The translations under genes were made by a program, and so were the position numbers. From an uncultured delta proteobacterium (GTDB taxonomy: Bacteria; Desulfobacterota; Zymogenia; Zymogenales; Zymogenaceae): 64,000 nucleotides of DNA. The stretch spans positions 672,001 through 736,000 of the forward strand of contig CAVTLK010000005.1 of assembly GCA_963735595.1 (NCBI GenBank), in the 5' to 3' direction. The notes under the pieces were generated by a model that saw only the letters and a program-made list of their open reading frames with translations, was not told the origin of the DNA and ran no database searches. Shown here one piece after another: positions 1 to 64,000 of the stretch; the stretch's first letter is position 1; every line of letters starts with the position of its first letter.

Positions 1-729
1 CTGGGCGGTATTTCGCCCTCGCAGGGCGACTATTTTCAGTCGACCCGCGGCGGCGGCCACGGGGACTACCGGACGATGGTTTTGGCGCCCAACTCCGTCC
101 AGGAGCTCTACGACCTGACAATAGCGGCCTTTGACCTTGCCGATATCTACCGCAATCCGGTCGTGATCCTGGGCGACTCGATCCTGGGCCAGATAAAGGA
201 GCCGATGGTGCGGCACAAGGCCGTCGCCCCCCCGCTCGCCAAACCCTGGGCACTGACGGGAGCGGCAGGCCGCCCGCCCCAGTTGCTCAAGTCCCTCTAC
301 CTGGCGGAAGGGGAGCTGACCATCCATAACTGGAAGCTCAAGGAAAAGTACGATTCGATGGCAAAGGATGCCCAGTACGATACGTATCTCGTCGACGATG
401 CCCGGCTTATCGTCTCGGCATACGGTTCGGTTTCCCGGATCGTGCGCACCTCGATTGACCGGGTCAGGGAGAAGGGGATGAAGGTGGGGCTGCTGCGCCC
501 GATCACGCTGTTCCCGTTTCCCCACGCGCCGCTGTTGGAGCTCTCGCGCCGCGTCAAGGAGTTCTTCGTGGTGGAGCTCAACACCGGCCAGATGGTGGAG
601 GACGTCAGGCTCTCGGTCGCGGGGGATGCGCGGGTCGATTTCTTCGGCAATCCGCCCGGGTCGATCCCGTCTCCGGCCCAGTTGGAGGAGCTCATCGAAG
701 AGCGGTACAAACGCATCGGGACCCCATAG
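1..729 (+). CDS. vorB: 2-oxoacid:ferredoxin oxidoreductase alpha-type subunit (VorB-like), 5' end outside window
   Basis: Frame is open from base 1: LGGISPSQGDYFQSTRGGGHGDYR...LAPNSVQE, with a C-terminal VVELNTGQMVEDV motif typical of 2-ketoisovalerate oxidoreductase VorB. Confidence 0.8.
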   Translation: MGGISPSQGDYFQSTRGGGHGDYRTMVLAPNSVQELYDLTIAAFDLADIYRNPVVILGDSILGQIKEPMVRHKAVAPPLAKPWALTGAAGRPPQLLKSLYLAEGELTIHNWKLKEKYDSMAKDAQYDTYLVDDARLIVSAYGSVSRIVRTSIDRVREKGMKVGLLRPITLFPFPHAPLLELSRRVKEFFVVELNTGQMVEDVRLSVAGDARVDFFGNPPGSIPSPAQLEELIEERYKRIGTP

Positions 730-743
730 GCGTCTGATACGAT

Positions 744-769
744 AAAAACCCGGCACTGCCGGGTTTTTT
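744..769 (+). terminator. Intrinsic (possibly bidirectional) terminator
   Basis: AAAAACCCGGCA-C-TGCCGGGTTTTT inverted repeat with a T-run, just after the vorB stop. Confidence 0.75.
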
Positions 770-889
770 AATGCCAAATTTAAGGCCAATAATGCAATCG
801 GTGGGCCCGGTTTCCTCATTCTGTTGACTAATCAGTTTTCCCGATTTACAATAGTACCATTGTGCTATTTCCGATAATGGAGCATAGCT

Positions 890-2767
890 ATGCCGACGAT
901 TCAGGCGCTCAAGAAGAAACATCCCGAGAAGTTTGTTTCCGAGGACGAGATATTCGGGAACATTCACCGTGGTGACCGGATATTTATCAGCACGGGATGC
1001 GGGGAGCCGCAGTATTTGGTGGGTGCGTTGATCAAGTTTGTTGAGTCGCACCCGAAGGCGGTGTTCGACTCGGAGGTATTCCAGGTTTGGACGCTGGGGG
1101 TGGCGCCGTACACGGACGACAAGTTCAAGTCTAATTTTCGGCACAACTCGTTTTTCATTGGGAACGACACGCGCGGTGCGATCAACCGCGGTGCTGCTGA
1201 CTACACGCCGATATTTTTATCGCAGGTTCCGGGGCTGTTGGACCGCCGGATGATCCCGGTGGACGTGGCGCTGGTGCAGGTATCGGTGCCTGACGAGCAC
1301 GGGTACGTGAGCCTGGGAGTGAGCGTGGACATCGTGAAGTCTGCGGTGGCCAACGCGACGACGGTGATAGCGCAGGTGAACTCGCGGATGCCGCGGGTGC
1401 ACGGGGACGGGTTTGTGCACATTGATGCGATCGACTACATCATTGTTCACGACGAGGAGCTGCTGGTCTACGAGGACACGACGCCCGACGAGATAGCGCA
1501 TGCGATTGGGCGGTACGTGGCGCGGATTGTGCGTGACGGGGATACGATCCAGGTGGGATACGGGAGCCTGCCGAACGCGATCATTGCCAATTTGGAGAAC
1601 AAGGAGCACCTTGGGGTGCACACGGAGTTATTTTCCGACGGGATTGCACAGCTGATGCAAAAGGGAGTGATCGACAATTCGAAGAAGACGATCAACCGCG
1701 GCAAGACGGTGACGACGTTTTGCATGGGCAGGCGCGAGACGTACGATTTTATCAACGACAATCCCTCGATAGAGTTTCGGACGGTAGACTACACGAATGA
1801 TCCGCTGGTGATAGCGCAGCACCGGAACATGGTGGCGATCAACAGCGCCCTGGCGGTGGATTTGACGGGTCAGGCGACGGCGGAATCGATCGGGACGACG
1901 TTTTACAGCGGTATCGGGGGCCAGGCGGACTTCATGCGGGGCGCGATTTTATCTCCCGGCGGCCGGACGATTTTAGCATTGGCCTCGACGGCGGAGGGGG
2001 GCAAGGTATCGCGGATCGTGCCGTTTTTGCGCGAGGGTGAGGGGGTGACGCTGAACCGCGGCGACATACACTACGTGGTGACGGAGTGGGGGATCGCGTA
2101 CCTGCACGGCAAGAACATCCGCGAGCGGGCGATGGAGCTTATAGCGGTGGCGCACCCTGATTTTCGACAGAAGCTCATCGAGGATGCGCGGCGTTTGTCG
2201 TTGATCTACAAGGACCAGGCGTTCATCCCCGGCAAGGAGGGCCAGTACCCCGAGCACATGGAGATCTACCGGACCACGGCCGCGGGGCTCACGATATTCC
2301 TGAGGCCCGTCAAGATCAGCGACGAGCCGCTCCTGAAGGACTTCTTCTACGACCTCTCGGACAAGACCATTTACCGGCGCTTCTTTACGATGCGCCCCGA
2401 TATGCCGCACGAGCGCCTGCAAAGCTACGTCATTATCGACTATACCAAGGAGATCGTTATCCTCGCGTCGATCATGGAGGAGGAAAAGGAGGTCATCGTC
2501 GGCATGGGGCAGTACATCATCGAGGAGACGTCGCTCTCCGCGGAGGTGGCCTTCATCGTCAAAGACGAGTACCAGAACCGCGGCATCGGCACCGAGATCC
2601 TTACCTACCTCACGTATCTGGCCAAGCGGCACGGGCTGACAAGCTTCACGGCCGAAGTCCTCGTGGAAAATAAGCCCATGATCCACGTGTTTGAGAAGAC
2701 GGGATTTGATATCGAAAAGCGGGGGAGCGAAGGGGTCTACGAGATGAAGCTCAACTTCGTGGATTAG
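890..2767 (+). CDS. Acetyl-CoA hydrolase/CoA-transferase fused to C-terminal GNAT domain (copy 1)
   Basis: Family I CoA-transferase motifs (GDTIQVGYG, LGVHTE with catalytic Glu, YSGIGGQADF, VVTEWGIA) followed by a GNAT domain (EVAFIVKDEYQNRGIG, AEVLVENKPM). Confidence 0.9.
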   Translation: MPTIQALKKKHPEKFVSEDEIFGNIHRGDRIFISTGCGEPQYLVGALIKFVESHPKAVFDSEVFQVWTLGVAPYTDDKFKSNFRHNSFFIGNDTRGAINRGAADYTPIFLSQVPGLLDRRMIPVDVALVQVSVPDEHGYVSLGVSVDIVKSAVANATTVIAQVNSRMPRVHGDGFVHIDAIDYIIVHDEELLVYEDTTPDEIAHAIGRYVARIVRDGDTIQVGYGSLPNAIIANLENKEHLGVHTELFSDGIAQLMQKGVIDNSKKTINRGKTVTTFCMGRRETYDFINDNPSIEFRTVDYTNDPLVIAQHRNMVAINSALAVDLTGQATAESIGTTFYSGIGGQADFMRGAILSPGGRTILALASTAEGGKVSRIVPFLREGEGVTLNRGDIHYVVTEWGIAYLHGKNIRERAMELIAVAHPDFRQKLIEDARRLSLIYKDQAFIPGKEGQYPEHMEIYRTTAAGLTIFLRPVKISDEPLLKDFFYDLSDKTIYRRFFTMRPDMPHERLQSYVIIDYTKEIVILASIMEEEKEVIVGMGQYIIEETSLSAEVAFIVKDEYQNRGIGTEILTYLTYLAKRHGLTSFTAEVLVENKPMIHVFEKTGFDIEKRGSEGVYEMKLNFVD

Positions 2768-4150
2768 GGGCGATATGGAAGCCGGCGTGCGACATACGAT
2801 CGACCAGCTAAGATCGCGCAACCCCGAGAAGTTTGTTTCCGAGGACGAGGTATTCGGGAACATTCACCGGGGTGACCGGATATTCATCAGCACGGGATGC
2901 GGGGAGCCGCAGTATCTGGTGGGTGCGTTGATCAAGTTTGTTGAGTCGCACCCGAAGGCGGTGTTCGACTCGGAGGTATTCCAGGTCTGGACGCTTGGGG
3001 TGGCGCCGTACACGGACGACAAGTTCAAGTCTAATTTTCGGCACAACTCGTTTTTCATTGGGAACGACACGCGCGGTGCGATCAACCGCGGTGCTGCTGA
3101 CTACACGCCGATATTTTTATCGCAGGTTCCGGGGCTGTTGGACCGCCGGATGATCCCGGTGGACGTGGCGCTGGTGCAGGTATCGGTGCCTGACGAGCAC
3201 GGGTACGTGAGCCTGGGAGTGAGCGTGGACATCGTGAAGTCTGCGGTGGCCAACGCGACGACGGTGATAGCGCAGGTGAACTCGCGGATGCCGCGGGTGC
3301 ACGGGGACGGGTTTGTGCACATTGATGCGATCGACTACATCATTGTTCACGACGAGGAGCTGCTGGTCTACGAGGACACGACGCCCGACGAGATAGCGCA
3401 TGCGATTGGGCGGTACGTGGCGCGGATTGTGCGTGACGGGGATACGATCCAGGTGGGATACGGGAGCCTGCCGAACGCGATCATTGCCAATTTGGAGAAC
3501 AAGGAGCACCTTGGGGTGCACACGGAGTTATTTTCCGACGGGATTGCACAGCTGATGCAAAAGGGAGTGATCGACAATTCGAAGAAGACGATCAACCGCG
3601 GCAAGACGGTGACGACGTTTTGCATGGGCAGGCGCGAGACGTACGATTTTATCAACGACAATCCCTCGATAGAGTTTCGGACGGTAGACTACACGAATGA
3701 TCCGCTGGTGATAGCGCAGCACCGGAACATGGTGGCGATCAACAGCGCCCTGGCGGTGGATTTGACGGGTCAGGCGACGGCGGAATCGATCGGGACGACG
3801 TTTTACAGCGGTATCGGGGGCCAGGCGGACTTCATGCGGGGCGCGATTTTATCTCCCGGCGGCCGGACGATTTTAGCATTGGCCTCGACGGCGGAGGGGG
3901 GCAAGGTATCGCGGATCGTGCCGTTTTTGCGCGAGGGTGAGGGGGTGACGCTGAACCGCGGCGACATACACTACGTGGTGACGGAGTGGGGGATCGCGTA
4001 CCTGCACGGCAAGAACATCCGCGAGCGGGCGATGGAGCTTATAGCGGTGGCGCACCCTGATTTTCGACAGAAGCTCATCGAGGATGCGCGGCGTTTGTCG
4101 TTGATCTACAAGGACCAGGCGTTTATCCCCGGCAAGGAGGGCCAGTATCC
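921..4150 (+). repeat. Direct repeat of about 1.33 kb (about 921-2250 and 2821-4150, offset 1900)
   Basis: By eye the two copies are identical over about 1097-2223/2997-4123, with a few mismatches at the edges. The ORF track shows identical antisense ORFs at offset 1900. Confidence 0.9.
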
Positions 4151-4664
4151 CGAACACCTGGAGGCCTACCGGACGACCGAAGGGGGCCTGGACCTGTTCC
4201 TCCGCCCGGTCAAGATCAGTGACGAGCCGCTCCTGAAGGACTTCTTCTACGACCTCTCGGACACGAGCATCTACCGGCGCTTCTTTATCTACCTTATCTC
4301 CATGCCCCATGAGAAGCTTCAGAAGTTCGTGGTAATCGACCACACGCGGGAGGCGGTAATCATGGCCACCGTCCAGCAGGAGGGGAGGGAGGTCATCGTG
4401 GGGATGGGGCAGTATGTCATCGACCGGCTCTCGCTGACCGCGGAGGTGGCGTTCCTGGTGAGGGATTCATACCAGAACCGGGGGATCGGCACCGAGCTCC
4501 TCAAGTACCTGATGTATCTGGCCCAGAAACAGGGGCTCCTTGGCTTTACCGCCGAGGTGCTCCCGGAAAATACGCCGATGCTGCACGTCTTCGAGGAAAA
4601 CGGCTTTGAACTCACGAGGAAAAGTCTCGGCGGCGTCATGATCCTCAAGCATAATTTCTCGTAG
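2775..4664 (+). CDS. Acetyl-CoA hydrolase/CoA-transferase-GNAT fusion (copy 2)
   Basis: Same architecture as copy 1. The transferase part is nearly identical; the GNAT part has diverged. Confidence 0.9.
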   Translation: MEAGVRHTIDQLRSRNPEKFVSEDEVFGNIHRGDRIFISTGCGEPQYLVGALIKFVESHPKAVFDSEVFQVWTLGVAPYTDDKFKSNFRHNSFFIGNDTRGAINRGAADYTPIFLSQVPGLLDRRMIPVDVALVQVSVPDEHGYVSLGVSVDIVKSAVANATTVIAQVNSRMPRVHGDGFVHIDAIDYIIVHDEELLVYEDTTPDEIAHAIGRYVARIVRDGDTIQVGYGSLPNAIIANLENKEHLGVHTELFSDGIAQLMQKGVIDNSKKTINRGKTVTTFCMGRRETYDFINDNPSIEFRTVDYTNDPLVIAQHRNMVAINSALAVDLTGQATAESIGTTFYSGIGGQADFMRGAILSPGGRTILALASTAEGGKVSRIVPFLREGEGVTLNRGDIHYVVTEWGIAYLHGKNIRERAMELIAVAHPDFRQKLIEDARRLSLIYKDQAFIPGKEGQYPEHLEAYRTTEGGLDLFLRPVKISDEPLLKDFFYDLSDTSIYRRFFIYLISMPHEKLQKFVVIDHTREAVIMATVQQEGREVIVGMGQYVIDRLSLTAEVAFLVRDSYQNRGIGTELLKYLMYLAQKQGLLGFTAEVLPENTPMLHVFEENGFELTRKSLGGVMILKHNFS

Positions 4665-4766
4665 GCCGCGTGGCCGCGGCACGGGCAGGTGCCGAAAGAC
4701 GCTTCCGTAAGAGTCCGGTAACCTTCTTCATCATCGCGTGTGCCCACCTCGATTCCGGGAGACGTG

Positions 4767-6635
4767 ATGGCCGTAAAAACCATAAAGAAGCTCTACGCCG
4801 AAAAGACCCGTCCCCTCGACGAAGTCCTTTCGCTTGTCCGCCGGGGCGACCGGGTGTTCCTCGGCGGCGGCTGCGGCCGCCCGATGTTCCTGGCCGAGTC
4901 GCTGGCGGCCTACGCCCGCGCCAACCCGTCGCCCGTCTCTCCCAATCACGTCTACCATCTCTATTCCTTTGGCGTGGTCCCGAGCGAGGCCGACCCCTTT
5001 GACGACAACTTCAGGAAGAATATTTTCTTTATCGGGCGCGACCAGCGCGACTGCGTGGCCAGGCGCAGCGCCGATTACTCACCCATCTTTCTTTCGCAGG
5101 TGCCGGGGTTTCTGAAAAGCCGGTCGGTTGACCTTGACGCCGCGCTCATCCAGGTCGGCCCGCCGGACGCGTGCGGGTATATGAGCCTGGGCGTCAGCGT
5201 CGATATCACGAAGGCCGCCGTGAAAAACGCCCGGATCGTCATCGCCCAGGTGAACCGCCGGATGCCCCGGGTGCACGGCGACGCGTTCGTCCACCTTGAA
5301 GAGGTCGATGCCGTTATCCGGTACGACGAGGAGCTTCCCGAATACATCGAGAAAGCCCCCGACGAGGTCGCCGATCGGATCGGCTCCTATGTATCCCCGA
5401 TCATCCGCGACGGCGACACGATCCAGGTTGGCTACGGAAGCCTGCCCAATGCGATCCTGGGCCACCTTGGGCAGAAGAAACACCTCGGCATACACACGGA
5501 GCTTCTGACCGACGGGCTGGTAGACCTTATCCGGTGCGGCGCCGTGGACAACTCCGCCAAGGGAGTGGACGAGGGCAGGTCCGTGGTGAGCTTCTGTATG
5601 GGCACGCGGCCGACCTACGACTATATCCACGACAACCCGGGCATAGAGTTTCGGACCTCCGAGTATACCAACAACCCGCTCGTGATCGCGCGGATCAACG
5701 CGATGACGGCCGTGAACACGGCGCTGGCCGTTGACCTCACCGGCCAGGCGACGGCCGAATCCATCGGCTATTCCTTTTACAGCGGGATCGGGGGGCTGGC
5801 CGACTTCATGCGGGGGGCGATCCTGTCGCCCGGGGGAAGGACGATACTGACGCTGCCGTCCACCGCCGAGGAGGGTAAGGTCTCCCGGATCGTCCCGCTG
5901 CTCCCCGACGGGACGGGCGTGACCCTCGGCCGGGGAGACGTGCACTACGTGGTGACCGAATACGGGATCGCGTATCTGGCGGGCAAGAACATCCGGGAGC
6001 GGGCGATGGAGCTTATCGCGGTGGCCCATCCTGATTTTCGCCCGTGGCTCATCAAGGAGGCGCGCCGGCTTAATCTTGTTTATAGCGACCAGGCCTTCAT
6101 AACGGGTAAGGCCGGGGAGTACCCCGAGCACCTGGAACGGTGGCGGACGATGGGGACGGGCATGACGGTACTCTTTCGGCCCGTCAAGATGAGCGACGAG
6201 CCGCTCTTGAAGGATTTTTTCTACGCGCTCTCGCCGGAGTCGCTCTATAAGCGTTTCTTCTCCCGCCGGCAGGACATGCCCCACGAGATCCTCCAGCGGT
6301 TTGCGGTCATCGACTACACGAAAGAGATGATCGTCCTTGCCACGATCATGCAGGACCAAAAGGAGATCGTCATCGGGATGGGGCAGTACAAGATCACCGA
6401 AAAGACGCGGACGGCCGAGGCCGCGATGGTCGTCAGGGACGGGTACCAGGGCAGGGGCATCGGGACGGTGATGGTCGACCAACTGGTGTATCTCGCCCGC
6501 CGGCAGGGCCTGGTGGCGTTTACGGCAGACGTCTTCGAAGACAACTCCCCGATGCTCAGGGTGTTCGAGAAGTCGGGCCTTGACGTTGAGAGGAAATGTG
6601 AATACGGCGTTTACAAGATGCGGGTGAGTTTATAG
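4767..6635 (+). CDS. Acetyl-CoA hydrolase/CoA-transferase-GNAT fusion (copy 3, diverged)
   Basis: Same motifs (LGIHTELL, YSGIGGLADF, YQGRGIG). Start taken at the ATG of MAVKTIK after GGGAGA. Confidence 0.88.
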   Translation: MAVKTIKKLYAEKTRPLDEVLSLVRRGDRVFLGGGCGRPMFLAESLAAYARANPSPVSPNHVYHLYSFGVVPSEADPFDDNFRKNIFFIGRDQRDCVARRSADYSPIFLSQVPGFLKSRSVDLDAALIQVGPPDACGYMSLGVSVDITKAAVKNARIVIAQVNRRMPRVHGDAFVHLEEVDAVIRYDEELPEYIEKAPDEVADRIGSYVSPIIRDGDTIQVGYGSLPNAILGHLGQKKHLGIHTELLTDGLVDLIRCGAVDNSAKGVDEGRSVVSFCMGTRPTYDYIHDNPGIEFRTSEYTNNPLVIARINAMTAVNTALAVDLTGQATAESIGYSFYSGIGGLADFMRGAILSPGGRTILTLPSTAEEGKVSRIVPLLPDGTGVTLGRGDVHYVVTEYGIAYLAGKNIRERAMELIAVAHPDFRPWLIKEARRLNLVYSDQAFITGKAGEYPEHLERWRTMGTGMTVLFRPVKMSDEPLLKDFFYALSPESLYKRFFSRRQDMPHEILQRFAVIDYTKEMIVLATIMQDQKEIVIGMGQYKITEKTRTAEAAMVVRDGYQGRGIGTVMVDQLVYLARRQGLVAFTADVFEDNSPMLRVFEKSGLDVERKCEYGVYKMRVSL

Positions 6636-6754
6636 GGGTGATCTTAAGGGTAGGGCTGTCGGTACTCAGATGCCTGCGAATTACTGTATCCGTTTTCATC
6701 GAGCGCCGTCTAAAGTGATAACGCCCGTTTTTTCCCGTTGCGCCTTAACAACCC

Positions 6755-6781
6755 GTAGGGACACGACTTGTCGTGTCCGTC
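6755..6781 (+). repeat. REP element (GTAG type)
   Basis: GTAG-GGACACGAC-TT-GTCGTGTCC-GTC: a GTAG tetranucleotide followed by a perfect hairpin. Confidence 0.9.
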
Positions 6782-6785
6782 ATCA

Positions 6786-7349
6786 TCACGGTACGTACTC
6801 GGTATCATCCGCCCATTTCAGCGGATTACTTGGGATATAATTCCTAATTTCGTTTAAATCGCGCTCGTTACGGATGACGTGTTCGTAGAATCGTGGCTGC
6901 CATTGGAAATAAGGGAAACCGTGCCGGTTGCACCAGAGCTTAACACCGGCTTTATACTGTTGTATGACGACCGATAGGCTGCCACTGATTGGATGTGAAA
7001 AAGCTGAAGACGGTGCTTCGTTATCCAACGTTCTTTTGGAAGGGACGGACACGACAAGTCGTGTCCCTACGGGTGTTAGCACGACAATGCCGTGAACATG
7101 ATTGGGCATGACAACGAATTCATCTAGGGCAACATTCGTGTAGTGATCCGGTATCTCCCGCCACATTCGTTGTGCGGTGTTTCCAATTTCCGACATGATC
7201 ATCCCGTCTTGATCGATCCGTCCCAGCAGGGGGGCCTTATGCTTCGTGCCTATCGTAATAAAATACCACCCGGCCTGCGAGTAATCGTAGTATTGTAGTC
7301 GCACCGTGCGGCGATTGAGTTTCCCCGATTTATCCGATACGTCCTTCAT
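6786..7349 (-). mobile_element. REP-associated tyrosine (Y1/HUH) transposase, RAYT/IS200-like TnpA
   Basis: Motifs RRTVRL.YYDYSQ.GWYFITI, MPNHVH (HUH), WQPRFYEHVIR and YI..NP.KW. The gene is flanked by REPs. Confidence 0.9.
7044..7070 (-). repeat. REP element inside the transposase ORF (inverted)
   Basis: Exact reverse complement of the 27-nt flanking REP; translated in frame as VGTRLVVSV. Confidence 0.88.
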
Positions 7350-7370
7350 GTCAAGTACGTTTTTTCATCC

Positions 7371-7397
7371 GTAGGGACACGACTTGTCGTGTCCGTC
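7371..7397 (+). repeat. REP element (GTAG type)
   Basis: Identical to 6755-6781. Confidence 0.9.
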
Positions 7398-7603
7398 TTG
7401 TATTTCCTCAATCCTTCGTCCGCCGGAATTTGCGGTTCATGGCGAGGACGAAAGGGGAAACCCAGAGCCCGTGCTTTGCATCATTGAATATACCTGATAG
7501 TCTATTACCATATACATATCGGAATGTAAATCCGATAGCATCCTGATTTATCTCACCGAATAATGTGATACTGGAGAACGCGTTTTCGTGATAAGATTTC
7601 CTC

Positions 7604-9067
7604 ATGAACGATTTGGCTTTCTTCCGCACCCTCTCCACCATCTCCTCCTTTGGGATGATCGCCGATGGTGACCACGTCATCGTCGCGCTGTCGGGCGGGG
7701 CGGATTCGGTGGCGCTGCTGGCGGCGATGGCCGAGATCGCGCCGCGTTATCGGCTCACCCTTTCGGCCGCCCACGTCCACCACGGGCTTCGGGGTGTGGA
7801 AGCCGACCGGGACGCCGCGTTCGCGGAAAGAGTCACGCAGCAGGTCGCGGGGCGCTACGGCCTCGCCATCCCGTTTTATCTCCACAAGGCCGACGTAAAG
7901 AAGGCCGCGAAAGAACAAAAGCTCTCCACCCAGGAGACGGGCCGCCTCGTCCGCGACGTCTATTTCCGCCGTCTTATGGACGAGATCGGTGCAACGAAGA
8001 TCGCCACCGGCCACACCGCCTCCGACAATGCCGAGACCTTACTCATGCGGCTCGTCACGGGGGCCGGGCCCGAGGGGCTTTCGGGCATCCCGCCGGTGCG
8101 CCCGCCCTATATCCGCCCCCTCATCGAGACGACCAGGGCCGAAGTCGAGGCGTTCCTGACGGAGCGGGGTATCCCCTGGATCGTCGATTCCTCAAATCTG
8201 AAGAACGACTACCTGAGAAACCGGATCAGAAACGAGATCATGCCGGCGCTCGCCGCGGTTAATCCCTCCGTACAGGAACGTCTCATCGAGGCTGCTGCGG
8301 CCTGCCGGGACGCGTTTGCCCTTCTTTCGGCCGCCGCCCGCGATTTTGTGTCCCGGTACGCCGAAGACGGCACGATCCGGGTAGCGGAGCTTTCGGCGCT
8401 TGACCCGGCGGTCGCCTCGGAGGCCGTCAAGCTCCTGATCTTCGAGGCGGCCGGGCCGCGTAAAACACCCCTGAGGCTTTCCCGTCCCCATATTGATGCG
8501 GTCCTCCGGCTTGCGGCCGACCCCACCCACGGCACGAGGACGGTGAGACTCCCCGGCGGGCTGGCCGCCCGGCGCGTCTACGACTCACTCGCGATCACAC
8601 GCGCCGCGGCGCTCCCCGGTAGCGATAGCCCGGTCCTGCCCGAAACGCCCCTCGCTATCCCCGGCGTAACCCCTTTACCCTGCGGGGGGCTCGTGGTTAC
8701 GGCGCGTATCATCGAGGCTGTCCCGTCCGTAACCGACCACGATCACCCCGGCGGCACCGACCGGGGGCCGTCCGGCCGAGAGCGGATCACGGCGCTGCTT
8801 GACTATGACCGGATATCCCATCCCCCCGCAGCGCGTGGCCGCAGGCCGGGAGACCGGGTTACGCTGCCGGCAGGCTCCGGCACCAAGAAGCTCTCGGACC
8901 TGCTTATCGATGCAAAGGTGCCGAGGCACGAGCGAGACCTTGTCCCGATCCTCGTGTGCGGCAGCGATATCATGTGGGTCATGGGGTGGGGGGCGGACGG
9001 GAGATTTGCCCCAACGGACAAGACGCGCCGCCTTCTTCGGGTAACGTTTACATCCGCGGACGAATAG
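7604..9067 (+). CDS. tilS: tRNA(Ile)-lysidine synthetase
   Basis: PP-loop SGGADS, HVHHGLRG, ATGHTASDNAET, DSSN...YLRNRIR and C-terminal KKLSDLLIDAKVP. Confidence 0.95.
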   Translation: MNDLAFFRTLSTISSFGMIADGDHVIVALSGGADSVALLAAMAEIAPRYRLTLSAAHVHHGLRGVEADRDAAFAERVTQQVAGRYGLAIPFYLHKADVKKAAKEQKLSTQETGRLVRDVYFRRLMDEIGATKIATGHTASDNAETLLMRLVTGAGPEGLSGIPPVRPPYIRPLIETTRAEVEAFLTERGIPWIVDSSNLKNDYLRNRIRNEIMPALAAVNPSVQERLIEAAAACRDAFALLSAAARDFVSRYAEDGTIRVAELSALDPAVASEAVKLLIFEAAGPRKTPLRLSRPHIDAVLRLAADPTHGTRTVRLPGGLAARRVYDSLAITRAAALPGSDSPVLPETPLAIPGVTPLPCGGLVVTARIIEAVPSVTDHDHPGGTDRGPSGRERITALLDYDRISHPPAARGRRPGDRVTLPAGSGTKKLSDLLIDAKVPRHERDLVPILVCGSDIMWVMGWGADGRFAPTDKTRRLLRVTFTSADE

Positions 9068-9094
9068 AACGGGCCGGGCGGGCAGGCGTCCGGA

Positions 9095-9631
9095 CTACGG
9101 CATTTCCCTTTTGGGGCGCAGCAGAACCACCAGGCTGTTTGTCAGGATGACACACCCGGCCAGCGCCGGCAGCAGCGCATTGATCATCAGGCCGATACGC
9201 GGCTCGTCTGCAATTACCGGCAGCGGCCAGATGATAAGCCAGACGCTCAAAAGGGCCAGGCCGAACCGGTCTCCCCATCTCTTTTCGGCCAGGCCCAGGG
9301 GGACGAGGCATCCCGCCAGAAGCGAGACGCCCCAGATGATCATACCGAGGAGATTGCCCGACTTGAATCGAAACACCGACTCATACGGAATAACACCCAT
9401 CGCCAGCAGGAATACCGAAAGGAGTATCATCCCCGCCAGGTCGCTCTTTGATACGGCAAACAGGCAAAAGAGAAAGATAATCCCCACGATCATGGCGCCG
9501 GGATGCAGCACCCAGGCGACGATCGGATAACGGCCCCCGACGTAGCTGGCCAGCCCGAACAACAACAGCCACCCGCCCAAGAGCAGGTATCCGACCCGAA
9601 CGGTCGTCCGTATCGGCAGTTCATTCTGCAT
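9095..9631 (-). CDS. Hypothetical multi-pass membrane protein with internal repeats
   Basis: Hydrophobic; repeated G(Y/M/L)xLLxxWL segments; similar to the adjacent gene. Confidence 0.65.
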   Translation of the reverse strand: MQNELPIRTTVRVGYLLLGGWLLLFGLASYVGGRYPIVAWVLHPGAMIVGIIFLFCLFAVSKSDLAGMILLSVFLLAMGVIPYESVFRFKSGNLLGMIIWGVSLLAGCLVPLGLAEKRWGDRFGLALLSVWLIIWPLPVIADEPRIGLMINALLPALAGCVILTNSLVVLLRPKREMP

Positions 9632-9682
9632 GGATATCACACCACGCCACTGGTTTTAGCACATAAAGAGACAGCCGGATGC

Positions 9683-10156
9683 CTATCTCCCGATGAGGAG
9701 CAGGATGCCGGAGATGACGGCCAGTATCGCGAGGATGATACCGGAGGCCGGGATCATCAGGCCCAAGAGCGAGATCGCGGCCGACGCGATAAGCCAGACC
9801 GCCAGGAGCACCATCCCGATCCTGGCGGCCGTCTTTCTGCCCTTCATACCCACTAAAAGGAGGATTCCCGCCAGAAGCGCCAGCACGATTGTGATCTCGC
9901 TGGCAAAGGGAAGGCCCATCCCGACAAACGGCATCAGTCCCACGAGGATAAGCCAGATCGCCAGGAAGATCATCCCCAGTCGTTCCGGCCAGTTCATCCT
10001 GCCCAGTTCTATGAGGATAACGACCCCGGTAACGACGGCAAGTATCTGCAGCGCCAGCGTCAGGAGGGAATGCCTTATCCCCAGGAGCTCCAGTGCCCCC
10101 GAGGCGATGAGCCAGATGGCCAGCAGCAGATACCCGAGTTTCAGGTACTTCTTCAT
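9683..10156 (-). CDS. Hypothetical membrane protein made of three tandem helical-hairpin repeats
   Basis: Repeats LGYLLLAIWLI / LGMIFLAIWLI / IGMVLLAVWLI; RBS AGGA upstream. Confidence 0.75.
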   Translation of the reverse strand: MKKYLKLGYLLLAIWLIASGALELLGIRHSLLTLALQILAVVTGVVILIELGRMNWPERLGMIFLAIWLILVGLMPFVGMGLPFASEITIVLALLAGILLLVGMKGRKTAARIGMVLLAVWLIASAAISLLGLMIPASGIILAILAVISGILLLIGR

Positions 10157-10224
10157 CGATTAGTCCTTTCCTGTTATGGTTAGTAACGAAGCATTGTATC
10201 TTTTATATCCGGGCGGCATACCGG

Positions 10225-11520
10225 TCACGAGGGGCGCTCGTTCAGGTGGGCCGCCAGCCGTTTGCCGAGAGCGGCCGCCGTCCATACGACCGGCAGGCCG
10301 AGGGATTGGGGAAATACACTCGAATCGCATACAAAGAGGTTCTTGATCCTCGTCTCGAGGTTCTTATCCACCACCACACCGATCCGGCAGGTTGCCGACG
10401 GGTGGGCGCCGATCGGGGGAAGCTCGATGATTGAATGATCGGGCGCGCCGAGCTTTGAGAGGATCTTCCTGATTATCCCGGTACCCTTGGCGAGCCGTTT
10501 ACCGTCCCGATCGGTCATCGGTTTGGAGAACGAGGTATCGGAGACGACCTCGCCGGCAACTTCATCGGCGATTTTGACCATGATTCCGGTGTAGCGGGGA
10601 AATTGCATGAGCCTGGGCAGTTGGCGCGGCGCGGCCAGCATCAGCTGCAGCATAAAGGCCGACCAGCCCGGGAATACCGGCAGGATCGCGATTCCGTCTG
10701 ACTCGTGGTGTTCCAGCGTCCCCACGCTCATAGGGTTTGCGTGAAGCGTGTTCAAGCCCGGGACAATGCCGCCGACAAACTGGAGCCAGTCGCAGGCAAA
10801 TCCCTTGCCTGCCTCCTCGATACCGCTGTTCTTCAGGATGACAGGAGAGCCGACCGCCGCGCTGATGACGACGGTCTTCCCCCAGTAACGGAGGGGCATG
10901 CCCCATCGGACGGCCTGGACGCCCGTTGCCCTGCCGTTTTCGGTCATCACCCGGGTCACCCGGGTATGGAGGGCGAGATCGGCCCCGTATGCGACCGCCT
11001 CATCGCCGTAGACGCGGGAGGTCCACTTGGCTCCCCTCCTGCACCCGAGCATACAGTCGGCGCAGTCCGGGACGCATTTTTCAGGGTCAATGAATTTCTC
11101 GATCTTCGTCCAGTGGTAGCCGAGGTCGTTTGCCGCCTCCAGAATGCGCAGGTTGGCTTTACCCACCAGCTCGTCGGGCAACAGCTGTACCCGGAGATCC
11201 TTCTTGACCTGGGCGGCGGCCTCGGTAAGGTCGATGCGGAAGGGAGAAAAGACCTCGCGGGGCGGGGCGACGGCGCATCCGGCGGCAACGTTCGATGCGC
11301 CACCGTAATTGTTCACGCTGACAACCCAGTATCCCTCGCGGGAGAGCGTCAGCCCGAACCGCTTGGCCATCAACGCCATCGACGCGGTATTCCCGACACG
11401 GTTAATCCTTCCGCCGCGCTCGATGAGGAGGACCTTCTTTTTATTCTTCGCCGACTCGCGGGCGACGGCGGCGCCCCCCGGCCCCGTTCCCACGACGATG
11501 ATGTCGTACTCTTTTTCCAT
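10225..11520 (-). CDS. GMC-family FAD-dependent oxidoreductase
   Basis: YDIIVVGTGPGG Rossmann motif, CxxCMLGC, HPSATCRIG and NLFVCDSSVFP. Confidence 0.85.
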   Translation of the reverse strand: MEKEYDIIVVGTGPGGAAVARESAKNKKKVLLIERGGRINRVGNTASMALMAKRFGLTLSREGYWVVSVNNYGGASNVAAGCAVAPPREVFSPFRIDLTEAAAQVKKDLRVQLLPDELVGKANLRILEAANDLGYHWTKIEKFIDPEKCVPDCADCMLGCRRGAKWTSRVYGDEAVAYGADLALHTRVTRVMTENGRATGVQAVRWGMPLRYWGKTVVISAAVGSPVILKNSGIEEAGKGFACDWLQFVGGIVPGLNTLHANPMSVGTLEHHESDGIAILPVFPGWSAFMLQLMLAAPRQLPRLMQFPRYTGIMVKIADEVAGEVVSDTSFSKPMTDRDGKRLAKGTGIIRKILSKLGAPDHSIIELPPIGAHPSATCRIGVVVDKNLETRIKNLFVCDSSVFPQSLGLPVVWTAAALGKRLAAHLNERPS

Positions 11521-11680
11521 TGCTGTGCCTTGTTTTCGGTCACTTCCGGTTAATATTGTAGCCTTCCGAATTTGAAATGTAAACGAAAAATCATGGGACG
11601 GTTTTCGGGTCTCCCGGCGGGATGGTCGGCACAAAGCGGTTGTCGGAATCACTGCAGAGCCGCTGCCGTCGCACGATTAG

Positions 11681-12906
11681 CTACTGCTCGAAGTAGATAA
11701 TAGTAGCCTCCGGCAGCACGGCTACGGGCGTGCCCGGCCCGAACTCGCCGGTAAGGAGCGTAAGGGTCTCGCCCCAGTCCCTCGTCCGGGTGATGGCCCC
11801 GGGATTCTTCACCCAATCGGTGAAGGTGGCGTCCCACTGCGGTGCGACGACGATGATCCGCACCCCCGGCGGGACCTCTGTCGGTGACATCTGGCGGCCG
11901 CCGTGGCCGCGCCCGAAGCTGCGCTGGAGATAGTGGGGGATCTGCCCCTCGGGGGAATCCGCGATGATCACCACCGTCCCGGTTGTATCCGAAAGCGCCG
12001 ATGCCCCGATGCGGGCGGCGATGAACATCTCGTTTGCCTTCACGAACGCGTTGGCGATCACGAGGCGGCGGCCCTCGGGGTGCGGGCCTACGGAATAGAC
12101 CTCACGTGCAAGCTCCACCGCGCGCCGGTGCTCCTCCTGCGGGTCCCCGGCAAAGAGCGCCGTGGTTTGCCCCCGCTCGTTGACGACGGCGTCGATCTTG
12201 AAGTGCAGGCCGGCCATTCGGGCCGCCTCTTCGATATCCTGCCTCATGATATTCTCGTCGCCGGTGCCGGGCCCCGTTGTCTGGGGGGCCAGATCCTTGA
12301 CATGAATGTGATAGTGTGCGGCGCTCTCTATAGAGGCGACGCCCGGCAGGATGATCTTCCCCCGCCCGAAAAGCCGGTGTTGATATGGGCGGTCACACAC
12401 CCGATGCCGATCCTGAGGTCGGCCTCCATCACCTCCCGGTTGACGGCCAGTTTCGTTCCCCGGGAGGTCGTCCCGACGAACGTGCAGTGGTCGTACGGAT
12501 TATGGTTGTAGACGGCAAATCGCTCCGTAATCCGCGGCCCAAGCTTCTTCCTGAATTCGTGGTGCGTGTGGGCGCCGTGGTTTCCGAGGGCGGCAACAAA
12601 GGAAATACCGTCCTCGCTCATTCCCCCGGCTATCAGCTCACGAATGACGACAGGCGCTATCTCCGATATCCGGGTTGGGCGGGTAATATCGTCGAAGATA
12701 ATGGCCGCGCTCGACTTGCCCCGGGCAAGCTCGGAAAGGCCCGCCGAGCCGATAGGGTGTTTGACCGCGTGCTCGATACCTTCGGGCGACAGGGGCGCCC
12801 GGTTGCGCCCGCGCATGTTCAGCACCTGGACATCCCAGGTGTCGGGAAGCTCGATGGTCGATGACGAGTTGTCGTACCAGAGTCGCCGGGGGATTTCGAT
12901 CTGCAT
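11681..12906 (-). CDS. Lactate racemase (LarA)-like nickel-pincer protein, split by a frameshift near 12360
   Basis: DDITRPT, ALGNH and HINTGFSGGG|KIILPGVA span two overlapping ORFs. One G is missing from the G-run at 12359-12363. Confidence 0.8.
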
Positions 12907-12969
12907 GGTGTGGTTCCTGAAATAGTAGGATAGTTTGTCGGACGGATGGCCTCTGCCGCTTCTCGGCCG

Positions 12970-13557
12970 TTACCTCAATTCAAGCTCAAAGAGGCAGGTC
13001 AGGCCTCCCATCGCCTTACACGTGGTCTCCCTGGCCTGGTATTTCCCCTTACCGAAGACCCAATCGGCCAGGAACTGGACGCATCCGGCGTAATGGGAGC
13101 AGTAGGGTTTCCTGCTGGTAACCCCTTCGCAGAGGAGACAGTCGAAGGCATCCAGGGTGACAAGGCCCGCGGTACCGTCGGCTACCTTACCCTTGTTAAT
13201 GGCGCTCCTGAAAAACTCGACCGCCTTGTTGAAACGCTCTGGTTGCGGAAGTCCCTTTATTGAATCAAGGACGCCAAACCTTACGACGGCGGCCTCAATT
13301 CCCTTGTAACCGATCTGCCTGATAATCCCCTGGGCGCCGATGGCGCCGACGAGTTTTACCGTCTGGGAAAATATATCGAGCTGTTCCTTATTGGTGAATT
13401 CGCGATCCCATGTATAGGGAGGCGGATCGTTGATGATCCGCGAAAGACCCGCCCCCCTCAGAATAATAGTGCGGGCATTCTCTCCCAATATCTCCGTAAG
13501 GGCCTCGTAGGCCCCCCTGATTGGAATACAACTGACCGTTTTCTCCTGATCGGACAT
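12970..13557 (-). CDS. Stand-alone V4R (4-vinyl reductase) domain protein
   Basis: C-terminal CLLC...PYC...ETTCKAMGGLTCLFE V4R signature. Confidence 0.8.
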   Translation of the reverse strand: MSDQEKTVSCIPIRGAYEALTEILGENARTIILRGAGLSRIINDPPPYTWDREFTNKEQLDIFSQTVKLVGAIGAQGIIRQIGYKGIEAAVVRFGVLDSIKGLPQPERFNKAVEFFRSAINKGKVADGTAGLVTLDAFDCLLCEGVTSRKPYCSHYAGCVQFLADWVFGKGKYQARETTCKAMGGLTCLFELELR

Positions 13558-13696
13558 GATTTCCTCTTGAATAAAGTCCCAACCAGAATGCAGGTAGACT
13601 AATAGCGGGCAAAGATCTCCTGTCGATAACAGGGTTCGTGGTAAAAGGCGAACCCGAAACGGATGCTCCCTTTATCTTCCCTCTGTCTTTATGAGC

Positions 13697-13725
13697 ATTA
13701 TAGTGGCATATTATCGACCCGGCAA
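13697..13725 (-). promoter_or_regulatory. Putative sigma70 promoter for the V4R gene
   Basis: Minus strand TTGCCG-17 nt-TATAAT, about 140 nt upstream of the ATG. Confidence 0.5.
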
Positions 13726-13842
13726 GACTAAATCGTATCGTTGAAACGGTCGCTCCCTGAGGTGCGGATACGTATCGCGGTGGCGGTATCGGCTCTTTCG
13801 GCCGGTACGCGGACGGTGCGGTGACCGGAATCGGTAATAAGA

Positions 13843-14220
13843 CTATTTCTTATATACGTCTTCGGGATTGAATACGAGGTTGCCGTCGGCAACAAGATCG
13901 CTTCCGTCAAGCTTTCGGAAGAAGCAGGATCGGTAACCCGTGTGACATGCCGCTCCGCCGACCTGCTCCACCCTTATGAGAAGGGTATCGTCGTCGCAAT
14001 CCACGCGAATTTCTTTTACGATCTGAACGTGCCCCGATGTCTCGCCCTTCTTCCAGAGCTTGTTTCTCGACCGGGAGTAGAAGACGACGGTCCCTTCCTT
14101 CAGGGTCAGGTTCCACGACTCCTCGTTCATGAACCCGAGCATGAGGACTTCCCCGGTTAGGTGATCCTGGATAATGGTGGGAACAAGGCCCCCGATCTTC
14201 TTGAAGTCAAGCGTTACCAT
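13843..14220 (-). CDS. hisI: Phosphoribosyl-AMP cyclohydrolase
   Basis: [28 protein letters not shown] and [10 protein letters not shown]. Confidence 0.95.
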
Positions 14221-14462
14221 CGATGGATCCTTTCTTGATTGCCGTGGCGTTTCGGAGGGTAGAAAGACCGGGGACTTCCGCAACGATTCGGGAAGCGGCC
14301 GCCGCGTATGAGCGGGTACGCATACTACTCGGGTGCGCCTTCCTTGACGGCAGGCAACGGATTCCCCCTTAAAAAGGGTCCCAATCCGAACGGAGCGATA
14401 TATGATATATGCGCCTGGGATATATGCGCGGGGCGTGCGGGGCCGCGCGCGCCTTCCGAAGG

Positions 14463-16607
14463 TTAGTAAGTCGTCTGGCCGAGATTGATCCTCGGCAGAG
14501 TTCCCAGGCCCGTCAGGGTAATGCTCATGAAAACGCCGAGCTCGTCGGGCTCGTTACCTTCCGGATACAGGTTGTTATAGACGGTAAGGTCGACCCCCCA
14601 GCACTGCCGGTGATAGTTGACGCTCCCGCCGAGGTAGCGCAAACCGTCCTGATCGAACGAGTATCGCGCCCCAAGCGAAACGTCTATTGACTTGTTCACA
14701 ACCAGCTTAAGCGACCCGAAAATGTGCTCATTCTCATCGTGATAGATGATATCCGATTGGAGGACGTAACCCAGCGAGAGCGTATCGCCCCGAACGTCAT
14801 TAAGCCGAACGTCCGTGCTTATATATAAGACCCGGTCAAGAGTATGATCGAACCTCCCTTTACCCCGAAAAGTGATGTAGGAAGACGGCGAATACCTCAG
14901 CTCAAAGTAGCTGACCGTATGGGGGTCGTCAACCGAGTACCCGAGCCACGGGATATCCGGCATAAAATCGATCCCGACTCCGATCTCGGCATATAAAAGT
15001 TCGTCTGAGAACCCGTTACCCTCGGCCTTCGTCCGGTGCGCCAGAATCCGGTTAATAAGTGATACGTACAGGAGGCTGGTGCTCCTGATCCTGTCCTTGT
15101 CGTCAAAATTGGGGTAGGACTCCTCATCCATCGGCGGCGAGTATCGGTATCCGACGACCGGTTTGATGATGTGCCTCATGGACGAGTATGTGTCCGAATC
15201 CAGGGCATATGTTTTGGCCAGATACGTCGAGAACTCCACGCCGGCGGTGTACGTGGCCCGGTCCATTTCGTCCGGATAGGAGCCGTCCCCATTGATCCAC
15301 CACCAGCTGAAATCGCCCTCAATCCAGGGGGTAATGGAGAAATAACCGGGCGCGATATTTGCCGTGAGGCGTGGGGTGACATTAAGGCGGAGCGCCCTGA
15401 CTCCCTCCTCGCGGTAGAAATTGGTCACCGAGCCGTCCATCTCAAAGGCCACCGGTGTTCCAAAGAGGAATGCGGGACGTACGTACGTGGTAAACCGCGG
15501 GAGCCGCTGGACGGTTGCCCGATCGGAGTCGATCTGATCGTTAAGGTTTTGAAACCAGGACGCGTCCAGCATCATAGAAACGGGATACCACTCCTTGAGC
15601 AGCGACGCGCTCGACTCCAGGTAGGAGGAGGTCCTCATATTGACGTTATCGGCAAAATCCTCAAGATAGGTATCGTCTGAAACGAGGTTGATATCAACCA
15701 GCGCTTTAATATCGCCGGGAAGCATCTGCCGATGATAATACTCGGCCCCCCATCGGAAGCCTTCTTCGCTCTTCGTCCCGTCCTCGAGGTCATATCCGGC
15801 GTCATCGATGAAGGTATAATTCAGTATTCCTCTTAAGTCGGGCCTGAGGAAGTAGCGGTATTCAAGGCCCCCGAGTACTCCCCGCTCGGTCATGACGTCC
15901 GCGGTAAATGTTGCGTCCATGCTCCGATTGATGGCCCAGAAGTAGGCATTCCTCACCTCAAAGCCTTTTTTGCCGGATTGGCCGAAGGAGGGGAAGAGGA
16001 AACCGGATGCCCGCTTGGTCCGCGCAGGGTATATCCCAAAGGGGATATAGGCAACCGGAAAATTCTTGATCCAGAATGCGCCGTTCCAGATTTTGCCGTA
16101 TCCTTCCAGCGTAACTTCGGATCGTTTTCCGGTGATCTTCCACGCGGGGACCGCCCCATCGCACGAGGTAAGGCTCCCCTCGCGGATGCGATAGGTCTTC
16201 TCGCCGAGTTTTTCCATTTCTTCGCCGGTAATATAGAAATGCTTGTCGGCGTAGAACATCATCCCTTTATAGACGACGCCCGTTTGTGTGTCGATATTTA
16301 GGTTAAAGCGATCGCCCTTGATTTCGTCGCTGCCGTTGAAGTAATAGACGTTCCCGGTGGCCTCGGCCTCTTTCGTCTCCCCGTTCATGCTAACGCGGTC
16401 GGCCTTCAGGACCATGGGGCCGCGGGTGATCTCGACATTTCCCTCGGCGGTGTAGATCTTATTCTCCCGGTCGTACGAGAGCATATCCGCCGATACCATG
16501 ATCGGTATCGTGGTATCTCCGAAGTCGGCCTCGGGGAACTGGGCAAACGCCGCCGGCGCCGCTATGAGAACGACAATAAGACACGCGAGAGCTTGTAACG
16601 TTTTCAT
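14463..16607 (-). CDS. lptD: LPS-assembly protein LptD
   Basis: Signal peptide, OstA-like N-domain ([10 protein letters not shown]...PAWKI), [11 protein letters not shown], and a beta-barrel C-terminus with YHRQCW. Confidence 0.9.
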
Positions 16608-16766
16608 AATTACTTCACATAATAAATGATACGACAGTCTATTCATAGCAGAATTAAACGCGATTTTCAAGCATAATGTATACCTCCCATAAAAAGTGAT
16701 TCGGCGCCCAAAAAAGCGAACTACCGCCCTAAAAAGGTTTGACGCAGGGGGATTGGGAGGCTACAA

Positions 16767-17699
16767 TTGTCCCGAACGAGGGTGACAGCCCCGGTTTTCT
16801 CGTGTCGCGCGCTGCCCGGGGCTGCGCGGCGGGCGGATTGCGCCACACCGCCCGCCGGGAGTGTCTGTCATATCTGCGGGCAACCGCCCGTTTTACCGTC
16901 GATACACAGGAGCGGCACCATCCAACCGACAACCGACCATACCGCCACCGTCGCCACCGTCATCTCCCTCAGGGACGTCCCCGACCTCATCGAGGTCGCC
17001 GAGCGGAAGGAATTCTACCGGCGCTCGCTCGACCTCTTCCTGATGATGATCAAAAAGGAACCGATCAACGTGCCCGCGTGGGGACACTGCGGGTTGTTGC
17101 TGTACGAACTGGGGAGGTTCGACGAGAGCCTGGCCTATTTCCGCACAATCATCGACCACGAGCCGGACAATGCCGTGGCGTGGGACGCACGGGGATTCAT
17201 CCTGATGGAACAGGGCGATTTTCGTTCGGCCGCCGAGGCCTTCGGGAAGGTGCTGGAGGTTTCTCCGAAGCGGGCGGACGTGGCCGCCGATATGGCTCTG
17301 TGCTTATTTCATACGGGTCAATACGCCGAGGCCCAACAAGCGCTGGCAGACCGGGTCGGAAAAGTCATGGGGACAAAGGAACACTACTTGATGGGAAGGA
17401 TCGTCGATAAGACCGGCAACGACCCGGCCCCCCACTTCGAGCGGGCTCTGGCCGCCTACCGCAATCCGGAGGGGCCGGTTCGGGAGGGAGTCTATGCCAC
17501 GCTTGCGGCCATACGAGGGGTGATCCGCACCCGAACGGGGGATACCGACCGGGCGTGCGAAGCCCTCATCGAAGCCGGCAACCGGGCCTCCCTGACCGAT
17601 CCCGACCGGATGATCCTTTCGCCGGTTGAGCTGACCTTCAAGGTTCGCGGCGCTTTCATGCGGGAGGTAAAGGGACTCATGGAGAGATTGGCCGAATGA
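16767..17699 (+). CDS. Tetratricopeptide-repeat protein (start uncertain)
   Basis: TPR motifs AWGHCGLLLYELGRFDES and AWDARGFILMEQGDFRSAAEAF. Confidence 0.7.
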   Translation: MSRTRVTAPVFSCRALPGAARRADCATPPAGSVCHICGQPPVLPSIHRSGTIQPTTDHTATVATVISLRDVPDLIEVAERKEFYRRSLDLFLMMIKKEPINVPAWGHCGLLLYELGRFDESLAYFRTIIDHEPDNAVAWDARGFILMEQGDFRSAAEAFGKVLEVSPKRADVAADMALCLFHTGQYAEAQQALADRVGKVMGTKEHYLMGRIVDKTGNDPAPHFERALAAYRNPEGPVREGVYATLAAIRGVIRTRTGDTDRACEALIEAGNRASLTDPDRMILSPVELTFKVRGAFMREVKGLMERLAE

Positions 17700-17773
17700 T
17701 CGCCGCCGGGTAACGCGGCGGACGCGACCGCCCGCTACGCTGGAATAACATCAACGTGGCTATGGAGGCACAC

Positions 17774-18406
17774 ATGGGCGAGACACAGGGGATCACCCGA
17801 TTGGGGTTTCGAATCGTTCTGGACTCGCTGGCCGAAAATATCGGCGTTAATGGAAAGAATGCAATCCTTAATTTCACGAAGCTTGATCAATACATAAAAG
17901 AGCCCCCCGAGTATGACCCCGAGGGGCGTATCCCCACTGAACAATACCAGCAGCTATGGAGTGGGGTCCGCGTCATCCTTGGCAACAAGGGGTATAACTC
18001 CCTCGTATACCGGGCGGGGATAACGCTCATCGGCGACGCCAAGAAGCGGAACCCGGCCTACCAGGCTCTGGCCGAAAGCCCGCAGCCGCCGGTCGAAAAG
18101 CTCGTGACGCTGCTGTCTGCCTACCTTTACGCGATCGGCATGAAGCCCGAGGAGTCGATGGAGCACCTTTCCGACGACAAAACGGTCGTTATCCACCGGC
18201 CCCAGTGTAATGAGTGCGTCGAGATCTGCAAGAACGCGGAGATAACCAAGGACATCACCAAACCGGGGTGCGCGTTCATCGTCGGGGCGTTTACGGAGCT
18301 TTCCAACGTCCGCAAAGACCTCCTGACGGCCACGGTGGAGGAGACGCAGTGTAAGCTCATGGGCGCGCCGGAGTGCACGTTCGCGGTCAGGTACGAGGTG
18401 GTGTAG
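17774..18406 (+). CDS. Stand-alone V4R domain protein
   Basis: CNEC...PGC...EETQCKLMGAPECTF; RBS GGAGG. Confidence 0.8.
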   Translation: MGETQGITRLGFRIVLDSLAENIGVNGKNAILNFTKLDQYIKEPPEYDPEGRIPTEQYQQLWSGVRVILGNKGYNSLVYRAGITLIGDAKKRNPAYQALAESPQPPVEKLVTLLSAYLYAIGMKPEESMEHLSDDKTVVIHRPQCNECVEICKNAEITKDITKPGCAFIVGAFTELSNVRKDLLTATVEETQCKLMGAPECTFAVRYEVV

Positions 18407-18593
18407 GGGAGGAGTTGATATATAGGGCGGAAACGAAACGGACACCATGAATGGCGTCCCGGCGGATTTTTCGCAGGACGGCCCTGCGGCCCGTAGGGAA
18501 GCGGTTTATCGCCCCCGTTTGATTGGCCGCCCTTACGCTGACAGAAGTTACTGTCGTTTGCCGTATCTATTGTCTTATCCGGAGTAGTGACTC

Positions 18594-18992
18594 ATGATTA
18601 TGGGGCCCGCGCCGCTCTGTCTGAAGTGCGTCCGTTTTCACGAGGATAGCAGCGGACATTTTGCCTGCGATGCCTTCCCGGAGGGGATACCGGACGAGAT
18701 CGTCCTGGGAGGCTTCAACCATAACCGGCCGTTTCCCGGCGACAACGGCATGCGTTTCCTGGCGCGGGTGAAGTTCGCCGTGGTCGGCCCTGAAGGAGCG
18801 ACGTTTTCCCCCTTCGCACAGGAAGTTTTCGGCAGGGTCATTATGGGAGCGGCCGACGAGCGGTTCGTGACGCGGATGCGCACGCTCATTGCCGAGATCG
18901 ACCGGATTGTTTCCGGGCTCACCCCCGAAGACCAGAAGAGGATATGGAAGGCATTTTACCGGATCGCCGATGATCTGCTGACAAAACGGTAG
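18594..18992 (+). CDS. Hypothetical protein with N-terminal Cys/His motif
   Basis: CxxC...CDAFPEGIPDEI..G.FNH..PFPGDNG; RBS GGAG upstream. Confidence 0.6.
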   Translation: MIMGPAPLCLKCVRFHEDSSGHFACDAFPEGIPDEIVLGGFNHNRPFPGDNGMRFLARVKFAVVGPEGATFSPFAQEVFGRVIMGAADERFVTRMRTLIAEIDRIVSGLTPEDQKRIWKAFYRIADDLLTKR

Positions 18993-19036
18993 CATATATG
19001 AAACCGGTTTCGGCGCAGTTAGGAGGCGCAACGCAT

Positions 19037-19092
19037 GCTCATGGGCGCGCCTGAGTGCACGTTCAACGTCACGCACGAGGTGGTGTAGGGGA
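19037..19092 (+). pseudogene. Remnant of a V4R gene 3' end
   Basis: GCTCATGGGCGCGCC.GAGTGCACGTTC...ACGAGGTGGTGTAGGG matches the ends of the genes at 17774-18406 and 19361-19993. Confidence 0.75.
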
Positions 19093-19360
19093 GCGAGAAG
19101 GGGAGAGACGTCATTTTGTGACACTATCCACTCGGTGACAGATATTCTTTTGCACGTTGTCTATACGATACCCGTTACCAGCCAACACATCCGGCAAGCT
19201 AATCGACTATTAGTATCATAAAATGAACTATCACCGCAATAATTGATGTCTATGCTTCAAGATTTCCGTGCTCATACTTGGTACGTCATTTACTTAAATA
19301 GTATTTGGATTATGAAGCTTTTAACTCCCTTATTGCAGATCGAAACCGTGGAGGTTACGA

Positions 19361-19993
19361 ATGGGCGAAATACAGGGAATTACCCGATTGGGATTCAGGC
19401 TCGTCATGGACTCGATCGAGGACAGTATCGGCACTAACGGAAAGAACGCGATCCTCAACTATACGAAACTCGATCAGTATATCAAGACCCCCCCCGACTA
19501 CGACCCCGAGCAGCGGATAACCACCGAGGAGTACCAGCGCTTCTGGAGCGGGGTCCGTGTCATCCTCGGGAACAGGGGCTATAACCCCGTAGTCTTCCGG
19601 GCGGGGATTAGCGCGGTAAAAGACGCGCAAAAAAGGAATCCGGCCTATCGTGCCCTGATCGAGAGCCCGCAACAACCTGTCGAAAAGCTCGTGACACTGC
19701 TGTCCGCCTACATCTACATGTTCGGCATGAAACCTGAAGAGACGCTGGGGCACTTCCCCGACGAGAAAACATTTCTCATCCACCGGCCCCAATGCAACGA
19801 GTGCGTCGAAATCTGTAAGGATAAAGAGATAACAAAAGATATTACCAGGCCGGGATGCGCCATCGTAGTCGGGGCGCTTACCGAGCTTACCAACTCCCGC
19901 CCTGACCTGATGAAGACAACCGTCGAGGAGACGCAGTGTAAGCTCATGGGCGCGCCGGAGTGCACGTTCGTAGTCAGGTACGAGGTGGTGTAG
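19361..19993 (+). CDS. Stand-alone V4R domain protein (paralog of 17774-18406)
   Basis: Colinear and highly similar protein; RBS GGAGG. Confidence 0.8.
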   Translation: MGEIQGITRLGFRLVMDSIEDSIGTNGKNAILNYTKLDQYIKTPPDYDPEQRITTEEYQRFWSGVRVILGNRGYNPVVFRAGISAVKDAQKRNPAYRALIESPQQPVEKLVTLLSAYIYMFGMKPEETLGHFPDEKTFLIHRPQCNECVEICKDKEITKDITRPGCAIVVGALTELTNSRPDLMKTTVEETQCKLMGAPECTFVVRYEVV

Positions 19994-20035
19994 GGCGGTA
20001 CGAAGAGGACGCCGTACATGGCGTCCACTGCGTTC

Positions 20036-20608
20036 CTATTTCAACATCGTGTATCCTTCGGGGAGTTTGAACAACGAATCATCGAGCCGACCCGTCTTGA
20101 TATTCCTATATTCCTTCATCAGGTAGCGGTATCTCGTCTTCAGCTCGATCTTAACCGGGTAATCGATCTCCCGGGCACGCCAGGCCGTGAGCGTCCCCCG
20201 GGCGGGATCGTCATATCGGTAGAAATGGATATCACAGGCCAATCCCCCTACGGTCTCGGTCCCGAGAGATTCGACCGTCGCGATTTCGATGAGCCGCGGA
20301 TTTATCTCCGGGACGATGAAATCATCGTCGTCACTGTCCCACTCCTCGTCGTAAGCCCCATGCTGTGGGAAGATCGTCCACTGGGCGCCAAAATCGGCGC
20401 GGTAGATGATGACCTTCCCGCCCGCTCCAGTCATCAGCTCGTACCGGACGCTGGTGCCCTTGACGTACGCCGTGCCTTCGTGTTTCGCGCCGTTTTGATC
20501 GATGGAAACGTCCGCCGTAAACTCGGCGCATTGGGCGATCGGGGCGCAGAAGAGGATGAAGGAAACGGCCGCCATGAGGATGATTGTCCTTTTTACGTCG
20601 GTACGCAT
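20036..20608 (-). CDS. Secreted DUF4412-like protein
   Basis: Signal peptide, AEFTADV, LGTETVGG.AC, and YRNIK.G.L.DSLF.LP.GY. Confidence 0.7.
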   Translation of the reverse strand: MRTDVKRTIILMAAVSFILFCAPIAQCAEFTADVSIDQNGAKHEGTAYVKGTSVRYELMTGAGGKVIIYRADFGAQWTIFPQHGAYDEEWDSDDDDFIVPEINPRLIEIATVESLGTETVGGLACDIHFYRYDDPARGTLTAWRAREIDYPVKIELKTRYRYLMKEYRNIKTGRLDDSLFKLPEGYTMLK

Positions 20609-20707
20609 CCCTCCACCTCCTTCTGCCGAATTAAGGGGACACCATACTTAATTACTATTCAAGTATGGTTCCCCTTAATTGCAGTTGCGTCCCCTTAATT
20701 CCAAATC

Positions 20708-21280
20708 TTATTTCAGCATGCTGTAGTCCGGGGGAAGCTCAAAAAGCGAGTCCTTGAGAGAACCCCTCTTGATGTTCCGATATTCTTTCGTCAGACGATG
20801 GGTGTCCGTTTTGAGTTCTACCTTCACCGGGTAGCTCAGGTTAATCGCGCGATAGACGGTAAGCGTCCCCTGCGACGGGTTGACAAAACGGTAGAACTCC
20901 ACATCACACACGACTCCGGCGACCGTCTCCGTTCCGAGCGCCTCTTTTGTCGCGACCTCGCCGAGCCTGCGGTTGGCCTCCGGCACGATGAAATCATCGT
21001 CGTCGTAGTCCCACTCCTCATCGTAGACCTCCCCTGCCGGGAAGATTGTCCACTGGGCGCCGAAATCGGCGCGGTAGATAACGATCTCTTCGCCGGCCTC
21101 GGTCGTCAACTCGTACCTGACGTTACCGTCTTTTACATACGCCTTGGCGGCATATTTCAAGCCGTCTTTATCGATGGCAACGTCCGCCGTAAATTCGGCG
21201 CACCATGCGGCGGAAGTCAGGATGATCCCCCCGGCAAGGGCCGCGGCAAGACAGAAAGCGCTTCTGATAATCCTACCCAT
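20708..21280 (-). CDS. Secreted DUF4412-like protein (tandem paralog)
   Basis: Closely similar to 20036-20608. Confidence 0.7.
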   Translation of the reverse strand: MGRIIRSAFCLAAALAGGIILTSAAWCAEFTADVAIDKDGLKYAAKAYVKDGNVRYELTTEAGEEIVIYRADFGAQWTIFPAGEVYDEEWDYDDDDFIVPEANRRLGEVATKEALGTETVAGVVCDVEFYRFVNPSQGTLTVYRAINLSYPVKVELKTDTHRLTKEYRNIKRGSLKDSLFELPPDYSMLK

Positions 21281-21356
21281 ATTGAGATACTCCCAAGTAA
21301 TACTGATAGGTTATTCTACTATCGGAAGCGCGGCAGGTCAAGCCTCGGCTTGCCTC

Positions 21357-22307
21357 TTACTGTTCCTTTATCGGGGCGGGTGGTTTTTGGGCAAGGCGGT
21401 AGATGACAAAAGTGCCGGAATCCTTTTTGTGGTAGTAGAGCGAACCGTCGGGTGCAACGGTCGGCGCCTCGACGAATCCGTCTGCCGCACGGATCAGCGC
21501 CGGTCGCCCGAAGGGCGCCCCGACCCTATCCCGAGTCGTGACGTAGATCCCGACGTGGATCGGCACGAGGCCCGCCAGGTGTCTCAGACGGGTGAAAAAG
21601 AGGGTCAGCCCGTCGGCCGAGGTCGCCGGTGCGTATTCGAGGGCGCCTGAGTTGACCTCGCGCATAATCGCGGCAGCCGCGAGATCGGGAGCAAAGCCCA
21701 ATCCCATCCGCCGGGCCGCCAGGATGTCGGCCGCCTCCGGCAGACCGCGTCCGGGGACGATCCTGCCGTGAACGTAATAGAGGGTCGTGCCGTCCGCGCT
21801 TATCTCAGCGTCGAAGTTCGCGTACGGGGGCCTCCCCTTCGCGATACCCGCTACCGGCTCGACGGCCGCGACCACGCCGTCGGAAAAGGGGCCGTGGAAG
21901 ATCAACGAGAAGGTCCGAGCATAGTCGCGCGTCGAGACGAAGTAGAAGACGCCGTCCCCGTCCATCGAGGCCACGGCGTCAAGCGCCGTTGAGTTGATCC
22001 CGGCGACCTCCCCGAGGTAATCGAACGTCAGGTCGTCTATCCGCCGGGCCCAGAAGAGGTTGGTATCCACCGACGGGTCGTTGCTGTTGTTGAAGAAGAG
22101 ATATGCCCCGTCGCGACTGATGAACGGCTCCATCGCGTCGCCGGAGTAGCCCAGAATGGTGACGGGCCGGGGGTTGGCATAGGATACCGAGATCGTCTCA
22201 GCGACGGACGTATCGGAGGCGGGGGCTGAGCAGGTGGCTGAGGCGCAGAGGAGCGCGAAGGAAAGGACCGCCGTGAGGGTAATTGTCCGTTTCATACCGA
22301 TAGGCAT
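21357..22307 (-). CDS. Secreted TolB/PD40-type beta-propeller protein
   Basis: Signal peptide and repeated PxISxDGxxL(F/Y)F motifs. Confidence 0.7.
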   Translation of the reverse strand: MPIGMKRTITLTAVLSFALLCASATCSAPASDTSVAETISVSYANPRPVTILGYSGDAMEPFISRDGAYLFFNNSNDPSVDTNLFWARRIDDLTFDYLGEVAGINSTALDAVASMDGDGVFYFVSTRDYARTFSLIFHGPFSDGVVAAVEPVAGIAKGRPPYANFDAEISADGTTLYYVHGRIVPGRGLPEAADILAARRMGLGFAPDLAAAAIMREVNSGALEYAPATSADGLTLFFTRLRHLAGLVPIHVGIYVTTRDRVGAPFGRPALIRAADGFVEAPTVAPDGSLYYHKKDSGTFVIYRLAQKPPAPIKEQ

Positions 22308-22427
22308 CTCTGCACTTCCTCTCACCGGCTGCCTTGAGTATACCGGAAATTGAAAGATTAGGGCGAAGGGGGAGGGGTCGTGATTATCGAATCCGCACGC
22401 TCCCTCCCTCTTATCCCGTCCGCTTTC

Positions 22428-23921
22428 CTACCATCCCGGGGCCCGTCTGTCGAACCAGGGGGCGGCCTTTTCCAACTGGGCCGCCAGGCAGAGCAGCCTC
22501 CCCTCGCTGCCGAACGGCGCCACGAAATGCACCCCGCAGGGGAGGCCGTCGGCCGTCCAGTGCATCGGAACGGACATCGCCGGCAGCCCCGTCAGGTTGG
22601 CAAGCTGGGTGAAGGGCGTGGCCGCAAGATTATCGATGGCAAGCTGCTCCACGATACCGGTCGCCTTCAGGAGCTTTCCCGCCCCCAGGCCGTTGACGAT
22701 CTTCATCAGCACGACTTCCGCGGGCTTGGGCTTGAGCTCCCCGATTTTTACGGGCGGTCGGGCCGTCGTCGGCGTCAGAAAGAGGTCGTATTTCTCGAAG
22801 AACGTCCCCATCACCCGCGCGGCCTTGTCCCATTCCCGGATCGCCGTCACGAATTCCCCTGCCGACATCGCCCTGCCCAAAAGCCCGAGGGTCCGGGTGA
22901 CCAGCTCAACCTCTCGCTTCGCGGCGCGCCTGCCGTACGTGTCCTTGACGACCTTGATATCGGCGGCCATTTCGCCCAGGTACATGATGAAATAGCCGAT
23001 CGCCAGATCCCTGAAGGCCACCGGGGGCGCTTTCTCCTCGATCCTGTGGCCGAGGCCGGCCAAAAGCTTTGCCGTCTTCTTTACGGCCGCGATATTTTCC
23101 TTGTCCACGGGCTTCCCGACCGGAGAGACGGTACTAAAGGCGATAGTGAGCTTACCCGGGTTCCTCCTGATCTCCTGGCTGTACGGCCGCTCGGGCGGCG
23201 CGATCACGTAGGGCGCGCCCGGGTCCGGTCCTTGTAGGCTGTCTAGCGCCGCGGCGCTGTCGCGCACCGAGCGGGAGAGCACGTGGCCCACCACGGCCCC
23301 CTGCCACAGCTCGCCGTAGTCCGGCCCGGTCGGGTTTCGGCCGCGGGAGGGCTTGAGGCCGAAGAGCGCGCAGTTGGACGACGGGATGCGGATCGACCCG
23401 CCCCCGTCGCCGCCGGAGGCCATCGGCACAAAGCCTGCCGCGATAGCCGCCGCGGACCCGCCGCTGGAGCCGCCCGGGGTGCGCTCGAGGTTCCATGGGT
23501 TGCGGCACGGTCCGAAGAGGTCCGGCTCCGTGTAGGCCACCAACCCGAACTCAGGCAGGTTCGTCTTACCGATGACCACCAGGCCCGCCTTTTTGTAGCG
23601 TTCCACCATTGCGCTGTCGCGCACAGGCACGAAGTTCCGGTAGGCGCGGCACCCGCTCGTCAGCGGCACACCGGCGTAGGCGTCCAGCAGGTCCTTGAGG
23701 AGGAACGGCACGCCCGTAAACGGCCCGTTGGGGAGTTTGCCTTTTGCGGCCTTGCGGCCGATGTCATACATGGCGTGGATAACGGCGTTGAGCTTCGGGT
23801 TTCCGGCCTCGATACGGCCGATCGCCTCCTCCACGAGCTCGGCGGGCGAGACCTTCTTCTTCTTTACCAGGTCAGCCAGCCCCAGGGCATCGTATTTTAC
23901 GTATTCTTTAATGCCGGCCAT
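22428..23921 (-). CDS. Amidase-signature family amidase
   Basis: [27 protein letters not shown] and DGGGSIRIP. Confidence 0.92.
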
Positions 23922-24076
23922 GGATTTCTCCTTATGAATGAAAGGGAATGATGAAATTAGTGAAACAGAGATAACTAATCGCTATCTATTACCTACCGGG
24001 AACACAATACGTATAGAAATGATTCCAAACTGCAAATCAGTTATCTATCGATACAGCATCGCGCTACGTGCTGCGC

Positions 24077-24601
24077 CTACCACCGTAAACTCACCAGCCA
24101 CAGCATAAGGCCGGCCACCAGGACGTTGAAGGCCATCGAGACGTTACCCCACGAGTAGTTCTTCTTAATGACTGCCTCGATGATGTGATTGACGGCCGAG
24201 CCCGCCTTGAAGACAAAGACGGTGATGATGAGCGCCGACCGGAACTGGATCGTACTGAAAAATTCGACCTGGGTGGCCAGCAGGGCAGCGACGGCAAAAC
24301 CAAGGTGAACGAACCCTACCTCCCGTTGGAAATTCCCGTCCCCTCGGTCGAACCCGGAAAACTCCGCGACCTTTTTCCCTAAAAAAACCAATCCTACGAA
24401 TGAGAAACAACCCTGAATATAGACCGCGTAAAAGAGAAGATTATCGAGCAGGGCATGAGGCCGATCGAGATCCGGATTGAGTGCGATTTGTACTGCCGCC
24501 GCAGCCAGTGCAATGATCGGGAGGAGAAAGATATACCACTTCCCGATAATCTCTATCAGAATATAATAGAGAATCCTTTTTGGCTTTGATTCGTTTTTCA
24601 T
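24077..24601 (-). CDS. Hypothetical membrane protein (DUF6790-like)
   Basis: Hydrophobic, with FQREVGF and NH...KNY..GN motifs. Confidence 0.55.
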   Translation of the reverse strand: MKNESKPKRILYYILIEIIGKWYIFLLPIIALAAAAVQIALNPDLDRPHALLDNLLFYAVYIQGCFSFVGLVFLGKKVAEFSGFDRGDGNFQREVGFVHLGFAVAALLATQVEFFSTIQFRSALIITVFVFKAGSAVNHIIEAVIKKNYSWGNVSMAFNVLVAGLMLWLVSLRW

Positions 24602-24719
24602 GATACGCCCTCCGGCTAAGGTGTGATCCGGTCGGTCTGGCTTGAGGGGAACCACGGCTGAAGGTCCCTGCGCTTTTCAGTATACTCCCGCCGAAACGAT
24701 TGTCAAGCGTACCAATAAG

Positions 24720-25172
24720 CTAGTGTTCTTTATTGATTTCCCTGACCACGACGCGGATCCCCTTGACGGCCGTCACCTCCACGACAATCCCAACGGGGAT
24801 GTCCCCTCCCAGCTCGCTCTCGGCCCGCCAGAGCTCGCCGCCGAGACGGACGTGGCCCTTGTTCTTCCGGTTATCCACGGCGATCGTAACCGGTCCCCGC
24901 ATGCCGATCATCCGGTTCGAGCCGATCGGCGGCGGGAGCCTTTTCATGATTCTTTTCGTGATAACCAGCGCCAGGGGGAGCAGCGTGCCGGATACGATCC
25001 CAAACGCCGTCCACTGGACCGTTGGCCCGAGGCCGGCGTAGGCCAGCATCCCGGCGGTAACCGTCCCGAGTATGAACGGTACGATGAATATGCCGGGCAC
25101 GATAAGCTCCGTAACGGCCAGCAGGGCTCCCGCGGCCATCCAGATCCACCAGATTTCAACGGCAGGGGCCAT
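24720..25172 (-). CDS. NfeD family protein
   Basis: N-terminal TM segments and C-terminal OB fold (GHVRLGGELWRAES). Confidence 0.85.
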   Translation of the reverse strand: MAPAVEIWWIWMAAGALLAVTELIVPGIFIVPFILGTVTAGMLAYAGLGPTVQWTAFGIVSGTLLPLALVITKRIMKRLPPPIGSNRMIGMRGPVTIAVDNRKNKGHVRLGGELWRAESELGGDIPVGIVVEVTAVKGIRVVVREINKEH

Positions 25173-25299
25173 GATGTATATCCAGGTATGACGAAAGGAG
25201 AAGCGAAACAAATACGTACATGTAGCATACTACAGCGGAGATGATTGTCAAGAGTGTGGATGGATTGGCCGCCGTCACGAAAAAAAACGAAAAAAGTGC

Positions 25300-25346
25300 T
25301 TTACATTCTGCCGTCGCGTGTTCATAATCAGAATATACTGATTATG
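25300..25346 (+). promoter_or_regulatory. sigma70 promoter overlapped by a palindromic operator
   Basis: TTTACA(25300)-17 nt-CATAAT(25323) with an A-tract upstream. CATAATCAG-N6-CTGATTATG is a perfect inverted repeat at 25323-25346. Confidence 0.7.
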
Positions 25347-25394
25347 CTGATTAGTTGGTTATGTCAAGATATACCACATTTCATGGAGCTGCCG

Positions 25395-25670
25395 ATGAAC
25401 GGAGAAGATACTAAAAAGAAAGGTGCAGCCGCGGCCGGCCGGCAGCCCTCGTGCTGCCGGGTGCAGTCGATCGTATCGATCGACGAGCGGGGCCAGATGG
25501 TGCTGCCCAAGGAGATCAGGGAGCAGGCCGGCATCAAACCGGGCGACAAGCTGGCCGTGGTCAGCATGGAGCAGGACGGTAAAGTCTGCTGCATCACGCT
25601 GATGAAGATCGACGCGCTGACCGACGTGGTCAAAGGCGTCCTCGGGCCGGTTATGAAGGATATCCTGTAG
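25395..25670 (+). CDS. AbrB/SpoVT-type DNA-binding protein with Cys-Cys pairs (HgcC-like)
   Basis: SCC.V.SIVSIDERGQMVLPKEIR..AGIKPGDKL...VCC. Confidence 0.8.
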   Translation: MNGEDTKKKGAAAAGRQPSCCRVQSIVSIDERGQMVLPKEIREQAGIKPGDKLAVVSMEQDGKVCCITLMKIDALTDVVKGVLGPVMKDIL

Positions 25671-25731
25671 GCCGAAACCCGGCCGTATCCAATAAGCCCG
25701 ATAGGCTGATACGCCAATAGGAGAGATACCG

Positions 25732-26466
25732 ATGAACAAACGCGCCGCACGCACGGCGATCGGCATAGCGGTTTCCATAGGCTGGGCCTCGATGCTGGCG
25801 TTTCTCGCCTTTCTCGTGATCGGTCCCGTAAGTCCGTTGGACTTTAGCTTCAGTCAGCGCGGCCTGCTCCGGCTTGACGCGGGGCTGTCGCTCGTCTTTT
25901 TCATTCAACACAGCGTGATGATCCGTAAATCATTCCGCACGTGGATAACCCGTCCGGTCTCCCCGGAATATTTCGGCGTCCTCTACACGGTCGCCTCCGG
26001 CGTTGCGCTCCTCGCGCTCGTCGCGTTCTGGCAGGAATCCGACGTGATCATCGCCTCGGCCCACGGCGCCGTTCGATGGGCGCTACGCGCGGTGCCGGTT
26101 CTTTCCATAGCGGGGTTCGTTTGGGGCGTACGGTCGCTCAGGTTCTTCGACCCCTTCGGAACGAGCCCGATCACCAACCGCATGAGGGGCAGAGAGCCCA
26201 GGCCCATGCCGCTGGTAGCAGCGGGGCCGTACCGCTGGGTACGCCATCCCCTCTATTTCTTTATCGTGTTGATGGTCTGGGCATACCCGGACCTGACCGC
26301 CGACCGGCTGCTTTTCAACGTCCTCTGGACGGCCTGGATCGTGATCGCCTCGCTCCTGGAGGAGCGTGATCTCGTAGGCGAGTTCGGCGATTCGTACCGG
26401 CGCTATCAGAAACAGGTGCCCATGCTTATCCCGTACCGGATTCCGTCAAATGTAAAGGGGAATTAG
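25732..26466 (+). CDS. Isoprenylcysteine-carboxyl-methyltransferase family membrane protein (NnrU/MddA-like)
   Basis: FFIQHSVMIR, GPYRWVRHPLY, and EERDLV..FG..Y..Y...VPMLIP. Confidence 0.8.
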   Translation: MNKRAARTAIGIAVSIGWASMLAFLAFLVIGPVSPLDFSFSQRGLLRLDAGLSLVFFIQHSVMIRKSFRTWITRPVSPEYFGVLYTVASGVALLALVAFWQESDVIIASAHGAVRWALRAVPVLSIAGFVWGVRSLRFFDPFGTSPITNRMRGREPRPMPLVAAGPYRWVRHPLYFFIVLMVWAYPDLTADRLLFNVLWTAWIVIASLLEERDLVGEFGDSYRRYQKQVPMLIPYRIPSNVKGN

Positions 26467-26517
26467 TACCGTACGTTCTCGCGGGGAAAACGCAATAAAC
26501 GCATAAGGAGTATAGAT

Positions 26518-27399
26518 ATGAAACAGGAAGAAATCAAGAAGGCGGTGAGGGACCGCTATGGAAACATCGCCGAGTCCTCGGCCGGATGCGGATGCACGCC
26601 CAAGGGTCAGGCACAGTCCTGCTGCGGACCGCAGATGGACGCGGGCGATATTGCAGAAAAGATCGGGTATTCGGCGGCCGACCTCTCCTCGATCCCCGAC
26701 GGCTCCAACATGGGCCTCGGCTGCGGCAATCCCGTCGCGCTGGCCTCGCTGACGGAAGGGGAGGTGGTGCTGGACCTCGGCTCCGGCGGCGGGGTCGACT
26801 GCTTTATCGCCGCCAAGAAGGTCGGTAAAACCGGACGGGTCATCGGGGTGGACATGACCCCCGAGATGATCGCGAAGGCCCAGGCCAACGCGAAAAGGGG
26901 CGGTTTTGACAACGTCGAGTTCCGAATGGGAGAAATCGAAAACCTTCCCGTGGAAGACGGGACCGTGAACGCCGTCATATCCAACTGCGTCATCAACCTC
27001 TCGCCCGACAAGCCGCAGGTGTTCCGTGAGGCGTACCGGTCGCTCACCCCCGGAGGCAGGCTCATGGTGTCGGACATCGTGCTTCTGAGGGAGCTGCCGG
27101 AGCAGGTCAGGAAATCGGTGGACGCCTATACGGCCTGCGTGGCCGGCGCGCTGATCAAGGACGATTATATCGGCGCGATCAGGGCTGCCGGTTTTGAGGA
27201 CGTGGAGGTGATCGGTGAGACGGTCTACCCCACTGAATGGCTCATGGCCGACCCCTCGCTTGAGCCGATGATCGAGGAGGCAAAGGCGGCAGGAATCATC
27301 GACGACGGCAAGCCCTATGCCGCCAGCATAAAAGTCTCGGCAATAAAACCGGGAGGAGAGAAAAAGGCGGATTGCGAGGGGTGCTGTTGCTGCTGTTGA
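26518..27399 (+). CDS. arsM: Arsenite S-adenosylmethionine methyltransferase
   Basis: MGLGCGNP, LDLGSGGGVDC, ISNCVINL, ACVAGA, and a Cys-rich tail (CEGCCCCC). Confidence 0.9.
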   Translation: MKQEEIKKAVRDRYGNIAESSAGCGCTPKGQAQSCCGPQMDAGDIAEKIGYSAADLSSIPDGSNMGLGCGNPVALASLTEGEVVLDLGSGGGVDCFIAAKKVGKTGRVIGVDMTPEMIAKAQANAKRGGFDNVEFRMGEIENLPVEDGTVNAVISNCVINLSPDKPQVFREAYRSLTPGGRLMVSDIVLLRELPEQVRKSVDAYTACVAGALIKDDYIGAIRAAGFEDVEVIGETVYPTEWLMADPSLEPMIEEAKAAGIIDDGKPYAASIKVSAIKPGGEKKADCEGCCCCC

Positions 27400-27432
27400 C
27401 GATTGGACCGGTATTGACTACCAAACTGTTTG

Positions 27433-27463
27433 AAACGGGCGGCCTAACGGCTGCCCGTTTTTT
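27433..27463 (+). terminator. Intrinsic terminator
   Basis: AAACGGGCGGCC-TAAC-GGCTGCCCGTTT followed by more T's. Confidence 0.75.
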
Positions 27464-27509
27464 AATAGCGCTGGGTGCCACCCGATGCCGGACGCGATGA
27501 ATCGCGTCC

Positions 27510-28007
27510 CTATGATTTTTTTTTCAACTCCCGTCTCATGAGCGTTACCTCAAACGTGAAATGCTCAAACCTGATCCGGCGGTTTACGGTAAAGCCCATC
27601 CGCCGGTACCATTTGACCAGGTGCTCCTCGTCGGAGATCACCCCGATCGAGGCATGGTCGGCCCCGGTCTTCGCGGCCTCGTCGATCGCAAATGTCAGGA
27701 GCTTTTTGCCCAGGCCCCGGCCCTGATAGCCCGGCAGCACCGCGAGCCTGCCGATGTAGCAGACCTCGGGCCGGGCGTGCTCCACTGTCACGGAGCCGGC
27801 AGGCGTGCCGTCTGCCTCGATAATATAATAATGAACGCCCTTGTCCATGTCCCCGACTATCCATGCGTCGGTGATGTTGGAGGCGTGCTTCGAGTCCTTA
27901 TCCGGGGGCAGCCCCAGGCGATCGGCCACCTCTGTGAAGGACGTCTTAATGATCGCCACGAGTGTCGGGATGTCGTCCTGACCGGCCCGTCGTATAGTCG
28001 TATCCAT
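27510..28007 (-). CDS. GNAT family N-acetyltransferase
   Basis: RLAVLPGYQGRGLGKKL and WYRRMGF. Confidence 0.85.
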   Translation of the reverse strand: MDTTIRRAGQDDIPTLVAIIKTSFTEVADRLGLPPDKDSKHASNITDAWIVGDMDKGVHYYIIEADGTPAGSVTVEHARPEVCYIGRLAVLPGYQGRGLGKKLLTFAIDEAAKTGADHASIGVISDEEHLVKWYRRMGFTVNRRIRFEHFTFEVTLMRRELKKKS

Positions 28008-28078
28008 CGCGAAACCATCCATTATATTTCTATCCGAGTAACGCATCGGCCGGAAAACCGGCTGCCTTGGCGTCCGCG

Positions 28079-29394
28079 CTAACGGCCGATCGCCTCGATT
28101 CCCGTCCCGGGGAAATAAAACTCGATTATCTGCCGGTAGTCTCTTCCCATGCGGGCGAGCTCTACCGCCCCCCACTGGCTCATCCCCACGCCGTGACCCA
28201 GCCCTTTGCCGTCAAACCGGTAGGAGCCGCCGGTTTCGTGCAGCTCAAAGAGGGTGCTCTTGAGGCTGCCCCACCCGAAGCGGCTGCATACGACGATCCG
28301 GAACTTCTCGCCCGTGAGCCCGGTGCCCGCCCCCGTGAGCCGTATCTTTACCGCCCGTCCCGACGGGTCGCGCCCCGCCACGCCAACGCCGGTCACCGGC
28401 CGGCCGAGCGCGTCGGTAAGCGCCGCAAGCAGGCGCCGCTTCTCGACGGTAGAAGGTCCACGCAAAATCGGGGCTCGCCGCCGAAAGCTCCCTCCCGCGG
28501 AAAGCGTCCCTGATCGGGACGAGGTAGGGGACGGCCGGCCCGCCCCAGACATATACGGGCGATGTGGTCATACCGCCGGAGCTGGAATGATAGAAGACGC
28601 TCGGCCGGTTTGCCGCCGTACGTCACGACGAGGCCGGCGGTCTCGGTGACGGCCCGGGTGCCGGCGGCGGTCTCGGTATCCACGCCCCCGTAGTGCTGGC
28701 AGTGGGTCAGGTCGCACAGGTCCCAGCCCGTGTGCCTGCCCCGGTTTGCCAGAGCAAAGGTGCGGCACACGATCGCCTGGGCCAAAAGTGCGGCCGTTTC
28801 CCTCGTGGAAAGCTCGGCCGGCACCACCGAGAGGAGATACTCCTCGAGGGGCACGGTGTTGAGAAGGACGATAACGCCCTTCTCGGCCGATAGGGTGAGC
28901 GTCCCGTGGTAGCGGTGCCCGTCGGTCGGCGTCGTGACGGTAAGGACGGTCGACCCGGATAGGGGGGAGATAGTCAGGGGGGTCGGCACGCGCGCCGCTT
29001 TATCGTCTACGGTGAGAGTCAAGACCGACGATCCACTGGCGGTAACGGTAATGGTAACGGGGTTTTGTTCAAGGGCACCGCCGGGAAACGAGACGCGGAC
29101 GGGAGATGGCGCACTGATGGTTACGCGGTCGGTAACCCTACCCTCGAGGACCCTGACGACGATTGCGGTATCGCCGGCTGCGGAGGCGGTTACGGCAAGC
29201 AGGAGCGATAGAACACACGGCACCAATAGAAAACGCGCCAAGCGTGGTAACCGCGGTACGGCACGGATCGGTGTCAGGCGGCAGATCGAGTACATTGCGG
29301 CCCCAATGACGACTATACGGTCACTATATGATGAACGGTGAAAAAAGAAAAGGGAAAATATCGCCGGAATCATTGGAGGGCTGCGGGCAGACAT
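28079..29394 (-). CDS. SpoIID/LytB domain protein, frameshifted near 28600 (start uncertain)
   Basis: LEEYLLSVVPAE, AQAIVCRTFA and DLCDLTHCQHY in one ORF; G.GHGVGMSQWGA and I..FYFPG in the second. Confidence 0.8.
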
Positions 29395-29514
29395 CCACCC
29401 GAATCGGCATCACCTTTTGACTTGACGTTTTCCCCGATTACGATATGATATTACCGTTTTGTTGATAGGTGCGGTACAGACGCTAAAACCCAGTTTGCGC
29501 GGTGGAGGTATTAT

Positions 29515-29952
29515 ATGTCCGGTTATAAGAAAGTGCTGGTTGCGGTGGACGGTTCGTCCTGTTCGGAAAAGGCGGTTGGGGTTGCCGTAAACTTTTGCCG
29601 GCTTTCAAATGCCGAGCTTCACGCCATCTTCGTCATATCCGAGATGGTGGTGGAAAACTTCAAGCGCCTCGGCAAGGGACAGGCCAAGGAGGTGCTCGAG
29701 AGCCTCAAGGACGAGGGGAGAAAATACTTTCGCGATGTCAAGGATACCGCCAAGGAATGGGACGTGAAGGTTGTGGAGGCTATCCGCGAGGGTTTCCCGG
29801 CCGACGAGATCGTGACGTACGCCAAGAAGTCCAAGATCGACCTCATCGTCATGGGGACCCATGGCCGCAGGGTTGGCACCAGGCCCCTCATCGGGAGCAC
29901 GGCAGACCGGGTCATCCACCTGGCGCCCTGTCCGATCCTCATCGTGCCATAA
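29515..29952 (+). CDS. Universal stress protein
   Basis: VLVAVDGS, DLIVMGTHGR and IGSTADRV...APCPIL. Confidence 0.92.
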   Translation: MSGYKKVLVAVDGSSCSEKAVGVAVNFCRLSNAELHAIFVISEMVVENFKRLGKGQAKEVLESLKDEGRKYFRDVKDTAKEWDVKVVEAIREGFPADEIVTYAKKSKIDLIVMGTHGRRVGTRPLIGSTADRVIHLAPCPILIVP

Positions 29953-29958
29953 GGTATC

Positions 29959-32404
29959 GTGGGAAAATATCCCATCAGGAAGTTTTCTTGCCGATAGACT
30001 TGCCCCGGAACAAGTCTATCGTTTTTTTGAGGAGCGGGAGGATTTCTCCGAGGTAGAGAGAATTATCCCTCCGCAGCGCACCGAGGATACCGGCCTGGCC
30101 CCGCACGCGCTTGCCCGGGCGCGGACCGCCCTCAAGAAGCTGGGCAAGCGGGGGCTGCCGGGCCCGGTGCCGCCCGGCTTCTCTCCGCCGGCCGTCCTTT
30201 CGGACATGGCCGCGGCCTATGACCCGGACCTCCACGAGCGTGTCCGGAGGATCGCCTGGTACCTCTCGTCTTACCTCTTCACCCACGATGACCCCGCATC
30301 TCCCTTTCTCTCGAAAGACCGGCGCGAGGCGCGGCACGCCGACGCGATACGGGCCCACGACGGGCCGATCCTCTTCGTCCCCAACTATAACTCCCATTTA
30401 GACAGCGTTATGATTGCGGTTTTTTTCGACGCCCTGGGCCTTTGTCTCCCCTTCTCGGCCCTGGGCGACCTGCTGATGCCGAGCGTCGCTGTCGAACAGG
30501 AGATGAAGCGGCTGCGGGTCATCAAGATCACCAAGTCCCACCTCTGGGCGCCGCACTACCCGGCCTATGAGCGGATCCTTTCCGAATATATGAAGGCCCT
30601 CTTCGAGGGGGGCGCCCGGGTGGTCGTTCACAGCGAGGCCTCGCGGTACACCACCCGCAGCATCGACGGGACGATGCGGGCGACCATCCCGCCCTGGATC
30701 ATCTCGGCGCTGCTATCGTCCGAGCGGGACGTGCTGGTGGTCCCGCTGACTCTCTCGCTTTCCCGGGTCCCCGAGGACCGGGCGCTGACCTACCATAAAC
30801 CGCTGGCCGGCCTGATCAGCCGAAACGACCTGAGCGCCGACGTCCCGATTACCCGTTACCTGAGATTCGGCCGCGGCTGGTGGGGCCGCCTGTTCAGCGC
30901 GGTGCTCGACGGTATGCCGGGCGTTTACGGCACGGCGTACCTGACGCTCGGCGAACCCTTCCTGAAGGGGGATATGATCAGGGAGGCGCCGGCCGGGCGC
31001 GACCCCGCCGATACCATCGCCAGACGGGCGATGGAGGAGACGGCCAGGAATAAAAAGGTGCTCCCCACGCACCTGGTCGCCGGGACGCTTATGAGCCGCG
31101 AGCGGCTGACAAAACGGGAGCTCCATCCGGCGGCCGCCGAGGAGCTCGAACGGCTGATCGCCTTTCATCGCGAGCGCTACGGGTCGGCGCCCGATCTGGA
31201 CGACTCGTTTTCGGGCGGCATCGGGAGGGCCGTGGAGGCGGGGCTTTTGCCGATGACGGAGCGCCGTATCATTAAAAAGGGCCTGATGCTCCCCCGACGC
31301 TTCTACGTCTCGAACCGGGTCCTGGGCCGGTTCTACGCAAACCAGCTCGACCACCGGATCTATCCCCAGTGGTCGGGCCACAACCTGACGGTGGTCAACG
31401 CCGGGGCGTTCGGCTATACGCTGACCACCCACCTGGGGAGGAAGTTCGACGCCGACCCGGCCTATGCCGACTGGAGCCTGGTGCTGTTTGACGCCCGCAG
31501 GGATATCGTGCAGTCAATAGCGGAGCACCGGGCGCACCCCGACTTTTTCCCCGGCAGCGTGCTGCCGAAGGTTGTCCACGTGGAATCGGACCTCGGGGCG
31601 GGGATCGGCCGCGCCGAGATCGTCGTCGTGGCCACCCCTTCGGACCACTTCCGGGAGACGGCGCGCGCGATTCTGGAGGCCCACCCCGACCCGTTTGTGC
31701 TGGTGATCGCCACGAAGGGATTTGAGGCCGAGACCTCGCTCTTGCCGGTCGAGACGGCATGGGAAGAGATGGACAGGCGGGGGAGGTCCAACGTCCAGAT
31801 CGCCGTAATTTCCGGGGCAAACCTCGCCGGCGAGATCATGGAGGAAAGACTGACGGCAACCCAGCTTGCCGTAGAGAATAACGACCTGAGGGCACGGCTC
31901 ATCGATATCTTCTCAACGGACGATTTTTACGTCTACCCCTCCAGCGACCTCCTGGGCACGCAGCTGGCCGGCGCCATGAAGAACGTCTATGCCATCGCCT
32001 ACGGGATCGCCGACGGATCGAAAGACGCCTCGGTAAACTTCACCGCGACGCTCGTGACCCGTATCTCCGCGGAGATCAAGACGCTGGCCCTGGCGATGGG
32101 GGCCGACCCCGAGACCTTCGATACGGAGGGCCAGGCGTGGATGGCCGATTTTTTGGCGACCGCGCGGGGCGGGAGGAACAGCGAGTTCGGCAAGGCCCTC
32201 GTCCGCTGGCCGGTCCCGATCGCGCTGAGGTTTTTCAAGGACGCCAAGAAAAACATCGAGGGCTACGCGGCGACGAAGGCCGCTATGGAGCTGGCGGAGC
32301 GATACCGGGTGGAGCTTCCGATCGTCGAAGCGCTCTATGATATCCTCTATGAAATGGGAGAGGCCGACCCCCGCCGGTTCATACGGCGGCCGGATAACCG
32401 GTGA
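29959..32404 (+). CDS. Fusion of a glycerol-3-phosphate acyltransferase-like domain and NAD(P)H-dependent glycerol-3-phosphate dehydrogenase (GpsA-like)
   Basis: N-terminal FVPNYNSHLD and TRSIDG; C-terminal GTQLAGAMKNVYAIA, ADFLAT...RN and IEG. Probable GTG start at 29959 with one extra T in the run near 29983-29986. Confidence 0.75.
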
Positions 32405-32541
32405 GTGCCCGCGGTCGGCGGGGCCAAACGTGATTGGCCGCGCACGACCCGCATTCTCGATAAACCCCGGCAAAATCTAAAAATCCTTTATGGCCGTCCG
32501 GAAGTATGCTATACTGAAACCTTTATGCTTCCGGAGTCGTT

Positions 32542-33918
32542 ATGAAGAGCTTCTTTTGCCCCGAATCCATCGCCGTGGTCGGCGCTACCCCCAACAGGAT
32601 AAAGGGCGGCTATCACATCTACAACAACCTGGCCACCTACTATACGAAGGGCGCCGTGTATCCCGTAAATCCCAATTACGGGGATATCGACGGGAAAACG
32701 GTCTATAAGACGCTCTCGGACCTGCCCGAGCGGCCGGAGCTCGTTATTGTTTTCACGCCGTCGGCGACCATTCCCGGGTTGATCGAGGAGGCGGCACGCC
32801 TCGGAATTAAACGGGTCCAGATACAGGCCGCGGGATTTGCGGAGGTGGGGGCCGACGGGGCCCTTCGGGCCGAGGCGGTCATGAAGATCGCCCGGGAGCA
32901 CGGCATACGGGTCTGGGGGCCCAACTGCACGGGCTCGGTAAGCGCGCGGGACTTCTTTTTTTCTCCCTTCATGCCCGCGCCCGATCTCAAGAAAGTCCTC
33001 ATCCCGGGTCCCGTCTCCATCATCGCCCAGAGCGGCATGATGGCGGGCGGCTTCCTGCTGCAGGTGCTGGACGGCGGCTACTTCGGCATAGACAAGGTGG
33101 CGGCCATCGGCAACAAGATGGATATCGACGAGGTCGATATCATCCAGTACCTTGCGGGTGAACAGCATACCCGCATCATCCTGATGTACCTGGAGGGGAT
33201 CGCCCGGGGGCGGCTGTTTATGGACGTCGCCCGTTCGCTCTCGGGAAAGAAGTCACTGGTCGTCCTCAAGGGGGGAAGGAGCGCGGGGGGAAGGCGGGCG
33301 GCCCTCTCCCATACCGGGACGCTTGCCGGCAGCGACGACGTGGTTACGGGCGCGCTGGCCCAGGCGGGCGTCATCAGGGTCACTGATTTTATCGAGCTTA
33401 TCAACGTCGGCAAGGCGCTGGCGACGCTGCCTTCCGCGCGGGGCGGCGCGAATATCGCACTGATCACGGTCTCCGGCGGGGGAGGCATCGTGGCGGCGGA
33501 CCTGATCAACGATCACGGGCTGAAGCTTGCCGATCTCACCGAAAAGACCATCCAGCGGCTTACGCCGATCTTCCCGGCATGGATGCCGCCGAAAAACCCG
33601 GTGGATATCTGGCCGACGATGGAACTTAGGGGAATAAACGAGGCGCTCCAGATGGTCATCCCGATCGTCCTCGAGGACGAAAACGTAGACGCGGCCGTTA
33701 TCCTCCCGTTTGCGTCCCCGATCAGCGAGCGAATGGATATCGAGCCGATCAGGCGCGCCGTCCAGGAAACGAAAAAACCGGTCGTGTCCTGGCTCTTCGG
33801 CTTTATCCCGAGTTTCGAACCGTTCACGCGCCTGATGCGTGAGGCGGGAATACCGGTCTACCTCGAACTTTCCCAGGCGGCGCGCGTCCTTGCGGGCCTG
33901 AGGCAGATATCGGCTTAG
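32542..33918 (+). CDS. Acyl-CoA synthetase (ADP-forming) alpha-type, CoA-binding protein
   Basis: PESIAVVGA, WGPNC.G, AQSG, SHTG.LAG, SGGGG and NPVD. Confidence 0.85.
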   Translation: MKSFFCPESIAVVGATPNRIKGGYHIYNNLATYYTKGAVYPVNPNYGDIDGKTVYKTLSDLPERPELVIVFTPSATIPGLIEEAARLGIKRVQIQAAGFAEVGADGALRAEAVMKIAREHGIRVWGPNCTGSVSARDFFFSPFMPAPDLKKVLIPGPVSIIAQSGMMAGGFLLQVLDGGYFGIDKVAAIGNKMDIDEVDIIQYLAGEQHTRIILMYLEGIARGRLFMDVARSLSGKKSLVVLKGGRSAGGRRAALSHTGTLAGSDDVVTGALAQAGVIRVTDFIELINVGKALATLPSARGGANIALITVSGGGGIVAADLINDHGLKLADLTEKTIQRLTPIFPAWMPPKNPVDIWPTMELRGINEALQMVIPIVLEDENVDAAVILPFASPISERMDIEPIRRAVQETKKPVVSWLFGFIPSFEPFTRLMREAGIPVYLELSQAARVLAGLRQISA

Positions 33919-33976
33919 GCCGCCGTCAGCCGCGCGGCGGGCGCGTGATTATGAAACGGTGCGGCCGGATTACACA

Positions 33977-35191
33977 ATGGGCATCCTGAGATTTACCCTC
34001 ATAGCGGTCCTGCTGGTCCTGCTCATCAAGAGGAAGCTCGACCTCGGGCTTTCACTGGTGATCGCGGCGGTGGCGCTGGGGCTCATGTACGCCATGGACG
34101 TCGGCGAGCTTGCGCTTGTCTGCCTGCGGTCGACGGCCAACCTCGTGGCGGCCGAGATCCTCGTCGCGGTCCTCATGATCGTCTTCCTCTCGGAGCTGAT
34201 GAAGCAAAAAGGCCGGATCAAGACCATGGTGGATTCGCTCCGGCGGCTCCTGGGCGACCCGCGGGGGGTAGTGGTGCTGGTCCCCGCGATTATCGGCTTT
34301 CTGCCGATTATCGGCGGGGCGATGATATCGGCGCCGATGGTCGAAGAGGCCTCCGACGAGCTGGGCCTCTCGCCGGAAAAGAAGACGTTTCTCAACTACT
34401 GGTTTCGCCACCTCTGGGAATATATCTTTCCCACCTACCCGGGCGTGATACTGTCCGCGGCAATCCTCGGCGTGGGGCTTTCCACGATCGCCGCGGCAAA
34501 CTTCCCGCTGACGCTTGCCGCCGCAGCCGCGGGCCTCTTCTTCGGGCTGCGGGGGGTGGCCTATCACGGGGACCGGAAACGGCGCATCTCCCGCAAGCTC
34601 GTTTTCGATTTTACTATCAGTGCCCTGCCGCTCATCGTCGTGATCGTGGCGGTGCTCGTGTTCAACACGGACCTGGGCCTCACGCTTATCCTGGTTTTCC
34701 TGGTCTGTATGCTCATCTACCGGGCCAAGCCCAGGGAGGTCGGCCGGATCGTCAGGGAAAACTTCTCGTTTGCCTACGTATCCATCGTCGCGGGAATCCT
34801 TGCGTTCAAGGGGGTGCTGGAGGCGACGGGGGCCGCCGCCGAGATCGCCGGGAACCTCACCTCGCTGGGCATCCCCCCGTTTTTCGTCCTCATCATCCTG
34901 CCGTTTGTCATCGCCATGTCCACGGGCATGACGATGGCATACGTCGGCATCACCTTTCCGATCCTGCTGACCTACTTTACCACGGGCGACTTCCCGATGA
35001 TCGCCTTCATGCTGGCGTACGCCGGGGGGTACGCCGGCATCATGCTGTCGCCGGTGCACCTGTGCCTCGTGCTGACGGCGCGCTACTACCGGGCCCAGCT
35101 TTCCGGGATCTATCGATTGCTGTGGCTGCCGGTCCTGTTCGTGCTCGCGGTGGCCGCGGCGGCCTATCTTGTCGCCAATTTACTCCTCTAA
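33977..35191 (+). CDS. DUF401 family membrane transporter-like protein
   Basis: Multi-TM with NYWFRH.WE...P.YPG and LSPVHLCL. Confidence 0.8.
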   Translation: MGILRFTLIAVLLVLLIKRKLDLGLSLVIAAVALGLMYAMDVGELALVCLRSTANLVAAEILVAVLMIVFLSELMKQKGRIKTMVDSLRRLLGDPRGVVVLVPAIIGFLPIIGGAMISAPMVEEASDELGLSPEKKTFLNYWFRHLWEYIFPTYPGVILSAAILGVGLSTIAAANFPLTLAAAAAGLFFGLRGVAYHGDRKRRISRKLVFDFTISALPLIVVIVAVLVFNTDLGLTLILVFLVCMLIYRAKPREVGRIVRENFSFAYVSIVAGILAFKGVLEATGAAAEIAGNLTSLGIPPFFVLIILPFVIAMSTGMTMAYVGITFPILLTYFTTGDFPMIAFMLAYAGGYAGIMLSPVHLCLVLTARYYRAQLSGIYRLLWLPVLFVLAVAAAAYLVANLLL

Positions 35192-35300
35192 TTGATACTC
35201 CGGGTCATGTCTTTTGCATTCTATTGCGATGTAATATCACGTTAGTAGTATATTCACCGGTGGAACGGTGGGCGGCGATACCCGGCCGTGTACGGCGGCG

Positions 35301-35394
35301 CGTGAGTCATATCACACAATGATCATATTTATGTATGATATGAAAGAAAGTGTGACGGGGAATGCAAAAATGGTACGAGAACCGGTAGTATAAA
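35301..35394 (+). promoter_or_regulatory. Two CRP/FNR-like boxes and a -10 element
   Basis: CGTGA-N6-TCACA (35301-35316), TGTGA-N6-ATGCA (35351-35366) and TATAAA (35389). All are conserved in the duplicated leader. Confidence 0.6.
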
Positions 35395-35452
35395 GAAACC
35401 ATGATGAAATTCAAAAAGTAATTCGAAGGGATTTCTTCGGGAGGAGGGTGTC

Positions 35453-36125
35453 ATGAAAAAGAGTATATTTTTTGTCGCGATCATAGCGGTCATGATCATT
35501 GGCCGTGGCGGCGATGGCGGCGTCGCCGGTGGTCAAGGTCAGGGTGGTCAACGTCACCGAGCTCGGGATGGACGAGGTCTCCACCCCCGAGGGCCTCGTG
35601 AAGACGGCCACGATGTCGATCGCGGAGAACGCGAACGTCTTCCCGGCGGTCGAGACGATGGTGCTGAGGGTCGGCAAGGACCAGGCCAAGTACACGCCCG
35701 ACGTCACGCTGCCGGCCGGCGCGCTGAGCTTTTCCGGGAGCCTCGCCGAGGAGCAGATGATGGAGTTCATCTCCCTGCCCAATTCCGAGGGGGCCGGCAA
35801 GTTTGACGGCGTGATCGTGTCCCGCGACGGGAAGATCACCTACCTCGACGATCCGATCGTCATCGACTACAAGGAGCGGTCCATCGTCACCCCGAAGACG
35901 CTGGCCGTCAAGGACGGGGACGTGCTGCTGCTCTTCGCAAAGGACTCGGAGCCGATCCCGTTCGGCCACGATAAGCCGGAACAGGAAGGCGGCTACGATC
36001 CCCAAGATCCCGACCGGTCGACAGAATCCCTGATAGAAGTAACGCCTCGGCTAGAATTACCGATTCGTGACTCGGACGACGAGCGCCCCTCTCGAGAGAG
36101 GGGCGCTGTTTTGCGGGGTACGTAA
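35453..36125 (+). CDS. Secreted hypothetical protein (copy 1), frameshifted in the signal peptide; true stop may be near 36035
   Basis: RBS GGAGG and MKKSIFFVAIIAV..AVAAMAASPVVKVRVVNV; paralog of the next gene. Confidence 0.6.
36082..36112 (+). terminator. Intrinsic terminator
   Basis: AGCGCCCCTCTC-GA-GAGAGGGGCGCT followed by GTTTT. Confidence 0.65.
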
Positions 36126-36146
36126 TGCTCAACTACCGACCGGCCG

Positions 36147-36239
36147 GGTGAGTCATGTCACACAATGGGTATTTTCGCGCACGATATGAAAAAAAGTGTG
36201 ACGCCGGACGCACAAATCAGATAGAATAGGCAGTATAAA
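36147..36239 (+). promoter_or_regulatory. Two CRP/FNR-like boxes and a -10 element (duplicate leader)
   Basis: GGTGA-N6-TCACA (36147-36162), TGTGA-N6-ACGCA (36197-36212) and TATAAA (36234). Confidence 0.6.
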
Positions 36240-36297
36240 GGGTTCATGCTGATTTTTTGACTAACAGGAAAGAAATTTCCTCAGGGAGGAGGGTGTC

Positions 36298-36950
36298 ATG
36301 AAAAAGAGTATATTCTTTGTCGCGATCATAGCGGTCTTATCATTGGCCGTGGCGGCGATGGCGGCATCGCCGGTGGTCAAGGTGCGCGTGGTCAACGTGG
36401 ACGTGCTCGGCGAGGACGCGGTGTCGAGCGATGAAGGCCTCGTGAAGACGGCCACCATGTCGATCGCGGAAAACGCGAAGGTATTTCCGTCGATCGAGAT
36501 CGATGGTGCTGAGGGTCGGCAAGGACCAGGCCAAGTACACGCCGGACGTGACGCTGCCGGCCGGCGCGCTGAGCTTTTCCGGCAGCACTCAGCGAGGCGG
36601 AGCTGCTGGAGTTCATCTCCATCCCCAACCCGGATGGGGCCGGCAAGTTTGACGGCGCGGTGGTTTCCCGCGACGGGAAGATCACCTACCTCGACGATCC
36701 GATCGTCATCGACTACAAGCTGCGGACCATCACCACCCCCGGATCGCTGGCGGTGGGCGACGGGGACGTCCTGCTGCTCTTCACGAAGAACGCAGAGAAG
36801 ATCCCGTTCGGGCATGAAAGCGGAGTGGTGGCTGACTACTACACTCCCAACAACCCCACCGACGGGAAGAATCCGACCCACGGAGGAAAAGGCCGACGGC
36901 AGGACCTTAGGCAGCCCGCACCGGATATTACCGCTTACCGGACAAGTGAT
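36298..36950 (+). CDS. Secreted hypothetical protein (copy 2), with multiple frameshifts; end approximate
   Basis: Colinear with copy 1 across frames (VSRDGKITYLDDPIVIDYK...GDVLLLF). Confidence 0.55.
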
Positions 36951-36985
36951 AACTCCCCCTCTCCACGGAGAGGGGGAGTTTTTTT
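36951..36985. terminator. Bidirectional terminator between convergent genes
   Basis: AACTCCCCCTCTCC-AC-GGAGAGGGGGAGTT followed by a T-run. Confidence 0.8.
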
Positions 36986-37018
36986 ATAAAAGCGGTAGGC
37001 ACCAGGAATCCGCGAGCT

Positions 37019-38481
37019 TTAGAGCCGGACGATCCGCCGGCCGTTTACGCGCGCCGTATACTTCCCCTTGCCCCCGATATAGGCGACCGCCCTCTCGATC
37101 CGCCGGATCACCCGGTCCCTCCCGATCACCTCGATGACCTCGAATATCCCGGGGCTGACGGTCTTCCCGGTGAGCGCCACCCTCAGCGGCTGGGCGAGCT
37201 TCGCGAGCGTCAGCCCGAGCCCCTCCAGCACGTCGGTAAACGCCGCCTCGATGGCGGCATAGCTCCCACGGATCGAGCGTCCCGAACCGCTCGGCCAGCG
37301 CCGCAAAGGGGCGCTCGACGTCCTGCGTCAGGAATTTCTCGGCGGCCTTCGGGTCGTACTCGATCTCGTCGGCAAAGTAGAACGCCCCCATCTCGGCCAT
37401 CTCCACCAGCGTCTTTGACCGCTCTTTGAGGGTCGCGGCGGCACGGGACACCTGCCCGGCGTCCGGCCGGCCCCATCCGCGGGACTCGACGAAGGGGAGC
37501 AGGCGCTCGGCAAGGGCTTTCGGGTCGGATTCCTTGATATAGTGGGCGTTGAGCCACTCGAGCTTTTCGGGGTTGAAGACGCCGGCCGATTTACCCACGT
37601 CGGCAATGTCGAACTTTTCGATGAGCTCGGCCATAGAGAATATCTCCTGGTCCCCGTGGCTCCAGCCCAGCCGGGCCAGGTAGTTGACCATCGCCTCGGG
37701 CAGGTAGCCCTCGGTGATGTACTCGGTCATCGACTTTGCCCCGTGGCGCTTGGAGAGCCGGGAGCGGTCGGGCCCGAGCATGAGGGGGACGTGGGCGAAG
37801 GCGGGCACCGGGTAGCCGAGGGCCTCGAATACCTGGATCTGGCGGGGCGTGTTGTTGACGTGGTCGTCGCCCCGTATGACGTGGGTGACGCGCCATGTCC
37901 ATATCGTCCACGACGACGGTGAGGTTGTAGGTCGGGGAGCCGTCGGAGCGGCGGATGATCAGGTCGTCCAGCTCCTTGTTCTCGAAGACGATACGCCCCT
38001 TGATGAGGTCGTTGAACTCGGTGACACCGTCCTGAAGAGAGCGGAAGCGGACCACGAAGGGCTCGTCCCGGGCGGGCAGGTCCCTGTCCCGGCAGGTGCC
38101 GTCGTACATCGGCTTTTCCTTGCGCTCCTCGGCGCGCTTGCGCTTTTCCTCGAGCAGCTCGCTGCTGCAGTAGCAGCGGTAGGCCTTCTTTTCGGCCACG
38201 AGCCGGTCGACGGCCGCGTGGTACAGGCCGTCGCGCTTGCTCTGAAACTCCGGGCCCTCGTCCCACGTTAACCCCAGCCAGGTCATGCTTGCCAGGATCG
38301 CCTCGGTATATTCGTCGCGCGACCGCTCCCGGTCGGTATCCTCGATCCTGAGGATGAAAACGCCCCCGGTGTGCCGGGCGTAGAGGTAGTTGAAGAGGGC
38401 GGTCCGGGCGCCGCCGATGTGCAGGTGGCCGGTTGGGCTCGGGGCGAACCGGACGCGTACGGGAGATTGTCTGTCTTTCAC
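37019..38481 (-). CDS. gltX: Glutamate--tRNA ligase (two apparent frameshifts, near 37890 and 37262)
   Basis: [14 protein letters not shown] (HIGH), RLSKRHG (KMSKS) and LRVALTG..VSPGI distributed over three frames. Confidence 0.9.
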
Positions 38482-38636
38482 CGCTCATTCCTTCCAGAAT
38501 ATAGACGGGGCCGCCGTGGGGCCCCGGATTCCAATAGCACGTATCGTCTCATGATACGTATCATACCGCGCCCGTTTTGTCAACGCCAACGCCAACGCCA
38601 TTGCCAAGGTTTATCGCCGCCTTCACTTTTCCGCCC

Positions 38637-38651
38637 TCATATTCTTCATAG
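38637..38651 (+). promoter_or_regulatory. Leader motif shared with the capsid operon (TCATATTCTTCATAG)
   Basis: 13/15 identical to 60812-60826, at a similar distance from the first ATG. Confidence 0.5.
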
Positions 38652-38702
38652 CGTCCGCTATTACCCGGTAGAATCGGACGTACAGATGTGGAGGTACGGA
38701 CT

Positions 38703-38933
38703 ATGTATAAAGGGGACACCTTTTTTGCGGAGCGTAATTTCGCGGTGGATTACGAGCGGGCGCTGATGGATATGCCCGACATGGAGCTCTGGATATGGCT
38801 GATGCACCGGCGGGGATACTCCCAGGGGTACATCGGCGACAGCATCGGCGTTACCCAGTCGGACGTGGCCTATCGAATCGACCGGATACAGGACTATATA
38901 AAGCGACGGGTGAATGAAGAAGAAATGCACTGA
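38703..38933 (+). CDS. Small sigma70-region-4-like HTH protein leading the terminase operon
   Basis: GYSQGYIGDSIGVTQSDVAYRI HTH pattern; RBS GGAGGT; paralog of 56812-57066. Confidence 0.7.
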   Translation: MYKGDTFFAERNFAVDYERALMDMPDMELWIWLMHRRGYSQGYIGDSIGVTQSDVAYRIDRIQDYIKRRVNEEEMH

Positions 38934-39172
38934 AGAGGGGACCGGGGCCGCCCCGCCCGACGGCGGCGTCTCCCGCCGGTGACGGGGATGCCGCCGGCGC
39001 GGGGGGCGCTGACGCGGTCTTTCGGGACATCGTCAAAAAGGCCGGGGAGGGAAACATCAAGTACCAGGAGCTTTATCTCAAGTATATCGACCTCATTTCG
39101 GAAAGAAGGGACAACAAAGACGAAGTGGTTTACAAGGCGACCTTTATCGATGACGAAGATCAAGAGGCTTAA
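38914..39172 (+). CDS. Putative terminase small subunit-like protein (apparent frameshift; absent from the ORF track)
   Basis: The ATG at 38914 overlaps the HTH gene end. After a frame change it reads DAVFRDIVKKAGEGNIKYQELYLKYIDLISERRDNKDEVVYKATFIDDEDQEA*, overlapping the TerL start. Confidence 0.45.
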
Positions 39173-40373
39173 GCTGTACCGCCCCCACGCGGGCCAGAAG
39201 GCCCTGCACGAATCGGACGCCCGTTTCAGGGTGGCCGCGTGCGGCAGGAGGTGGGGAAAGACGCTGGCCGCCACGGCGGAGATGATCAGGCACGCCTGGG
39301 AAAGGCCGGGCTCTCTCTCGTTTTGGGTGGCGCCGGTGCTGCGCCAGAGCGCGATCGCCTTTGACCTGGTGAGGCGGGGGATGCCGCGGGGGACGGTGGC
39401 CGATATCCACAAGACCGACCGGAGGGTCGGCCTCGTCAACGGCTCGGTGCTCGAGTTCAGGAGCGCCGAGATCCCGGAAAACCTGCGGGGGTTCGGCATC
39501 GACTTCCTGGTGGTGGACGAGGCGGCCTTTCTCTCGAAGGACCTCTGGGAGGAGGTCCTGAGGCCGGCGCTTTCGGACCGGCAGGGCAAGGCGCTCTTTG
39601 TGGGCACGCCCAAGGGGAAGAACTGGTTTTTCCGCCTCTTTTCCCGTGGGATGGACAGCGAGCAGGCGGGCTGGCAGTCCTTCACCTTTCCCACCGAAAA
39701 TAACCCGTACATACGCCCGGAAGAGATCGAAGACGCGCGGCGGACCCTGCCCGAGGCGGTCTTCGCCCAGGAGTACCTGGCCCGCTTTGTCGACGACGGG
39801 GCGGGCGTCTTCTCGGGGGTCAACGACATCATCACGGGGAAACTGGCCGACCCGCTGCCCGGCGGACGGTATACGGCTGGACTGGATATCGGCAGGCACC
39901 GGGACTACACGGTGCTGACGATTGTCGACGGCAGGGGGTCGGTCGTCTACTTTGACCGCTTTTCCGGGACGACCTGGACGGCGATGAAACGGCGGGTGGC
40001 CTCGGCAATCAGGCGGTACAACCGGGCCGTCGCCTGGGTCGATTCCACCGGCGTGGGCGATCCGATCCTCGAAGACCTGATACGAATGGGCGCGGCCTGC
40101 CGGGGTTTCCGATTCACCAACGAATCAAAGTCGGCGCTCATCGAAAACCTTGTCCTCCTGATCGACGAGCGGAAGATCGGTATCCCCCCGATACAGGAGC
40201 TTATCGATGAGCTGGTGATGTTCGAGCTGAAAAACCTCCCGGGAGGCGGCGTCTCATACGGGGCGCCGGGGGGCTTCCATGACGACTGTGTCATATCGCT
40301 GGCCCTCGCCGCGTGGGGGATCAGGGGGATCAGGGTGAGCCAGTCGGACTTTGGACAAACGCTTGGTTTTTGA
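39150..40373 (+). CDS. Phage terminase large subunit (Terminase_6-type)
   Basis: Q motif PHAGQ, Walker A ACGRRWGKT, Walker B LVVDEA, coupling motif GTP, and nuclease acidic residues GLDIG, VDSTGVG and HDDCV. Confidence 0.93.
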   Translation: MTKIKRLKLYRPHAGQKALHESDARFRVAACGRRWGKTLAATAEMIRHAWERPGSLSFWVAPVLRQSAIAFDLVRRGMPRGTVADIHKTDRRVGLVNGSVLEFRSAEIPENLRGFGIDFLVVDEAAFLSKDLWEEVLRPALSDRQGKALFVGTPKGKNWFFRLFSRGMDSEQAGWQSFTFPTENNPYIRPEEIEDARRTLPEAVFAQEYLARFVDDGAGVFSGVNDIITGKLADPLPGGRYTAGLDIGRHRDYTVLTIVDGRGSVVYFDRFSGTTWTAMKRRVASAIRRYNRAVAWVDSTGVGDPILEDLIRMGAACRGFRFTNESKSALIENLVLLIDERKIGIPPIQELIDELVMFELKNLPGGGVSYGAPGGFHDDCVISLALAAWGIRGIRVSQSDFGQTLGF

Positions 40374-40387
40374 TGAAAGGAGCCGGT

Positions 40388-40588
40388 ATGGATGCCGAAG
40401 TGCGGTTTACGGACGGAGAGACGCGGTCCTTCTTAAACGTGAGGTCAATAGACGTTCGCGACGGTGCGGTCATTGTCCGGCGGTGGGTCAGGGTCGTCGC
40501 GATACTGCCGATGGATACGATCCGCTGGGCGACGCTCGTCAGGCGCCGGAAGGTCTCACAGGACGACTTTGGGAAGGCCGCCCTGTAG
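40388..40588 (+). CDS. Small hypothetical protein between TerL and portal
   Basis: RBS AAGGAG; 66 codons; beta-rich. Confidence 0.6.
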   Translation: MDAEVRFTDGETRSFLNVRSIDVRDGAVIVRRWVRVVAILPMDTIRWATLVRRRKVSQDDFGKAAL

Positions 40589-40649
40589 GGGTTCGGGCCT
40601 TCCCGCGGTTGCGGCCGGTTTACCGGCACGGCCCGCGAAAGGGAATCAT

Positions 40650-41897
40650 ATGAACAAAAACGACATGAAGCTCTTTCTTAACTATTACGACGGCTGCCGG
40701 GAGGCGATCTTCAAAGATTTCACGGTCCGCCGGGTCGCCGAAGGTCTGCCGAAAGAGCAGCGGATATCAATCAGGGACTTCTATTTTCAAAACGACATCC
40801 GGGTCATCCAGGACACGAGGGCGAACTTTATGCCGCCGACCTTCGACGTTGTCGTGACCAGGAGGGGCGAGACCGCGCCCCACGACGGGCTGACCGGCGA
40901 GGTAACGGCGTGGCTGAAGTCCCGCAACTTCGGCGGCGGCCGCACCTTCTGGGAGGCGCTGCCCGGCTACTACCTGACACAGGAGAACTACGGCACGCTC
41001 TTTTTGAAGCTCTTCGTCAGGGGCGGGGAGGTCTGTGTGCAGAAGATGTATTCCCAGGATGTGGAAGTAATCACGGACGAGAAGAACTACCTCGAAGTCA
41101 AGAAATACGTCTTCGGGTGGGAAGAGGCGGCGACGCTGGAGGGGGGAGGCGTGAGGATGTCGGTCATGCGGGAAGAGATCGACGCGGAGGGCTTCTCCTT
41201 TTATATCGACGGAAGGCTCGTAAAGAGAGAGGCGCACGCCTTCGGCTTTATCCCGGTCGTCAAGGTCCTCCGGGAGGAATCGGAGGGGAGCCCCTACGGC
41301 CGATCGGGAATCCAGGACCTGGTCGAGGGGCAGCTGGCCGTGAACATGGCGCTGACCAAGCGGGCCTGGGCTACGAAGTATAACAGCTTTCGGGTATGGG
41401 CGCCCAAGGAATCGGGCCACGTGGCGCCGGGCACGACCATCACGGTATCGCCTGGGGCGCTTTCGCCGATCCCCCTGGAGGCGGTGGGGGGCGACGTTGA
41501 CCTCTCGGCGGTGGAGCGCGAGCTCGAGGACGCGCTGGACCATCTCTACCGGATGGGATGCGTACCCCGAAAGCTCAGGGAGGAGATCGCCTCGTCGGCC
41601 ACGTCGGCAAAGGCGCTCAACACGCTGCTCGAGGGCCTCAAGCGGTACACCGAAAAAAAGCTGGTCTATCTGCGGAAAGGATTCGAAGAGCTGATAGAGA
41701 AGTCCCTTGCGGTCAGGTTCGGCACCGGCATCTTCGTGGCGACGGTATCGTTTCCGTCTCTCTCCGGCGAGGACCCCCAGCACGTGATGGCGCGGGCGCA
41801 GTTCCTGGCCGACCGGGGGTTTATGACCGAGGCGCTCAAGGAGCTCGGCTATGACGAACAGATGGTGGAGAAGATGAAGGGGAGCCAAGGCCCCTGA
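40650..41897 (+). CDS. Phage portal protein (SPP1 gp6-like)
   Basis: Position after TerL; motif FGFIPVV........PYGRSGIQDLVEGQLAVN and SAKAL...L..L.. Confidence 0.75.
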   Translation: MNKNDMKLFLNYYDGCREAIFKDFTVRRVAEGLPKEQRISIRDFYFQNDIRVIQDTRANFMPPTFDVVVTRRGETAPHDGLTGEVTAWLKSRNFGGGRTFWEALPGYYLTQENYGTLFLKLFVRGGEVCVQKMYSQDVEVITDEKNYLEVKKYVFGWEEAATLEGGGVRMSVMREEIDAEGFSFYIDGRLVKREAHAFGFIPVVKVLREESEGSPYGRSGIQDLVEGQLAVNMALTKRAWATKYNSFRVWAPKESGHVAPGTTITVSPGALSPIPLEAVGGDVDLSAVERELEDALDHLYRMGCVPRKLREEIASSATSAKALNTLLEGLKRYTEKKLVYLRKGFEELIEKSLAVRFGTGIFVATVSFPSLSGEDPQHVMARAQFLADRGFMTEALKELGYDEQMVEKMKGSQGP

Positions 41898-41956
41898 TCC
41901 AAAGGCTGGAATTGCGGCCGGCAGTCAGCGGCCGGGCCGCGGGCGGTCCGGCGAAG

Positions 41957-42001
41957 CGACGGGGCCGCCGTCCCATAGGGGGCGGCGGCCCCGTCGTATT
42001 T
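41957..42001 (+). terminator. Strong GC hairpin closing the terminase-portal operon
   Basis: CGACGGGGCCGCCGTCCC-loop-GGGCGGCGGCCCCGTCG followed by TATTT. Confidence 0.6.
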
Positions 42002-42118
42002 AAAACGCGGTACGTGCGATTATGGCACCCTGCTGCGGCCTCTCCAATCGCTTCTGAAATTCCGTTGACATATCGCCTGTTTCTGATATTCTTAATAACA
42101 ATAACTATCGGTGATCCG

Positions 42119-42901
42119 ATGATCATTTACTGCCCGGCATGCGGCTTCAGGGGTAGGGTCCCGGAAGGCAAAGACGGACGGGATAAGAAGCGCGTCATCT
42201 GTCCGTCGTGCGGCCACCGGTTTTCCGTCGGTCTGGTTGTTGTGCCATCCGGCGATCAGCCGACCGCCGGTGGGGCCTATACCGCACCGCCATACCGGGA
42301 CGGAAAGAAAAAAAAGCGGCGCCTGTTTCTCTGGGGCTGTCTTATTGCCGCTGCCGCCCTGGCGATCGGGATCGGGATCTTTTTCCTCATCAATGGAATC
42401 TCCCGGCAGGTCCAGGAAAGCAAGGAATCCGATATCCTGAAGAAACTCGGTGAAAAATACCCGGAGTATCTCCTGCTCAATTCCATCGCAATCGATCCCG
42501 GTTCCATGACCGAGCTCCAGATCACCTCGTACCAGGGGGGCCTTGTCGGTAAGGGATGCGTGGGGATGGGTACCGTCGTGAATATCGAAAAGACGATGGG
42601 GTCGACCGTGCTCGATTTCTTCGGCCTGACCGCGCCGGGAACGATCATCACCCTTACCTTCAAGGGGTATGACATCGAGCTGTTGCTGGATGAATCGTAT
42701 TCAGATGAGTTCCTTACCTATGGTGTCGGGGACACGGTCCTTTTCGCGGGAATCATAAAGAAGGCGGTGATCGACAGGCGGACGCGCGTCGCCCTTGTCG
42801 ATGTGATCATTGAGGGGCACCGAAAAGGAGAGCCCGGCTCGCGCCCCCCGGAAATCAAGAAGAGTCTTACCAAACGCCTTATTGAACTTTTGCTGCAGTA
42901 G
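42119..42901 (+). CDS. Zinc-ribbon (MJ0042-like) single-pass membrane protein
   Basis: CPAC...CPSC, a TM helix, and a soluble C-domain. Confidence 0.7.
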   Translation: MIIYCPACGFRGRVPEGKDGRDKKRVICPSCGHRFSVGLVVVPSGDQPTAGGAYTAPPYRDGKKKKRRLFLWGCLIAAAALAIGIGIFFLINGISRQVQESKESDILKKLGEKYPEYLLLNSIAIDPGSMTELQITSYQGGLVGKGCVGMGTVVNIEKTMGSTVLDFFGLTAPGTIITLTFKGYDIELLLDESYSDEFLTYGVGDTVLFAGIIKKAVIDRRTRVALVDVIIEGHRKGEPGSRPPEIKKSLTKRLIELLLQ

Positions 42902-42935
42902 CGGCCGGTTTGCTTCGCACGTATGCGGGGAGGTT

Positions 42936-43847
42936 ATGAAAACACAGTGTCCTGAATGCGGCTACGAGGGGGACATCAAAGACGACCTGATTCCGGAGGG
43001 AGGCAGGACCGTCGGGTGTCCCCAGTGCAAGGCTACATTTGCGGTCAAAAAAGACGGCGCCATAGTGAGGCCCGCGAAAAATAACAACGCGCGGCCTGAA
43101 GTGGACGTGGATGGAAGGGATTTCATACCGTTCAGGCAGCGTGAGGAACGGGTTTCGCGTGCGCGAGCAGACCGCATGGTTACCCGTATCGCCGTTTTTG
43201 CATTATCCCTGTCGGCCGTCTTCGTAATCGGCTTTTTCATTGGAAGATATACTCACGATTATACGCTCAACAACCCGCTCAACAAAAAGGGGACCGCGCC
43301 CGCCGGCCTCATGACTCCGGCGTCGCCGGCCGGTGAACCTTCGACAACAGCGGTGGGAGATTCCATTTCCACGGCCCCCATCAACACACTCGACACCGAT
43401 ACCGCACAGCCTTCGGAGCCACTCATCCTCGAGGAGAGCTTCACCAGCGACGTCTTTCTTGATATCACCGAAATCGACGGGAAGCTAAACGAGGAGACCG
43501 AGGTGACCGGCCTTCAAAGGGAGCTTGATCTCAAGGGATTCGCACAGGACCTCGTAGGGAAAATGCTTGTCGGTTATTTCACCGTCAGGGACGTCGGCAA
43601 GCTAAGCCCGATGTACGCGAAGACGCTTCCCCTTACGCTCTACAGCTATGACATTGAGGCCGAGGCGGAATCGGATAATCCGATAAGGAGCGTGGTTTAT
43701 GTCGGGCTCAAACAGGCCGACGAGCTGTCTTCCTCCCTCGATAGGGGAAGCAGGGTTTATATCCAGGGGTTTATCTATAGCTGCGTGCTCGTTTCCGATC
43801 ACTTTGAGCTGGGTATCGTTAATTCGAGAGTGGAGCCGAGCAGGTAG
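42936..43847 (+). CDS. Zinc-ribbon (MJ0042-like) single-pass membrane protein
   Basis: MKTQCPEC....I.D..IPEGG..V.CPQC...F, then a TM helix. Confidence 0.75.
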   Translation: MKTQCPECGYEGDIKDDLIPEGGRTVGCPQCKATFAVKKDGAIVRPAKNNNARPEVDVDGRDFIPFRQREERVSRARADRMVTRIAVFALSLSAVFVIGFFIGRYTHDYTLNNPLNKKGTAPAGLMTPASPAGEPSTTAVGDSISTAPINTLDTDTAQPSEPLILEESFTSDVFLDITEIDGKLNEETEVTGLQRELDLKGFAQDLVGKMLVGYFTVRDVGKLSPMYAKTLPLTLYSYDIEAEAESDNPIRSVVYVGLKQADELSSSLDRGSRVYIQGFIYSCVLVSDHFELGIVNSRVEPSR

Positions 43848-44022
43848 CTGTTTCGTCCGCCTATATCCGGAGACCGGTATCGGATTGGCCTGGGCGGCAG
43901 GCCAAGACAGCGGAGTGGATGGGGCATGCCGACCATCGGGCTAAAGACGGTCGCGTGATAAATTCAGCGAATTCTTTTTGCCGTTTGCGCATCTATATAA
44001 CAATATATAGGGAGGTATTGTT

Positions 44023-44220
44023 ATGAAAAAGAATGTAGGAACCGTGGATCAGGTCATTCGATTCATCATCGGCGCGGTCATTATCGCAGTGGGCTATTAC
44101 TATAGCAGCTGGTGGGGGCTCCTGGGCCTTCTTGTACTGGCGACGGCGACCTTCTCGTTCTGCCCGGCATATGTACCCTTCGGAATCAATACCTGCGAGA
44201 CAAAAAAGAAGAAAAAGTAG
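44023..44220 (+). CDS. DUF2892 (YgaP-like) small membrane protein
   Basis: MKKNVG.VD..IR...G ... FCPAY.PFGINTC. Confidence 0.88.
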   Translation: MKKNVGTVDQVIRFIIGAVIIAVGYYYSSWWGLLGLLVLATATFSFCPAYVPFGINTCETKKKKK

Positions 44221-44238
44221 TCTGCCTTTTTAAGGGGG

Positions 44239-44273
44239 AAACGGGGTATTTGAAAGAATGCCCCGTTTTTTTT
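44239..44273 (+). terminator. Intrinsic terminator
   Basis: AAACGGGGTATT-TGAAAG-AATGCCCCG followed by eight T's. Confidence 0.8.
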
Positions 44274-44310
44274 GTACGGCCCGAAGGCCGCTCCGGGACT
44301 AACGGGAGAT

Positions 44311-47300
44311 TCAGGTTTTAACCGCACATCTCAGCTTAAGAAGGATTACCGCATCACCGATAAGCGTCTCTACGACTTCAATACTCTTCTTGAGATTGAC
44401 TTCATTCTGATGTTGTATAGACAGTTCACTGATCAGGTATTCCTTCGGCTGGCTGGGTCTTTTCATTTCTCGCTCGAGAGTCCTAATCCTTTTTGAGACG
44501 GCTTCCATGTATCTATGCTTCTTGGACCGGAAATCCCTGATGTTTGGAGATATCTCGATGTTCGATGCGGAGAGGGCCAGCCGCACCTTCTTTTTTTCTT
44601 CCCTGTTACTCCGTATCAACATTCGAGACGAAAAGCGGTCAAGAAACGGCACGTTGGATTCTTCCAGGAGCGATCGCAGCTTATTGAGGTTGGTATCCAT
44701 GGTCCCGGCCCTGATGATGTCTTTATCAACCCACCCTCTGCCGTCCGACTTCATGCGTGCGGCAAGGTAGATAAGACGGGCAACCGCCGACTCGGACCTT
44801 GCCAGCCGTTTGAGCACGTGTTCCCTTGGGTATTCATCCCACCTGAGGGTAATGAGGAAGGCATCCTTCTGAACATCAATGGAAAGGGAGAAGGGATAGA
44901 TATAGTTCGGGTCCAGCGGCGCCAGGAATATCTCGGAGCTTCCGTCATCCTCGATGTCGTCGTCGAGTTGTGAAAGACTCTCGGTAATATCAAGGAGATT
45001 CTTTGACGTGATACCGCCGATGCTGACGGCAATACCGGTTATACTACCCGAAAGATCGGGCACCGGGTACGCGGTAATCCTGCGGTTCTTGCCAAAACAG
45101 GATATGGAATCGTTCTTCTCGATCCGGCCGGCAGAGAGAGAAGAACGGCGGGACACCCCTCGCACGGAGTGTCCTTTTGGCACAACATCTCATGGCAGAG
45201 GCGGCCCACCATCTCTTCGATCGGAAGGCCCGTTAACTGGGACATGGCGCTATTGGCCCACGTTATCTTCAGGGATAGATCGGCAAAGAAGACCATATCG
45301 GACAGGCTATTCAAAACGGCCTCCTGGCTTCCCGCCACGAGCCTGAGCCGGTCTTCCATCTTTTTACGGTCGGTTACGTCCCTTCCAATCCCCCGAACCT
45401 CGACGATCTTTTCTTCCTCCCATTTCAGTTCGTCATTGAATTCGATCGTTCGGACTTGCCCGTCTTTTCTGACAATGTCAAGCTCATAACCGTGAAGCCG
45501 GGTTCCGGTACGCTGGAGGCGGAAGAGCTCCTGCGCATATTTCTTTGAGGAGGGGCCGTAGAACTCGTAGAAGTTCCTCCCGATTACTTCGTCCGGCTCG
45601 TATCCCAACTGCCGTACCGCGTTGTTCACGAACTTGAGATTTCCCTTGAAGTCGGCCACATAGATCATGTCGTTTGTGCTGTCTACCAATTCACGATATT
45701 TCTGTTCGGATTCGGTGAGGGCGGCTTTCGCCTCTCTGCGGGCGACGGCCGTTCCGATTATTGAGGAGACGGTCTGGAGCAGGAGGATATCCTGCTCGTC
45801 CCAGACGCGCTCTATCTCGTAGTCGTCAAAACCGATGAAACCCCAGAATGTATCGGCAACGAAGATCGGGATCATTATGCTGGATAATGAACCGATGATT
45901 GTAAGGATCTCGCGGTCAATTGGGGGGTAATCTTTTGTCGGCCCTCCGAACCAATGACCGTTACTCAACGCGTCGAACATCTCTGGGGAGCGGTATTTGT
46001 ATGCCACCTTGTCCGGTATCGGGAAGTCAAGCGGCGGCCTATTGCGGTCGTTCATCGCCTCAGCAATAGTCAGCATGCTGATGCCTTCGACGGGGTCCAT
46101 TATGTTCTTGCAGATGAAGACGCCGCCGACTCCCAGTTTCTCAAGGAGATGGCGGACTATGTTTTGCATCGTCAGTTCGAGGTCGGCCAAAGGGACAAGC
46201 TCACGAGAACAGAAGGCCACGGCCTGCTCGTAACGAAGTCGTCTTTTTATTTCCTCTTCCGCGTCAACTTTCTCGGTTATATCGGAGACGAAACTCAAAA
46301 TCGAGGGTTGCCCCTCCCACATAATCGGGATCCCGTTGACCTCGATACAGCGTAGATTTCCCCTGGCATCGCGCATGCGATACCGGTAGAATGGCAGAGC
46401 TTGTTCTCCGGAGCTCAACCTTCCGAGTTCGTCATGCAGTTTTTCCCGGTCGCTTCTGAGAACCAGGTCAGAGAGATGCCTTCCAAGCAGTGCGCTCGGT
46501 GGAACCCCGAAAAGAGTCATGACACGGTTGTTGGCAAATTCGACGATTCCGTTTCGCGTTATGACGATGATTTCGTTGGCATTCTCGACGACCAGCCGGT
46601 ACTTCTCCTCCGATTCCCTCAGGGCGTCCTCGATTCGCTTCCGTTCGGTGATATCGGTGGCGATGTTGAGGGCGGCCGGCTTTCCTTGCCATAGGATAGG
46701 CACGATGCTGTTTTCAGTCCATATAATGTTACCATCCTTAGTGACAAGACGCATGACTAGCGGCGGGGGTGTTTTTTCCCCTTGCTTGAGCCTTTGCCTG
46801 TGCTCGACCAGCAGGTGACGGTCGTCCGGGTGAACGAGGTCGATTGTCGGTGTCCCCAACAGCTCGTCTTCACTGTAGGAGGATACGGCCAGAGCCTTCG
46901 TGTTAACAAGCCGTAAGGTGCCGTCAACAGATACCGTGATTATCTCGTTGGCGTTTTCAACAACAAGGCGGTACTTCTCCTCGGATTCTTTCAGGGCATC
47001 TTCGATCAACTTCCGTTCCGAAATATCGGTGGCAATTACAAGTGCGGCGCGTTTCCCCTGCCAGATGAAGGGCACTACGCTGTTTTCCATCCAGACTATC
47101 GTGCCGCCCTTGGTGAGCATACGCGCGGTGAAGAACTGGGGCTCCGGATCGCCCTTATCACGTTTACTTCTATGGTCAAGGACGAGTTTGCGGTCATCGG
47201 GGTGAAAAAACTCGATGATCGGGGTGGACGCCAGCTCTGCTTCCGAATAGCCGAATAATTCGGAGGTCTTCTTATTATAGAGCGCTAAATACCCATCCAC

Positions 47301-48581
47301 AGCGAGGATGATTACCTCAGCGGCGTTTTCCACGACGAGGCGGTATTTCTCTTCCGATTCCCACAGGGCGTTCTCGGCTTTTATCCGTTCTGTAATGTCG
47401 GTAATAGTACCGGTCAGACCGGTCAACTCGCCATTAAAATACTGCCGACGGCTGAATGTCCGAACGTGGACGATTCCCCCGTTTTTCCTGATTGCCCTGA
47501 ACTCGAGGGGCTCCTTTTGGCCGTTTATGGTTCTCGCGTAGCTTTCCTTGAAGATCTGAAGGTCGTCCGGGAATATGAAATCGGTAATGGCTCGGCCGAT
47601 AATTTCCTGCACCGGGTACCCGGTAATCTGTTCAATCGACGGGCTAACGTATGTTACGCGGCCCTCCAGGTCGGTGCTGCAGATGACATCATTAAGGTTT
47701 TCCACAAGCGATCGATATTTTTCCTCCGACTCCCTGAGCGCGGTCTCCACCCGTTTCCTGTCCGTCACGTCACGTGCTATCCCGTAAATCTCTACAATTC
47801 GGTTTCCTTTCCAAGTCAAGCGCTCCTTAGCTTCGATCGATTTGATCTGGCCGTATTTATCATAGATGTCATATTCGATAAGCCCTACGTCTATTCCTTT
47901 CACCTGCTTCTTGAAGGTTTCGATAGCGACGGCATACGACTCCGGTACGACGACATCCCTGAATCCCTTACCGAGAAGCTCGCCGGCGGAATAGCCATAT
48001 TCTCGCTCAATTGTCTGGTTAATGAATTTGAAGTTGCCATCGCTGTCCGTGACGTAGATAAGGTCACCGGTATGCTCTACCATGTCCCGGTATCTCTCTT
48101 CGGATTGCCTCAGCTTGAGTTCAATCTCCGCTCTTTCCGTGATGTCGCTGATGAGAAAAAGCGTAGAGGGCGTCCCCTCCCACGTGAATGGAACACCGGT
48201 GCCCTCCATCCATTTGACGCGGCCTTCTTTGTCTATTATGCGGAAATCTATCGGCGGCGACGTGGCTTTTCTGAGAAGGGTATTTTGATAGTGGCGGGTT
48301 CCAGTCTCCCGATCTTCGGGATGAATGAGCTCGATGAATGGACGCGATGTCAGTTCTTCCCGGGTATATCCGGTATACTCGGAAATCTTCGGGTTCGCAT
48401 ATAGTATGACGTTATCCCGGGCAATGACAATTCCCTGGCCGGCGTTTTCGACGACAAGGCGATAATCGCCTTCGGTGTTTTTCGGCCTCGCGTGAGGCGC
48501 GGCATTTTCAGAGGTATTTACATCACCTCCGACCGGCGTCCTTGATGGGAACTTGCTACTATCGGTGTCTTGTCGGGACAT
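44311..48581 (-). CDS. Large multi-sensor protein (6 PAS, GAF, 2 PAS, non-kinase C-terminal domain), frameshifted near 45142
   Basis: Repeated ESEEKYRLVVENA...DITERK PAS/PAC units and a GAF (WGFIGFDD..ERVW). The last PAS continues in the 44311-45183 frame. Confidence 0.8.
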
Positions 48582-48811
48582 GGAATGTCTTCCGAAATAG
48601 CCGCTTTGTCTCGTGTAACGGTTTTATTACAATCGGCCCCGGTTCCAGTACGCCCGAGAAGGGCGGGATAGACAATAAAAGAGCACTAAACGGGCGAGCT
48701 TATGATCCATCATACGTTTGGGTTTGATTAAAATCCCGGCTCCGACCTGACGTAAAAAAGGGACACATACGGTGGAAATAAATACGGCGGACCGTTTAAT
48801 GGATTTAGATC

Positions 48812-50179
48812 CTAAATTCTATCGCTTACCTTCCGTGTATCTTCTATCCTTTTAGTAATGGCGCTGATCCTATGCTGTACGTCGGTCCTGCCCACGACGA
48901 TCTTAGCTTCGTTCATGATCTGTTGAACCGTTCTAAAATAGCCAAGGGCGTCAACGTACCTGCCCAGGGCTTCCAGAACATTTGCGGTTCCGAGCAGGCA
49001 TTCAAGACTCCGCGGGCGTACGGAAAGCACTCGATAAAAGAGACACAGGGCCTGCCGATTATATCCGGCTGCGGCCAATCGGTTAGCAATTCTCGAGAAT
49101 GAGTTGAGCGCTTCTTCCTGCCGCCCCACGCGCAGTTTCATTTCGGCCAAACGCTTCATGAGTATCAGATGACGGAACAAGTCATCCTCACCGGCGATAG
49201 CCGCCCTAACGGCCTTCTGAGCCCGTTCATCGTAGCCCTGCTCGATAAAGACGCGTGAAGCTGCAAGGTACCGGGAGCGCTCGAACGTATTAATCGGGTT
49301 CTTTGATTCCGTGTCTATGATCCTGATTGCCGTTCCCGGATTCTCGGGATTGTGCTGTCGGGAGGCCCATTGACGATATTTCTGTGCCTTTTCGAACTTA
49401 CCCTGCCTTTCAAAGGCCTCGGAAAGCGTCAATAGAAAATCCTCGGAACATGGATCGATTCTAAAGACCCTTTGACCGAATGAGAGTTGTCGATCGAACT
49501 CAAAGGCCGCCTTCCTTAGGTAGTATGACTTATAGATATCCTCAAATTCCCTCATGATTACCGGGACATCTTCACGTATAGCAAAAGCCCGGGTAAGCTT
49601 CTTACCCTTGTACGAAAGCGCGATTCTTATCGCAGCGTCGAGCGTTTCCCATATTCCCCTTCCCTCGTAGCAGGAACCGTGGATCAATGGCGCGCGCGAA
49701 AGCGAGAAGAGTCTCTTAAATATCCTAAGGGACGATCGGTTCTTTACATCGTCCTTATGGTCGAGGTAGACAATAGGAAAGCGGGAAGGCCTGATACCGT
49801 CGGACCTGAGCCAGCTGATAAACTCGGCCGCCGCCTTGAGATTGTTCACTTTCCCCTGCCCGGTTGAATCAAGGGTGAAGATAACCCCGTCGGCCATGTA
49901 TAGGACCTTCTTACGCCGAGCGGAGAGATAGGGGCTTCCGGGTGCCGTGAATAAGTCAACGGTTACCCGTTTGTCCCCTACCATCCCGAAGGTAATCCCC
50001 AGGTGGTCGAAAAACGTCGTCCTTCCTACGGGATTTGCGTGAGAAGTGAGGGGAGAGCGGAATTGTTTCTTTGTATTGAGGGTAAGATAGGTGATAATCG
50101 AAGTCTTGCCGGATCGCTCCGGCCCCATAATAACAATTTTCAGGTTGACGTCCGTATTATGCAGATTCAACCTGATCAC
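48812..50179 (-). CDS. MglA-like small GTPase fused to C-terminal TPRs
   Basis: KIVIMGPERSGKT, RTTFFD, LFTAPG, ADGVIF..DS and HKDD align with MglA; TPR helices follow. Confidence 0.75.
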   Translation of the reverse strand: MIRLNLHNTDVNLKIVIMGPERSGKTSIITYLTLNTKKQFRSPLTSHANPVGRTTFFDHLGITFGMVGDKRVTVDLFTAPGSPYLSARRKKVLYMADGVIFTLDSTGQGKVNNLKAAAEFISWLRSDGIRPSRFPIVYLDHKDDVKNRSSLRIFKRLFSLSRAPLIHGSCYEGRGIWETLDAAIRIALSYKGKKLTRAFAIREDVPVIMREFEDIYKSYYLRKAAFEFDRQLSFGQRVFRIDPCSEDFLLTLSEAFERQGKFEKAQKYRQWASRQHNPENPGTAIRIIDTESKNPINTFERSRYLAASRVFIEQGYDERAQKAVRAAIAGEDDLFRHLILMKRLAEMKLRVGRQEEALNSFSRIANRLAAAGYNRQALCLFYRVLSVRPRSLECLLGTANVLEALGRYVDALGYFRTVQQIMNEAKIVVGRTDVQHRISAITKRIEDTRKVSDRI

Positions 50180-51607
50180 TTATACTACTCCCATCGCCCG
50201 GCTTCGTTTTGGAAAGAGCACGAGCTGCAATACCTCGTCGTCGATATCCTCGCCCACCGATATCGGGTACCTGCCGGAGAAACAGGCGTTGCAGAAAGAT
50301 AGTCCCGTTTGATTGGCGGAGTCCATTAGCCCCTCGAGGGAGAGGTACTTGAGGGAATCCACCTCAATAAAGTCGGATACCTCTTTCACAGTATGGTTGG
50401 ACGCGATGAGTTCCTGCCGTGTGGGGGTATCTATGCCGAAATAGCAGGAATGCGTAGTTGGCGGTGAGCTGATACGCATGTGGATCTCTTTGGCGCCTGC
50501 GCCCCGGATCATCCCAATGATTTTTTTTGCGGTCGTCCCCCGCACGATAGAATCATCAATGACCACAACCCGCTTCCCACATAACTCCTGCTTGACGGGA
50601 TTGAGCTTGATCTTCACCCCGAAATGGCGAATTCCCTGCGAGGGTTCAATAAAGGTCCTTCCCACGTAATGGTTTCTTATCAGGCCGAATTCGAACGGTA
50701 TCCCGGCCGTTTGGGCGTATCCGACGGCGGCGGGAACACCCGAGTCGGGTACCGGGATTACGAGGTCCGCCTCGATATTGTCCTCGCGGGCCAGTTTTTC
50801 GCCAAACGATTTTCTGATCGTATAGACGTTCTGGCCGAAGACGATCGAATCGGGGCGCGCGAAATATATATACTCGAACACGCAAAAGGAGTGATCCTCC
50901 TTCGGGAAGGGAAAATAGGACTGCAACCCGTTTTCATCGAATATAATGATTTCGCCGGGGGCCACATCACGAATATAGCGAGCCTCAATCAGATCAAGAG
51001 CACAGGTTTCGGAAGCGACGACGTAGCTATCCTTGAGGCTTCCCAGCACCAGTGGTCGGAACCCCCGCGGATCGCGGGCGGCGATCAGTTTTCCTTCCGT
51101 AAGCATCACGAGTGAATAGGATCCCCTTAACATGGTAAGGGCATCGGTAAGGCGGTCGATAAGGGACTCTCGTCGGGACTGCGCCATGAGGTGGATCACC
51201 ACCTCGGTATCGGAGGTAGACTGGAAGATAGAGCCGCTTTCCTCCAGCCTGTGTCTGATCCTTCCGGCGTTGATGAGATTCCCATTATGGGCGACGGCGA
51301 GTCCACCGCGATGGTTATTGACGACCAGGGGCTGGGCGTTTTCGATTATCGTAGATCCGTATGTGGAGTATCGTACGTGCCCGATAGCCATATGGCCCTT
51401 GAGGGCGTCCAGCGTATCCTCGTCAAAGATATCGTTGACCAGCCCCATGGCCTTATGGGCGTAAAAGCGTCTGCCGTCGTGTGCTACGATCCCGGCGCTC
51501 TCCTGTCCGCGATGCTGGAGGGCATACAAGCCCAAATAGGTGAGCTTGCTGGCCTCCCCGTCGCAGCAGATGCCGAATACCCCGCACTCCTCGTGAAGTT
51601 CGTCCAT
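50180..51607 (-). CDS. purF: Amidophosphoribosyltransferase
   Basis: [37 protein letters not shown] and C.ACFSG.YP. Confidence 0.97.
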
Positions 51608-51678
51608 GATTGGTAGGATAGATAGGTTCTTAATAACTCATTATATCACGAAAAAACACTGCAGGAAACAGAGAACTC

Positions 51679-52998
51679 TTACGAGAAGACCCTATTAAAG
51701 ATGTAATCGGTATAGCGGACATACCACGTGGGATTAAATATCTCCTCGATACTTTCCGGAGGAAGGAAACCCGATATTTTTTCGTCTTGCCGTACCAGTT
51801 CAATAAAACCGGTCCCTCCTTCCAGGGCCTTCTTCGCGATACTCTGAACATGCTCGTAAATATCGTCTCTCGTTTTCTCCATTCCCGTCGCGTTGATGAG
51901 TTCCGTCATGAGCCTCTGCGAATAGATAAGCCCGCCGGTCGCTTCGAGATTTCTTTTCATCCGATCGGGATAGACAATAAGCTTGTCTATGAGATTGGTG
52001 AAACGGACAAGAATAAAGTCGAGGAGGATCGTCGAGTCGGGCGCGATGACACGTTCCACCGACGAGTGGCTGATATCCCGCTCGTGCCACAGAACGACAT
52101 TTTCGAGCGCTGCCACCGCATTTGCCCGAATAATCCGCGCTAAACCATCGATGTTTTCGGAGAGTATCGGGTTTCGTTTGTGCGGCATGGCCGATGATCC
52201 CTTCTGACCCGTGGAGAAGTATTCCTGGGCTTCTGCCACTTCGGTTCGTTGAAGGTGCCTGATCTCGACGGCGAATCTCTCAACGGAAGACGCGACGACG
52301 GCCAGCGTCGTAAAGAACTGCGCGTGGCGGTCCCGCTGGACGATCTGGGTTGCCGCTGGCTCCGGTGTAAGTCCAAGCCGTTCCATCACGATTTCTTCCA
52401 CCCGCGGATCAACGTTCGCGAATGTCCCAACCGCTCCCGACAATTTTCCGACGGCCACGGACTTTCGGGCTTCTACCATCCGCGCTCGGTTCCTCTTCGT
52501 CTCCTCATACCAGACGGCAAGCTTGTGACCAAAGGTAATCGGCTCGGCATGGATGCCATGGGTGCGGCCGACCATAATCGTATCCTTAAACTCAAAAGCG
52601 CGCCTCTTGAGGACTGCCTGGAGCTTATCGATGTCGGCGATAATCAGATCTGCTGCCTGGATGAACAGAAGGGCAAGTGAAGTATCCAGAACGTCTGAAG
52701 AGGTCAAACCCATGTGGATGAATCGGGCGGAGGAGGCGTGTATCTTCTTTTGCATGAAAGTCACAAACGAGATTACGTCATGCTTCGTAACCTCCTCGAT
52801 ATCGGCTATCTCCTTGATATCCGAATCGGTAAATCTATAATCCCGAAGTTTCCGTATCATGTCCGCGTCGGCCGGAGGAATCCTTCCCAAAGACGACCAT
52901 GCGTCGCAGGCCGCGATTTCAATTGCAAGCCATGTCTCGAAGCGCTTTTTAGGCTCCCATATGTTACCCATCTCCGGCCTGGTATAACGCTCAATCAT
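51679..52998 (-). CDS. purB: Adenylosuccinate lyase
   Basis: MIERY, GRTHGIHAEP, QKGSSAMPHKRNP and HERDISHSSVER. Confidence 0.97.
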   Translation of the reverse strand: MIERYTRPEMGNIWEPKKRFETWLAIEIAACDAWSSLGRIPPADADMIRKLRDYRFTDSDIKEIADIEEVTKHDVISFVTFMQKKIHASSARFIHMGLTSSDVLDTSLALLFIQAADLIIADIDKLQAVLKRRAFEFKDTIMVGRTHGIHAEPITFGHKLAVWYEETKRNRARMVEARKSVAVGKLSGAVGTFANVDPRVEEIVMERLGLTPEPAATQIVQRDRHAQFFTTLAVVASSVERFAVEIRHLQRTEVAEAQEYFSTGQKGSSAMPHKRNPILSENIDGLARIIRANAVAALENVVLWHERDISHSSVERVIAPDSTILLDFILVRFTNLIDKLIVYPDRMKRNLEATGGLIYSQRLMTELINATGMEKTRDDIYEHVQSIAKKALEGGTGFIELVRQDEKISGFLPPESIEEIFNPTWYVRYTDYIFNRVFS

Positions 52999-53238
52999 GA
53001 ATCTATCCTGGAGGGCAGAGAATAAAGGAATCAGCGATTAGACTTTCATCTGAGAGTATAGCCTATCTCGACTGAAAAGGGAAGGGATTTCTCTTTCGGT
53101 GTTGGGAAACGTCGGAGAAACGGATTACGCGAAGTTGATGAATTGACGTGTCTATGGATATTCTGCTGTCGGCTATTATTGCGGAAAACTCAGTTCCCCT
53201 GGATTCTGTAAAGGGAGGAATAGCGGCGAAGCGAGCGT

Positions 53239-53931
53239 TCAATCTTCCTCTGAGGTAGATCCGGCCGCCTCTTCGGTCGTGTCGGCAAGGGCGGGTTGTA
53301 CGATCCAGGTCATGCCGCACTCCCGGCATGACATGGGAATGCGTATACCCTCGGAATTTTCCACAGTGCGAGAAACGGGTTTAAATACCGTGGTTTCCCA
53401 CTGTGATCCCCCGTTATTATGGGAATTGCTGCTGATAGCTACATTCGAAGATTTACACGATGGACAATAAATCTTAGTTCCGGTGAGCACCGTCCCGCAC
53501 GAGGGGCAGACCGGTAACAAACGTTGTATGGATGAGCCGCAACTGGGGCACGATGAGGACGTATTCTTGTCCGTGCGGGTAGTCGGCGCTTCGTTATCCG
53601 ACAGGGGGGCGGCGTCAGGCGGGGTGAACGTGAATGGATTCTTACATGAAGGACAGGTAATCTTCTTCGATTGACCGCCGACGATGCTGCTTCGTTTGAG
53701 CTTTCCTGTGAACCCGCAAACGGGACAGGAAACCGGGAGGTATTCAGGTTGTTCGGTCCGGGCAGTGACGGCGTCTTCCCGGTTTCGGGGAGATTTTGGC
53801 GGGGAGGTTCGTCCCTTCCTTATTCGAAACTTCACGTTACAGTTAGGGCAATAGACTTCTTTGCCGTCAGGAGGAATCTGATCGTCTCGTACTGTTCCAC
53901 CGAATTTACATGACGGGCAGGTAACATGCAT
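53239..53931 (-). CDS. Multi-zinc-ribbon protein (MJ0042-like N-terminus)
   Basis: Eight CxxC pairs. Confidence 0.7.
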   Translation of the reverse strand: MHVTCPSCKFGGTVRDDQIPPDGKEVYCPNCNVKFRIRKGRTSPPKSPRNREDAVTARTEQPEYLPVSCPVCGFTGKLKRSSIVGGQSKKITCPSCKNPFTFTPPDAAPLSDNEAPTTRTDKNTSSSCPSCGSSIQRLLPVCPSCGTVLTGTKIYCPSCKSSNVAISSNSHNNGGSQWETTVFKPVSRTVENSEGIRIPMSCRECGMTWIVQPALADTTEEAAGSTSEED

Positions 53932-54239
53932 CGTCTAGTGCGCCTCTTATTACATTTATAGAATACTCGATCGGAGGTTATGTGTCAATGAGTATTCTGG
54001 GCGTGAGGTATCGCATTGGGAAAGAGCCCGAAGAAGATATCTCCATGGTTTCAGTCGCGGGGCTTACGGGCGGTAATCCCGGCATACGCGATAACCGTCT
54101 CGCTGCGATACAACCCTGGTGGCGGTCACCGGCGTACGAACGGAAAATACACGAGCGTTATTGATTATTGGCCGAGATCTCCAAGAAAGAAGTAGTGCGG
54201 GAATCCCGGGTATTGTAACGGCATGAATAGGCTTCCTGA

Positions 54240-55295
54240 CTAACGGGATTGGTCCAGCGCTCCAACGGCCCCGGGAGCTTTCATCGTTTCCATGAGGCGC
54301 TGCCTGATCAACGCCTTCGGTGCGAGGAAGATCGAACCATCGGGGATTGGCTCGTTGTAAGAAGTCAGGGGTGTTTTAACGAACTCGTCGAAGCGGGAGG
54401 GGTCCACCGGATAAAACGGTCGGATAACCGCCTCGATACCATAATCGAATTCGTTCTTGATGAGGTTCGAATAGGGTGAGAAATAGCCGTACTCCTCGAG
54501 CTGCTCGGCGAAAACGGGGTCCTCTCCCCCCTTAACGCAAAACATAATATGGCTGATGTAGCTGGTTGGGTAGTTTGTCTGATTGTAGAGACCCACTACG
54601 ATGTCTCCTTCCCGGGGGATATATTGAAAGCTATCTACCCGTGGAAGCCTGACCCGTACGGGGAATTCTTTCTTATGTTCCTTCCAATAGACGAAGGCAT
54701 CCAGGCCGGTTTCCGGGTTCTTCTTCATGGCGACAATCCACCGCTTATTGTATGTCCGCTCGAAGTAGATCCACGAAAACTCGGCGTAATTAAGATCCAT
54801 GTAGTCATAGAAGGAATAGAAGTTCCGGCGGCGTGCCTTATTCATGGATGACTCGAGGCTTCCAGCCCATGTCAGTTCAAGCTTTCCTCGCATCACGTCA
54901 GTGAAAACGGCGCCCCAGTAAAGCATCTCCACCGCGTTCGCGTACCCGAATTCGCGCGCCAACGCGATAACCCACTTGGGATAGTTCATCTGGACTCCGC
55001 CGAGGCAGTTCGGTCGTTCGTCTTCCGGTGTCACTCGGAGTTCAAAATGACCCAGAGAGAATGTGTCCCAGAAGGGGGTGCGATAGAAGGGGAACTCTTT
55101 GCCCAATGGCTCAAAGGGGAGACTCGCGTGGGTTATAATCGTATCGCGGATGTAGGGATTCGGGCTCTCCTGAATAAGTCCAATACTATCCGGGGGTGGC
55201 GTGGCCGCCGTCTCGGAGGGTCTACCCAGTAACGTTGCACACCCGACGAGCAGGGGTAAGATGAGAACGATAGGCAATACAACAAAACGGCGCAT
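54240..55295 (-). CDS. Hypothetical lipoprotein
   Basis: MRRFVVLPIVLILPLLVGC signal with lipobox. Confidence 0.6.
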   Translation of the reverse strand: MRRFVVLPIVLILPLLVGCATLLGRPSETAATPPPDSIGLIQESPNPYIRDTIITHASLPFEPLGKEFPFYRTPFWDTFSLGHFELRVTPEDERPNCLGGVQMNYPKWVIALAREFGYANAVEMLYWGAVFTDVMRGKLELTWAGSLESSMNKARRRNFYSFYDYMDLNYAEFSWIYFERTYNKRWIVAMKKNPETGLDAFVYWKEHKKEFPVRVRLPRVDSFQYIPREGDIVVGLYNQTNYPTSYISHIMFCVKGGEDPVFAEQLEEYGYFSPYSNLIKNEFDYGIEAVIRPFYPVDPSRFDEFVKTPLTSYNEPIPDGSIFLAPKALIRQRLMETMKAPGAVGALDQSR

Positions 55296-55512
55296 AACCG
55301 CCGGGCCAGGTAATCCGGTGACGGCCATCCCCGTGTCAACGCTCTTCGAGAACACGCGGGATTCGCGCCGTCCGAGACGTCGGCCTTGTCTGGTTTGTTT
55401 CTGGATCTCTCTCATAGTCTAAAACCGGTAAATAGTATCAAATGATTGGCGCCAGATAATCGGTCTAAGAGTTCGGGGAATAACTGAGCTACTGATTACG
55501 TACTTCGAACCG

Positions 55513-56739
55513 CTACCGCACGTTCTTGTCGGCGTAAAGGCGCTCCTCACAGTGTTTGATCATATCGCCGACCTGAAGCTGGAAGTCCTTATTGATCAGG
55601 TCCAACGAGCGCTCATCCATAAAACCCTGTGCAACTGAACGGGCCTTGTCGTATTCCCCCAGGTTAAAATAGGCCTGGTAGAGAAGCTCCATGAACTGGA
55701 AGTGAAGTTTCTCCGCAAGCCTTTTATCCTTTACCTGGTACCAGAGTTTTTGTTCGTAGTGCATTGAGGTCCGACTAATGACTTTGCGGTCCTCTTTCCC
55801 GAGAAATCGCTTATTGTAGGTAATGATCCCCGAAAGGTATTGGGACATCGGTGCCTCTTCCTCTTGATTCTCCTTCATCTCCTCCATGTCTTTTTGGGCT
55901 TCCTCATTCTTTTCCATGTTCCTTTTCTGTTCGTTGAGGACGGTATCGATCGTCTCGGGAGTGAGCTTGATATCCTTGAGGCTTGACATGTAGTCATTTG
56001 GTTGCATAAGGAGGGTGATATCGTTCAGACCGTTGGCAAGGTAAAGGTCAGACACCTGAACCATTACCTCGAAGGGCATATTGGTCTCGACTATTTCGTG
56101 GGAAACGAATAGGAGCGCCCGGCCCAATGTGGGGTATTCCTTGAAAAGAGGGTAGTTGCGCATAATCTCGGAGGCAATGAAAAAGGCCTGGTTGTGCGAT
56201 CGCTGGGGGTCACCCATCCCATATGCCTTGCGGGAGCGGAGAACCTGCAGAGTTTTTTCTCCATTATAGCCGAGCTTCTCGAAGAGCGCCTCCGCCTCGG
56301 AAAAACCGACGATAATGTAATAATCGACGTGAACCTCGAGGTAATCCTGGACGGCCTTAATGGTTCCCTCACGACCCTCAAGCGAGTATGTGTTGGCGAT
56401 GATCTCTTTACCATCCATTATTTTTTCGCTCATGGTCCCCCGGGGAATCGAGGTGATTCTAATTTTTCCCTGATAGGGGAGGAGCGTCATGAGATGAATG
56501 GCATCGGCCCTTCGATCGTGTTGGCCTCGACGGCCGTCGAGGCCGAGAATGAGGACGTTAATCCGTTTTGGGGACGCCGGGAGATCCGGGAGAAACACAA
56601 GCTTCTCGAGGAGCTCATGATAGTAAACGATCTTGCCTTTCCAATCGGTAAACCAGTTGCCGGCCAGCGCCGATCCGGGAACGACGGACAGAATAAGGAG
56701 GACAGCAACAAAGATGGATGTTTTCTTAATTGAGTTCAT
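55513..56739 (-). CDS. LCP (LytR-CpsA-Psr) family protein
   Basis: NVLILGLDGR, RADAI, SIPR and R.R...GD..R..NQ. Confidence 0.8.
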   Translation of the reverse strand: MNSIKKTSIFVAVLLILSVVPGSALAGNWFTDWKGKIVYYHELLEKLVFLPDLPASPKRINVLILGLDGRRGQHDRRADAIHLMTLLPYQGKIRITSIPRGTMSEKIMDGKEIIANTYSLEGREGTIKAVQDYLEVHVDYYIIVGFSEAEALFEKLGYNGEKTLQVLRSRKAYGMGDPQRSHNQAFFIASEIMRNYPLFKEYPTLGRALLFVSHEIVETNMPFEVMVQVSDLYLANGLNDITLLMQPNDYMSSLKDIKLTPETIDTVLNEQKRNMEKNEEAQKDMEEMKENQEEEAPMSQYLSGIITYNKRFLGKEDRKVISRTSMHYEQKLWYQVKDKRLAEKLHFQFMELLYQAYFNLGEYDKARSVAQGFMDERSLDLINKDFQLQVGDMIKHCEERLYADKNVR

Positions 56740-56811
56740 TTCCTTCCGCAACTTTCCGAGTATAGACCTTTAATTATATAATCACTTTCCGGTAAAAGTC
56801 AAGCAGATCAA

Positions 56812-57066
56812 TTAATTTTTCCTAATACGGGGATCACCCGTCTCCAACCGGCCGGTCACTCGTCGCCTAAAATGACGCTCTATCTTCTTAATCCGATGAC
56901 TGACCGCTGATTGGCTAAGGTTGAGCTTTCGGGCGATCCATTCCTGACTCTTACCGGCCCGGTGCATCAGCCAAACGAACAGATCATCGTCGGGGAGTTC
57001 CATAAGGGCCTTTTCGTATCGAGAGAAGAAGGTTTCCGATGGGAGGTAGCAATCGGGATTAAACAT
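56812..57066 (-). CDS. Small sigma70-region-4-like HTH protein (Cro position of the switch)
   Basis: GKSQEWIARKLNLSQSAVSHRIKKI; RBS AGGAG; paralog of 38703-38933. Confidence 0.75.
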   Translation of the reverse strand: MFNPDCYLPSETFFSRYEKALMELPDDDLFVWLMHRAGKSQEWIARKLNLSQSAVSHRIKKIERHFRRRVTGRLETGDPRIRKN

Positions 57067-57098
57067 ATACTGACTCCTTTTGTGTATGACCGGACGAT

Positions 57099-57266
57099 AC
57101 AATATGAAATAGTTCCCAATATGTCAACACGAGTCTTAGTCGATATCCCACTTATGGCAACTATTTGCTCTGGAATATTCCCAATACGTCAACTAATCCC
57201 CGATTATCTCGACTTATTTAGGTGTGTACGAATATAGTTGACATAACAGAAACTTACTACTACTAT
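57099..57266. promoter_or_regulatory. Divergent promoters with repeated 17-bp operators
   Basis: Leftward TTGACA(57127-57122)-17-TATTGT; rightward TTGACA(57238-57243)-17-TACTAT(57261). Operator-like 17-mers at 57112-57128, 57145-57161, 57177-57193 and, inverted, 57237-57253. Confidence 0.75.
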
Positions 57267-57272
57267 GGTACT

Positions 57273-57821
57273 ATGAGCGACGGAGAAAATATTAAGAATA
57301 TACGAAGAAAGAAGGGATTAACCCAGGAAGAGCTCGGGGGGTTGTTAGGCGTCGGGAAATCGGCCGTCAGCCGGTGGGAATCGGGCGAGCGAGAGGTGAC
57401 GCTGGGTACGATGCGAGGCATCGCCACCGCCCTCGGCGTCCCCCTCGAATGGCTGGTGGAAGGGCTCGACTCTTCGGATGACCCTCCTATAGACGAGCAA
57501 AACCGCGGCATTCGTAAGAAAGATGGTACTATCTATGATTCAGGGCAGCTCAACGTCAGATCGAACGTGGACGAAGCATCGCACCGGATACCCGACGCGG
57601 CGGACCCCGATCATATTGGAGCCGTCTCGGAAAGGCAGGAGAATTTCAACGATCGGTCCCAAATATACCTCACCATACCCCGGATTGATGATCCCGAACT
57701 GATATCGGCTTTCGAGGGTTTCAAGGAATTGGATAAACTGACTCCGTCTGATATCGACGACATCAAGGCGATTCTAAAGATCGCCCAGCGGATTATCGAG
57801 AAACGGAGAAAGCTGGAGTAG
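57273..57821 (+). CDS. XRE/cI-like helix-turn-helix repressor (probably leaderless)
   Basis: IKNIRRKKGLTQEELG.LLGVGKSAVSRWESGER. The ATG lies 7 nt after the -10 box and there is no RBS. Confidence 0.88.
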   Translation: MSDGENIKNIRRKKGLTQEELGGLLGVGKSAVSRWESGEREVTLGTMRGIATALGVPLEWLVEGLDSSDDPPIDEQNRGIRKKDGTIYDSGQLNVRSNVDEASHRIPDAADPDHIGAVSERQENFNDRSQIYLTIPRIDDPELISAFEGFKELDKLTPSDIDDIKAILKIAQRIIEKRRKLE

Positions 57822-57977
57822 TCAAAGGACGGTGCCGGAAGCGGAGCGGTAAGGCAATCCGATAGGATTCAGATTTGGCGCGTAACGCCGGGTCGGGCAT
57901 CGGGGGATATCACACCCCTCGCGGCCGATCGTCTTAAAAGTTTCAGGAATACTATTCCTTCACGGAAACATACGTCC

Positions 57978-59660
57978 ATGAAGTTCCTTGATGCACACGA
58001 GATTACGATGCAGAACCTTCTCCTGGATAAAAACCGGGCATATAAGGTTCCGATCTATCAACGGCCTTACGTCTGGAACGAAGAACAATGGCAGGAGCTT
58101 TACGACGACCTGCTGGGGTTGGCCGATTCAGATGTCCATTTCCTGGGTTCCGTGGTCGTTGTAAGCGATCAGAAGACAAGTGCCGCCGTGGAATATTACC
58201 AGGTCGTAGATGGGCAACAACGCCTGGCCACGATCCTGATATGGTTGGCGGCCCTGCGGGACTCCCTCAGGCAACGCGGCGAAACGGAGCTGGCCGACTA
58301 CCTGACCGGTTTCCTCTTTATCACCCAATACAGCGACGGGCAGTTCATCAGGATTCCGAAACTCACTCTCGGCGAATTCGACAACCCGCTCTTTCAGGAA
58401 ATCCTCGAGGGGACCCCCCTCCGAGCGAACGAGAGCCTCCTGAATAAATGCTATGCCTATTACCGTGATAAGAACGAGGAAGATATTCTATCCGGCCTCC
58501 TCAATAAGATTTCCATCGTACATATCAATGTATTTTCACATCTCAACGCCTTCCGGCTTTTCGATACCCTCAACGATCGAGGGTTGGAGCTTTCCTCCGT
58601 TGATCTGGTCAAGAACTTCCTGCTCATGAAGGTATCCGGTATACGCGAGATATTCGACGAAACTATCTTCTTGTGGAACGAGATGTTCACAAGGGTCAGG
58701 GATAAGGACCCGGTTAAGTTCCTCAGACGCTACGTGCTGTCCCGGTTTAAGGGAAAGGTCCCCGAGGCCCGCCTCTATGAGAAGATTATAGTTGCCCTCG
58801 CTCATGCCGAACCGGCCGACATTAAGGCCTTTACCGCCGATATGGCCGAAAAGGCGGCAATCTACGATAAGATCGTTCGGGCCGGGTTTTCGTCGGAGGC
58901 CGTAAACCGACGCCTTAAGAATCTCCACCTTGTTGAGGTAACGCCTTCTTATTCCCTTCTCCTTCCGGTTTTTTCGGCTTTTGAGGCCGGGACTCGAAAT
59001 ATATCCGAGCAAGACGTTTGCGATATCCTTCGCGCCATCGAGGCGTTCCACATTCGCTGGGGGATCTCCGGCCGCTTTACCGGAAACCTTGATCAAATAT
59101 ACAACACGATCTGTCTCGAGCTTGCGGGCCACGACCCATCCCAATATCGCGAGTTCATTACAAATACGCTCGCAGAGGAATTGCTGGAAAACGGCATTGA
59201 TGACAGAACGTTTGCCCGCAGCTTCATCACCCGACCCTTCAAAGGTAACGAGTCTCGGACTAAATATATACTCTTGACGCTTTCGCAGCTCATGAAACCG
59301 GACGAACAGCCGGTGGATGTCGGCCTTGTTACCACCGAACACATCATGCCGGTGGTGCTTGGAACGCGGTGGCGGGAAGAACTTATCAATGAAGTGAGAT
59401 CAAAAGATGAGATTCTCAAGCTTCATCGGGAAAACATGGGTCGTATCGGGAACTTAACCCTCGTCACCGGAGACTGGAATTTGGGGCACTCCAACCGTGC
59501 ATTCTCCGAGAAAAAGGAGAAGAAATACTACTGGGACACGGAGCTTGCTATTACTAATACCTTGTTGAGTTACGACCGATGGGGATTCGAACAGATCGAT
59601 CGACGGAGCCGTGAGCTCTTTGATCTTGTAAAAAAGAGCCGGCTTTGGAAAATCGCGTAA
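57978..59660 (+). CDS. DUF262 + DUF1524 (HNH) protein, GmrSD/SspE-like defence nuclease
   Basis: VPIYQRPYVW, DGQQR, FDTLNDRG, EHIMP and IGNL.L...N...SN..F..KK. Confidence 0.85.
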   Translation: MKFLDAHEITMQNLLLDKNRAYKVPIYQRPYVWNEEQWQELYDDLLGLADSDVHFLGSVVVVSDQKTSAAVEYYQVVDGQQRLATILIWLAALRDSLRQRGETELADYLTGFLFITQYSDGQFIRIPKLTLGEFDNPLFQEILEGTPLRANESLLNKCYAYYRDKNEEDILSGLLNKISIVHINVFSHLNAFRLFDTLNDRGLELSSVDLVKNFLLMKVSGIREIFDETIFLWNEMFTRVRDKDPVKFLRRYVLSRFKGKVPEARLYEKIIVALAHAEPADIKAFTADMAEKAAIYDKIVRAGFSSEAVNRRLKNLHLVEVTPSYSLLLPVFSAFEAGTRNISEQDVCDILRAIEAFHIRWGISGRFTGNLDQIYNTICLELAGHDPSQYREFITNTLAEELLENGIDDRTFARSFITRPFKGNESRTKYILLTLSQLMKPDEQPVDVGLVTTEHIMPVVLGTRWREELINEVRSKDEILKLHRENMGRIGNLTLVTGDWNLGHSNRAFSEKKEKKYYWDTELAITNTLLSYDRWGFEQIDRRSRELFDLVKKSRLWKIA

Positions 59661-59762
59661 GACGAGTCCCCACCTTCTCACGTTAGAAACGGAGAAAACC
59701 GGCCGGTCGAGTGGCCACGGAGATATTCGTGGAATGTTGTGAATCGAAATGGAGATAATCAG

Positions 59763-59969
59763 ATGGTACTATTTCTGCTGCTTATTATCGTCGCTGCGGT
59801 AGTTCTCTATATCTTGTATACCCAGGGGAAGCTCGGCACCGGGGACAAAGACCCTCTCAATGTCTTCAAGAAGAAGGAAACGCCGCGGGAAGTCCTGGAC
59901 AGGAGATTTGCCGCCGGCGAGATTGGAGAAGAAGAATACCGACGGATGAAGAAAACACTCGAAGAGTAG
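59763..59969 (+). CDS. SHOCT-domain small membrane protein
   Basis: TM helix followed by PREVLDRRFAAGEIGEEEY. Confidence 0.75.
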   Translation: MVLFLLLIIVAAVVLYILYTQGKLGTGDKDPLNVFKKKETPREVLDRRFAAGEIGEEEYRRMKKTLEE

Positions 59970-60137
59970 TAAAGCTTCGCTATAGCACGACCGACCCTCC
60001 GGTGCCCTCAAAGCGAACGGCGGCCCCGGCCCGTTATGCTCGGACGGGCCGGGCAATACTCGACTATTGCAAACGCCGTTTGTCGCCCCGAGTTCCCTCG
60101 CCTTCAGTTATCAATACCGGCTTGCCCGGACCTTTAT

Positions 60138-60725
60138 CTACCCGCGCCCAAATCGGTTGAGATGGAGGATCCGTTCCATCGTCCGCTTCGGTACCCGGTG
60201 GGAACCCGCCTCATCCTGATAATACCGAACGTCGCTTCCTTGGGTATCCTCGGCCGCCGGCTTCTGAGCCGGATATCCCACCGCGATCATCGCGTCAATC
60301 TCGTATCCGGCGGGGATCGCCAGTAGACTGCGAATTTGATCACGATCGATATTGCGGATGAAGCACGCGCCAAGACCGTGCGCAACGGCAGCCAACAGCG
60401 CGTTTTGAACGGCGCATCCAACATCGTATTCATACCCGGATTTCATGATCGTCGTATTGACGAGCACCGCGATATAGGCGGCCGGGCGTACCTCGGCCAC
60501 CGGCCGCTCCTTCTGCGGTAACAGCGCGCCCATCCGGGTATATGGAAAGAGCCCGGAGACCGTGATTTCATCATCGACGACGATATATTCGAGGGGCTGA
60601 AGGTTAACCGCCGATGGGGCAAGCCGGGCGGCGTTCACCATCTCCAGGAGTAAGGCCCGATCCACCAGCCTTTGATCATACCTGCGAATGCTCCGTCTGG
60701 TACGGATCGCAGAGATTACGTCCAT
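60138..60725 (-). CDS. Nitroreductase family protein
   Basis: RRSIRRY, APSAVNLQP, GLGAC and AVGYP. Confidence 0.9.
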   Translation of the reverse strand: MDVISAIRTRRSIRRYDQRLVDRALLLEMVNAARLAPSAVNLQPLEYIVVDDEITVSGLFPYTRMGALLPQKERPVAEVRPAAYIAVLVNTTIMKSGYEYDVGCAVQNALLAAVAHGLGACFIRNIDRDQIRSLLAIPAGYEIDAMIAVGYPAQKPAAEDTQGSDVRYYQDEAGSHRVPKRTMERILHLNRFGRG

Positions 60726-60811
60726 AATTTCTCCACTTCATATGTCGTTAAACTTCTTACGTATTCTGCTTCGTAAGCCTAATGTATCGGTTATAAAATG
60801 TCCATCGAAAT

Positions 60812-60826
60812 TCATATTCTCAATAG
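60812..60826 (+). promoter_or_regulatory. Leader motif shared with the terminase operon (TCATATTCTCAATAG)
   Basis: 13/15 identical to 38637-38651. Confidence 0.5.
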
Positions 60827-60881
60827 TCCGACCGCCCCAGCCGTACAATGATCATCAAGAATATCTTGGAGAGGAGTACGT

Positions 60882-61592
60882 ATGGTTGATGCTAACAGGT
60901 TTAGTATTTCAAGGCCGTCGGCGATTGCTGCCGATCCCGCACTAATCCGTTCGGGTATCGAGCCGGCGGCATCTGGCGGTGGCGCGCCGTCCGGTGGTGA
61001 TGCGGTAGAAACGGGTGATGGTTTTGATACTGCGCCGCTGGAGCGGCTGGTCCAGCTACTGGAGGCCCTTGCGGAACGGATTGAGACCCTCACTGAATTG
61101 ATGGCGCCGCTTGGCGAGAAACCGTGTGCGGACGGGGATAGCTCTTCGAGGGAGGTGATAGCCCGGGAAATTGAAGCGGCCGCCGACGCGCTGATCTACA
61201 CGGATTTTTTCCAGAAGGCCGTTGAACTCGGAATGAGCCCTAACATGGTTGCCGACGCCTATAAACTTGCCGACCTGACGGGCATAACGGCTAATCTGGA
61301 GACCAAGGAGGTAATTGGTACGAATGCGGCGGTCAATACCCTTCTTGAGAAGAGGCCGTATCTTTTCATCGTCCATCAGGTCGACATCGGAACGGAGACC
61401 AATCCAGTTAAAGGGCCGTCTTCTCATCCTGACGAGGTTGAGGGCCTGGCGCGGACGCTCGGAGTAAGCCCTGAGTTCGCCGCCGCGCTTGTCAGGAAAA
61501 GGTCGGACAAAGTGCGCGGCGATGTGGCGCTCTCCGACATATGGAGGATCCCGCGCGCCAACAGGCTTTCGTTTCTCGAAAACAAAGAATAG
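60882..61592 (+). CDS. Phage capsid scaffolding-like protein
   Basis: Coiled-coil, then A..LG.....DAYKLADL..I......V.G..AAV..LLEKRPYLF scaffold-type motif; located upstream of the capsid genes. Confidence 0.65.
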   Translation: MVDANRFSISRPSAIAADPALIRSGIEPAASGGGAPSGGDAVETGDGFDTAPLERLVQLLEALAERIETLTELMAPLGEKPCADGDSSSREVIAREIEAAADALIYTDFFQKAVELGMSPNMVADAYKLADLTGITANLETKEVIGTNAAVNTLLEKRPYLFIVHQVDIGTETNPVKGPSSHPDEVEGLARTLGVSPEFAAALVRKRSDKVRGDVALSDIWRIPRANRLSFLENKE

Positions 61593-61610
61593 TCCTAAAG
61601 AGGAGTACAC

Positions 61611-62087
61611 ATGGCAACTTACATGAAATATGGTTACAGCTACGGTCCCCGGGTCGTTGTCACGGCCAGAGTGGCGGATACCGGCACGATTGATGACGGC
61701 GATATCGTCGTCTTGGACGCGGTGGGTGGGGCCGCCGGAGCTGGATACATCAAGAAGTGGAGCGCCGCGTCCGATCCCATCGTGGGTGTCGCTCTTGAAA
61801 AGGTCGAGCAGAAGCCCGATGCAGACGGCGATGAATCCATACAAATCGTGCTGGCGATACCGGGTAGCGTCTTCGTTTATCCCGCCCAGGGCGTCGGGCG
61901 GGGCCATTGCTTCCAGACCTGCGATATCAACGGGCCCCAGTCGGTGAACATTGCGGCCGATACCTACAAGAACGCCTGGATCATCGAGGTTGACGAGGAA
62001 ATGGGTTTGGCCTATGCGATGCTGAAGGGGCCGTTTTCGGAAAACGATACCGGATCGGACATCGACTACGGCACGGCAGGTGCCTAA
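61611..62087 (+). CDS. Putative capsid decoration/cement protein
   Basis: I..GDIVVL....GYI.......IVGVA pattern, immediately upstream of the MCP. Confidence 0.55.
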   Translation: MATYMKYGYSYGPRVVVTARVADTGTIDDGDIVVLDAVGGAAGAGYIKKWSAASDPIVGVALEKVEQKPDADGDESIQIVLAIPGSVFVYPAQGVGRGHCFQTCDINGPQSVNIAADTYKNAWIIEVDEEMGLAYAMLKGPFSENDTGSDIDYGTAGA

Positions 62088-62108
62088 TAACACAATAGGA
62101 GAACGTGT

Positions 62109-63092
62109 ATGGGAATTATGGTATCAGGCAATTTTCCCGAGCTTCTTACCCAGGATCTCTACGAATGGTATTTCGAATCATACGACGCCGAAGGAACGGT
62201 CTATGACAAGATCGTCGAGGTCGTGCCGGTATCGACGGGAGACGGGATAAAGGGTACCGAGGTTATCGGGGTTTCCCGGCTCAAGGAAGTCCCGGATGGG
62301 CAGGAGATACCGCTCACCGAACCCTCCGAGGGATGGACCTGGTATATCAAGTTCAAGACGTACAAGGACCAAATCGCGCTTACCGACGATATGCTGAGTG
62401 ACCTCAATGCGGGGAAACTTAACGCCGATCTCATGGAATTTGCCAGGGGCTGGGGCGAAGGAGTCAGGATTACCGAAGAGGAGGCGGTTGCCCGAGTCTT
62501 CAATAAGGGTGCGATGGGGGCCGGCGACCGTATCGCGTTTAACGGCTCGTTCACCAACAACGACGATCCGTATCCGAAGTTCATTTACGACGGAAAGGGA
62601 TTCTTTGGGGCCGGGGCGGACGGCCACCCCTTTAAGCTCAAAGGCTCAGTCAGACTGAATAACCTCACTACGAGCCTGGATATGAGCTACGATACTATCC
62701 AGACCGTCTATTCGGCGATGGCCGTTACCAATGCGGTAAACGAGCGGGGAGAGCGGGTCAAGATCGAGCCCAATGTTATCGTTACCAATCCCAAGAACCG
62801 ATTTGTCCTTGATCAGATTCTACAGTCCGTCTACGAGATAGACGCCTACGGGAACAAGAATGTCCTGGAAGGGATGTTTACACCGGTTTACTGGCGGTAT
62901 ATCGAAGACGATAACGCCTGGTACATGGGCGTGGCTCGTCGGGGTGTTCGTTTCTATGACCGCCAGCCGGCCAAGATCACTGTCTACCGTGACGAGGCCA
63001 CCGATACCTGGTTTGCCAAGATAAAACGACGTTTCGGTGTTGGCGTGGTCCAGTGGCGCTATTGGTACGCGTGTAACGTGGCCACAAGTTGA
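62109..63092 (+). CDS. Major capsid protein (HK97 fold, Mu gpT-like family)
   Basis: L.EVPDG.EIP, TY...I.LT..M..D, YDGK.FF...HP, ERGE...I.P..IV, AWY and RFG.G...WR..Y; 327 aa. Confidence 0.85.
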   Translation: MGIMVSGNFPELLTQDLYEWYFESYDAEGTVYDKIVEVVPVSTGDGIKGTEVIGVSRLKEVPDGQEIPLTEPSEGWTWYIKFKTYKDQIALTDDMLSDLNAGKLNADLMEFARGWGEGVRITEEEAVARVFNKGAMGAGDRIAFNGSFTNNDDPYPKFIYDGKGFFGAGADGHPFKLKGSVRLNNLTTSLDMSYDTIQTVYSAMAVTNAVNERGERVKIEPNVIVTNPKNRFVLDQILQSVYEIDAYGNKNVLEGMFTPVYWRYIEDDNAWYMGVARRGVRFYDRQPAKITVYRDEATDTWFAKIKRRFGVGVVQWRYWYACNVATS

Positions 63093-63110
63093 TTGGGTAC
63101 TATTTTTGGT

Positions 63111-63128
63111 GGGGAGGGAAACCTCCCC
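63111..63128 (+). other. GNRA-tetraloop hairpin after the major capsid gene
   Basis: GGGGAGG-GAAA-CCTCCCC. Confidence 0.7.
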
Positions 63129-63150
63129 CGTTGCTATTAAGGAGACGGGC

Positions 63151-63438
63151 ATGGCGATTATCAGCGATATTCAGGTTTCGAAACACGGTTGGTTTTCCAA
63201 CGATGTTATTAAGGCACTCACCGATTCGTTCGTGGAGTTTGAATTCGGGTTCGCCTCTTTTTCCATCACGGTTTTCAATGACGCCGAGAGCGGTTGGATC
63301 GAATACTCGTTTGACGGACCTAACGCTAATGGAAGGGTAATGCCGGGGGAAACGCGGAAGATGGACTTCTGCCGTCACGGGGCGATATGGCTGCGGGGGG
63401 AGAGCGGGGCCGAACCCTATCGCTTGGAGGTCTACTGA
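63151..63438 (+). CDS. Small beta-rich hypothetical protein in the capsid operon
   Basis: RBS AAGGAG; 95 aa; its TGA overlaps the next ATG. Confidence 0.65.
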   Translation: MAIISDIQVSKHGWFSNDVIKALTDSFVEFEFGFASFSITVFNDAESGWIEYSFDGPNANGRVMPGETRKMDFCRHGAIWLRGESGAEPYRLEVY

Positions 63439-63644
63439 TGGGATTCACGAAAGAACAGCTGGGTGCCGTGGAGGCCGAGATCGCTTCCCTTAAGGCCGGC
63501 ACCTTTTCAATAGGCCAGCTGAGCGTTGACCAGGAAAAGACTCTGGCCGCGCTCATCCGTCTGCGGGAGGTCATGATGGCCGATCTGGCCGGCAGCGAAG
63601 GGATAAGGTTTGGCAGGGCCATGATCGACGGAATGGACAGGTAG
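63438..63644 (+). CDS. Putative head-completion protein (lambda gpW-like)
   Basis: 68 aa with a helix / beta-hairpin / helix pattern: FTKEQL.AVEAEIASL..TFSIG..SV....LAAL..LR..M.A.L. Confidence 0.55.
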   Translation: MGFTKEQLGAVEAEIASLKAGTFSIGQLSVDQEKTLAALIRLREVMMADLAGSEGIRFGRAMIDGMDR

Positions 63645-63740
63645 CAATAACGAATTGAAAGATGATCGGTCCATTTGGTTGCATGGTCGTCGTTTAGACG
63701 GCACCTGTAAGGGCTCGAGTGCGTTGGTAGTTTCTAAGCT

Positions 63741-63778
63741 GGGCGTCCGGAATCTTATACGCCGGAGGCCCGTTTTTT
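63741..63778 (+). terminator. Probable intrinsic terminator closing the capsid operon
   Basis: GGGCGTCCGG...CCGGAGGCCC imperfect stem followed by GTTTTTT. Confidence 0.55.
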
Positions 63779-63927
63779 AAGTTCCGTTTTATGCATCCGG
63801 ACTACCTGTACTGTGACCCTTGGGTCGCCCGGATGGTTAGATGTCGTGGATTGAATGAAGTTACCGTAGCGAAACAAGTTAAGGAGGCATCGACATACCA
63901 AACGGCCCAAGAGCTGGAATATTTCTT

Positions 63928-63957
63928 TTGACAGGAAGCTGACGGGGAACCTATAAT
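63928..63957 (+). promoter_or_regulatory. Consensus sigma70 promoter for the next gene (ATG at 63991)
   Basis: TTGACA-18 nt-TATAAT. Confidence 0.75.
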
Positions 63958-64000
63958 ACTATCTAATTGTATTTATTGGGTGGTAACACAATGAAACGGG

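What the first reader, a model, noticed from the sequence alone, without database searches (positions are those of the whole stretch)
38703..63644. Split, apparently domesticated phage-head gene set: candidate new gene transfer agent or tail-less capsid system
Seen: a DNA-packaging operon (HTH, TerS-like, TerL, small ORF, portal; 38703-41897) divergent from gltX and closed by a hairpin. About 19 kb away is a capsid operon (scaffold, decoration, Mu-gpT-like MCP, small ORF, gpW-like; 60882-63644), also closed by a terminator. Ordinary host genes lie between them (purF, purB, LCP, PAS sensor). The two modules are complementary with no redundancy, and TerL, portal and MCP are intact. No integrase, att-like repeat, replication, tail or lysis gene is visible next to either. 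Known: in temperate phages these genes are normally contiguous, while characterised GTAs (RcGTA, BaGTA, VSH-1) are host-fixed, lack autonomous replication and can be spread over several loci. Capsid-forming PICIs are head-only but contiguous and carry an integrase. Inference: a host-maintained GTA-like particle system, possibly undescribed in this lineage.
Basis: partly seen in the sequence, partly recalled or inferred. Interest (0 to 1): 0.92.

Follow-up and report, generated by a model that had tools for sequence, protein, structure and literature searches.

The report
Tamed phage particle kit, split up
An uncultured family of anaerobic bacteria keeps an old phage's head, tail, DNA-packing, lysis and switch genes intact, scattered among its own genes and under shared control, which suggests a previously undescribed virus-like particle that carries the host's own DNA between cells, although no particle has been seen.

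Summary
The two modules are real, but the system is not tail-less: neck, non-contractile tail and lysis genes start 2 kb past the window end. The host is a Ca. Zymogenaceae (Desulfobacterota). TerL and capsid orthologs are single-copy in 8 of 9 relatives; the ninth assembly also lacks the surrounding host genes. They sit at fixed sites, show dN/dS of 0.03-0.36 and largely follow the rpoB tree. The three operons share a promoter motif (the three best sites in 3.6 Mb). Overlooked in the window is a divergent repressor / sigma4-type HTH pair with three palindromic operators, kept in 9 of 9 carriers. Free phages with the same head (45-62% identical) show what was lost: the HTH-bearing TerS, minor head, tail-completion, chaperone and replication genes. 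Tape-measure-like genes are dispersed in some genera and not found in this one. Best reading: a domesticated phage that makes gene-transfer-agent-like particles (about 0.6; domestication itself about 0.93). Random packaging and transfer are untested. The scan reached a similar reading before on another genome (e1-1458517).

The parts
38636..38674 (+). Shared promoter motif 1: TTCATA-n3-TT(C/A)ATA repeat, 18 nt spacer, TANAAT
   Evidence: (28.4 bits, best site in the genome, matrix trained on 12 sites from other genomes)
38703..38933 (+). Sigma70-region-4-like HTH (76 aa); candidate late activator
   Evidence: dN/dS 0.10-0.26; homologue upstream of terS in free phage L156 (E 1.3e-8)
38914..39172 (+). 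TerS-position protein: disordered, length-variable N-part plus a conserved core of about 55 aa, no HTH; one frameshift in this assembly, open in relatives
   Evidence: called TerS from position only
39150..40373 (+). Large terminase (407 aa), Terminase_6 type
40388..40588 (+). Conserved 66-aa ORF of unknown role
   Evidence: weak homologue before the portal in phage L157 (E 0.011)
40650..41897 (+). Portal (415 aa, SPP1 gp6-like)
41955..41998 (+). Terminator-like hairpin
55513..56751 (-). LCP-domain protein directly behind HTH2 in 9 of 9 carriers; link to the particle unknown
56812..57066 (-). HTH2: second sigma4-like HTH (84 aa, 41% identical to the packaging-operon HTH); candidate master activator
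   Evidence: (2 copies in each of 9 carriers)
57112..57253 (.). Three 17-bp operator-like palindromes (GTTGAC-n5-GTCAAC type) overlapping the -35 boxes of the divergent promoters; the only such cluster in the genome
57273..57821 (+). XRE/cI-like repressor (182 aa), divergent from HTH2
   Evidence: (9 of 9 carriers)
60811..60849 (+). Shared promoter motif 2, divergent from the nitroreductase gene
   Evidence: (26.5 bits)
60882..61592 (+). Scaffold (236 aa)
   Evidence: weak; phage homologue hits phrog_206
61611..62087 (+). Decoration-position protein (158 aa)
   Evidence: (dN/dS 0.05-0.07); role from position
62109..63092 (+). Major capsid protein (327 aa, HK97 fold)
   Evidence: (dN/dS 0.03-0.07)
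63151..63438 (+). Conserved 95-aa ORF; nearest clusters are unnamed viral proteins
   Evidence: lead only
63438..63644 (+). gpW-like adaptor candidate (68 aa)
   Evidence: homologue before the head-closure gene in phage L157; the gpW label is recalled
63741..63780 (+). Intrinsic terminator-like hairpin with U-tract
64000..64000 (+). Marker only: the third operon lies BEYOND the window end, at G000:C5:737788-747585 (locus L019, about 3790-13586): promoter motif 3, head closure, tail terminator, tail tube (255 aa), Dit-position 130 aa, 489-aa tail protein, hub of about 1090 aa (in pieces here), two small tip genes, holin-like ORFs, M15 endolysin, two spanin-like ORFs
   Evidence: phrog_807 3e-17, phrog_177, phrog_894 2.9e-10; NF052337 above its cut-off; holin, spanin and Dit labels are from position and hydrophobicity

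Best explanation
An ancestor of Ca. Zymogenaceae domesticated a temperate siphophage and keeps it as a gene-transfer-agent-like particle system. SHOWN: packaging, capsid, neck/tail/lysis and regulator modules are single-copy, chromosomal, ameliorated, under purifying selection, mostly inherited with the host, and the three structural operons share one promoter motif. INFERRED, in order: (1) the XRE repressor binds its three palindromes and keeps HTH2 off in most cells; (2) when repression lifts in a few cells, HTH2 and the operon's own HTH bind the TTCATA repeat at the -35 position and switch on all operons, with positive feedback; (3) scaffolded HK97-type heads with a portal are filled by TerL in headful mode, and because the TerS-position protein has no HTH, packaging starts at many chromosomal sites; (4) a short non-contractile tail and tip are added, and holin, M15 endolysin and spanin-like proteins lyse the producer; (5) particles inject host DNA into kin, where ComEC-type import and recombination use it for gene exchange or repair.
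For: Orthologs in 8 of 9 relatives for TerL and MCP, one locus each. The ninth (G005) also lacks close orthologs of gltX, purB, the acyl-CoA ligase and the nitroreductase, so the region is unassembled there. Next to gltX in 8 of 9 carriers and to the nitroreductase in 7 of 9. dN/dS: MCP 0.03-0.07 against rpoB 0.03-0.05; TerL 0.15-0.22; portal 0.10-0.16. Trees against rpoB: packaging 6 of 6 splits, tail 4 of 4. Chromosomal MCPs and portals are separated from free-phage homologues with support 100 and 99. GC3 follows neighbouring host genes. Promoter matrix: 4 sites above 20 bits, 3 of them these operons, against 0 and 1 in two shuffles; none above 15 bits in the two phage and two prophage regions scanned. 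Free phages L156 and L157 carry the same head contiguously with HTH-type TerS, a MuF-like minor head gene and replication-region genes, and L157 also a tail-completion gene; none was found in G000. The 12 of 14 TerS-position homologues that I retrieved all lack an HTH, as putative GTA TerS proteins do (PMC6854486, PMC11841831, passages). No sheath in 5 of 5 genomes; comEC in 5 of 5.
Against: No particle, packaged DNA or transfer was observed, and the one RNA run was uninformative. No tape measure was found in G000-G003, and in G006 only the one of a separate prophage; a tube without a ruler may not build a normal tail. The hub gene is in about 5 pieces in G000 and also broken in G002 and G003, although host genes of these long-contig assemblies are broken too. 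The head tree shares only 3 of 6 splits with rpoB. Tail-tip and lysis genes show raised dS (0.5-1.1 for most, against 0.1-0.35, G000-G003), and one lysis gene of G007 groups with a resident prophage, so these parts recombine. The TerS assignment has no family hit. The packaging operon is not beside gltX in G009. No clear shift to cheaper amino acids against phage homologues. Headful packaging rests on likeness to P74-26, G20c and T4 terminases, whose mode I recall and did not test.
Confidence: 0.6

Rival explanations
1. PBSX-like particle: domesticated and packaging host DNA, but acting as a killing or interference particle against other strains, not as a transducer.
For: Fast-exchanging tail-tip genes, a full lysis cassette and a cI-like switch. 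PBSX packages DNA without injecting it and acts as a tailocin (PMC12946183, passage).
Against: No sheath in 5 of 5 genomes. Head and packaging genes are more constrained than the tail. A tape measure, which a flexible killing tail would be expected to need (recalled), was not found in the own genus.
Confidence: 0.14
2. Protein-delivery particle: the dispersed, membrane-anchored helical paralogues under the same promoter in some genera are ejected cargo or interchangeable rulers, and the DNA mainly drives ejection.
For: Several such paralogues per genome in G004, G007, G008 and G009 and one in G005; 8 distinct genes among the 17 reading frames listed have motif scores of 15-25 bits upstream. 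One hits tape-measure PHROGs at 4e-14.
Against: None found in 5 of 9 carriers, including this genome. No enzymatic or toxic domain seen in the four scanned.
Confidence: 0.1
3. Helper-dependent or defensive element: the host-kept heads and tails work only during infection by related phages, borrowing the missing chaperones and tape measure or poisoning phage assembly.
For: Resident prophages in G006, G007 and G008 share the tail-tip genes (about 29-47% identity to G000 for most) and supply tape measure and chaperones. Chaperone, tail-completion and tape-measure genes were not found in G000.
Against: It has its own repressor and activator switch and its own lysis genes. Searches with the relatives' prophage proteins found no such prophage in G000.
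Confidence: 0.1
4. Decaying prophage remnants, or two unrelated prophages, or a chimeric assembly.
For: Frameshifts in the TerS-position and hub genes of this assembly; a GC step near 42 kb; a 14-bp direct repeat around the packaging module.
Against: The same arrangement lies on one contig in four other assemblies. Short-read contigs from other studies run from MCP through the neck into the tube. dN/dS is far below 1 at dS near or above 1. The promoter is shared. The hub and other genes are intact in G001, G006 and G008.
Confidence: 0.03

Closest known systems
RcGTA / CcGTA (Alphaproteobacteria)
   Same: Host-fixed, multi-locus head-tail-packaging-lysis kit without replication or integrase; short TerS without HTH; co-regulation of scattered loci by dedicated activators, one of which (GafY) contacts RpoD (PMC11150451, abstract and section headings; PMC6854486, passages).
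   Different: No RcGTA-type family hit in Pfam, PHROGs or NCBIfam. The nearest TerL relatives are P74-26/G20c-like, not P22-like as reported for RcGTA (PMC7947584, passages). The head is scaffold-only with a PF25209 MCP; even head and packaging genes are split; the switch is lambda-like; no tape measure in the tail operon.
FpGTA of Faecalibacterium
   Same: Two separated operons (packaging and head; tail and lysis), TerS without DNA-binding domain, near-ubiquitous in its clade (PMC12946183, passages).
   Different: Gram-positive host and podovirus-like, with particles shown. Here a sipho-type tube, three operons plus a regulator locus, and no particles shown. Sequence homology was not tested.
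Dd1 of Desulfovibrio desulfuricans
   Same: The deltaproteobacterial GTA named in the papers I read; predicted TerS without DNA-binding domain (PMC6854486, section 10; PMC11841831, passage).
   Different: Dd1 genes were not compared directly. The MCP profile found only 3 weak, partial hits among 391 genomes of other families of the phylum, so a close relation is unlikely.
PBSX of Bacillus subtilis
   Same: Defective prophage kept by the host, packages host DNA, repressor-controlled (the last point recalled).
   Different: PBSX is contiguous with a contractile tail (recalled). Here the genes are split and no sheath was found.
Uncultured phages L156 and L157; resident prophage G007:C16
   Same: L156/L157: TerL 50% (L156), portal 47-50%, decoration 45-57%, MCP 56-62%. 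G007:C16: tube, tip and lysis genes 31-47% for most.
   Different: They are contiguous, carry replication-region genes, HTH-type TerS and a minor head domain; L157 and G007:C16 also carry tail-completion and chaperone-position genes, G007:C16 a tape measure. They lack the shared promoter motif.

Membership tests
Gene transfer agent (functional class) | Phage-derived head, tail, packaging and lysis genes on the host chromosome | tested here: met
Gene transfer agent (functional class) | Vertical inheritance at conserved loci under purifying selection | tested here: met
   head tree only 3 of 6 splits, lysis and tip genes recombine
Gene transfer agent (functional class) | No integrase, att sites or autonomous replication in the element | tested here: met
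   genome 93% complete; only tyrosine recombinases were searched by family
Gene transfer agent (functional class) | Small terminase without N-terminal DNA-binding domain | tested here: inconclusive
   No HTH in 8 aligned and 12 retrieved homologues, but TerS identity rests on position
Gene transfer agent (functional class) | Headful-type large terminase | tested here: inconclusive
   Nearest named relatives Hardycor1, Tunturi_4, P74-26/P23-45/G20c, T4 gp17; no tree against terminases of known mode
Gene transfer agent (functional class) | Particles package random host fragments too short to encode themselves | not testable with these tools
   needs particle DNA; the genes span about 37 kb with host genes between
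Gene transfer agent (functional class) | DNase-resistant transfer of host markers to recipients | not testable with these tools
   uncultured host; comEC in 5 of 5 genomes is only permissive
RcGTA-like head-tail cluster | Homology to and gene order of RcGTA g1-g15 in one cluster | tested here: not met
   no GTA-type family hits; split operons; no RcGTA capsid among the listed fold matches
Temperate prophage | Contiguous element with integrase, replication module and variable insertion site | tested here: not met
Capsid-forming PICI | Contiguous, integrase-bearing, head-only element | tested here: not met
   has tail and lysis genes, no integrase nearby
R-type tailocin / contractile injection system | Sheath present, head and terminase absent | tested here: not met
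   no PF04984 in 5 of 5 genomes; head and TerL present
Viriform (ICTV category) | Virus-derived element exapted for a host function | tested here: inconclusive
   definition from PMC9953437 (passage); origin and selection shown, host function not

The most novel reading that the evidence does not exclude
An independently evolved GTA of the class Zymogenia whose phage ancestry can be read gene by gene from surviving phage relatives. It keeps a lambda-like repressor/operator switch wired to a pair of sigma4-type activators. Its tape measure has left the tail operon, has become a dispersed, partly multi-copy family in three genera, and is gone in two others, which would then build tubed particles without a ruler.
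Probability: 0.3. Interest if true: 0.88.

Novelty: new variant of a known kind. Interest (0 to 1): 0.74.

Why it matters
Few GTA lineages are known outside Alphaproteobacteria, and reviews name the lack of ways to tell GTAs from prophage remnants as a main block (PMC11841831, part 1; PMC12946183, passages). This case gives a family-wide candidate in an uncultured, rare anaerobic class, with near relatives among free phages. It makes the steps of domestication testable: loss of the TerS DNA-binding domain, splitting where the minor-head gene lay, a new shared promoter, and a retained immunity switch. It also names a concrete candidate inducer (HTH2) and repressor, so particles might be raised without culturing the host. 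The scan's notes list similar split kits in other phyla (unchecked), which would make such systems common.

Tried and rejected
Tail-less capsid system: rejected. Chimeric join at the GC step: rejected by synteny in four other assemblies; contigs laid cover only C5:728001-748000, not the GC step. Secondary loss in G005: rejected as an assembly gap. att site: the 14-bp repeat is not conserved; other repeats look like chance. Expression: RNA run X10 gave 13 short pieces, most running on as unlike sequence, so no verdict; run shares were not used for habitat. Tape measure in G000: six approaches found none (prophage TMP by tblastn; profile of dispersed paralogues; PF10145; G005 protein; promoter rescan; composition ranking, whose top rows I judged by eye to be ordinary host proteins and did not scan). 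The tape measure in G006 belongs to a separate prophage. The fourth promoter site (C5:925143) lies in a low-GC island before a Panacea antitoxin and is not counted as part of the kit. Cheaper amino acids: no clear signal apart from the scaffold. dN/dS of the hub for pairs with G000, G002 or G003 was dropped because alignments ran through frameshifts; pairs with saturated dS were not used. Atlas searches gave leads only. Literature: 'gene transfer agent' + 'Desulfobacterota' gave 3 unrelated listings, 'Zymogenaceae' 0, 'Zymogenus' 2; the class description has no occurrence of phage, viral or gene transfer in its main text (its supplements were not visible). Searches listed no paper on this system. 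Subscription journals are mostly outside the library.
Full report
Setting. The window is G000:C5:672001-736000 of a 3.63-Mb, 5-contig, 93% complete genome. A capsid locus 93% identical to ours lies in a record titled Ca. Zymogenaceae, a family of the fermentative, anaerobic class Zymogenia in Desulfobacterota (10.1101/2021.03.22.436540, passages). Nine other genomes of the family, in five genera counting the own, were available (G001-G009).

Observation. Both modules are present as described. TerL keeps its ATPase and nuclease motifs. The MCP model (pLDDT 71) matches HK97-fold capsids. Two statements fail. First, reading past the window end shows a third operon at C5:738007-747585 with head closure, terminator, a tube above the cut-off of NF052337, tip and hub genes, an M15 endolysin and small membrane proteins. 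A secreted protein with its own consensus sigma70 promoter separates it from the capsid operon. Second, the intervening DNA holds a regulatory locus (below). The assembly has indels in host genes such as gltX, so the breaks in the TerS-position gene and the hub may be errors. The hub, in about five pieces, is more broken than the host genes tested, and this stays open.

Distribution and position. TerL orthologs (58-96%) and MCP orthologs (74-99%) occur at one locus in 8 of 9 relatives. The tube search hit 7 of 9, one of them a prophage gene in G007, whose own hub lies at a contig end. G005, the only genome without the kit, also lacks close orthologs of four flanking host genes, so it is uninformative. 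The packaging operon adjoins gltX in 8 of 9 carriers (not G009); the capsid operon adjoins the nitroreductase in 7 of 9, the other two contigs being too short to tell. The DNA between the modules differs by genus, and in G006 metabolic genes sit inside the neck-tail region while the genes stay intact. Outside the family an MCP profile found 3 weak partial hits in 391 genomes.

Selection and descent. Pairwise NG86 dN/dS was 0.03-0.07 for MCP, like rpoB, 0.05-0.07 for decoration, 0.10-0.22 for portal and TerL, 0.27-0.36 for the scaffold, and 0.04-0.42 for neck, tail and lysis genes where dS was not saturated. Trees of nine carriers shared 6 of 6 splits with rpoB for packaging and 3 of 6 for the head; for seven carriers the tail shared 4 of 4. 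The head conflicts are at short branches, one with support 98. With phage homologues added, chromosomal copies stay on one side of a branch with support 100 (MCP) and 99 (portal). Tip and lysis genes recombine: dS is raised and one G007 lysis gene is 75% identical to a resident prophage's.

Co-regulation. Upstream alignments show TTCATA-n3-TT(C/A)ATA, 18 nt, TANAAT before all three operons. A matrix from 12 sites of other genomes ranks these three sites first in G000; 4 sites exceed 20 bits, against 0 and 1 in two shuffles. A pattern search matched 9 of 10 genomes. At 55513-57821 an XRE repressor and a second sigma4-like HTH are divergent, followed by an LCP-domain gene; this trio is kept in 9 of 9 carriers, and each carrier has exactly two such HTH matches. 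The spacer holds three 17-bp palindromes over the -35 boxes, the only cluster among 32 sites in the genome; part of their conservation could be that of the -35 boxes themselves. dN/dS is 0.03-0.18. That XRE represses HTH2 and that the HTH proteins bind the TTCATA repeat is inference from this layout and from the sigma-contacting activator of CcGTA (PMC11150451, abstract and headings).

Ancestry. Two metagenome contigs, L156 and L157, carry the same head contiguously with NinG or DnaC-like genes, TerS with an HTH, a MuF-like minor head gene between portal and scaffold, and in L157 tail-completion and chaperone-position genes. The domesticated set is split where the minor head gene lay, and none of these extra genes was found in G000. 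Prophages in G006, G007 and G008 share the tip cassette and carry tape-measure-like genes, so the ancestor was probably a mosaic of phage modules still circulating in this lineage. The gene at the TerS position has 14 representatives in 1.84 billion proteins; the 12 retrieved all have a disordered front and one conserved core, with no family hit. This fits the reported lack of a DNA-binding domain in GTA small terminases (PMC6854486, passages and section 10; PMC11841831, passage), but its identity rests on position.

The tape-measure puzzle. No tape measure lies behind the tube in the six carriers read there or in G006. In G004, G005, G007, G008 and G009 a family of helical proteins, many with a hydrophobic N-terminus, lies at scattered loci, often behind the shared motif; one sits directly before the tip genes in G004 and one hits tape-measure PHROGs at 4e-14. 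None was found in G000-G003 or G006. Either these genera build a very short or unruled tube, or their ruler is too divergent to detect, or they borrow one.

Verdict. Domestication and co-regulated maintenance are well supported (about 0.93). Among functions, random packaging with delivery to kin fits best (0.6): the head and motor are the most constrained parts, no pac-recognition domain is seen, there is no sheath and comEC is present. It works like a GTA by anatomy, fails membership of the RcGTA-type cluster, and cannot be filed as a functional GTA without particles. No paper describing the system was listed. PMC7947584, PMC9953437 and PMC12946183 were seen as passages only; PMC11841831 as part 1 of 5 plus passages.

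Noticed in passing
G000:C5:925143-925870 (L073), in a low-GC island that starts with an integrase at tRNA-Arg (C5:908461): The fourth-best virion-promoter motif (24.6 bits) and the best operator-like palindrome outside the switch (C5:925363) both lie upstream of a frameshifted Panacea antitoxin gene. A weaker motif precedes a second Panacea-like gene at C5:523677 (label by eye). Chance, or a mobile toxin-antitoxin locus tied to the same regulators.
   Followed up: partly
G000:C5:737827-738010: A 180-nt leader between the neck promoter and the head-closure gene, conserved in the own genus, folds into two long hairpins (-74 kcal/mol; no shuffle control); possible attenuator.
   Followed up: partly
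window 63967 to G000:C5:737433: A 488-aa secreted repeat protein with a perfect sigma70 promoter sits between the capsid and neck operons in G000-G003 and G006; no clear family hit.
   Followed up: partly
window 36987-38481 and 44311-48581: gltX is split by two frameshifts and the PAS sensor is in pieces (2028 aa in G001), pointing to indel errors in this assembly.
   Followed up: yes
G007:C16 (L064, L065), G006:C18 (L187, L188), G008:C20 (L104, L105): Three prophages share the same tail-tip cassette as the domesticated kit but have other heads; G007:C16 has a tape measure of only 275 aa.
   Followed up: partly
L156:11043-20935 and L157:11386-17064: Both phage relatives carry about 6-10 kb of glycosyltransferase-like and sugar-modifying genes right after the MCP, absent from the domesticated operon; labels from reading the sequences and host hits.
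   Followed up: no
window 890-6635: Three tandem ORFs of 625-631 aa, two with near-identical patterns of overlapping ORFs, suggesting recent duplication.
   Followed up: no
window 17756-19993: Two tandem paralogous 210-216-aa genes with a partial third copy and a 132-aa Cys-rich ORF between them; in G005 a tape-measure-like gene lies next to a homologue of this gene.
   Followed up: partly
window 57978-59660: A GmrSD-type restriction gene lies between the repressor and the nitroreductase in all four genomes of the own genus, with dN/dS 0.04-0.07.
   Followed up: no
G007:C48:64363-64783 (L075): A promoter-motif match lies before a 108-aa membrane protein about 2 kb from the G007 switch; no homologue found in G000.
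   Followed up: partly
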